Positions 1-34,970 of a stretch of DNA of 34,970 bases are shown here, piece by piece (position 1 is the first letter of the stretch; each line of letters starts with the position of its first letter). A program made the translations under genes and the position numbers. Origin of the DNA: a virus (lineage: Duplodnaviria; Caudoviricetes); IMG/VR virus record IMGVR_UViG_3300043764_000020, positions 1 through 34,970 of that record. One strand, given 5' to 3'. Below the pieces are notes generated by a model. That model saw only the letters and a program-made list of their open reading frames with translations, did no database searches and was not told the origin of the DNA.

Positions 1-28
1 AGGGCATCGTGGTGTCTCCTAGGCGGCT

Positions 29-172
29 TCAGGCGGCGTCGGCGTTGAGCTGGGCGGCCTTGTGCTCCGCGTCATCGCGGCTGCCGGTGTCGTAGGCCCA
101 GTCTTCGACCTCGGTGTCCCAGACGGCCCAGTCCGAGTAGCCGACCTGCTCGACGGTGTAGCGCTGCTCCAT
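29..172 (-). CDS. hypothetical protein, 47 aa (MEQRYTVEQVGYSDW...)
   Basis: Hand-translated; GAGGAG RBS, conserved promoter motif at 203-217, GC3-rich codons. Confidence 0.8.
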   Translation of the reverse strand: MEQRYTVEQVGYSDWAVWDTEVEDWAYDTGSRDDAEHKAAQLNADAA

Positions 173-202
173 GGGAATCTCCTCGGTTCGGTGTTTCCTG
201 TT

Positions 203-217
203 GTATCTACCCTAGCA
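203..217 (-). promoter_or_regulatory. phage promoter/operator motif TGCTAGGGTAGATAC (representative of ~25 copies)
   Basis: Extended -10-like TGnTAGGGT; exact copies at 2576-2590, 3048-3062, 16159-16173, 18057-18071; variants listed in findings. Confidence 0.8.
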
Positions 218-252
218 TGGTGTATCAAGGCGTGTCTACCCGCGCAGCAGAA

Positions 253-277
253 AGCCCCCGGGAGATTCCCAGGGGCT
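253..277 (-). terminator. intrinsic terminator, repeated family (also ~838-858, ~1122-1145)
   Basis: AGCCCC..GGGGCT stem with T-run on minus strand, downstream of small genes. Confidence 0.7.
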
Positions 278-297
278 CGGTGTACCAGGGCGGCCGG

Positions 298-447
298 TCA
301 GACAGCGATGCCGTAGTGACGGCGTACGGCGCGGCTCAGGTGGATCTGCCCGACCGTGGTGGCGACGTACACCAGGAAGGCCAGCATCAGGTGGCCGCTG
401 CTGGCGAGGGCGAAGACGGCGGCGTAGCGAAGGGCGGTGCAGATCAC
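298..447 (-). CDS. small membrane protein, 49 aa
   Basis: Hand-translated MICTALRYAAVFALASSGHLMLAFLVYVATT...; AGGAG RBS, GTG start, hydrophobic. Confidence 0.7.
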   Translation of the reverse strand: MICTALRYAAVFALASSGHLMLAFLVYVATTVGQIHLSRAVRRHYGIAV

Positions 448-534
448 GGCGGCTCTCCTAGGACTCGGTGTGCCTGGTGGTGTGCGGCGGCCCCCTGGAC
501 GCTCCAGGGGGCCGGTGTGGGCCGTGCGGCCCGG

Positions 535-711
535 TCAGACGATGAAGAACACCTCGGCGTAGCGCAGGATCTCCGCCTCGGAAGCCCCCTCCAGACCGGC
601 GTGGCGGGCCAGGCGCTGGTAGGCAGCGTCCATGGCTTCCTGGGAGGCGCAGCCGACCTCCAGGAGGTTCAGGAGGTTGCGGGCGGCGGCGGCGATGGGG
701 CTGGCGTTCAT
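535..711 (-). CDS. hypothetical protein, 58 aa (MNASPIAAAARNLL...)
   Basis: Hand-translated; AGGAG RBS, promoter TTGTAT-17-TATTGT upstream. Confidence 0.8.
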   Translation of the reverse strand: MNASPIAAAARNLLNLLEVGCASQEAMDAAYQRLARHAGLEGASEAEILRYAEVFFIV

Positions 712-726
712 GGGGTTCTCCTGGGG

Positions 727-812
727 CTTGGTGTTCCCTGCCTTGCGAGATCAACAATAGCAAGCTACTAGGGTAGATACAACCCCTTCGCTGAAGATCT
801 TTTCCCGGTGTA
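727..812. repeat. ~85-bp imperfect direct repeat (promoter plus leader), second copy ~1404-1488
   Basis: Both read cttggtgttccctgc...tactagggtagatacaacccc...cttttcccggtgt. Confidence 0.8.
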
Positions 813-875
813 CCCGCTGCTCCCGGGCAAACGAAAGAGCCCCCGGTTTCCCGGGGGCCGGTGTATCCGGTGTTG

Positions 876-1034
876 CTACAGCGCCTCGATGGCGTCGGAG
901 GCTTCCTGGCAGGTCTTGAACCACGCCTTGGTGTAGCCGAGGGCTCGGGCGTCCACACGCTGCCCGTTCCGGAGGATCCAGAAGCGCTTGCCGGTGAGGG
1001 TGATGTTGATCTGGATCTCCAGCTTGGCGTTCAT
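876..1034 (-). CDS. hypothetical protein, 52 aa (MNAKLEIQINITLTGK...)
   Basis: Hand-translated; GAGGAG RBS, motif at 1070-1084. Confidence 0.8.
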   Translation of the reverse strand: MNAKLEIQINITLTGKRFWILRNGQRVDARALGYTKAWFKTCQEASDAIEAL

Positions 1035-1161
1035 GGGATTCTCCTCGGTTCGGTGTTCCCTGCCTTGATGTATCTACTCTAGCACACCCGAGGGTAGATA
1101 CAACACCACGGCGCAGCAAAAAGCCCCCTGGTTTCCCAGGGGGCTCGGTGTAGCTGGTGTG

Positions 1162-1389
1162 TCAGGCCTTGTGGCCGAACCGGCGCTCCAGGTCCGCCGC
1201 CTGCATGGGGCCGACCTCCAGGACACCTGCCTTGTAGTCCAGGTAGTCCTGGTAGTCCTCGTTCTCGAAGATCCAGTTCAGACGCTCGTTCGAGTTCGCC
1301 TCACCGAAGGGGATGCCCAGGTCGGGGTCGATTCGGACCGCCTCGGTGGCGGCGGGGGCGATCTGGGCCTTCTTGGTGAATCCGAACAT
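1162..1389 (-). CDS. hypothetical protein, 75 aa
   Basis: ORF track; GAGGAG RBS, own promoter and terminator. Confidence 0.85.
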   Translation of the reverse strand: MFGFTKKAQIAPAATEAVRIDPDLGIPFGEANSNERLNWIFENEDYQDYLDYKAGVLEVGPMQAADLERRFGHKA

Positions 1390-1509
1390 CGGGGGCTCCT
1401 CGGCTTGGTGTTCCCTGCTGATGAATCAATAGTAGCACGGGTACTAGGGTAGATACAACCCCCTACGGAAACTTCTTTTCCCGGTGTCTCCGGTGTCAGC
1501 CGTCCAGTG

Positions 1510-1821
1510 CTACGCCCCGCAGTGGCAGCCGTTCGGTGTACCGCAGAGCGCGGGGTTGGGGCAGCCGTCGTACCAGCCGTTGCAGCGGCAGCCGTAACGC
1601 TCCATCAGGGGCTCTCCGGTGAAGGTCTCCGGCTCGATCTCCAGGTACCGGTGTCCCCGTTCGACGTACCACCGCTTCAGGGCCTCATCCAGGTGTGTGG
1701 CGAGTTCTTCGGTGATCTCGTGGTGGGTGAGCTGATGGATTTCCGGGATGCCGTGGGCCTGCTGGCGGTCGGTGTCTGTGGTGACGATGGAGATTTCGAG
1801 TCTCCGGATTTCTCCGCTCAT
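1510..1821 (-). CDS. hypothetical protein with Cys-rich C-terminus
   Basis: AGGAGG RBS; CRC..GC..LC..GCHC tail. Confidence 0.8.
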   Translation of the reverse strand: MSGEIRRLEISIVTTDTDRQQAHGIPEIHQLTHHEITEELATHLDEALKRWYVERGHRYLEIEPETFTGEPLMERYGCRCNGWYDGCPNPALCGTPNGCHCGA

Positions 1822-1887
1822 GGCGTCCTCCTGGGAACGGTGAAGGGGCGCAGCCGGTGTGTGCGGCTGCGCCCCGGTGTACGGGTG

Positions 1888-2199
1888 TCAGAGGCGGAAC
1901 GCGGTGCAGGCGCAGACGTAGCCCATGTGCCCGTTGCCGTCGTCCTCGGTCCACGTCCAGGTGTGGGGGTGCTCCGGGTCGCCGCCCCAGATCTCGGGCT
2001 GCGGTGTCTCCTGCTCGACCCGGCTCAGCTGCTCCCAGCGGCCCGGTGTGTCCGTGTAGAGGCCGAACTTGACGGAGCCGGTGTGGTCGACCTGGAACTC
2101 CTCGCAGACGGCGTTGCAGGCCTTCCGGTCGGCTACGCGGGACATCTGGCGGGTGTAGGTGCCGTTGTCGGCGGTGTGCTCCAGAACCAGGATGAACAT
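1888..2199 (-). CDS. hypothetical protein, 103 aa
   Basis: ORF track; directly follows upstream gene, GGAG RBS. Confidence 0.8.
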   Translation of the reverse strand: MFILVLEHTADNGTYTRQMSRVADRKACNAVCEEFQVDHTGSVKFGLYTDTPGRWEQLSRVEQETPQPEIWGGDPEHPHTWTWTEDDGNGHMGYVCACTAFRL

Positions 2200-2201
2200 G
2201 A

Positions 2202-2543
2202 TCAGAACTCCGTTCCCTTGGCGGCTTCGAGGACCGCGCGGTAGTTGGCGGTGGCGGTCGGGGTGTCCAGGATGATCTTGTGCTCGGCCAGGTAGCCCTT
2301 GTGGACCATCACGAACTGCTGCTGGTCGATGCTGCGCACCACGGTGTCTCCGTCGCGGGTTTCCACGGTGATCTGGAGGGTGCGGACTCCGGTCTTCTTG
2401 ATCTTCCGGAGGACTCCTTCGACCTCGCTCCAGCCGGTCCAGATGATCCGGCCGTTCGCCCGCTTGGTGATCTTGGTGTTGGCCTTGACCGGCATTCCGG
2501 GGCGGAGGGCGGAGATCTGGATCTCAGTGAATCGGCGGATCAT
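2202..2543 (-). CDS. hypothetical basic beta-rich protein
   Basis: GAGGAG RBS; promoter motif at 2576-2590. Confidence 0.85.
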   Translation of the reverse strand: MIRRFTEIQISALRPGMPVKANTKITKRANGRIIWTGWSEVEGVLRKIKKTGVRTLQITVETRDGDTVVRSIDQQQFVMVHKGYLAEHKIILDTPTATANYRAVLEAAKGTEF

Positions 2544-2648
2544 GGGAGTCTCCTCGGTGTGGTGTCTCTCTTGATGTATCTACCCTAGCACACCAAACAA
2601 AGGAGGCGCAACTCCCGAGAGAGCTGCGCCTCATACCGGTGTACCCGC

Positions 2649-3008
2649 TTACTCCAGGGGGCCCAGAACGTCCTTGGCGTAGGTCTGGTGCACCCCGGTG
2701 ATCCCGTCGATCCGGAGCGCCACCCGCTCATCCCCGTCGTCGTCCGTCCACCACTCCAGGAGGCTCGCGGCACGCCCGCTGTCGTCGTCGGCCCAGAAGC
2801 TGGTGCGCACCCGCTTGCCAACGAGCGACCGGACATTCACGGTCCCACGAGCCTGCGCGATCTTCGCCGCGATCGACTGGAGCCGCCCCCACGCCACCGC
2901 ATCGAAGCAGCCCTCCTCGTTGTCGTGTCCGTACGCGTCCCCCATGAACTCCCCCAGAGCCGCTTCCAGGACGGCAAGGTCAGCACGGTCGAAGTTGATC
3001 TGCGGCAT
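2649..3008 (-). CDS. hypothetical protein, 119 aa
   Basis: GAGGAG RBS; promoter motif at 3048-3062. Confidence 0.85.
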   Translation of the reverse strand: MPQINFDRADLAVLEAALGEFMGDAYGHDNEEGCFDAVAWGRLQSIAAKIAQARGTVNVRSLVGKRVRTSFWADDDSGRAASLLEWWTDDDGDERVALRIDGITGVHQTYAKDVLGPLE

Positions 3009-3143
3009 CGGAGTCTCCTCGGTGTCGGTGTCTCGCGGCGTCTTGATGTATCTACCCTAGCATGCTCCAGATAAACCGCGCAACCCCGAGCCAACGAAAA
3101 AGGGAGCAGCCGCAGCCGCTCCCCGCTCGTCACACCCGCACGA

Positions 3144-3206
3144 TCAGCCGTGCCAGTGATGCGTGTGCCGCACCACCCACACGATCCAATTCCAGTACGC
3201 CTCCAT
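3144..3206 (-). CDS. putative 20-aa micropeptide MEAYWNWIVWVVRHTHHWHG
   Basis: Follows promoter motif 3237-3251 and a GGAGGAGGAGG purine tract. Confidence 0.45.
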   Translation of the reverse strand: MEAYWNWIVWVVRHTHHWHG

Positions 3207-3240
3207 CACCCTTCACCTCCTCCTCCACTGAACGAACGAT

Positions 3241-3597
3241 CTACCCTAGCACGCTGGAGAACACCGTGCCAACCGGAGCCTCCAGCAACTCCCGCCCCCA
3301 CCCCTGAGTCAACCGCCTCACCTGCTCCTGCTGCTCCGGCGTCGGATACCGATCCAACAACTCCCGCATGTCTATCCGCACCAACTGCCGACGACCCAAC
3401 TCATTCACATACGCCCGACCACCGAGCCGCCGCTCATCCTGGATCACCAGACGCACCCGATCCTCCGCCACCTTCTCCACCCGCAACACCACACCACGAG
3501 CCTCCTGCATCACCCCCTGCACCGGAACCAGAAACCGCACCGGAACACCACGACGCACCGAACCAGCATGAGAATTGAGCATACGGATAGCAGGCAC
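3241..3597 (-). CDS. hypothetical protein, possible distant paralog of 2202-2543
   Basis: GGAGG RBS before GTG; motif variant at 3627-3641. Confidence 0.7.
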   Translation of the reverse strand: MPAIRMLNSHAGSVRRGVPVRFLVPVQGVMQEARGVVLRVEKVAEDRVRLVIQDERRLGGRAYVNELGRRQLVRIDMRELLDRYPTPEQQEQVRRLTQGWGRELLEAPVGTVFSSVLG

Positions 3598-3990
3598 AAG
3601 AGCCTCCAGGGCAGAAGATCAACGGTGTATCTACCCTACCCGAGCCCCCTAACACATGCGAAAGCCGGGGGTGCAGATGCGGGCGGAGCAGCACCCCCGG
3701 CACGGGCGCGATCACAGGGGAACACGGCACGCCCGGCAGACCAAGATCAACCAGAGCAGCCAGATGATCATGATCCGGAGTCCCTCGCATGCGAGGACCA
3801 ACCAGCACCGACCGTAGCAGTCCCCCACACACCACCACAGGTGTTCGGAGTCTTCCACCACTCGGAAATAGATTTTCGCGTTACCCGGTGTCCTCACGGG
3901 TGCTCCACGAGCAGTGGCCCCACACGGTGTAGGGCCTAGTCCGGGATGGTACGTGTACACCTGTTCACTGATCAAGTCCCTAGCAGCGGT

Positions 3991-4237
3991 GTAATCCGGT
4001 TCTGGGAAATGAGTACCCCTCGCATGGTGGGAGGGTCACACGCGTATACACACCCAAAATCGCAGATTACAGAGATTACGCAGGTCAGAGTGGATTACAA
4101 AGCAGATTACAAGTGGATTACTCAGTGGATTACACGGGTGTTGGGGTGTCTCAGGGGGGTGGTGTCGGCTCAAGTTGATCTTGTAATCCGGGTGTAATCC
4201 GGTGTGTGTTCCGCTCCGTAACCCGCTCGGCGATTAC
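3991..4237. repeat. GATTAC iteron-like cluster, putative replication origin
   Basis: GATTAC at 4065, 4074, 4093, 4105, 4116, 4128, 4232; inverted GTAATC at 3991, 4183, 4194; non-coding, immediately downstream of the P-loop replication gene. Confidence 0.65.
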
Positions 4238-4250
4238 GCCGGAGACAGCC

Positions 4251-4286
4251 GAGAGCCCCCGAGACTCGGTGTCTGCGGGGGCTCTC
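4251..4286 (-). terminator. hairpin terminator after replication gene
   Basis: GAGAGCCCCCG / CGGGGGCTCTC 11-bp stem. Confidence 0.6.
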
Positions 4287-4301
4287 TCGGACAGCGGTGG
4301 A

Positions 4302-6134
4302 TCAGATCCGGTCCTTGATCGTCTCGATGCGGGACAGGTACTCCGGGTTGTCCGCCTTCAGCCGCCACATCGTGCGAGGGGCCATCCCGCGAGGCCGCAC
4401 AGAGCACTTTACGAAGCCCACCCGCTTCGCCTGCTCCAGCAACGCCTTGTTGTCATGCACACGCTGCTCGTACCCGTTGCGGGCGAACAGACGCCACGCG
4501 TTGGACAGGGTGTCCGGCTGGAACACGATGTCGCCACGGAACCAGTACGCCGGAGCGGTCTTGAACTCCACACCGCTGATCCGGATCTTCTCCCGGTCCT
4601 CCCAGCCTTCCCAGTCCCCGTACTCCCGCAGAGCCCAGGGCAGGATCTCCAGAGTGAGCGAGTTCTCCCAGTCGTCCGCCTCCTCTGCCAACTGGGAGGC
4701 AACCCACTGGGACACCAGGTGATAGGTGTAGCCGTTGCGGGACCACGCTCCCCGCTCCCCGCGCAGGTGATCGATGAAGCAGGCACCAGCCTTCACCACG
4801 GCGTACTTGTCACCACCACGGCCAGCCTTCGGCTTCTCCTCCTCCACCAAGACCATGAGATCGTCCAGCCACATCATCATCTCGGAGACCACCCAGCCGG
4901 TCAGCACGGTGAATCCGAGCGGTGCCGGGTACTTGCGGCGCAGAGCGGTGACGTCCAGCCACTGCGAGAGGCCTTCCCGACCGGGGTGCTGGGACTTCCG
5001 CTTGGACGGGTCCGACAGCTCCAGGGACAGCGTCCGGTCCCTCAGCGCCTTCTGACGGTCCAAACCCAGGTACTCGCCCGTGATCATGATGCCACCGGTC
5101 AGCTTGGCTCCCTGAGACGACTGGAAGCCGCTACGTACCGACCGCAGGTTCTTGGTGCCATCAGCGGTGGACAACCGCAGCATCTCGTAGACGGCCTTGG
5201 GGTCGTCCAGGTCGTCCAGGTGCACGAACCCTGAGCGGGTAGCAGCCAGCTTCTGCCGGACGTCCGGGATGGTTCCCTGGGACGGACCGGCGAGAGACCC
5301 GGTGAGCAGCTGCATGAGCATGCCGAGGGCGCCGGAGGTCTTGCCGGACCCGGAGGGTGCTTCAACGGCCAGAGCGGGGAAGAGACTGGCGTGCTGGATG
5401 ACCAGGGACTGGATCAGGTTCATAGCCATCCACGAGGCGGCCACAGCAACCGGTGACTCGTCGTGGAACGTCATGATCTCCCGCAGCACACCGCCGACCT
5501 CGTTGAGTGCGACAGTCCGGCTGTCCAACTCCTCGTTGCCCCAGTCGCCAGTCTGGAAGCCGAACGAGTACAGGGCGTCTCCGCTGTGCGACAGCTCCGG
5601 CGAGGGCCGGTAGGGGGCGGATGCGTCCGCTTCACCCTTCCACGGGTGGATGACGCCGTCTTCCGTGATGAACAGGTTGAGATCGGGGTGGTACCCGACC
5701 TGATCGACAGTGGTGTACACCGGAGGGTTCTGGGACTCCAGGTACAGCATGATCCGGGTACCGCTCGGGGTCTTGCCGCCCAGCGGTCGATCCGGGGGTG
5801 TGAGTGCCAGCCGGTTGGCGGTACCCCAGGCGATCAGCTTCCGGGCGTCCGCCAGTATGGCGTGGTCCAGGTAGCTTCTGCGGGTACGTCCGCTCTTGTG
5901 GTGTACCTCCACCACCCACGTGCACTCGGATCCGTCGCCGGGGTCCACGATGCCCACCGCTTCAAGGTCGAAGTCGGCGAACGGGATGGCCTTGACGACG
6001 TGCTCTCCGTTCTTCTCGGGGTCCGGCACACGGGCTGCGATGTGCATCACACCGTCTTTGGAGGCGAGGTATCCCGTCTCTGCGGTGTGGGCCAGCAGCA
6101 GCGCTGACACTTCTTCAGTCATGGTCTCTGACAC
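4302..6134 (-). CDS. P-loop NTPase replication protein (DUF927-like helicase / origin-binding)
   Basis: Walker A APSGSGKT, Walker B FVHLDD; 610 aa; start may be ATG at 6122. Confidence 0.75.
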   Translation of the reverse strand: MSETMTEEVSALLLAHTAETGYLASKDGVMHIAARVPDPEKNGEHVVKAIPFADFDLEAVGIVDPGDGSECTWVVEVHHKSGRTRRSYLDHAILADARKLIAWGTANRLALTPPDRPLGGKTPSGTRIMLYLESQNPPVYTTVDQVGYHPDLNLFITEDGVIHPWKGEADASAPYRPSPELSHSGDALYSFGFQTGDWGNEELDSRTVALNEVGGVLREIMTFHDESPVAVAASWMAMNLIQSLVIQHASLFPALAVEAPSGSGKTSGALGMLMQLLTGSLAGPSQGTIPDVRQKLAATRSGFVHLDDLDDPKAVYEMLRLSTADGTKNLRSVRSGFQSSQGAKLTGGIMITGEYLGLDRQKALRDRTLSLELSDPSKRKSQHPGREGLSQWLDVTALRRKYPAPLGFTVLTGWVVSEMMMWLDDLMVLVEEEKPKAGRGGDKYAVVKAGACFIDHLRGERGAWSRNGYTYHLVSQWVASQLAEEADDWENSLTLEILPWALREYGDWEGWEDREKIRISGVEFKTAPAYWFRGDIVFQPDTLSNAWRLFARNGYEQRVHDNKALLEQAKRVGFVKCSVRPRGMAPRTMWRLKADNPEYLSRIETIKDRI

Positions 6135-6189
6135 GGCTATCCGCTCTTAGTGGGTCCAACGTTTCAGCGGGTGTCGGGCGGGTTGCCGG

Positions 6190-6372
6190 TCAGGCGGCAG
6201 CGGGGTCGGCTCCGGGTTCGGTGATGCCTTCCCGCTTGAGCATGTCTTCGATAGCCCACCTGGCAACGAGGGAGACGTTCTGTACCCGGTGCTTCTCGGC
6301 GACTGTGGCCAGTCCGTCCGCCATCCACTGCGGGATGCGCGCTCGGAGCGGGGTGTTCAGATCCTGAGGCAT
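6190..6372 (-). CDS. ribbon-helix-helix (CopG/Arc-like) DNA-binding protein
   Basis: PLRARIP strand plus helices (..LATVAEK..NVSLVARWAIEDML); AAGGA RBS. Confidence 0.7.
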   Translation of the reverse strand: MPQDLNTPLRARIPQWMADGLATVAEKHRVQNVSLVARWAIEDMLKREGITEPGADPAAA

Positions 6373-6489
6373 CTTGATCCTTCCGTGGTGAATGTTAGGA
6401 TCATTCCATGGCAGACGGCGGAATACAAGCCGTCAAATCCGCAGGTCAGTGGGCCTTTTGGGCCCCGCAGCATTTGGAGCAGAACTAGT

Positions 6490-6717
6490 ATGACGAACGA
6501 GCAGGAGATCCGGGCAGCGGCAGCAGCGATCTTGTTCCGCCACACGCCTCCCGCAGTGGAGAGGGCGCAGGAGCCGGGCGTGAAGCCGGGACCGTGGGAG
6601 ATCGCGCTGGACCACTACGACCACCTGCGCGCCCTGGAGCGGTACATCCGTGACGGGTTCGACGGTCCGGGCAAGGGCTACGTGACGACGGAAGACCTCC
6701 GCAGGACGTCCCGGTGA
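6490..6717 (+). CDS. hypothetical protein, 75 aa (MTNEQEIRA...)
   Basis: ATG 6490 with GGAG upstream; GTGA overlap with next gene. Confidence 0.75.
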   Translation: MTNEQEIRAAAAAILFRHTPPAVERAQEPGVKPGPWEIALDHYDHLRALERYIRDGFDGPGKGYVTTEDLRRTSR

Positions 6718-7040
6718 CCGATCGCATCATCCCCGCTCCCGCAGGCTGGACGTTCCACGTGGCGGAGGACTGGGAGGTGAACACGGGCAAGCCGGTGGTC
6801 CGGGTGTACCCGGTGTTCGCGTTCGAGTTGTCGGAGGAGTTGGAGGGCCGTCCGCAGCAGGGGGCGGGGATCTACTTCCTGGACACGTACAGCCATCAGC
6901 TCTGCTACACGAACGAGCAGTCCCCGTACCGCTACGGGATCGGGATGTTCGGGCCGGGCCTGATACCGGATCCGGAGGCCGTGGAGTCGGCGCTGAACAT
7001 CGTGAAGTGGACCGCTGCACGGGCGCGTAAGGCGGCGTGA
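6714..7040 (+). CDS. hypothetical protein, 108 aa
   Basis: GTGA coupling; followed by terminator. Confidence 0.8.
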   Translation: MTDRIIPAPAGWTFHVAEDWEVNTGKPVVRVYPVFAFELSEELEGRPQQGAGIYFLDTYSHQLCYTNEQSPYRYGIGMFGPGLIPDPEAVESALNIVKWTAARARKAA

Positions 7041-7046
7041 ACGACC

Positions 7047-7081
7047 GGAGGACCAGGAGATGAGTGCTCTCCTGGTCCTCC
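7047..7081 (+). terminator. hairpin terminator
   Basis: GGAGGACCAGGAGA / TCTCCTGGTCCTCC 14-bp stem. Confidence 0.65.
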
Positions 7082-7217
7082 GTCGCGAGGGCGGTTGGCG
7101 CTCATTCCAACCGGTGTCAGCCTACCGCTTGACCGAATGCCGATAGGAAATTCGGGGCAGGACAGGTAGATTGTTTCCCTGAACCTGTCGCTTATCTTGA
7201 CCGCCCTGGAGGACACG

Positions 7218-7448
7218 ATGCCTCGCTTGGACCCGCAGACCGCTGCACGGCTCCGGCACATTCACCCGGTGGTCCCCAAGTCGTTCGTGCGCCCGCTGGA
7301 TGGTGCGGCGACGCTGGAGGCCGTCATGGACTTCGTGGCGGAGTGCTACGCGCACGGTGTCCCGAAGAACGCTGTGATCTCTCCTGAGGGCTCGAACATG
7401 GTTGCCCGCTGGGCTGTCCCGATGGCGGACTACCCGCGCAACCGCTGA
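7218..7448 (+). CDS. hypothetical protein, 76 aa
   Basis: GGAGG RBS before ATG 7218. Confidence 0.75.
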   Translation: MPRLDPQTAARLRHIHPVVPKSFVRPLDGAATLEAVMDFVAECYAHGVPKNAVISPEGSNMVARWAVPMADYPRNR

Positions 7449-7485
7449 CCCGTACAGCCGCTGTAGCGGCAGGTTCCCAGGCGCG

Positions 7486-7524
7486 CGAGAGCCCCGGTCG
7501 AGTACGCATCGACCGGGGCTCTCG
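7486..7524. terminator. bidirectional terminator between convergent genes
   Basis: CGAGAGCCCCGGTCGA / TCGACCGGGGCTCTCG 16-bp stem. Confidence 0.75.
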
Positions 7525-7531
7525 GCTGTCT

Positions 7532-7765
7532 TCACTTCTCCAGTGAGACCGTCATGTCCGCGACCTCTGTGGAGTCCCTGAACGCGCACCGGGTGTGGTG
7601 GCTTGCCGGTGTGCCTGCGATGTAGTGGGCGTACCAGTGGGCCCGCTCCATGACGACCGTTGCCGGTGTACCGGGGATGGCTACCCGCACGGCCATTTCC
7701 AGGGCCGCGAGACGGATCTCCTGGTGCTGCTGGATGGGGGTGAGGTTGGGGTCGATGCGGGTCAT
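7532..7765 (-). CDS. hypothetical protein, 77 aa
   Basis: ATGA overlap with upstream gene. Confidence 0.75.
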   Translation of the reverse strand: MTRIDPNLTPIQQHQEIRLAALEMAVRVAIPGTPATVVMERAHWYAHYIAGTPASHHTRCAFRDSTEVADMTVSLEK

Positions 7766-8007
7766 GCGGTGGTCTCCCGGATCTCGTAGCGGAACTCGAT
7801 GATGATCTCTTCGTCGCCGTTGTGGAAGGTGAGGGCGTTGTCGGCGACGCTCGCGTTTTCCTTGATGCCGTGGTGCTGCCGGTAGGCGCGTTCGGCGACG
7901 GACCAGGCCTTGCCGATCTCGGCGGCTGCTGCCCCGTAGGGCTCGGGGGCCGGGACCCTCCAGCGGCGGATGCGGAGGGTGGTGGTGTCTTCGGTGTATT
8001 CGGCCAC
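7762..8007 (-). CDS. hypothetical protein (MAEYTEDTTT...)
   Basis: AAGGAG RBS before GTG 8007. Confidence 0.8.
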   Translation of the reverse strand: MAEYTEDTTTLRIRRWRVPAPEPYGAAAAEIGKAWSVAERAYRQHHGIKENASVADNALTFHNGDEEIIIEFRYEIRETTA

Positions 8008-8009
8008 GG

Positions 8010-8192
8010 TCACTCCTTGATGAACTTGGCGAGGTGCGCGGCGTAGGCCGGGCATTCGTCTTCGTGGTACTGGACGCCGCCGATGTAGCTGTGGTCCCAG
8101 GCGTGCACGGGGCAGTAGTCGGGGTCTACGTCGTCGGCGAACTCCATGCCGCCTCCGAGGCGCAGGCCTTCTACGAACTCTCCGGAGTTCAT
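8010..8192 (-). CDS. hypothetical protein, 60 aa
   Basis: ATGA overlap; CPVH..H..C possible metal ligands. Confidence 0.75.
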   Translation of the reverse strand: MNSGEFVEGLRLGGGMEFADDVDPDYCPVHAWDHSYIGGVQYHEDECPAYAAHLAKFIKE

Positions 8193-8356
8193 GCTCTGGC
8201 CTTTCCAGGGCGACGGTGGCGGCCGATCCGCTTAAGGTGGTTGGCCCGGATCTTCCGGGTGTTCCAGACGGTCCAGGTGAGGTAGAAGGCTCGTGCGACG
8301 ACGTAGGCCAGGATGAACCAGCAAGCGGTGGCAGCGAACCAGCGAAGGGTCTGCAT
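8189..8356 (-). CDS. small membrane protein, 55 aa
   Basis: Hand-translated MQTLRWFAATACWFILAYVVARAFY...; AAGGAG RBS; motif at 8387-8401. Confidence 0.75.
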   Translation of the reverse strand: MQTLRWFAATACWFILAYVVARAFYLTWTVWNTRKIRANHLKRIGRHRRPGKARA

Positions 8357-8429
8357 GGGTCTCCTTGAGATGGTGTCCCGTGTGATGTATCTACACTAGC
8401 ACATACTCAGGTGAGGAGTACAGCCGGTC

Positions 8430-8732
8430 ATGGTCGAGATGGAACCCGCAGGCAACTGCCTCCGCTGCGGAAACCCGTTCCTGCGGGCCCGGTTGGGCCG
8501 ACCCGCTCAGTTCTGCGGGGCGACGTGCAGGCAGCGGTACCACGAGCACCGGAGGACGCTGGCGGAGCTGTCGTTCTGGCTGCATCAATCCCTGCTGGAG
8601 GCTGCTTTTCAGCGGGGTCTGCTGCTACCGCTGATCTCGGCGGCGAGCGGAGATTCGTCACATCCGAAAGCCTCCAGGGAACGCGAAAGCCCCCGACCCG
8701 GAGGCCAGGGGCTGAGGCGTAGCGGTGGCTAG
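8430..8732 (+). CDS. putative zinc-finger protein
   Basis: CxxC...FCxxxCR motif; GAGGAG RBS; C-terminus runs through a hairpin. Confidence 0.55.
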   Translation: MVEMEPAGNCLRCGNPFLRARLGRPAQFCGATCRQRYHEHRRTLAELSFWLHQSLLEAAFQRGLLLPLISAASGDSSHPKASRERESPRPGGQGLRRSGG

Positions 8733-9085
8733 TTGCCGATCCAGACCAGCTTGAGCCCGTACATTTCCGTCCAGACCTTGCCGCGCTCGGGCATGGACAG
8801 CCCCTTCGGCATGCTGTGGGTGAGGTGCACGGTCTTGTGCCAGTCGAAGCCGGAGCCGTCCCGGTCGTTGGGGTCCTTGAACAGGAACCGGGCGTCCAGG
8901 TGGCCGACGTGATGGGCGATCAGCAGGAACGAGCGGGCTTCGGCGGCGGTGATCTCGATGAACAGGAGATCCTGGTCTTCCTGGGGTACGCCCGCGTATT
9001 CCAGGTGGGTGTGCAGCTTCCAGGCCCGCGCGGCGAGGCGGTGTACGAGGTCTGCCTCTTCGTCCAGGGTGTCGTGGTCGCTCAT
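8729..9085 (-). CDS. hypothetical protein (MSDHDTLDEE...)
   Basis: ATGA overlap, GGAGG RBS. Confidence 0.8.
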   Translation of the reverse strand: MSDHDTLDEEADLVHRLAARAWKLHTHLEYAGVPQEDQDLLFIEITAAEARSFLLIAHHVGHLDARFLFKDPNDRDGSGFDWHKTVHLTHSMPKGLSMPERGKVWTEMYGLKLVWIGN

Positions 9086-9696
9086 TCGGTGCCCTCCGGG
9101 GCGTCGGGGATCTGGGTGACCGGTACGGGGCCGGTGTAGGCGTCGGGGTAGGCGTCCTGGAACTCGCGGGGGCTCAGCATGGATCCGCTGATCCATTCCG
9201 TGGTGTCCTTCTCCAGGTACCAGATGGAGAACCGGACGTGGCCGCCCGAGGTCAGCCGGTCGATCCGGGCGAGGGCCACACCGGTCTTGTGCTTGTAGAC
9301 GCCCTTCTCCCGCAGCTTCGGGGAGGACAGCCCGCGTGCGAACTCTGCCAGCCTCTCCAGCTGGTCGTCCCTCAGGCCCCGCAGCGCCGGGTGCGCGGCG
9401 ATCCGGTGGGTCCCGATCAGCTCCTCTTCCAGCTGGGTGGCGTCCTGCTGCTCCAACTGGGAGATCATTGCGCTGCGGAGGTGGGCCAGGTACAGGGCGC
9501 GGATGTCCTCGAACGGGATCTGCACCTGCACGAACTCGCCCTCTTCGCCGGGCAGGTTGTGCACGGCGCTGGCGGTCGTGCGGTCCTTATCGGGGTAGCG
9601 GGTCTGGTCGCGGACCGGGATGTGCACGTGCACGCTGCCGGAGTAGTCGCCGTTGTGGGCGTACCACTGCCCGGAGGGTCCCTGGGTGCTGTGCAT
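9082..9696 (-). CDS. hypothetical protein, 204 aa
   Basis: GAGGAG RBS; motif at 9727-9741. Confidence 0.85.
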   Translation of the reverse strand: MHSTQGPSGQWYAHNGDYSGSVHVHIPVRDQTRYPDKDRTTASAVHNLPGEEGEFVQVQIPFEDIRALYLAHLRSAMISQLEQQDATQLEEELIGTHRIAAHPALRGLRDDQLERLAEFARGLSSPKLREKGVYKHKTGVALARIDRLTSGGHVRFSIWYLEKDTTEWISGSMLSPREFQDAYPDAYTGPVPVTQIPDAPEGTE

Positions 9697-9743
9697 GATC
9701 GTTCTCCTCGGTAAGGGGTTGGGGATGTGTCTACCCTAGCACA

Positions 9744-10055
9744 TCAATGGGGACGGGCGGGCTTATCCAGGTGCAGCACGTTGGCAGCCATCCGGATACC
9801 CGTCCACTCCCCCGGCTCCAGGAACCGCTTGATCTCGTCGGCATGCTGGCGAAGGTGCTCCGCCTCCCGCTTCAGGACGTCCCGCTTGTGGAAGTCCATC
9901 ACGGCCACCAGGTCATTCCAGCGGGGATCGTCGGGATGCCATCCAGCCGTGATGCGGCGCAGCCGGTCTACCTGCTCCGGGTAGTTGAGGGCCAGCGCCG
10001 TCAAGCGGGGCGACGGCGGTTCGGGTGCCTGGGGCTCCCGGGGCAAGCGGGGCAT
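9744..10055 (-). CDS. hypothetical protein, 103 aa
   Basis: AAGGAG RBS. Confidence 0.75.
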   Translation of the reverse strand: MPRLPREPQAPEPPSPRLTALALNYPEQVDRLRRITAGWHPDDPRWNDLVAVMDFHKRDVLKREAEHLRQHADEIKRFLEPGEWTGIRMAANVLHLDKPARPH

Positions 10056-10057
10056 GC

Positions 10058-10249
10058 CTACTCCTTGTTGGGGTCGCGTTCGCTGCGGATCTGTCTGCGG
10101 ATGGGTAGTTCGGCCGCCCAGACCTCATCCGCTGTCATGCCGGTCTGGGTGAGCTGCCAGCGGATGTCCGTGACGGCATCACAGCGGCGCAAGGCGGCTT
10201 CGAGCTGGCGGATGAGCTGGCGGCGAAGGCGCTGCCGTTCACGGCTCAG
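10058..10249 (-). CDS. hypothetical helical protein with apparent CTG start
   Basis: Open frame fills the gap; CTGA overlap with upstream stop; GGAG 8 nt upstream. Confidence 0.5.
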   Translation of the reverse strand: MSRERQRLRRQLIRQLEAALRRCDAVTDIRWQLTQTGMTADEVWAAELPIRRQIRSERDPNKE

Positions 10250-10584
10250 AGCGTCTGCTCCGGGTAGCAGGTGAGGCAGTAGGTGCGCCCGCACGGGTTC
10301 TCGGCCGGGTCGATCTTGTCCACGAGGGCGAGGGCAACCGCCCGGAACGGGTCGCTGTAGGCGGTGTTGGCAATCACCCAGTGCAGGTGCTCCACCAGCA
10401 CACGGGCAGCGGACTCGAAGTGCGTCCGCATCCCGTTCTCGATCTGCTCCTCCGTCCGCCCGGCGTCGCGCAGGGCCTGCCGCTGGGCTCCAGCACTGGC
10501 CTTGTACATGCGGATTGCTTCCGGCTCCTCGCCGTCCGGTCCGATCGGGCCCAGCAGCCGCTTGTAGTCGAACTTGTCGTCCAT
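10246..10584 (-). CDS. hypothetical protein with C-terminal CxxxxCxxC
   Basis: GAGGAG RBS; MDDKFDYKRLL... Confidence 0.8.
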   Translation of the reverse strand: MDDKFDYKRLLGPIGPDGEEPEAIRMYKASAGAQRQALRDAGRTEEQIENGMRTHFESAARVLVEHLHWVIANTAYSDPFRAVALALVDKIDPAENPCGRTYCLTCYPEQTL

Positions 10585-10586
10585 GA

Positions 10587-10715
10587 TCATCTCTCCTCGT
10601 GTTCGCAGTCCCAGGCGATATCGCAGGTACAGCCCACGACGTGCCCCGGGCAAGCCCAGCACCCGTCACAGGTGCAGGGCTGCTCGGGGCCGTGCGGGCA
10701 GCAGTCGTCACACAT
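10587..10715 (-). CDS. Cys-rich metallothionein-like protein, 42 aa
   Basis: Hand-translated MCDDCCPHGPEQPCTCDGCWACPGHVVGCTCDIAWDCEHEER; TGATG coupling; fills the gap exactly. Confidence 0.7.
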   Translation of the reverse strand: MCDDCCPHGPEQPCTCDGCWACPGHVVGCTCDIAWDCEHEER

Positions 10716-11071
10716 CAGGCGCTCGTGGAGCGGTGCTGGCCGTCCTGGATGCCGTGGTGCAGGACCTCCACGGAGTCCACGGCGGTGTTGTGGGTCCAGA
10801 ACTGGCCGTCCGCGTTCTCGGTGACCAGGTACATCCCCACAGCCTGCTGCGGGTCCTCAAGGGCCTTGCGCCACCACAGGTCGATCTGCTGGACGGCCAG
10901 ATCCTTCTGGAAGCCGACGACCCGCTTGGGCTTGCCCTGCCAGACGTCCTGCCGCTGGACGCCGCCGTCCGGGTCGACGTAGAACGGGTAGGGCAGCTTG
11001 CTCAGCGGGGTGCCGTCGCTGGCGATGTGGTCGGTGAACGGGGCAGTCTGGATCTTTACGGTGAGGCTCAT
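10715..11071 (-). CDS. hypothetical protein, 118 aa
   Basis: GAGGAG RBS, GC3-rich codons. Confidence 0.85.
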   Translation of the reverse strand: MSLTVKIQTAPFTDHIASDGTPLSKLPYPFYVDPDGGVQRQDVWQGKPKRVVGFQKDLAVQQIDLWWRKALEDPQQAVGMYLVTENADGQFWTHNTAVDSVEVLHHGIQDGQHRSTSA

Positions 11072-11083
11072 GGGTGGCTCTCC

Positions 11084-11473
11084 TCAGATGACGTCGTCTT
11101 CGGGGCGGCCGTTGGTCAACCACTCCTCGGGCAGTGGTGCGTGGCCCGCTTCGGCGGCGCGGGCCGGGAACCTCTCGGGGAAGTAGTCCACTACGAACCG
11201 GGCTCCCCGGTCTTCCTGGATCTCCCGCACAGTCTCCAGGATGAGGTCCCGGGTGATTTCCTCGGCCCAGTCGGGGTGCCGGGTGTGGGCGTAGAAGGAG
11301 TGGACCAGCTTCTCGCCGCCGAGTCCCCCGGGGATGGCGTAGACGCCGACTCCGATGGTGGCTCCGACGTCGCGGGTGGCGATGCGGAAGTAGCCGAAGA
11401 ACTGGCGGCTCTCTTCGCTGTCCCGGGCGGTCCAGTGGACGTGGGTGATGAGGTTGGCGGATACGAGGCTCAC
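11084..11473 (-). CDS. hypothetical protein (MSLVSANLITH...)
   Basis: GTGA overlap with upstream gene. Confidence 0.75.
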   Translation of the reverse strand: MSLVSANLITHVHWTARDSEESRQFFGYFRIATRDVGATIGVGVYAIPGGLGGEKLVHSFYAHTRHPDWAEEITRDLILETVREIQEDRGARFVVDYFPERFPARAAEAGHAPLPEEWLTNGRPEDDVI

Positions 11474-11652
11474 AGGGACCACACCTGCCCGTCCATACGG
11501 TGCTGGCGCTGCTTGCAGCGGGTGCACTGCCGTGTCTCGTGCACGGTGACCTCCTCGTTGGCACAGGGCGGCTCGTGGGCTACCCAGTCGGTCCAGTCGT
11601 GCAGCCAGAACGCGCACAGGAAGGCGTTCTTGAAGAAGGTAGCGAGTGACAT
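11470..11652 (-). CDS. small Zn-binding phage protein (DUF1660-like), leaderless
   Basis: LCAFWLHDW..CTRC; ATG directly follows motif 11653-11667. Confidence 0.75.
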   Translation of the reverse strand: MSLATFFKNAFLCAFWLHDWTDWVAHEPPCANEEVTVHETRQCTRCKQRQHRMDGQVWSL

Positions 11653-11806
11653 GTCTCTACCCTAGCACAGCTGAGGGTGTGAAGAAGCCCGGCCGATGGA
11701 GTCAGATCGACCGGGCTTCCGGCACAAGATACGGGCTGAACAGCGGTTTTGTTCACCCGATGAACAATGAGTTTTACCTCACAGGCAAAACCCCCGCTTC
11801 AGCAGG

Positions 11807-12724
11807 TCAGGCGGCGACTCCGTTGGCCTTTGCCCACGCCTCCAGGGCCCTGTAAGCGGCCAGCGTGTTCGGGTCGACCGCAGGGACCGGGACCGGCGTC
11901 GGAGTCGGCACAGGGGTCGGCTGCGGCTGCGGAGAAGGCTGCGGAGCGGGCGCCGGAGCCGGGATCGGGTTGGCCTGCCCGGTGAGCGCGGCGAACGCCT
12001 GCCCCAGGGAGTACAGGTCGATCCCCACCGGAGCCTGCCCGTTGGCCGCGATCCAGTCCGGGGTGATGATCACCCAGGCCTCATCGACGTACTTCGTCCA
12101 GAACGCCGGGGTCATCTCCTGGACAGCCCCCCAGGTGATGCACACGAGGTTGCCGTTCGCCTTGTAGCCGACGACGGTCACACAGTGGCCGCCCTCCAGC
12201 TGGGAGCCTCGCACGACGTCCCACGGCTTGCCCTGGTTGAACTGGTCCATCGCGGACGCCGGGAAGTTGAAACCGATGTCGACGGCGCCGAAGAGGTCCA
12301 CGGCCTGCTTGATCAGCGTCATGTTGCTGACCTTCACCGAGGCGTACGCGGTGATCTTGTGCCCGGAGACGCCGTTCTTGCGCCAGTAGCCCAGGATGTC
12401 CTGGATGTAGGCGCCCTGGTCGGTGCTCGGGTCAGCGGGGTTGTACCCGGCCGCCTTCTCGTAGAGGGAGATCACGTCAGAGTTCGCGATGGTGGCCGTG
12501 GTGCCCAAGGCGTAGGCCGTCCAGCCCTGAATCAGGTGACCCACAGCGGCGCACGTGCAATCGCCTAAAGCGTCATTCCCGTACATAGGCCACGAGTTGA
12601 CCTTCGTGTACCAGTCCACGGACGTCGGAGGAGCGGGGAGCGACCCGGTCAGGTGGTCTTCGAGCCGCAGCTGAGGCCGCGCGGGCTGTGCATGCAACCG
12701 GCCCAGGGGTAAGTGAGAAGACAT
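11807..12724 (-). CDS. papain-like (C1A-type) cysteine peptidase, candidate endolysin
   Basis: NDALGDCTCAA catalytic Cys, GGHCVTVVGY catalytic His, TWG; Pro-rich linker and short C-terminal helix; 2 TTA codons. Confidence 0.8.
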   Translation of the reverse strand: MSSHLPLGRLHAQPARPQLRLEDHLTGSLPAPPTSVDWYTKVNSWPMYGNDALGDCTCAAVGHLIQGWTAYALGTTATIANSDVISLYEKAAGYNPADPSTDQGAYIQDILGYWRKNGVSGHKITAYASVKVSNMTLIKQAVDLFGAVDIGFNFPASAMDQFNQGKPWDVVRGSQLEGGHCVTVVGYKANGNLVCITWGAVQEMTPAFWTKYVDEAWVIITPDWIAANGQAPVGIDLYSLGQAFAALTGQANPIPAPAPAPQPSPQPQPTPVPTPTPVPVPAVDPNTLAAYRALEAWAKANGVAA

Positions 12725-12796
12725 CGGCAGCCTTTCTTGCAGGATTCCTAACTAAAAAATTTACCCCCGCTGACCGCAGCGGGGGCAAAGGCGAGA

Positions 12797-13501
12797 TCAC
12801 ATCTCGTTATGAGAATCCTTTGAACTGCTGCGGTTGGCTCCTCTGCGGACGTTGCAAATCCAGTGGGCTATCCGGCTGTTGGCCCGGGTGTGCGGGCCGC
12901 CGTGTGCTAGGGGTATGACGTGGTCCAGTGACTGGGACCAGAGATCCGGCCACTCCAGCAGGGGGTCGACCGGCTCGGTGCAGATGCCGCAGATCCAGCC
13001 GTCCCGCTGTCCGATCTCTTCGCGGGTGAACTCCTCGGAGTCACCGTTGTCCCGCTTGCGGGCCCGACGACGGTGAACGGCGTTGATCCCCTTGTCCGGG
13101 TTCGCCTGCTGCCAGGCCTTGATCCGCTCGGCGCACAGTTCGGGGTTGCGGGCCAGGTACGCAGCGGATGCTGCACGGTGGGTTGCCTGCCGCGCCTCCC
13201 GCTGCTCCGGTGTCAGGGAGGCTTCCCAAGCCTGGTGCCACTGTGCCCGCTTCTCGCGGTTGTCTTCCTGCCACTGCCGGTACGTCGCCTTGTTCCGCTG
13301 GTATTCCGCCTGCCTCAGCGTGCGAACGTGCTCGGGGTTATCCGCTGCCCGCCGCTTCTTGTAGGCGCTGTGGCACTCCAGGCAGCGGGCCTGCCGTCCG
13401 TCCTTCTTGCGCTTGTCCGTTGAGAACGCCGTCAGGGGCTTGGTCTCCCGGCAGGTGGAGCACGCCTTAGACGGCTCACCGGGGGCACTACTATGGGTCA
13501 T
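12797..13501 (-). CDS. free-standing HNH endonuclease with N-terminal Zn finger
   Basis: CSTC..K..F..DG...CLEC; C-terminal CGIC..SLDHVIPLAHGGPH...N...AH..CN. Confidence 0.9.
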   Translation of the reverse strand: MTHSSAPGEPSKACSTCRETKPLTAFSTDKRKKDGRQARCLECHSAYKKRRAADNPEHVRTLRQAEYQRNKATYRQWQEDNREKRAQWHQAWEASLTPEQREARQATHRAASAAYLARNPELCAERIKAWQQANPDKGINAVHRRRARKRDNGDSEEFTREEIGQRDGWICGICTEPVDPLLEWPDLWSQSLDHVIPLAHGGPHTRANSRIAHWICNVRRGANRSSSKDSHNEM

Positions 13502-13750
13502 GTCGTCCTGTCTTCCTCAGGATGGCCACGACCCCGGGAGTGTTCCAGCACTCGCCGGGGTTTCTTCGTTCTCGATCTTACTCCAGCAGGCTTCCTGACA
13601 GTCTGTGTAACGGATCGACTACAGGCGAAAGGGTTGTACAGACAACCGGCCTTTTTCTGTGGCAATCGTCTCAGGCAGGATTTCCCGCAGACTGGGTAGC
13701 AGCAGTGGTTACCGATGAGTACCGCTGGTTGTATCTACCCCAAAAGAAGA

Positions 13751-13779
13751 GGCCCGGAGAGACTGGATCTCTCCGGGCC
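13751..13779 (-). terminator. intrinsic terminator
   Basis: GGCCCGGAGAGA / TCTCTCCGGGCC stem with TCTTCTTTT on minus strand. Confidence 0.75.
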
Positions 13780-13801
13780 GTTCACTCCCCCGTTACCGTC
13801 T

Positions 13802-13969
13802 TTACTGCGCGAGCTGCCGGGTCTGGAGGTCCGCCGTCAGGCGAACAGTGACCCAAGCCGGGAGAACCCGGACATCTTCATCCACCGAACTCCGGTCATT
13901 CCGGACAAGTTCACGGAACGGGTCCTCTGCACCGAAGGCATCGGTCATGAGGGCAGTGAAAACGGGCAT
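13802..13969 (-). CDS. hypothetical protein, 55 aa (MPVFTALMTDAFG...)
   Basis: Hand-translated; AGGAG RBS; terminator follows. Confidence 0.6.
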   Translation of the reverse strand: MPVFTALMTDAFGAEDPFRELVRNDRSSVDEDVRVLPAWVTVRLTADLQTRQLAQ

Positions 13970-14077
13970 AAACGACTCCTGGTGAAAAAAACGGCGGCGT
14001 GGCCGTTCACCGTCCCCCCAGATGGAGACCTTGTGAAGAACACACTACTCCGCTGACTCCGTGGCACCAGCAGTCAT

Positions 14078-14452
14078 CTAACGCTTCTTCGGGGACCGCT
14101 TCCGCTTATCTTGCGCCGAGAAGGCCACCCTCCAACGTCCCTCACCCACTCGGTGAATTGGGTCCAACGAGATCCCGACATCCAGATGCATCGCAGATGC
14201 ACGTAGCCGGTTGCGGACCTCCTCCGCCACGTCCTCCGTTGGGGCGTCCACACGCAAAGCGGGGCGCTCTCGGCGAACCGAGGGCTTATTGGCCTCCACC
14301 CACTTCTGGTACGCCTCTGTTACGAGTCTGTCGAAGTACCGCTGCACTTCATCCCGGTCCCGAGACCGGTCCACTGCACGCAGTGTGGTTTCACCAGTGG
14401 CCAGGTCTTCGAGGTCTCCGATGGACAGACGGCTGTCTCGTTCCGTTTGCAT
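14078..14452 (-). CDS. hypothetical protein (MQTERDSRLSIG...)
   Basis: AGGAG RBS; lower GC3 than neighbours. Confidence 0.75.
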   Translation of the reverse strand: MQTERDSRLSIGDLEDLATGETTLRAVDRSRDRDEVQRYFDRLVTEAYQKWVEANKPSVRRERPALRVDAPTEDVAEEVRNRLRASAMHLDVGISLDPIHRVGEGRWRVAFSAQDKRKRSPKKR

Positions 14453-14789
14453 GCTCTTGCGTCTCCTGGGTGGTGGTCTGGGCGTGCTAGGCACGCATGG
14501 CGAGACGACCGGCTCTGTACTCCCTTGATACTGCCTGGGGCGTATGTCCGATATCTGTTCGTTAGCTACATCTCGCCATGTTTCGCCACTCTGGGGCTCG
14601 GGTCAAATCGAGTGGCCTATGTCTCTACACTGTCACCTGCGAACTCTATCACCCATGTTTGTTAGTTGTTACGCGACAACTCTTTGCTTATGAGCCCTGC
14701 TACTACTAGCGCGTAACGGCGAAGATACGTCACACCCCAACCAACTCGCAACTAAAAGCGGGTTAGTTGAGGCTTGCAGGAAACCTGCG

Positions 14790-14972
14790 TCAAATGATGT
14801 CGCCGAGGCCTACGTTGAGGTAACCCGGCGCGCTGAACAGCCGCTTTAACTTCCCATTACCGCAGGTCGGACAGGGGTTCCCCTGCCATGCGTCCCGCTC
14901 CTCCACCGAAGCCGTGAGGTCTCGAACGTCTCGGCAGTCACTATTCGAACACCGGTACGAATAGGCAGGCAT
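14790..14972 (-). CDS. FmdB-family zinc-ribbon protein
   Basis: MPAYSYRC....C...CPTCG...LKRLFS signature; AGGAG RBS. Confidence 0.85.
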   Translation of the reverse strand: MPAYSYRCSNSDCRDVRDLTASVEERDAWQGNPCPTCGNGKLKRLFSAPGYLNVGLGDII

Positions 14973-14980
14973 GGCATCTC

Positions 14981-15307
14981 CTACGAGTCGTAGTGGAACT
15001 GAATATGCCCCGAAGGAATTCGGCGGCTTGGAATTAGGCACAGCGGGTAAAAGCAGCCGCCCCGGGTATTTCGCTCACGCTCTGTAGCTCTCATCCGAAT
15101 TACCGCGCACTCAGCGAAACAGGATGAACGACCGCATAATGCCCGGCGATCCAGCAGGTCAGACGCCCGGTCAGCGGTGTCCAAATAACCGGAGTAGACC
15201 GCTTCGCTTTCGCCGTACTCGCGGGACTGCTCCGCTGCCCTCAGTGCCCACTGGCGCAGCTGCTCAACCCTTTCCGAGGTCATCCCCGGATGCAGCCAGG
15301 CGCCCAC
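14981..15307 (-). CDS. hypothetical protein
   Basis: GGAGG RBS, TAGTG coupling to deaminase; start uncertain. Confidence 0.55.
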   Translation of the reverse strand: MGAWLHPGMTSERVEQLRQWALRAAEQSREYGESEAVYSGYLDTADRASDLLDRRALCGRSSCFAECAVIRMRATERERNTRGGCFYPLCLIPSRRIPSGHIQFHYDS

Positions 15308-15765
15308 TAGTAGCCACCTCCAGACGGCCACTGGACGGCTTCTGACGGCCTCTCCGCAGCCCAGGGCAGACCGGGTCCAGCGGGAGTCTCCACGAGGCTC
15401 ATGGCGCCTCCAGGGGTCACCCGCTCCACCGCATAACCGGAGCCGGTGGAGTAGACGACAGCCTTCACGCCGGACCGCTCGATAGCCGTCCAGCAGCGGG
15501 GGCAGGGCCGGGAGAGGGCCAGCCCGGACGGGGCCAGCCGGACCACGTAGAGGGTGGCTCCAGCGGCGTGTGTGCCGCGCAGGGCGGCCACCTCGGCGTG
15601 CACCGAGGAGCCCAGGTAGTCGATCGTCGGGGGGTTGCGGTGTTTGTTCGGGGCGCTGGAGAGGATGGATCCGCCCCGGACCACGAGGGCACCGTGTTTG
15701 AACGGGCAGTTTGAGAGCGCTGCATTACGGGCTGCCAGTTCAAGAAACCGCAGGTGGCGGCACAT
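15307..15765 (-). CDS. cytidine/dCMP deaminase-like protein
   Basis: KHGALVV, HAE and RPCPRC zinc motifs; GGGAGG RBS; motif variant at 15788-15802. Confidence 0.9.
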   Translation of the reverse strand: MCRHLRFLELAARNAALSNCPFKHGALVVRGGSILSSAPNKHRNPPTIDYLGSSVHAEVAALRGTHAAGATLYVVRLAPSGLALSRPCPRCWTAIERSGVKAVVYSTGSGYAVERVTPGGAMSLVETPAGPGLPWAAERPSEAVQWPSGGGY

Positions 15766-15821
15766 GTAGACCCTCCCGTCATGATCGGTATCTATCCTAA
15801 CGGTGGGGGCCATTTCACGAC

Positions 15822-15855
15822 AAAGCCCCGCCTGCTCGGTAGCAGGCGGGGCTTT
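15822..15855. terminator. bidirectional-type terminator
   Basis: AAAGCCCCGCCTGCT / AGCAGGCGGGGCTTT. Confidence 0.8.
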
Positions 15856-15871
15856 GGGGGCCGCTAGAGGG

Positions 15872-16123
15872 CTACTTGCACTTCGGGTACGGCTCCCCGA
15901 TGTAGCAGCTCTCGTAGATCCCGGCCGGGAGGACCACGGTGGCCGTCTTGCCGTCCTTGGTGTGCACGATGAGCGTGGCGCCCTTGGCCTTCATCGGGGC
16001 GCCTCCGGTGCGTGCCACGACCGTGCCGGTGGGCTCGGGGCCGCTCGGGTCGCAGGCGGTGAGGCTGACGGCGGTCGCGGCAACGAGGGTGGCGAGGGCG
16101 ACGGTCTTGACGGTGCGGTTCAT
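15872..16123 (-). CDS. lipoprotein
   Basis: Signal peptide with LTAC lipobox; own promoter (16159-16173) and terminator. Confidence 0.85.
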   Translation of the reverse strand: MNRTVKTVALATLVAATAVSLTACDPSGPEPTGTVVARTGGAPMKAKGATLIVHTKDGKTATVVLPAGIYESCYIGEPYPKCK

Positions 16124-16196
16124 CGGGATCTCCTCGGTTCGGTGTTCCGTGCTTCGATGTATCTACCCTAGCAGGTGCTAGGGGACAGTGCAACCC

Positions 16197-16439
16197 TCAG
16201 CTGGTGGCCTTCTTCGCGGCTTCCCGCTCCAGCTCCCGGGCGGCCAGTCCTTTGGCGCCGTCGATGCTGCGGGCGACGACCCGGTACAGGTCCGAGATCT
16301 CCGGGTGCAGTGCCCGCAGCAGATTGGCACTGCCGTTGATTCCGAAGACGTCGTCTTCGAGGTAGGGGCCGACCGGGCGTCCGAGGGACTGGTGTCCGGT
16401 GCTGCCGTAGACGGGAACGAGGTAAACGGCTCTCTCCAT
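16197..16439 (-). CDS. hypothetical protein, leaderless
   Basis: ATG directly follows motif 16440-16454. Confidence 0.8.
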   Translation of the reverse strand: MERAVYLVPVYGSTGHQSLGRPVGPYLEDDVFGINGSANLLRALHPEISDLYRVVARSIDGAKGLAARELEREAAKKATS

Positions 16440-16460
16440 GTATCTACCCTATCACGTAGA

Positions 16461-16492
16461 AGCGCCCCCGGCAGGAAATTACCGGGGGCGCT
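16461..16492 (-). terminator. hairpin terminator
   Basis: AGCGCCCCCGG / CCGGGGGCGCT. Confidence 0.7.
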
Positions 16493-16505
16493 GAGGGACG
16501 GTCAG

Positions 16506-16859
16506 TCAGTTCTCCAGCTCGACCGTGAGCGTGTTCCCGGCCTCCAGCCGGACCAGCAAGGTGTTGTCCCCCTGGACGCAGATGCGGCCCTTGAGGTCGT
16601 GGAAGACCTTGATCGTGCCCCAGTTGGAGTCGAACTCGATCATGGACCCCTTGGGCAGGTTGGTCTTGCCCAGGCCGGTCTTCTCGAAGATCCGGACGTT
16701 GCTGCCCGGGTGCTCTCCCCGGACGGCGTCCACGATCGCCTGCATGTCCCGCACCTTGCCGCGCAGGGCGTCTATCCGGGCGCGGGCCCACGCTGCCAGC
16801 TTGGGCTCACGCGGGTCGGGGGTCAGGATCGGGATGGTGGGCTCAGTCATGATGGCCAC
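16506..16859 (-). CDS. hypothetical protein
   Basis: ORF track; start 16859 or ATGA overlap at 16850. Confidence 0.8.
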   Translation of the reverse strand: MAIMTEPTIPILTPDPREPKLAAWARARIDALRGKVRDMQAIVDAVRGEHPGSNVRIFEKTGLGKTNLPKGSMIEFDSNWGTIKVFHDLKGRICVQGDNTLLVRLEAGNTLTVELEN

Positions 16860-17050
16860 TCGCCTTCCAGGCTGGTTACACGGGCGTTGACGTAGGTGGA
16901 TGCGTTGCCGCCGATACCGGCGTGACTCTGGACCTGCTTCAAGATGGCCAGTTCAAGCGCGAAGATCTGTTCCCAGGTGGCTCCGGCGCGCAGCAGGTCC
17001 TTTTTGGCCTGCCGCACGCGGACCTCAACTTCGCTGGAATGCCTGCTCAT
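16847..17050 (-). CDS. hypothetical protein (MSRHSSEVEV...)
   Basis: TGATG coupling at 17050. Confidence 0.7.
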   Translation of the reverse strand: MSRHSSEVEVRVRQAKKDLLRAGATWEQIFALELAILKQVQSHAGIGGNASTYVNARVTSLEGEWPS

Positions 17051-17355
17051 CAGAACCCCCAGGCGGCCGGGAGGCCCCACGCGATGCGAGCCTCTTCCTC
17101 GTAGGTCTCCCAGGCCGTGATAGTGCCGGTGATGGGTGCGCCGCAGTCGCCGTACCGCGCCGCGATGTCCTGCTCCATGGCGATCTCCTGCTCCCAGTAC
17201 TTGTGCTCGTGCCACTCGTAGGGAGTGAACCGCTCGTGCTCCTCGCCCACGAACAGGTCGTTCGCCGTCCCGTAGGCCCACGAGGTGTTGCTGACTCGGG
17301 GGCAGGTCTGGTCTTCAGTGTCGAAGAGGCTGGTGTGCGGCTTGCGGTGCTTCAC
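17050..17355 (-). CDS. hypothetical protein, 101 aa
   Basis: AGGAG RBS; motif at 17390-17404. Confidence 0.8.
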   Translation of the reverse strand: MKHRKPHTSLFDTEDQTCPRVSNTSWAYGTANDLFVGEEHERFTPYEWHEHKYWEQEIAMEQDIAARYGDCGAPITGTITAWETYEEEARIAWGLPAAWGF

Positions 17356-17435
17356 GGCGGTCTCCTAGGGGTTGGTGTCCGACTGCGTTATATCTACCCT
17401 AGCACATGAAGGGGAGCTGTCAACTCCCCCTCGCG

Positions 17436-17720
17436 CTACCGCCTGCGAGGCCGGTGGTACTGGATGTTCCGCTCCCGGTGCCAGACCAGGTTCATGGCGT
17501 CCTTGCGCTGCTCCAGGGTCTCCGGGGAGTACCGGAACAAGTTGCCCAGGAAGCGGCCGTGTACGTGGTCGTAGATGCGGTAGACCCGCTGGTTCTCCCG
17601 GTTCAGGACGCACTCCAGGGTGTACCGGGTGTGGACGGCGTACCGGTCACCCTTTTCCCGGGCGTACGCGTAGCGGGCTTCGATCTCTTCGATGCTGCGG
17701 AGCGGGGGCAGCTGGGTCAT
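17436..17720 (-). CDS. hypothetical protein, paralog of 17730-18026
   Basis: Shared RSIEEIEA.YA / YT.EC..N / YDHV.G.FL. Confidence 0.85.
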   Translation of the reverse strand: MTQLPPLRSIEEIEARYAYAREKGDRYAVHTRYTLECVLNRENQRVYRIYDHVHGRFLGNLFRYSPETLEQRKDAMNLVWHRERNIQYHRPRRR

Positions 17721-17729
17721 TCGGGTCTC

Positions 17730-18026
17730 CTAGAGGTCGCAGTTCCGGCGATGCAGCTGGTCCAGGTAGTCGTGCCGCTCGTACATCCACAGCAGTGCCA
17801 GCCCGCGCCGGGCTTCCTCCGGCTTGTACGGGTCTCTGCTGGCCAGCTTGGGCAGGAAGTGGCCTTCTACGTGGTCGTACAGGTGGTACGTCTTGCAGCC
17901 CAGCAGGTTCCGGGTGCATTCGACGGTGTAGCGGTCCGGGATGCTGAACCGGTGACCGTCCGCCCGCTTCTGGGCGTAGTCGGCTTCGATCTCTTCGATG
18001 CTGCGGGGCTTGGGCGGCCAGGTCAT
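17730..18026 (-). CDS. hypothetical protein, paralog of 17436-17720
   Basis: Same motifs; GAGGAG RBS; motif at 18057-18071. Confidence 0.85.
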   Translation of the reverse strand: MTWPPKPRSIEEIEADYAQKRADGHRFSIPDRYTVECTRNLLGCKTYHLYDHVEGHFLPKLASRDPYKPEEARRGLALLWMYERHDYLDQLHRRNCDL

Positions 18027-18065
18027 GCGGGTCTCCTCGGGTCGTGGTGTCCGTGTGTATCTACC

Positions 18066-18272
18066 CTAGCACGTTCCTCCCCGGCGACGGAACTCCACCT
18101 GGATCCGGTAGCGACGGGTCTGGATCATGAACCCGTTGATGTCGTGGAACCTGCGGACGTTCTCCTTGAGCAGCGGGCCGCCGCTCTTGGAGGCACGGAA
18201 GATGGTGAACGGGCCGTAGATGGTCCACGGCCGGGTCCACCGCTGAATCCGGATGATCGGGCGCTTCTGCAT
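18066..18272 (-). CDS. small Arg-rich protein, leaderless
   Basis: ATG directly follows motif 18273-18287. Confidence 0.75.
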   Translation of the reverse strand: MQKRPIIRIQRWTRPWTIYGPFTIFRASKSGGPLLKENVRRFHDINGFMIQTRRYRIQVEFRRRGGTC

Positions 18273-18324
18273 GTTTCTACCCTAGCAGTTAGACTCTCAC
18301 TTGCAACGCATGTACAGTAGGCGT

Positions 18325-18834
18325 CGCAAGGGCAGGACCGGCCTGAGGTTGCCGGGGAGCCCTGCAACAAATCCAGCGTGCGAGGGCCCATAGCCCCCGG
18401 GCTAGCCGCGCTGGCATAGGCCCGCCCGTCTGCCCTGGGAAACCTTGGCACCCGAGCACAGTCGGTTAAACAGCCGGGCGGGCCCACAAACTTCTTCCCA
18501 CCACCCCGATGAGCTGTCGGGTTCGGGAAGTTGGCGGTGCCCGGTTGAAGCTAGCTCCGGCTAGAGTTGGCACCGCCCGCGATGGAAGTCCTAGGTTCCT
18601 CCGCCCGGAAAAGCGACGACGGTATCCCACATAGGGGCTCAGTCCGGGCAGGCGACGTAGATCCGTTATCGGACGTCGCTCCATCGCATCGTTCGCCGGG
18701 ATCAGCCGGGACCAGGTGACTGGACCCTCCCGCATATATGCCGCGCCCCATCGGGGACCAACGCCGCAGCGGGGTAGAGAGGCCCCCGGGAACAACGAAA
18801 GCCCCTGCCAGGTCCGAACTGGCAGGGGCTTTCG
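18325..18834 (+). ncRNA. candidate large structured ncRNA (~510 nt), family not recognised
   Basis: No credible CDS; six consecutive stem domains, GAAA/GUGA and cUCCGg tetraloops on plus strand, A-rich linkers, candidate promoter and terminator. Confidence 0.7.
18796..18834. terminator. bidirectional terminator between ncRNA candidate and TerS-like gene
   Basis: CGAAAGCCCCTGCCAG / CTGGCAGGGGCTTTCG 16-bp stem. Confidence 0.85.
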
Positions 18835-18839
18835 CGTGT

Positions 18840-19406
18840 CTACAGCTGCGGGGTGTGGACGACTCCCCCGGAGCCCGCTGTGGCCACCGTGCGGATGATC
18901 TCCGGCATCAGCTGCGGGATCAACTGCCGCTGATCGTCGGAGAGTCCCAGCGACTCAATCACCCGCTCCAAGATCAGGAACATGGCGTCGGCCTGCTGCT
19001 CCTGCAAGGCGAGCTGCCGCTCCTCCACGCCGATCGCGTGGCACAGCTTGATGGCCTCCCGCAGCTCCTTGCGCTCCTGCATCCACAGGTCCAGCCATGC
19101 CGCCTCGTGCGACGGCATGACCTGCAAGGCGCCCTTGTCGTCGTAGTTCTGGTCGGTCAGCGGGAGCAGGTTCGGCGTCCACTGGGCCATCTGGGATTCG
19201 ATCCAGCGGACCATGCCCAGGGAGCGCCTGAAGGCCTCCACAGCGGCCTCTGTGGGCGTGATGTCTTCCGGCACATCGAACCCGCCGCCGAAGGAGTTCT
19301 CGTCCAGGATGCGGCGTCTCAGCTGCATCGCCTTGGTCCGGGCCACCTGCTGCTCCCGGGTAGGCCTCCCCCGCTGCGGTAAGTCGCCGTCACTCAGTTT
19401 CGGCAT
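18840..19406 (-). CDS. putative terminase small subunit (actinophage helical type)
   Basis: W..LW.QER..L....K.C.AIGVEERQL.L.EQQA...ILE.V...LGLS..Q pattern recalled from actinobacterial prophage TerS-like proteins; GAGG RBS. Confidence 0.6.
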   Translation of the reverse strand: MPKLSDGDLPQRGRPTREQQVARTKAMQLRRRILDENSFGGGFDVPEDITPTEAAVEAFRRSLGMVRWIESQMAQWTPNLLPLTDQNYDDKGALQVMPSHEAAWLDLWMQERKELREAIKLCHAIGVEERQLALQEQQADAMFLILERVIESLGLSDDQRQLIPQLMPEIIRTVATAGSGGVVHTPQL

Positions 19407-19638
19407 GTTCGGTTTCCTCCCCGGTTGCGTGCCACGTATCCAGAACGTCCCCGCCTTCTGCGTTCTGCCCGTCCCAGATGGTGATGCGCCCGTCGTCGTA
19501 GCCGGTGAGGGTCACGTTGTGCCACTTCTGGATGTCGTACAGGGCCCTTGCTACGGCGGCTGACCGTTCGGCGTCCCGCTGGTCCTTCTCGCGCCGAGCC
19601 TTCAGGCCTTCCAGGTTGTACTCCGCGTTGGATTTCAT
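19390..19638 (-). CDS. hypothetical protein, leaderless
   Basis: ATG directly follows motif variant 19639-19653. Confidence 0.8.
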   Translation of the reverse strand: MKSNAEYNLEGLKARREKDQRDAERSAAVARALYDIQKWHNVTLTGYDDGRITIWDGQNAEGGDVLDTWHATGEETEHAETE

Positions 19639-19650
19639 TTCTCTACCCTA

Positions 19651-21669
19651 TCAATCGCCCTTGGCGAATTCCTTGCCGTCGACAAGCATCGGGACGCCCC
19701 CGTTGATGTAGCCGAAGTAGTCCCGCCAGAGGTCGATCCCCTGCTTCTTGACCAGGTGGGAGAACTCAGGCTCAAGATCCTTCGGCATCAGAACGATCAT
19801 CGAGTCGTGGACCTCCATCAGCAGGCCCGCCCCGCCGATGCCCTCCTTCTCCGCCCGCTTGTGGATGCCCAGACGGTGCGTCAGCCCTTCGCCCTCCAGC
19901 AGCCAGTGCAGCATGTACTGGCCCAACGAGCCCTGGACGTACTGGTTCCAGGCCAACCGGGTGTCCTCGCCGAAGCGGATGTACCGGCGCTGCCCGCCGA
20001 CCAGCGGGACGTACTGGTTGCGCTTGGCGAAGCCCTCCCAGTACTCCAGGGCCTTGTTCAGCTCCGGGTAGGTGCGGTGGAACGCCGCGTGGACCGCCCG
20101 CAGCTCCTGCGGGGCCATCTTGACCTTGCCACGGGTCATCTTGACCATCATGTTCCCGAGCGTGTTCCACCCGGCGCCGTACTCCAGGGACAGGTTCGCG
20201 ACCTTGCCGACCTGGCGGGGCGAGCCGATCTGGTCAGCGGTGAACTGGTGCAGGTCGACGCCATCGAAATAGGCCTCCAGCATCTTCTGGCACTTCGAAA
20301 GCAAGGCGCCGAGGCGCAGTTCCGCCTGGGAAAGGTCGTACTCCATGATCACCCAGCCGGGCATGGTGTCCTCGACCTGCTTGCGGATCAGCTGGCGCGG
20401 GGTCGGCAGGTCATCCAGGCCGACGAACGAGAGCCCGTCCAGCTTTCCGTCATGCGGCATGGCCTGGAGGTTGGCCCGCTCGATGGAGAAGCGGGTGGAG
20501 ACGGTGCCCAGCTGGCGGACCCGGGCGCGGATCCGGTTGTCCTTGCCGCACTTGTCGGCCCACCCGGTGTAGTACATCGACTGCGCGCGGTCCAGCAGCG
20601 TGTAGATCTGCCACTCCCGGGCGTACGGCACCTCCTGCTCCGTCAGCTCCCGCAGTGCCTCGGAGTTCAGGGAGGGGGCGCCGGTCTTCTCGGAGCGGTA
20701 GGCGGGGACGAGTCCCAGGGAGGCGTGGCCGCGCCGGTTGATCTGGTCGGGGTCGCCGTAGAAGTACTCCTTGGCGTGGTCTCCGGTCGGCTCGAACGGC
20801 AACTGGGCGGCAAGTTTCCACTTGGCCTCGGCAACCCGCTGTGCGCACTCACGGGAGGCTTCCACGGCGTACGGCATGCCCCGGGACTCCTCCTTCACCA
20901 GGAGGTCCAGGACGGCCAGCAGGGTCGTCCGGAAGTGCTGGTACTGCGGGTGGGACGGGGTGCCGAACTCCCGCTTCTGCTCCAGGTACAGCCGCAGCGC
21001 CTTGTACGCGTCGTCGTCCGCGTACTCCTCCATGACTTCCCAGTTGGCCAGGTCGTAGCGGACGCCGCCCTTGTTGCCCCGCTTCTTCTTCTGGTTCTTC
21101 AGGTGCGCCTTGAGGCGGGTCTGGGAGTCCCGGCCGCCCTCATCGGGCCACAGCCGGTCGAAGGTCTCCTTCAGGCCCAGCATCTGACGGGGCCACAGCA
21201 CGTAGTTGCCGAGCATGGTGTCCCAGTACAGGTTCTTCAGCAGGTCGATGCCATAGCCGTGGCCCCAGCGGTAGTCCATGATCCCGTAGCGGGCCATGAT
21301 CACGTCGAACTGGGCGTTGTGGGCGATGAGCCGGTTGGATGCCAGCCAGCGAGTTAGCGCCTGCCACTCCTCCAGCGGGAGGTTGATCTCCTCGGCGGAT
21401 CCGAACAGGACGTCCTGCCCGCTCCAGCCGGGCTTGCCTTCCTCACCCTGGGCGAACGGGTAGGCGGCGGTGCGGATGTGCTCCGCGTCTTCGATGTTGT
21501 CCTCGAACCAGGCCACGGAGGCGGTGGAGATGCCGCCCTCATCGGGGTACAGGGAGGACGTCTCGAAGTCGAAGGCGACGGGCGTGGTGAGACCGGTCGG
21601 GAGTTGCGAGGGAAGTATGGCAACCCGGTGCACAACGGCTTTTCCGGGCTTCGTCAGCGTAGTCTGCAT
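19651..21669 (-). CDS. polA: DNA polymerase family A with 3'-5' exonuclease
   Basis: Exo FDFETS, AHNAQFD, YADDD; motif A YDLSQAELR, motif B R..GK..N....YG, motif C EVHDS. Confidence 0.95.
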   Translation of the reverse strand: MQTTLTKPGKAVVHRVAILPSQLPTGLTTPVAFDFETSSLYPDEGGISTASVAWFEDNIEDAEHIRTAAYPFAQGEEGKPGWSGQDVLFGSAEEINLPLEEWQALTRWLASNRLIAHNAQFDVIMARYGIMDYRWGHGYGIDLLKNLYWDTMLGNYVLWPRQMLGLKETFDRLWPDEGGRDSQTRLKAHLKNQKKKRGNKGGVRYDLANWEVMEEYADDDAYKALRLYLEQKREFGTPSHPQYQHFRTTLLAVLDLLVKEESRGMPYAVEASRECAQRVAEAKWKLAAQLPFEPTGDHAKEYFYGDPDQINRRGHASLGLVPAYRSEKTGAPSLNSEALRELTEQEVPYAREWQIYTLLDRAQSMYYTGWADKCGKDNRIRARVRQLGTVSTRFSIERANLQAMPHDGKLDGLSFVGLDDLPTPRQLIRKQVEDTMPGWVIMEYDLSQAELRLGALLSKCQKMLEAYFDGVDLHQFTADQIGSPRQVGKVANLSLEYGAGWNTLGNMMVKMTRGKVKMAPQELRAVHAAFHRTYPELNKALEYWEGFAKRNQYVPLVGGQRRYIRFGEDTRLAWNQYVQGSLGQYMLHWLLEGEGLTHRLGIHKRAEKEGIGGAGLLMEVHDSMIVLMPKDLEPEFSHLVKKQGIDLWRDYFGYINGGVPMLVDGKEFAKGD

Positions 21670-21800
21670 GGTGCTCCCAACGGCTCCACTGGTCGTTCGA
21701 GCCGCCTGTGAACCCCAGTAGGGACCTCCTTCGGTGGAGATCCCTACTGGGGGCTGTGGACATGGGATGGGTGTTTGGGGGCCATGCGCGCTCCGGAGCG

Positions 21801-22088
21801 TCAGTCGGTCTCGGTGCTCGTTTCCGGCTCTACGTAGACGTAGACGTTGTACGAGCCGTCCGGCTGCTGGAGAGCTGAGGTCTGCACCTCGCCCTGGTAC
21901 GGGGCCCACCCGCTGCGCTTGCCGCACCGGATGTCGTTGGCCTTGACGCGGGCTCCGAACTTCGCATGTCCCTCGGAGACAAGCACGCGGCGGCCGGGCG
22001 TGGTGCGGGCCATCCGCATGGCTTCCTCTGGTTCGCGGACTGACTTGGACGGGGATGCTCCCGTGGTCCGCGTAGGGGCCTGATCCAT
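21801..22088 (-). CDS. hypothetical protein, 95 aa
   Basis: ORF track; fits between SSB and polymerase. Confidence 0.75.
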   Translation of the reverse strand: MDQAPTRTTGASPSKSVREPEEAMRMARTTPGRRVLVSEGHAKFGARVKANDIRCGKRSGWAPYQGEVQTSALQQPDGSYNVYVYVEPETSTETD

Positions 22089-22169
22089 GGGGTCTCACTT
22101 CCTAATAAGTGCTGGTCAAAGGTCACAACCATTTTAGCACGTACTAGGGCTAGTACCCCAGATAGACGA

Positions 22170-22200
22170 CCGGCCCTCTACCAGGGAGGCAGAGGGCCGG
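22170..22200 (-). terminator. hairpin terminator after SSB
   Basis: CCGGCCCTCT / AGAGGGCCGG. Confidence 0.6.
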
Positions 22201-22221
22201 TGTCAGAGGGTCACACGAGGA

Positions 22222-22899
22222 TCAGAACGTGTCCTCGGGGTCCCCGGCAGCGGCCGGGGCCGCCTGCTGCGGGACACCCGCGCCGTAGCCGCCACCGGCC
22301 GGGGACGCCTGCGCCGGACCGGCCGCCCACGGGTCGTCGGAGGGCTTGGTGAACGAAGCAGCCGGGGCAGCAGCGGCCGGGGCAGCCACCGCAGCGGCAG
22401 CCTGAGGCGTGTACGGGTCGTCGCTCCCGCCGAACGGGGGCTGGGCGCCCTGCGCCTGCGGGTACTCCTCCTCGTAGTGCTGGGCGAAGCGGCGGGCCAC
22501 CATCTTGGTCTTGCCCTGGTAGACGTCCGTGGCCAGGTACGCCAGGACCGGCGCCTCATCGTTGATGATCTCGTCGGTGTCGGTCTCCGGCTCGTAGCCG
22601 AAGGCGTGGAACATCTTGGCGATGGCCCACTCCTGGCCACCCTCAACCGGGGTGTAGTACCAGACCTTCTCCAGGTACTGACCGTTGCAGTACTCCGGGT
22701 GGTAGCGGGCGTCCAGCTGGAGTTCCCACGTCCACTGCATCTTGTTCGGGTTCTTCGCGGTGGCACCCACGGAGCAGGCCACGAGCTTGTAGACCCACGG
22801 CTTGCCGTCCACGAGGGGCAGCGGCTTGCGCTCGGTCGACTTCTGCTCGTACCCCTGCGCCTTGGCGGCAGCGACCTGGTCCTTGTTGAGCTTCGGCAT
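22222..22899 (-). CDS. single-stranded DNA-binding protein (DUF669-like)
   Basis: Beta-rich N-domain, low-complexity linker with DDPW, acidic DPEDTF end; follows AAA ATPase. Confidence 0.75.
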   Translation of the reverse strand: MPKLNKDQVAAAKAQGYEQKSTERKPLPLVDGKPWVYKLVACSVGATAKNPNKMQWTWELQLDARYHPEYCNGQYLEKVWYYTPVEGGQEWAIAKMFHAFGYEPETDTDEIINDEAPVLAYLATDVYQGKTKMVARRFAQHYEEEYPQAQGAQPPFGGSDDPYTPQAAAAVAAPAAAAPAASFTKPSDDPWAAGPAQASPAGGGYGAGVPQQAAPAAAGDPEDTF

Positions 22900-22939
22900 G
22901 TCTCTTATTCCTCGCGTGTGTTCTGGTGGTTCAGGTGTA

Positions 22940-23968
22940 TCAGGCGGCGGTCGCGCGGGAGGGCCTGCGCGAGGACCGGTACTGCTCGGCCTGCTGACGG
23001 ATCGCGGCGTGACGGGCGATCTCGGGGTCCGTCTCCTCCGTCAACTCGCCCGTGACGTACGCGTGGATGCGCTCCATCGTCGGGGTGAGCAGCGTCATCG
23101 GGAGGACGCCGTCACGGTCCTTGCACAGCCGGGTGTTCGTCAGCTTCGTCTCGGCGGTGATCAGGGTCTCCTGCTCCGCCGCGCCGGTCTTCACGGTCTC
23201 CGCCGTCAGACGGAGGACCATGTCCACGTAGCCCCGGACGGAGGCGGACAGCTTGTTCGGCAGCTCGGGGCCGATGGCCTTGGTGCCGCCCTCGCCCTCC
23301 GCGTCGTCCTTCTCCAGGGCGGTGATGACCAGGTGGCAGCCGAGGTCACGGAGCGCCCGGAACAGGGTGCGGCCCTGGTTGGTCAGGGTGCCGTAGTCCT
23401 GGATCTGCGTGGCGTGCTTGGACTCCCGCAGCTGCTTGCCGTCCGCGATCTTCTTCAGCTTGGCCGCCTCGGGAAGGTTGAGATCCTTCTCGTAGGCGTA
23501 CGTGGTGATCTCCAGCAGGAGCGTGGCCGCACCTTCGGTGCTGGAGTCGAACGACACGGCCTTGATGGCGCCGGGCTGACGCTGGAGCGTGGAACGGAGG
23601 CGGAAGATCAGCGCCTCTACGCTGGCGTAGGAGACCTCCTCGCCCTTCTCACGGTCGGGCCAGATGACGACCTTGCTGGTGTCGACACCGAGCCGCTTGA
23701 GCGCGTCCTTCTTGAGGCCGCCCTCCACGTCGATGAAGACCGTCAGGCCATCACCGGGGAGGTTCGCCACGAAGGCAGCAGAGGAGGTCTTGCCCGAGCT
23801 GGGCTGGCCGAACAGCATGACCCGCAGGAACTCGCTGGTGTCGTCCAGGGAGGTCAGTCCCAGGAAGGCCATCGGGTCGAACGGCTCGTTCGGGTCGGGC
23901 TGGTGCTGCTGGGGAATGGGGGCTTCGGCCTTCTGAGGAGGCTTCGGCGCGCCGTCTACGCGAGGCAT
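22940..23968 (-). CDS. AAA_24 / Sak4-like ATPase
   Basis: GQPSSGKT, IDVEGG, FDSSTE, YVDMVLRL, KDR motifs. Confidence 0.85.
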   Translation of the reverse strand: MPRVDGAPKPPQKAEAPIPQQHQPDPNEPFDPMAFLGLTSLDDTSEFLRVMLFGQPSSGKTSSAAFVANLPGDGLTVFIDVEGGLKKDALKRLGVDTSKVVIWPDREKGEEVSYASVEALIFRLRSTLQRQPGAIKAVSFDSSTEGAATLLLEITTYAYEKDLNLPEAAKLKKIADGKQLRESKHATQIQDYGTLTNQGRTLFRALRDLGCHLVITALEKDDAEGEGGTKAIGPELPNKLSASVRGYVDMVLRLTAETVKTGAAEQETLITAETKLTNTRLCKDRDGVLPMTLLTPTMERIHAYVTGELTEETDPEIARHAAIRQQAEQYRSSRRPSRATAA

Positions 23969-24033
23969 GTAACTCTCTTCGTTTGTACTGGTTTGACGTG
24001 TCTCTTCCGGATTAGCGCCGGGTCGCAGGTGCT

Positions 24034-24063
24034 ACGGTAGACACATTCGTTCGAGCGTGTCAA
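24034..24063 (-). promoter_or_regulatory. sigma70/HrdB-type promoter for ATPase-SSB
   Basis: TTGACA-18-TACCGT; -10 overlapped by an inverted variant of the phage motif (24030-24044). Confidence 0.65.
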
Positions 24064-24148
24064 CTGAGTCCCTAGGCCCGCTGAGCAGCGTTTCTTGCAG
24101 CGGGAGTTAACAGACTACACCGCAGGACTGACATAGCCCATGGTCGGC

Positions 24149-24544
24149 TTACGCCAGTTTGTTGATCTTGTAGAACGTGGTCTCGTAGGCCAGCAGGTTG
24201 AACACCACGGCAGCCGCGTGATCTTCGTCCGGGTCACCGGCCAGCCACTGCGCGAGATGGCGCATGGCGGACGCCCGGAAGCGCTCCATCTCCTCCGCAG
24301 TCCCCGCCTTCTCCCAGTTCCGCTCCCCGTACTTCTCCACGCCCCGGCACAGCAGTTCCGCGATACGGGTCATGAACTGCTCCGGGTAGGGCACGTCCAG
24401 CGGGAACAGCAGGTCGAAGCGGGCCTTGCCCTCCTGGGTGTCCCGCCGCATCCCGGTGGAGTACTCCTCGCGCGCCCCGGAGTCCTTCGTGATGAAGCGC
24501 CGGGGCGTCCCGTGGACTTCCGGGTCGGTGTCCATGTCCTTCAC
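24149..24544 (-). CDS. DUF5664-like dATP/dGTP diphosphohydrolase domain protein
   Basis: GK.RFDL...G..KYGERNWEK...SAMRHL..W..G..DEDHAAA..FN. Confidence 0.85.
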   Translation of the reverse strand: MKDMDTDPEVHGTPRRFITKDSGAREEYSTGMRRDTQEGKARFDLLFPLDVPYPEQFMTRIAELLCRGVEKYGERNWEKAGTAEEMERFRASAMRHLAQWLAGDPDEDHAAAVVFNLLAYETTFYKINKLA

Positions 24545-24657
24545 CGGTTCCACACTTTCGACTTGAGGCCCCTCCAGGGAGCCGACTGGAAGGGGTGGCC
24601 GCACAGAGCGGCGGCGAACCCCAGGACGGCCGCGAGGTACGCGATCAGCTCATCCAC
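24541..24657 (-). CDS. small hydrophobic protein, 38 aa
   Basis: Hand-translated MDELIAYLAAVLGFAAALCG...; overlaps both neighbours. Confidence 0.5.
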   Translation of the reverse strand: MDELIAYLAAVLGFAAALCGHPFQSAPWRGLKSKVWNR

Positions 24658-24808
24658 GGCGGTGCGTCCAGTCGTCCTCGGCCAGACGCTCCTTGATGGC
24701 CTCCAGGACGCCCGGAGACATCGTGAGGTGCACGACCATGCGGGCGTACCGCTTGGCCTCCCTGCGCTCCTTCCAGCGCCTCTCCAGGGCCCACAGCCAA
24801 TTCAGCAC
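24650..24808 (-). CDS. hypothetical protein, 52 aa (MLNWLWALERRW...)
   Basis: Hand-translated; GGAGGAGG RBS. Confidence 0.7.
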   Translation of the reverse strand: MLNWLWALERRWKERREAKRYARMVVHLTMSPGVLEAIKERLAEDDWTHRRG

Positions 24809-25050
24809 GGGACCTCCTCCTTCAGCGGGTTGACCAGACCCATCGCGACAGCCAGCGCCACCGCGTTCGTCCGGTCCTGGGCGCCGAGGGCAGGCTTGAT
24901 CGCGTGCCGCCAGTAGTCCCGGACCGTGTGGATGCTGATCCCCAGCCGCACGGAGATCTGGCCGTCCGTGCTGCCGGTGGAAGCCAGCTGGAGAATCTGC
25001 GTTTCCCGCACCGTCAGGCCGCTGCCCAAGGATTTGACCGCGAGGCTCAC
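24802..25050 (-). CDS. LuxR-type HTH protein
   Basis: LTVRETQILQL..TG....I...LGIS.HTV.......LGA.DRTNAV. Confidence 0.9.
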   Translation of the reverse strand: MSLAVKSLGSGLTVRETQILQLASTGSTDGQISVRLGISIHTVRDYWRHAIKPALGAQDRTNAVALAVAMGLVNPLKEEVPC

Positions 25051-25334
25051 AGCTGCTCCCCCTCGGCGGCCTTGAGGCAGGGCGGGCACATGTCGCCGTG
25101 CATGTCGCAGGCCCAGCCCAGGGACCGCGCGTGAGACCGGATCAGCTCCAGCCGCTCCGGCTTGGTCATCCGGTCGTTGACGAAGAAGTCCTCCTTGACG
25201 ACGGTCCCGCACTCGTCGCAGTAGACGCCGATCGCGCACGGGTACAGGGCGTCCGGGCCGTCGTCGTCGCTGCGGAGGATCGCCGAGGCGATGCCCGGGG
25301 AGACGAAGCGCACGCGCTTACCGAGGTACCTCAC
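25047..25334 (-). CDS. hypothetical Zn-binding protein
   Basis: CDEC...GW...D.CPPC; GTGA overlaps at both ends. Confidence 0.75.
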   Translation of the reverse strand: MRYLGKRVRFVSPGIASAILRSDDDGPDALYPCAIGVYCDECGTVVKEDFFVNDRMTKPERLELIRSHARSLGWACDMHGDMCPPCLKAAEGEQL

Positions 25335-26047
25335 GGAGACACCCGCCCGTGGTCGTTGAAGGCCTTCCACGTCTGGGGGAAGAGGACGGAGAACGTCTCT
25401 TCCATCTGCTCGGCCGCCATCTCAATCTCCCGCTGCGGGAAGCTGGGGAACGCCGCGTCCGCCCGGTGGGTGCGCAGGCTCAGGAACGCCATCAGGGAAC
25501 GCGGGTTGCAGGTGACGTAGGCGGAGCTGAACAGGCCGACCGGCAGGACCATCCGGGCCACCTCGCGGGCGATCCCGGCGTCCAGCATCTCCAGGTAGGC
25601 CCCGTAGGCGTCCTCGTAGGCGGTCATCATGTTGGTGACCATGCGGGCGTGCTGCTCGTCGGTGCCGGGTTCGAAGGCGTACGCGCCGGGCTTGCCGACC
25701 TGCACCAGGTTGCGGTCCCGGGCGGGCAGGTAGAACTTGGGCATCAGCTTGCGGTAGCGGCCGGACTCCTCGTTGTAGGACCAGCCGACCCGGTGACGCA
25801 TCCACTCGCGGAACACGAAGATCGGGGCTTCCACGAGGAAGGTCATGGAGGCGTGCTCGAAGGGGCTGCCGTGCCGGTCCCGCATCAGGAAGTTGATCAG
25901 TCCGGCGTTGGCGGTGGGGTGCCCGCTGTCCAGGGAGAGTTCCCCGAGGGTGGACACCCGGGCAGCGGCGGCTATGCCGTCGTCGTCGCCGACATGCTTG
26001 ATCAGCTTGGCGGTGATGTCGGAGGTGAAGACGATTCCAGGGGTCAT
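25331..26047 (-). CDS. thyX: FAD-dependent thymidylate synthase
   Basis: AARVS, HGSPFEH, EWMRHRVGWSYNEESGRY, REVARMVLP. Confidence 0.97.
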   Translation of the reverse strand: MTPGIVFTSDITAKLIKHVGDDDGIAAAARVSTLGELSLDSGHPTANAGLINFLMRDRHGSPFEHASMTFLVEAPIFVFREWMRHRVGWSYNEESGRYRKLMPKFYLPARDRNLVQVGKPGAYAFEPGTDEQHARMVTNMMTAYEDAYGAYLEMLDAGIAREVARMVLPVGLFSSAYVTCNPRSLMAFLSLRTHRADAAFPSFPQREIEMAAEQMEETFSVLFPQTWKAFNDHGRVSP

Positions 26048-26568
26048 CAGAACATCGCCTCCTGCTGGCGGTTCGAGGTGACGGCGGTGTGGACGGTGTG
26101 GACGGGGATGCCCTGTACCCGGGCCTGCCGGATGCAGTTCCGGGTGCCCTTGGACATGCCGTGCGGGGCGGCGATGACCAGGGCGGCCCTCGGGTCGGTC
26201 CTGCGGACCATCTCCCCGTTGCGGCGCGGTCCGGCGTACGGGCAGTAGTCCGGCTCCTTGCCGGGGTGCCAGATGTCGCCGGGCAGCTTCATCACCCGGT
26301 GTTCCAGGCCGGGCGGGCACTCGGGGCCGCAGTTGTCCCAGTCGGCGGGCATCGGGTCTTCGATGACCCCGAGTTCCTTGCAGTCCTGTGCCCACTCGGA
26401 CACGGCCTGGTCGATGGACTTCTCACCGGGGCAGGCGCCGTGGCGGACGATGACCCAGCCGGGCGCGTTCAGCACGTAGCGGGCCAGCTCGGTCAGGGCC
26501 AGCTGGGGGTTCGGGTGCCAGCGGGATCCGGTGAGGATGATCGCCGTGGTGGGGCCGATCTTGGTCAC
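26047..26568 (-). CDS. DUF2493 / YspA-like SLOG protein
   Basis: LTGSR, RHGAC, PADW, AGPRRNGEMV, SKGTRNCI..AR..GIPV. Confidence 0.85.
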   Translation of the reverse strand: MTKIGPTTAIILTGSRWHPNPQLALTELARYVLNAPGWVIVRHGACPGEKSIDQAVSEWAQDCKELGVIEDPMPADWDNCGPECPPGLEHRVMKLPGDIWHPGKEPDYCPYAGPRRNGEMVRRTDPRAALVIAAPHGMSKGTRNCIRQARVQGIPVHTVHTAVTSNRQQEAMF

Positions 26569-26720
26569 GACCCGGCCACCCAGCTGCCGGTCTTGCGGCA
26601 GTGACCGCAGGCCATCGTGGGGCGGACCCGCTGCCACAGGTTGCGGGAGACGACGGACGGCTGACGGCAGTTCAGGCAGAACAGGCGCACCATGCCGTTG
26701 GGGATCGAGTCAGGCTGCAT
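26565..26720 (-). CDS. small zinc-ribbon protein, 51 aa
   Basis: CLNC...CGHC; GGAG RBS; overlaps neighbours. Confidence 0.65.
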   Translation of the reverse strand: MQPDSIPNGMVRLFCLNCRQPSVVSRNLWQRVRPTMACGHCRKTGSWVAGS

Positions 26721-26922
26721 CGGAGATCTCCGGAAGGTAGTCCTTGAGGTGGGCCCAGGTGTTCCCGTGGATGGCGCGGCTGAGCGCGGTGCGCTTGCAG
26801 CCGTATTCCTCGGCGAGTTCGGCGATGGTGACGCCGCCCTGGCGGTACTGCTTGCGGGCGTCCCGGACGATCTCGTCGGTGAGAACGGCCAGGTGGTGCG
26901 CTGCACCCTTGCGTGCGGGCAT
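26710..26922 (-). CDS. HTH DNA-binding protein, 70 aa
   Basis: LTDEIVRDAR..Y....TIAELAEEYGC....LSRAI.G.TW; AAGGA RBS. Confidence 0.8.
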   Translation of the reverse strand: MPARKGAAHHLAVLTDEIVRDARKQYRQGGVTIAELAEEYGCKRTALSRAIHGNTWAHLKDYLPEISDAA

Positions 26923-26933
26923 GGGGGGTTTCC

Positions 26934-27929
26934 TTACTCGGCGATGCCGTTGAACTCGGTGGGAACCTGCTTGAACCCGAAGTCCCGCATCAGCTGGGGC
27001 ATGGCGGTGCCGCCCTTGCGGAGGAGGATGTGGACCTCCTTGAACTGGCACTTCCACTGGCATTCGGTCGGATTCGGGCCGCTGTAGATGGGGAGGTTGC
27101 CGCCGTAGGCCGCCTGGGTGGCCGCGAGAGCGTCCCTGCGGATGGCCTCCAGCTCCTGGGTGCCCCGGGGGATCAGGAGGCGCTGGTGGCGCTGCTCCAG
27201 GGTCTGTGCCTTGCCCTTGGTGGCGCCCGGCTTGTCGCCCGCGTTCATCGCCTTCTTGGCTTCGGAGCGGACGCAACCGTTGATGGCCTTGGCCTGCGGG
27301 TGATCGCTGGAACGGAACGCCCACTCGTACAGGCCGGTCTGGTCGTCCAGCTCCATGGCGAACCGGCTGGACAGGCTCTTGGCGGACTTGGACTCGATGG
27401 CGAAGATCCCGCCAAGGTCGTAGTCCTCCACTACCAGGTCGATCCGGTAGTCCAGGACGACGTCCCGGGGTCCCTTGGGGGTGGTGATGGTGCCGAGGGG
27501 AACCAGGCCCTTGTGCTCGACGTCCAGGATCCGCCACTGCGGGTCGCAGCCGTAGTGGGCCGTGTATCCGGCGTACATCCAGCGCAGGACGTCGTAGTCC
27601 TCGGGGTAGAGGCTGCTGTACTGCTCACCCTTGAGGGCGGCGGTGAGGGCGGCTTCTACGGTGTCCCGGGCGACGGAGAGCAGGCTTTCTTCCTCGGCAC
27701 TGCCCCGCTGCGGTGAGCGGCCGTCCAGGGTGTGGTCCTGGTAGGCCTTGATCACGTTGTAGTGGTTCTCAAGGACGCACTCGTGCCAGGCGGAGCCGAG
27801 GTCCAGCTTGGGGTCCTTGTCGATGACCCGGTAGCCCTGGTTGTAGTGCAGCCAGTGCTTGAGGGGGCAGTCCCGCAGCGTGGTCAGGCCCGAATAGCTC
27901 ACCTTGAGCGGTGGCATGGGGGTGGTCAT
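26934..27929 (-). CDS. PD-(D/E)xK RecB/Cas4-like exonuclease
   Basis: SYS....DCP, G..WH..LE, RIDLVV...IESKS, ECQWKCQF. Confidence 0.9.
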   Translation of the reverse strand: MTTPMPPLKVSYSGLTTLRDCPLKHWLHYNQGYRVIDKDPKLDLGSAWHECVLENHYNVIKAYQDHTLDGRSPQRGSAEEESLLSVARDTVEAALTAALKGEQYSSLYPEDYDVLRWMYAGYTAHYGCDPQWRILDVEHKGLVPLGTITTPKGPRDVVLDYRIDLVVEDYDLGGIFAIESKSAKSLSSRFAMELDDQTGLYEWAFRSSDHPQAKAINGCVRSEAKKAMNAGDKPGATKGKAQTLEQRHQRLLIPRGTQELEAIRRDALAATQAAYGGNLPIYSGPNPTECQWKCQFKEVHILLRKGGTAMPQLMRDFGFKQVPTEFNGIAE

Positions 27930-28099
27930 GAGGGGTCTCCGGGAGCAGCAGGGGAAGATGGTTCTATCCTAGCAACCCGCGTGAGGGGCCCTAGCACCCC
28001 GGGGCCACCAGAGGCGGTAGTTACCGGGGATGCCTCTGATCATACGCGTAAATAGCCCTGCAACAAGTCCTGCTGGAGTCCTGCATCCGGGCATGCAAA

Positions 28100-28128
28100 A
28101 GGGGGCACCGGGTGATCCGGTGCCCCCT
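28100..28128 (-). terminator. intrinsic terminator
   Basis: GGGGCACCGG / CCGGTGCCCC stem with TTTT on minus strand. Confidence 0.75.
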
Positions 28129-28140
28129 CGTGGTGCAGGG

Positions 28141-28395
28141 TCAGGCTGTGGGTGCCTCGATGTAGCCGCGCTCGATGGCGATACGGACGGCTTCCGTGGG
28201 GCTGCTCGCGCCGAGAGCGGTACGGCACGCTCCGACGTACGATCGCGCGGTGCCGACCGCGAGACCCAGCTCCCTGGCGATCTCGGCGTACTTGAGTCCC
28301 CGGGCGTAAAGCTGTAGGGCCTGCGCCTGGCGCGGGTACAGAGCGTGCTGGCGGGTGCGCTTCTCCATCCATGTGCTCTCGGCGACTGCTGTCAT
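28141..28395 (-). CDS. LuxR/sigma region 4-type HTH protein
   Basis: RQAQALQLYARGL.YAEIARELGLAVGTARSY.......LGA. Confidence 0.9.
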   Translation of the reverse strand: MTAVAESTWMEKRTRQHALYPRQAQALQLYARGLKYAEIARELGLAVGTARSYVGACRTALGASSPTEAVRIAIERGYIEAPTA

Positions 28396-28431
28396 AACGT
28401 TTCTCCTGTGGTATACGGGGCGTAGTGTTAT

Positions 28432-29058
28432 CTACCCTATGTCAGAGCTAATTCCTTCGACAAGCCCAGCCCTGATCAACCCGTGCCAGAAGTGCAGCTC
28501 AGAACTGCGCTGGTGGTCCCCCGTGCTGTGCCGGGCGGCGTTCTTCCCGGGAGGGGACACCGGCTTGATCCCGTGATCCCGCAAGATCGCCGAGGTCGGC
28601 CCGGTCAGGACCGTGTTCGGCTGCCAGTTCACCTGGATGTGCGGGGCGTACAGGATGCAGTGCATGCGCACCCAGCCGATCAGCTGGGAGGTGGGCATGG
28701 AGGATCCGACCAGCAGGTGGACCCGCTTCTTGTCCGGCCGGAACATCTCGCCGTAGATCACGTCGATGCCCGGCGTGTTCATGGCGAACCAGCGAATGAA
28801 CTCCTCGGGGTTCATCTCGAAGGTCTCGTAGACCCTCCAGCCGCGCCCCTGGACAACCCAGCCTTCGGGCGTCTCGGTGAGGTCGCGGCATCCCAGAGTC
28901 ACGCCGATGTGGCCGCCCTCGGGATCGCCGTCCTTGCCGCCCGGGTCGAGGCCCATGGCCACGGCGTCCTCATCGCTGGCACGGGGGTAGACCACGGGCA
29001 TCGGCCGTCCCCGGACGATCAGGGGCGTTTCGGGCGCCTGACGGGTGATGCTCGGCAC
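28432..29058 (-). CDS. RuvC-like resolvase
   Basis: MGLDPGG, VIYGEMF, IG..R, C-terminal H...SELH; position between helicase and exonuclease. Confidence 0.65.
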   Translation of the reverse strand: MPSITRQAPETPLIVRGRPMPVVYPRASDEDAVAMGLDPGGKDGDPEGGHIGVTLGCRDLTETPEGWVVQGRGWRVYETFEMNPEEFIRWFAMNTPGIDVIYGEMFRPDKKRVHLLVGSSMPTSQLIGWVRMHCILYAPHIQVNWQPNTVLTGPTSAILRDHGIKPVSPPGKNAARHSTGDHQRSSELHFWHGLIRAGLVEGISSDIG

Positions 29059-29061
29059 TGC

Positions 29062-29274
29062 TCAGTCCTCCAGGAATTCGACGGTGACCCGGGCCGGGAA
29101 AACCATGAACGTCTTCGGGTCCATCGGGTTCTTGCCGTTCGCGGCCCGCCTGATGTCGTCTGCGTCGTCGGGGTCGGACATCACGAAGACGTCTGCGTTG
29201 GTGCTGTGGTGCATCAGGACGCTTTCGGCCTTCTCACGGGACGGTGCGACGACGTACACGGTTCTCTCGGTCAT
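29062..29274 (-). CDS. hypothetical protein, 70 aa
   Basis: GAGGAG RBS; motif at 29306-29320. Confidence 0.8.
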   Translation of the reverse strand: MTERTVYVVAPSREKAESVLMHHSTNADVFVMSDPDDADDIRRAANGKNPMDPKTFMVFPARVTVEFLED

Positions 29275-29321
29275 GGGAGTCTCCTCGGGTGGGTGTCTCT
29301 TGGGTATATCTACCCTACCAC

Positions 29322-30809
29322 CTACAGGAGGGCCTTTACAACGCCCCAGGTCAAGGTGCGCATCTGGCGATCCAGCTTGGTGGCCAGCAGCTCCCGCTTG
29401 CCCTCATCCACAGACTCCGGGGTCACGTAGTCATACGCCATCACCGGGCGGTCCTGTCCGAGCCGGTGGACACGCCGCAGCGCCTGCTGGTTCCTGGACG
29501 GCTTCCAGCTGTGCTCGACAAATATGATCAAATCCGCCGCAGTCAGGGTCAAACCCTCCGAAACGGTCTCCAGGGAGCCCACCAGCACGTCCAGCTTGCC
29601 CGCCTGGAAGTCCGTGACGAACTTGAGCCGGTCGTCCTTGGAGGTGCGCCCGTCGATCTGCGCCACCTTCTTGCCCAGGGCCTTGGCCACCTCGGCGCAC
29701 GCAGTCACCGTGTTCTGGTAGTGGGCCACCACCAGCGTGGGCCGGGAGCGTTCGGCGAGGTCGAACTTCAGCTGCTCCAGCTTCCCGGACTCCTCGGTGC
29801 CTCCGGTGAACACTCCGAGCCCGGTGGCCATCTGATCCAGCTTCACGTGGGCGGCGCTCTTGGACCAGGCCACCAGCATCTTGCCGTCCAGCGTGTAGGC
29901 CAGGCACTCCTTCTTCATCTTCCGGTACTGCACGCCCTGCTTCGACGTCATCGGGGTCAAGATCGTCTGCATCTCCATGGGCGGCAGGTCCGGGAGCACG
30001 TCGTCCCGCAGTCGCTGGATGTACAGGTCGCCCAGGTTCTGCCGGAAGAACATCTCGTAGTGCTCGCACGGGTCCCAGGCGGGGCGCTCCAGGCAGTCCG
30101 GGTTGCACCACAGCAGGTCGCCGATCTCGCGCGCGTTCGGGTCCCAGTGGGAGGCGCCGACGTGGAACCACTCCTTGATCCACCGCCAGTACGAACCGAA
30201 CTTCTGACCATTACCGCACAGATGGGGGTAAAGCAGCTGGAGCGGGGAGAACAGTTCGGGGGCGAAGTTGGAGATCGGGGTGCCGGAGGCCATCCACAGC
30301 CGGTCGCACATCTGGGAGAGGATCTTGAGAGCGTCCACCCACGAGGTCTTGCGGCCCTTCAGCAGCTGGGCTTCGTCGCAGATGATCGTGTCCCAGTGCT
30401 GGTTGAACTCGGGGCGGGGCTCGGGGACCACGGTGACCCGGGCCCGGGTGCGCTTGAAGTCGCCGGTCTTGGTGAGGGCGGGCACCTTCTGGCCGGTGGC
30501 GTTCTTGGTGTAGACGATGTCGCCGGGGATGGTGACCCGCTGGCACAGGGACGTGTAGGGGACGTAGGTGAACCGGGAGGGGTCATCCGCCCACCGGTTC
30601 ACCTCGTTCCGCCAGGTCCCGGAGTCCAGGATCATCGCGGGGGCCAGGATGAGCGTCCGGCCCTCGGAGGCCTCTATGAGTTGTCTGGATTTTCCGAGTC
30701 CGGGGTCATCTGCCAGGTATGCCCTGGGATGCTCCCGTAGGAACGCTACCCCGGCCGCCTGGTAGGGCCGCAGGGCAGGCTTCACGGGCGCTTCGAGTAC
30801 CGCCGTCAT
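29322..30809 (-). CDS. SNF2-family helicase
   Basis: LRPYQ, DDPGLGKS, CDEAQ, SGTP, EGLTLT, QALRRVHRLGQ. Confidence 0.95.
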   Translation of the reverse strand: MTAVLEAPVKPALRPYQAAGVAFLREHPRAYLADDPGLGKSRQLIEASEGRTLILAPAMILDSGTWRNEVNRWADDPSRFTYVPYTSLCQRVTIPGDIVYTKNATGQKVPALTKTGDFKRTRARVTVVPEPRPEFNQHWDTIICDEAQLLKGRKTSWVDALKILSQMCDRLWMASGTPISNFAPELFSPLQLLYPHLCGNGQKFGSYWRWIKEWFHVGASHWDPNAREIGDLLWCNPDCLERPAWDPCEHYEMFFRQNLGDLYIQRLRDDVLPDLPPMEMQTILTPMTSKQGVQYRKMKKECLAYTLDGKMLVAWSKSAAHVKLDQMATGLGVFTGGTEESGKLEQLKFDLAERSRPTLVVAHYQNTVTACAEVAKALGKKVAQIDGRTSKDDRLKFVTDFQAGKLDVLVGSLETVSEGLTLTAADLIIFVEHSWKPSRNQQALRRVHRLGQDRPVMAYDYVTPESVDEGKRELLATKLDRQMRTLTWGVVKALL

Positions 30810-30834
30810 CTCAGTCCGTTCTTCAGTGCCGAAA

Positions 30835-31125
30835 TGCGAGGAGCCCCGGCAGGGGTGCGTGCACCTGCCGGGGCTCTACCGGGGTCCTCGGGGTAGCCGC
30901 CACGCCCTCTCCCGGTACCGCTGTGTCTCGGGGACCGGAGGTAGCGAGGAGGCCAGACCGGGAGGCACAGCGGACATTCATGAGGCTTGATCCCTCTCCG
31001 AGACGGCCGGGCATCTCAGTCCGGCCGTCAAGGAGATGTGGATCACCGCCTAGGTCAGGGATGTTTCCATCGTTCCGGGCTTGTTGATCTTGTCCGTCAT
31101 GAGGGCGATCACCTGACCTTTCGCT
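30835..31125 (-). ncRNA. candidate structured RNA/leader with 16-codon uORF, long hairpin and crossed stems
   Basis: Bounded by promoter motif 31126-31140 and hairpin 30841-30876; see findings. Confidence 0.5.
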
Positions 31126-31160
31126 GTATCTACTTTAGCAGGAGGGCGGCTGGAGGCCTA

Positions 31161-31349
31161 TCACTTCGAGTGGAGAGCGAGGGTGTCATCCTTCGACAGC
31201 TGGAAGCCCTGGGAGATCAGCGAGTCCGCGTAGCGGTTGGAGTGGTGCCCGCAGAACGTGAGCAAAAGGCCCTTCAGCGCCCAAGTCGTGTAGCCCTGCG
31301 CCCGGCACCGGTCACACCGGTCCTCGGCTGTGTGCTGCTGAGCATCCAC
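31161..31349 (-). CDS. small actinobacterial Zn-binding protein (DUF7455-like)
   Basis: DRCDRC.AQ...LTFCGHH. Confidence 0.8.
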   Translation of the reverse strand: MDAQQHTAEDRCDRCRAQGYTTWALKGLLLTFCGHHSNRYADSLISQGFQLSKDDTLALHSK

Positions 31350-31398
31350 GTTTACCGCCTCTGCTGGAAAGCCTGCTTACGGGGTGATCTTAACCGTT

Positions 31399-31435
31399 GA
31401 AGGGGCGGCAGCCCAGAGGGAACTGCCGCCCCTTC
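31399..31435 (-). terminator. terminator after holin
   Basis: GAAGGGGCGGCAG / CTGCCGCCCCTTC. Confidence 0.75.
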
Positions 31436-31442
31436 TCGCAGG

Positions 31443-31664
31443 TCAGGCGCCCTGGGAGAAGTCCGGCTTGGCGGAGTTCTTCAGCGCGGCCTTCAGGACC
31501 GCCAGAGCGGCAGGCAGCGCGGCGAGAGCGACGGCCTTGGTGGCGCCCAGGCTCGTCAGGTTGGTGATGTCGGCCAGCTCCAGGCCCAGGAACGCCTGGA
31601 CGTATGTGGACACGGTGCGCTCCGCTAAGTCCTTGACGAACTCGCGGTTCAGGAACTTGTTCAT
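31443..31664 (-). CDS. holin (r1t-like actinophage family)
   Basis: F.KDLAER.VST..QAFLG..AA..A.LAVLK; two hydrophobic helices. Confidence 0.85.
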   Translation of the reverse strand: MNKFLNREFVKDLAERTVSTYVQAFLGLELADITNLTSLGATKAVALAALPAALAVLKAALKNSAKPDFSQGA

Positions 31665-31697
31665 GCTGTCCTCTTCTTGATCACGACACGAGGCCGC

Positions 31698-32261
31698 TTA
31701 CCAGCCCCGCTGTACAGGGATGCGCAGCTCGGCCCCTGCGGGGACGTCTGCGGCAGTGGGGAAGCCGTTGGTCCGGGCGATCCGCTCGGCGTCCGCGTTG
31801 GACGGTGCGATCCACCCGCAGGCCCGCATGAGCAGGCGCAGGGGAAGTCCGGGGAAGACGGTGGCCTCCTGGTAGGGGACGCCGTCCTCGGGCCGCCTGA
31901 TGGGCGGCGGGAAGGCCTCGGGGAGGTAGCGGCAGTGCGCCCCAAGGACGTACTCCGGCCACTCCTTCAGGCCGTTCATGTGCGTGAGTGCCACGGCCGC
32001 CAGAGCGCTGTTGGACAGGGAGTCCAGCAGCCATTCCCGATCGCGCGGGGTGCTGTGTCCGGTGGCCTGCTGCCGGGTGTAGATCTGGAAAGGGCCGACC
32101 CGGTCTCCATCGACCTTGGAGCAGTCGGCCTCTCCCTGGACGGCTGACGCCGCGAGTGCGACGGCGGCAAGGATCTCCGCCATCTGCGGCTTCTGCCAGG
32201 TACCACTGGGCGCCCCGGCCGCGATCAGAGCCTGTCGGAGCTGAGCACGGGGGGCGCGCAT
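31698..32261 (-). CDS. degenerate lysozyme-like domain plus LysM-like domain
   Basis: AAVALAAS..GPFQI..LLD...SA.AA..W; C-terminal ERIARTNG......PAGAELRIP. Confidence 0.65.
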   Translation of the reverse strand: MRAPRAQLRQALIAAGAPSGTWQKPQMAEILAAVALAASAVQGEADCSKVDGDRVGPFQIYTRQQATGHSTPRDREWLLDSLSNSALAAVALTHMNGLKEWPEYVLGAHCRYLPEAFPPPIRRPEDGVPYQEATVFPGLPLRLLMRACGWIAPSNADAERIARTNGFPTAADVPAGAELRIPVQRGW

Positions 32262-32635
32262 CACTCGCCCTGCCTTGCCTGTACTTCGTCGTCGGACAAG
32301 GTCCACAGCAGCGTCTCCAGCTCGGGCGGGGTGCCCTTGGTGGGGTTGACGTCGTGCCGCCGCATGTCCGCGCGTAAGTCCACGATGTGCTTCAGGGCTA
32401 ATCGAAGAAGGCCTTCCACCCTGGTCATCTTCTCTTCCTGGACCTTGTACCGGTCCTCGAATTCTTCGATGCGCTCGTAGTAGGCCGTCTTGAAGGCCTC
32501 GAATTCGGTGAGCTTGACCTTGCGGTTTTCCGTGGCCGCAGTGCCCTTGGCCGCAAACCGGGTCCCGGCGTAGAGCGCGGCGCTCCCGAATATGCCTGCG
32601 CCCGCAGTGATGAGGGCTTCTAACGGAATGCTCAT
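32261..32635 (-). CDS. membrane-anchored coiled-coil protein of the lysis block
   Basis: N-terminal TM helix then coiled coil; lies between tail genes and holin; 3 TTA codons. Confidence 0.75.
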   Translation of the reverse strand: MSIPLEALITAGAGIFGSAALYAGTRFAAKGTAATENRKVKLTEFEAFKTAYYERIEEFEDRYKVQEEKMTRVEGLLRLALKHIVDLRADMRRHDVNPTKGTPPELETLLWTLSDDEVQARQGE

Positions 32636-32708
32636 TTAACTCGTCCCTCAGGAACCGGAATTGACTTTCCGAATGGTAGCAAACTGGGCTATTTCGGTTG
32701 AATCCCTG

Positions 32709-32975
32709 TTACGGGGTATCGGTGATAGTCCAGGACCGGGAGCCGGTGTCCGAGGCCGATACGGAAAGGTTGACCACCCACGGCAGCCCTGCACAGGCCT
32801 TCTGCATGGCGTCCACCAGCTGGTCGATCTGGTCCGCCGTCAGCAAACCCTTCGTGTCAAACGTGCCAGCTACGAAGTCGTCCGCGCCTGCCACGTAGTA
32901 ATTCGCCGAGATGTGCGCGTTCGACGGGATGTAGTCGGGACCGGTACCACCGCTGTAATTCCGCACCAGGGCCAT
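32709..32975 (-). CDS. hypothetical protein, possible tail-fibre accessory, 88 aa
   Basis: AAGAGG RBS, ATG 32975, follows tail gene. Confidence 0.75.
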   Translation of the reverse strand: MALVRNYSGGTGPDYIPSNAHISANYYVAGADDFVAGTFDTKGLLTADQIDQLVDAMQKACAGLPWVVNLSVSASDTGSRSWTITDTP

Positions 32976-32989
32976 GAGGCCTCTTTCTG

Positions 32990-33961
32990 TTAGGCGAGTT
33001 CTGCTGAGCCGGATAAACGGATGAAAGCGCCTGCACCCCAGGTACCGCCGCCCGGCGCTGCCCCGGACCCCTTGACCTGGGTAAAAGCGGGGGATGTCGT
33101 ATTGCCGGGCGCCCACAAGGTGTAGGAATTCGTGCCGGAAGGCTGGGCGGAACAGGGGAAACGTCCCGCACCAACGGTAGATATCTGCCCGGAAACGGTC
33201 TGGTTGTTGAGAGCGTTGGAGTTGAAATTCCAGGGCAGGCCGTCGATTGTCACGTTCCCGGTACCGAATACCGTGTCCGAGCCGAAGAACAACCACAAGT
33301 AGAAGTCGACCGTCTTGCCCCGCTGGATCCAGCGCAGGCCCTGGCTACCGGAGCCCAGCGTGAACGTGCCGGACGTGGCGAAGTTGATCTGGTAGGTGCT
33401 GTTCGTCCAGAAGCTGAGCGGCATCAGGTTGCGCCACTCGGTGCCGCTGTACACCTGGTCGCACACGAGGTCCGAGCGGAAGCAACGGTCCCCGATCACC
33501 GGGGCCGGGAACGCGGCATCCCGGGACGTCTGGCTACCGAAGCGCGGGATGACCAGCGGGTCCAGCGTGGAGGCGAGAGCTGCCTCCAGCGGGTCGTTCG
33601 ACGTGTACGGCAGCTTGGCCTTCGCCGTCTGCAACGGAGCAGCCGCATCCGCCGCCCGCTGGACTGCGATGGCCCGGGAGGCCGCCAGGTCCACGGCCTT
33701 CGGGGAGAGCGCCCACCGGACACCAGAGCCGAAGTCGATCCACAGCACACCGATGTAGTTGTCCGGGCCGAAGAACACGATCTGACCGTTGGAGTCCGAG
33801 GTCACCGCCGTAATCGACGCACCTGAGACGGTCTGGAGATCGGTGATCTGTGACCCGCCCGTGCGGGCGCTCCACACGTTAGCCGTGGCGTTGATGAACG
33901 GCAGACCGGTGGACCGGATGATGTCCCCGTCCCCTCCGCCGCCGAAAAGGTACCGGGCCAT
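32990..33961 (-). CDS. minor tail / tail fibre protein
   Basis: MARYLFGG..ARTGGSQITDL, RDAAFPAP, G/S/T-rich beta C-terminus with RW..RGKTV..GLP. Confidence 0.8.
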   Translation of the reverse strand: MARYLFGGGGDGDIIRSTGLPFINATANVWSARTGGSQITDLQTVSGASITAVTSDSNGQIVFFGPDNYIGVLWIDFGSGVRWALSPKAVDLAASRAIAVQRAADAAAPLQTAKAKLPYTSNDPLEAALASTLDPLVIPRFGSQTSRDAAFPAPVIGDRCFRSDLVCDQVYSGTEWRNLMPLSFWTNSTYQINFATSGTFTLGSGSQGLRWIQRGKTVDFYLWLFFGSDTVFGTGNVTIDGLPWNFNSNALNNQTVSGQISTVGAGRFPCSAQPSGTNSYTLWAPGNTTSPAFTQVKGSGAAPGGGTWGAGAFIRLSGSAELA

Positions 33962-34970
33962 CAGCTGATCCTCTCCCAAGACCACCCGTACAGGGTGCAG
34001 ATGTTGGAGGCCGAAGCGGTCCCCCACTGCGCGGTGACGGCCAGGGTCTGGCTCACCGTGGAGTCCTTCACGAAGACCGACGTGCCGTCGTTGCGGAGGG
34101 AGGCGTCGGCAGCGTTCAGGGTGGTCGTGCTGGTCAGCGAGGAGAGCGCCTGGAGGCTGCCGAACCAGTTGGCCCCGGCGCCCACGGTCAGGACCGTGAA
34201 GTACCCGGTGAGCTGCCAAGGCCGGTTGGTCGGGGACGCGTTGCTGGCAGCGGTGAACACTGCGGCGGCAGCGGAGGTACCGGTGACCCCGCCGACCTTC
34301 AGGCGGAAGGTGAGCGTGGGGGTCGTGGAGGCTGCCGGGATGGCTACGCCGAACGCGGTGGCCCGGAAGGTGGCACCCGGGGTCGCGTAGTTGCCCGGGA
34401 GAGTCGCGGAGCTGATGACCGTCTCGGTGGCCGTGTTGGACACGGTGTTGGTGACGCCCACGGACCCGTAGTCGAAGACGTAGTTGCTGGTGCGCCACAC
34501 GCCCAGCGAGCCGTTGTAGACCTGCTCCGCTGCCAGGTCCAGCCGGTAGACGCGGTCACCGTTGATCGGGGAGGGGAAGGCTGCGTCCCGGGCCGACTGG
34601 GAGGCCACCCGGTTGATGACCCCTCCGTCCAGGGCTGTTGCAAGGGCCTGCTCCAGCGGGTCGTTCGGGCTGTAGGGCAGGTGCGCCTTCGGCGTGTACG
34701 ACAGGGTTGCCGCGTTTGCGTCCGCTGCCCGCTGGACGGCTATCGCCCTCGTGGCGGCCAGGTCGACCGCTTTCGGGGACAGGGCCCAGCGCACGCCGGA
34801 GCCGAAGTCCAGCCACAGGGTGGCGATGTAGTTGTCCGGCCCGAAGAAGACCGCCTGCCCGAAGGAGTCCGTCGTCACCGAGGTGACCGCCGCTCCGGAA
34901 ATGTTCTGGAGGTCGGATCCGGGTGCCGCTCGTACGTGAGTCGTAGATCGTGGCCGTGGCGTTCACGTAC
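33961..34970 (-). CDS. minor tail protein, paralog of 32990-33961; 5' truncated, apparent frameshift at ~34915
   Basis: FFGPDNYI..LW.DFGSGVRWALSPKAVDLAA.RAIAVQRAADA shared; homology switches frame at 34915. Confidence 0.8.

Follow-up and report, generated by a model that had tools for sequence, protein, structure and literature searches.

TTA codons in the late genes of a soil actinophage family: a possible translational gate through the host bldA tRNA

In Streptomyces, the rare leucine codon UUA is read only by the developmentally regulated bldA tRNA. About 2–3% of host genes carry TTA, often those of regulators (adpA, actII-ORF4 and redZ are examples), while Streptomyces phages have been described as mostly avoiding the codon, bldA being proposed to have arisen partly as an anti-phage defence. 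TTA in this regulon is biased towards the 5′ end of genes and excluded from growth genes (PMC4255298, PMC2000904), the 5′ bias being described as specific to Streptomycineae (PMC4255298). Phage-type structural genes are also timed in this way in the bldA-controlled, phage-tail-like eCIS of Streptomyces (SCO4263), for which a TTA gene is reported in 42 of 56 regions (PMC10020575). Among phages, the Streptomyces phage phiHau3 has been proposed to sense host state via UUA in its terminase gene, where 10-nt inserts that break the frame begin with the UUA and terminase is blocked by the tRNA (PMC10732093). The Streptomyces phage CW39 is credited with nine TTA genes and a suggested bldA link (PMC13350457), and in gut phages reassigned stop codons, concentrated in structural and lysis genes and read by phage suppressor tRNAs, have been proposed as a late timer (bioRxiv 2021.08.26.457843). 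No published account of selected TTA tagging of a phage late programme was found in our literature search.

The window, that is, the whole 34,970-nt stretch analysed here, is a fragment from a ~125-kb soil actinophage family; the phage is uncultured and its own genome is incomplete. The family shares with the bldA regulon the codon, its exclusion from growth genes, TTA far above background, 5′ bias and conservation in orthologs. Unlike in the regulon, the codon sits in the effector genes themselves, in 21 of 33 late genes, each of which is required to make particles. Similarly, whereas the eCIS is a domesticated host machine gated largely via a regulator, the phage TTAs lie across the structural genes themselves. 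With phiHau3 it shares UUA in a packaging gene; the logic and mechanism are the opposite, since TTA here replaces ordinary leucine codons with frames intact and the tRNA would be required. As in the gut phages, structural and lysis genes are enriched for a poorly read codon, but it is a sense codon for which no matching phage tRNA was found. The tagged genes also differ from those of CW39, which are HNH and hypothetical genes. The nearest cultured relatives, at about 30–48% amino acid identity, are LazerLemon/Microdon-type phages, which we take to be cluster BH Streptomyces phages, and unlike the present family LazerLemon is free of TTA (0/1210 leucines; none in 81 genes).

TTA codons in the window

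Among 746 leucine codons in 60 hand-curated window genes, TTA occurs ten times. These are exactly the sites listed by the original prediction (plus-strand coordinates below), all of which are in frame, and its statement that polA, the SNF2 helicase gene, thyX and a 610-aa gene lack TTA also held. None of the 320 leucines in the ten genes of the replication region is TTA; this count covers the block at 19651..30809 (minus strand, as are all features below; helicase, exonuclease, thyX, Sak4-like recombinase and polA) and the 610-aa primase/polymerase-family gene at 4302..6134 (phrog_5177, E 7e-86). In six tail and lysis genes, on the other hand, 5 of 97 leucines are TTA (Fisher p=0.0006; permutation p=0.005). 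The five lysis and tail TTAs show no differences in matching contigs of the independent soil run X3, and are thus not assembly errors. Nor are the main cases due to local GC3, the cause that had been named as competing, since the holin, terminase small subunit (TerS) and peptidase genes have GC3 values of 0.93, 0.91 and 0.89 and no CTA in any of the three; in three of the seven TTA genes, however, GC3 is lower (0.67–0.82).

The lysis labels of the original prediction were upheld by synteny. The holin gene (31443..31664; phrog_443, E 4e-12; PF16945) has TTA at codon 13 (31626-31628), and all seven orthologs carry one, at codon 13 or 54; tblastn against named phages gave no match for it. The 124-aa membrane protein of the cassette (32261..32635), with TTA at codons 5, 79 and 87 (32621, 32399 and 32375), likewise has TTA in 7/7 orthologs, at shifting positions. 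Its location suggests a role in lysis, and in LazerLemon a homolog (32%) is encoded upstream of the endolysin at a distance of three genes. The start of the following 187-aa gene (31698..32261) overlaps the stop of the membrane gene, from which we infer that it is translationally coupled to this TTA-bearing neighbour; it is itself TTA-free in the window and in all seven orthologs, and family profile searches gave no match. The papain-like (C1-type) cysteine peptidase (11807..12724; assigned at 0.97 to an Atlas cluster in which 24% of members have PF00112) has TTA at codons 5 and 53 (12710 and 12566). It probably functions in lysis, as its TTA-free homologs in two other phage contigs lie between tail genes and a lysin plus holin-like genes. 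Within the phage family the 5′ TTAs are present in its orthologs, and in one relative (L006) a non-orthologous replacement has TTA at codon 4.

The probable TerS gene (18840..19406), with TTA at codon 9 (19380-19382), lies behind polA and distant from TerL; the two are not adjacent in this phage family. The label was nevertheless borne out by synteny, because homologs sit directly upstream of TerL in two other contigs (10 bp in L177, E 1e-28; 2 bp in L062). By profile search the best family is the unnamed phrog_3678, of which 3 of 36 distant members partly match TerS phrog_9231; fold searches gave generic helical or coiled-coil matches only. All 11 orthologs (7/7 when dereplicated) have TTA, spread over three alignment columns. 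Database gene calls start at Met27, which would place the TTA outside the gene; this start was rejected, since conservation is seen at the N-terminus but not at Met27.

The remaining sites are more mixed. A 108-aa cysteine-rich ORF of no known family (14981..15307; TTA codon 57, at 15137) is conserved, and its divergence is dominated by third positions, showing that it is coding; TTA is at codons 57, 91, 91 and 5+64 in four orthologs and at codon 5 in a partial fifth. The FmdB-like zinc ribbon gene (14790..14972; PF09723, E 1.5e-6, a match that falls short of the curated cut-off) has TTA at codon 42 (14847), found in two of six orthologs, namely the window and its near twin. The minor tail gene (32990..33961) has TTA at codon 316 of 323 (33014), which is absent from the near twin L038 (97.8% identical), and three of its seven orthologs have TTA at differing late positions. 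Thus, although all ten listed sites are real, these last two are not conserved and look incidental.

A promoter-like motif, often of the form TTGNNN-N17-TAGGGTAGA, occurs in 18 copies, one of which (19642..19650) heads a small gene overlapping the TerS start. TTA is absent from the genes immediately downstream of motif sites (0/87 in the window and 0/419 in G001, a relative that is 97% complete), with the exception of two such genes in G007. We take the motif to be a putative early-type promoter; no late-promoter motif was evident by eye.

TTA in the late genes of relatives

The count over a whole genome was made in the near-complete G001, where enrichment in late genes was again seen. In its virion and lysin genes 29 of 922 leucines are TTA, and in the rest 13 of 1918 (OR 4.8, p=1e-6), gene classes having been set from annotation and position but after the TTA list was known. 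For comparison, 80 Streptomyces loci have 30 TTAs in 22,614 leucines, and the G001 replication genes none in 405. The enrichment is the strongest of 30 A/T-ending codons, with CTA showing the opposite trend (OR 0.5), and GC3 is the same in late and other genes (0.834 and 0.833). Within late genes, TTA encodes 14 of the 51 leucines that fall in codons 1 to 20, against 15 of 871 later (p=2e-11).

Between diverged orthologs TTA is retained at 0.52. The other rare A/T-ending codons, 16 in number, give 0.08–0.31, and the common codon GAA gives 0.50. TTA is always present in 13 of 28 late families, variable in nine and never present in six, while none of 14 replication-region ortholog families ever carries it. 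The TerS, holin, membrane protein, capsid and tail genes always have at least one TTA at changing positions, and in the capsid, major tail and chaperone genes it alternates between mutually exclusive sites. What is conserved is the presence of TTA, with turnover of its position. The ortholog comparisons indicate that TTA in late genes is kept by selection. The early/late split thus stands beyond chance and independently of GC3, but it is wider than the packaging and lysis genes to which the original prediction had confined it, as portal, capsid, major tail, chaperone, tape measure and tail spike genes are also tagged in relatives.

That the codons have no function, arising instead from drift, from a relaxed codon bias, from some DNA signal that overlaps them or from bypassing of the phiHau3 type, seems extremely improbable. 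The drift-like behaviour of two of the ten window TTAs and the three genes of lower GC3 would agree with it, yet the equal GC3, the TTA-specific enrichment and the fact that TTA is retained roughly twice as well as other rare codons would not. Out-of-frame TTA is not enriched, and no motif flanks the codon. Where one sequence has TTA, its orthologs mostly have CTG or CTC and no bases are inserted, so that the TTAs are ordinary leucine codons and bypassing was rejected. C follows TTA at 70 of 185 sites, compared with 186 of 891, but these sites are related to one another and the bias was given no weight.

A possible translational gate on late genes

From these codon patterns we consider it moderately probable that the late genes are under a distributed translational gate set by the host bldA tRNA. 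Most genes for the virion, packaging and lysis keep at least one TTA, as a rule close to the start, and the replication genes have none; late-protein synthesis would thereby depend on the single, developmentally regulated UUA-reading tRNA of a probable Streptomyces-type host. In young mycelium, with mature bldA tRNA scarce, the early genes behind the repeated motif would be expressed and the phage DNA would replicate or persist, perhaps plasmid-like (ParA, tyrosine recombinase). Translation of late mRNAs would meanwhile stall near its start. Once the tRNA rises, as the culture passes into stationary phase and aerial growth, capsid, tail, terminase, holin and lysins would be released together. 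The TerS gene is located in the polA region, and those for lysin, peptidase and tail spikes are found outside the virion block; the codon would thus set the timing of these genes by function, whatever their promoter.

A milder possibility is that the 5′ TTA merely slows late translation, the cycle being completed in vegetative hyphae on basal bldA tRNA; such slowing could delay lysis, guard against leaky expression during carriage or set subunit ratios. The codon statistics expected are identical, and 17 of the 18 orthologs of the highly expressed capsid gene have one TTA each. UUA decoding is reported to be leaky in some bldA mutants, especially at high transcription, with a CAA tRNA as candidate misreader (PMC4932002); the phage family encodes a tRNA-Leu(CAA) of this type, which speaks against a tight gate. 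Any slow codon would serve such a purpose, however, yet late genes show no enrichment of CTA, CGA, AGA or CCA, and low-copy and high-copy proteins are tagged alike, so that we regard simple slowing as unlikely.

The proposal that a Streptomyces phage family has all of its particle making and lysis wired to the host developmental tRNA, with the phage plasmid-like or replicating in young mycelium, is about evenly poised. Particles made only at colony differentiation would explain the recurrence of this family in soil metagenomes with no close cultured relative. Selected TTA in essential late genes would invert the TTA-avoidance view, as the phage would read host development through tRNA supply. 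If so, this missing soil phage group may be culturable on sporulating solid cultures or with bldA overexpression, and its late genes offer simple reporters for the tightness of the bldA gate.

Phage tRNAs and host markers

The only tRNA-Leu found was tRNA-Leu(CAA), present in three of five records (G001, G006 and G007; none in the window) as three dissimilar bodies. No UUA-reading tRNA (UAA anticodon) was found, near-complete G001 included, the window's own genome being incomplete; ARAGORN with relaxed settings gave noise only, and the phage tRNA had only short matches in three host genomes. Alternatively, the phage itself might turn on UUA decoding late, like the stop-codon recoding of gut phages, either through host bldA induction or because its own tRNA-Leu(CAA) misreads UUA or is edited, with the window's second deaminase (15813-15307) as a possible agent. 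Code-based late timing has precedent in the gut-phage study (bioRxiv 2021.08.26.457843), the three tRNA bodies would fit, and a separate, stronger dCMP deaminase match in G001 leaves the window deaminase without an assigned substrate. However, no UAA anticodon was found, editing is without evidence, and the deaminase is itself TTA-bearing in four of seven orthologs. TTG use (154/2,840 leucines in G001 vs 694/22,614 in the Streptomyces loci) also explains the tRNA simply, making a phage-operated timer quite unlikely.

A gate by the host bldA tRNA would require a Streptomyces-type host, which is probable from several indirect markers, those for TerD, ParA and lysin being taken from G001 and not from the window. 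TerD is 80–84% identical to chromosomal genes, with Streptomyces in 79 of the best 80; 18 of 19 plasmid matches of ParA are Streptomyces; Streptomyces phages make up 9 of 10 lysin matches; and Streptomyces or its phages account for 14/14 matches of the window tail gene and for the best capsid and TerL matches. These argue against another actinomycete host whose tRNA-Leu(UAA) is scarce or responds to stress with no tie to a bldA developmental programme, a reading that we find very unlikely. In its favour, the capsid protein was not found in the 401 Streptomycetaceae genomes searched, where no prophage was seen, and the plasmid collection gave no close match to it. A distant relative is a plasmid prophage in Saccharopolyspora pogona with TTA at 7 of 1,009 leucines, six of them in late-block genes, but with little 5′ bias. 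Furthermore, thyX was rejected as a host marker, as it is 62% identical to Streptomyces and 56–65% to most other sampled Actinomycetes and so fails to separate them, and a metagenome thyX scan added nothing further on the host. When window DNA was compared with Streptomycetaceae genomes for spacers and prophages, only one or two candidates were scored per genome, thyX among them, too few for the comparison to serve as a test of CRISPR spacers. Some level of match to thyX was seen in 395 of 401 Streptomyces genomes; the thyX tallies, on which no other result depends, include the unpublished genomes G142, G418, G435, G442 and G446.

TTA codons in the window and in a near-complete relative

From the sequence check, it is clear that the ten TTA codons of the original prediction all sit at the claimed positions, in frame and on the minus strand, within the genes for a peptidase (11807..12724), an FmdB-like protein (14790..14972), a 108-aa ORF (14981..15307), a TerS-like protein (18840..19406), a holin (31443..31664), a lysis membrane protein (32261..32635) and a tail protein (32990..33961). 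No further TTA occurs in 60 hand-curated window genes (8,937 codons, 746 leucines). The six tail and lysis genes use it for 5 of 97 leucines and the ten replication-region genes for 0 of 320, in agreement with the absence noted by eye from long replication genes (Fisher p=0.0006, permutation p=0.005 for this split); the remaining genes have 5 of 329. The holin, TerS-like and peptidase genes combine a GC3 of 0.89-0.93 with zero CTA, and the five lysis and tail sites show 0 differences in contigs from one independent soil run.

The window, an entire 34,970-base record, is a fragment of a soil phage. Among cultured phages it comes closest to those of Streptomyces, including LazerLemon and Microdon (~30-48% amino acid identity), and IMG/VR contains far closer relatives. 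The near relative G001 (124,939 bases, 97% complete) is 76-84% identical to it in helicase, exonuclease, polA, TerS-like and holin genes. Our own gene caller, with TTA scored neutral, gave 200 genes in G001 and did not pick up the 108-aa ORF or where the peptidase gene starts. In 31 annotated late genes (virion block, GH25 endolysin and two tail-spike genes, with HNH and primase inserts left out), a class assigned after the TTA list had been seen, TTA encodes 29/922 leucines versus 13/1,918 across the remaining 169 (OR 4.8, p=1e-6), the strongest late-gene enrichment among 30 A/T-ending codons tested. GC3, named beforehand as a possible explanation, is equal in late and other genes, and the CTA trend is opposite. 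In the 31 late genes it supplies 14/51 leucines within the first 20 codons versus 15/871 beyond. With TerS and peptidase added, 21 of 33 late genes carry TTA versus 7 of 167 others. The 14 G001 replication and nucleotide genes have 0/405, LazerLemon 0/1,210 and 80 Streptomyces chromosomal loci 30/22,614. Out-of-frame TTA was not enriched, and comparison of the TTA flanks gave no common motif.

TTA-rich G001 genes beyond the late set, at 38612-39398 and 50738-52329, comprise a C92-like amidase gene plus the adjacent one (7 TTA), and a pair directly upstream of TerL; these are probably further late genes, since they are conserved in the relatives G006 and G007. A 1,931-aa head-region gene (G001 59587-65382) carries TTAs towards its 5′ end and encodes an ADP-ribosyltransferase domain at the C-terminus.

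Conservation of TTA among orthologs

Before dereplication, with many rows being near twins, TTA was borne by all orthologs of capsid (18/18), major tail (13/13), the chaperone-position gene (12/12), tape measure (12/12), TerS-like (11/11), holin (7/7) and membrane protein (7/7). After dereplication at 90% nucleotide identity and filtering, TTA was constant in 13 of 28 late families, variable in 9 and absent in 6, and occurred in 0/14 replication families. Its sites turn over without being lost, between alignment columns 17 or 47 in capsid, 33 or 102 in major tail and 64 or 81 in chaperone, and window TerS lacks the family's codon-5 TTA and has a second one. Two window sites, tail codon 316 and FmdB-like codon 42, failed this conservation test. 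Where the amino acid is kept between orthologs, TTA is retained in 0.52 of the (non-independent) pairs; the range for 16 further rare codons ending in A or T is 0.08-0.31. The late-gene TTA pattern is a real, selected feature with a predicted function, and a functionless pattern is scarcely credible.

The window peptidase is papain-like; two other phage contigs have homologs, 51-55% identical, within their lysis cassettes, and these lack TTA; a non-orthologous peptidase at the identical locus position in relative L006, with the same C-terminus, has TTA at codon 4. An HNH endonuclease insertion upstream of the window peptidase (12797-13501) is absent in a 97-98% identical twin. A conserved low-GC3 block (0.67-0.79; 13802-15813) holds a deaminase, the 108-aa ORF, the FmdB-like zinc ribbon and genes of 124 and 55 aa, along with a non-coding gap of 340 bases; in G001 a further dCMP deaminase hit is stronger.

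TerS and a promoter-like motif

A promoter-like motif, often TTGNNN-N17-TAGGGTAGA, is present in 18 copies in the window and 47 in G001. The window sites (214-29317, often TTGNNN-N17-TGCTAGGGTAGATAC) stand ahead of small early-type genes, and the virion block is almost free of the motif, with just one copy between G001 49,400 and 89,900. TTA in genes directly behind it amounts to 0/419 in G001, 0/422 in G006 and 2/429 in G007. An ATG close downstream of four window copies suggests leaderless mRNAs.

The TerS-like protein belongs to phrog_3678 and gave no specific match in fold searches; it is likely TerS, as its label implied, because a homolog precedes TerL by 10 bases in a plasmid prophage of Saccharopolyspora pogona and by 2 bases in L062. 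TerS is probably transcribed early, since most relatives have it directly behind polA and its window copy overlaps a small gene that has the motif at its head. Being probably early-transcribed yet always TTA-tagged, it offers the best clue that timing is set by the codon at the translational level.

Elsewhere in the window, short tandem repeats with a GGATTACA core (4089-4207), adjoining the 610-aa primase/polymerase gene, are possibly an origin, and a tandem paralogous small-gene pair (~42-44% identical) occupies 17436-18026.

Host and the proposed bldA gate

We infer host, bldA dependence and timing as follows. The reading we favour, with some reserve, is that the phage uses the host bldA tRNA as a distributed gate on its late genes: early genes would be active while the mycelium is young, and efficient translation of late mRNAs would begin only once UUA decoding rises. 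A graded brake on late genes is a distinctly less probable reading of the same codons. A different host with a scarce tRNA is improbable: the best 80 chromosomal matches to G001 TerD (80-84% identical; 49/64 of collection parts scanned) comprise 79 Streptomyces and 1 Streptacidiphilus, and Streptomyces or its phages account for 18/19 ParA plasmid, 9/10 lysin and 14/14 window tail gene matches. ThyX was uninformative as a host marker. A prophage was sought in 401 Streptomycetaceae genomes and none was found. A UUA timer operated by the phage itself is unlikely, though slightly less so. The sole tRNA detected, in 3/5 records, is Leu(CAA); across L068, L069 and L070 (about 1500-1583) this one tRNA of the family has dissimilar bodies, measuring 76, 76 and 83 bases.

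Late-gene TTA tagging of the kind seen here would be a variant of bldA/TTA control. PMC10732093 gives UUA in 1.91% of genes across 161 phages and describes UUA bypassing in phiHau3; related literature includes PMC13350457, PMC4932002, PMC2000904, PMC4255298, PMC10020575 and bioRxiv 2021.08.26.457843. Mostly outside subscription journals, we found no paper on direct TTA tagging of a phage late programme; Smith et al. 2013, Chater and Chandra 2008 and supplements could list phage TTA genes.

G001 encodes ParA, a tyrosine recombinase, DUF2637 and GntR, which suggests a carried state. The S. pogona plasmid prophage (L177 9773-31527), which is distantly related, likewise has ParA, DUF2637 and GntR. 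Its 50 genes contain 7 TTA, 6 of them in the late block, where TerL, capsid and tape measure are among the genes concerned, and the 5′ bias is slight.
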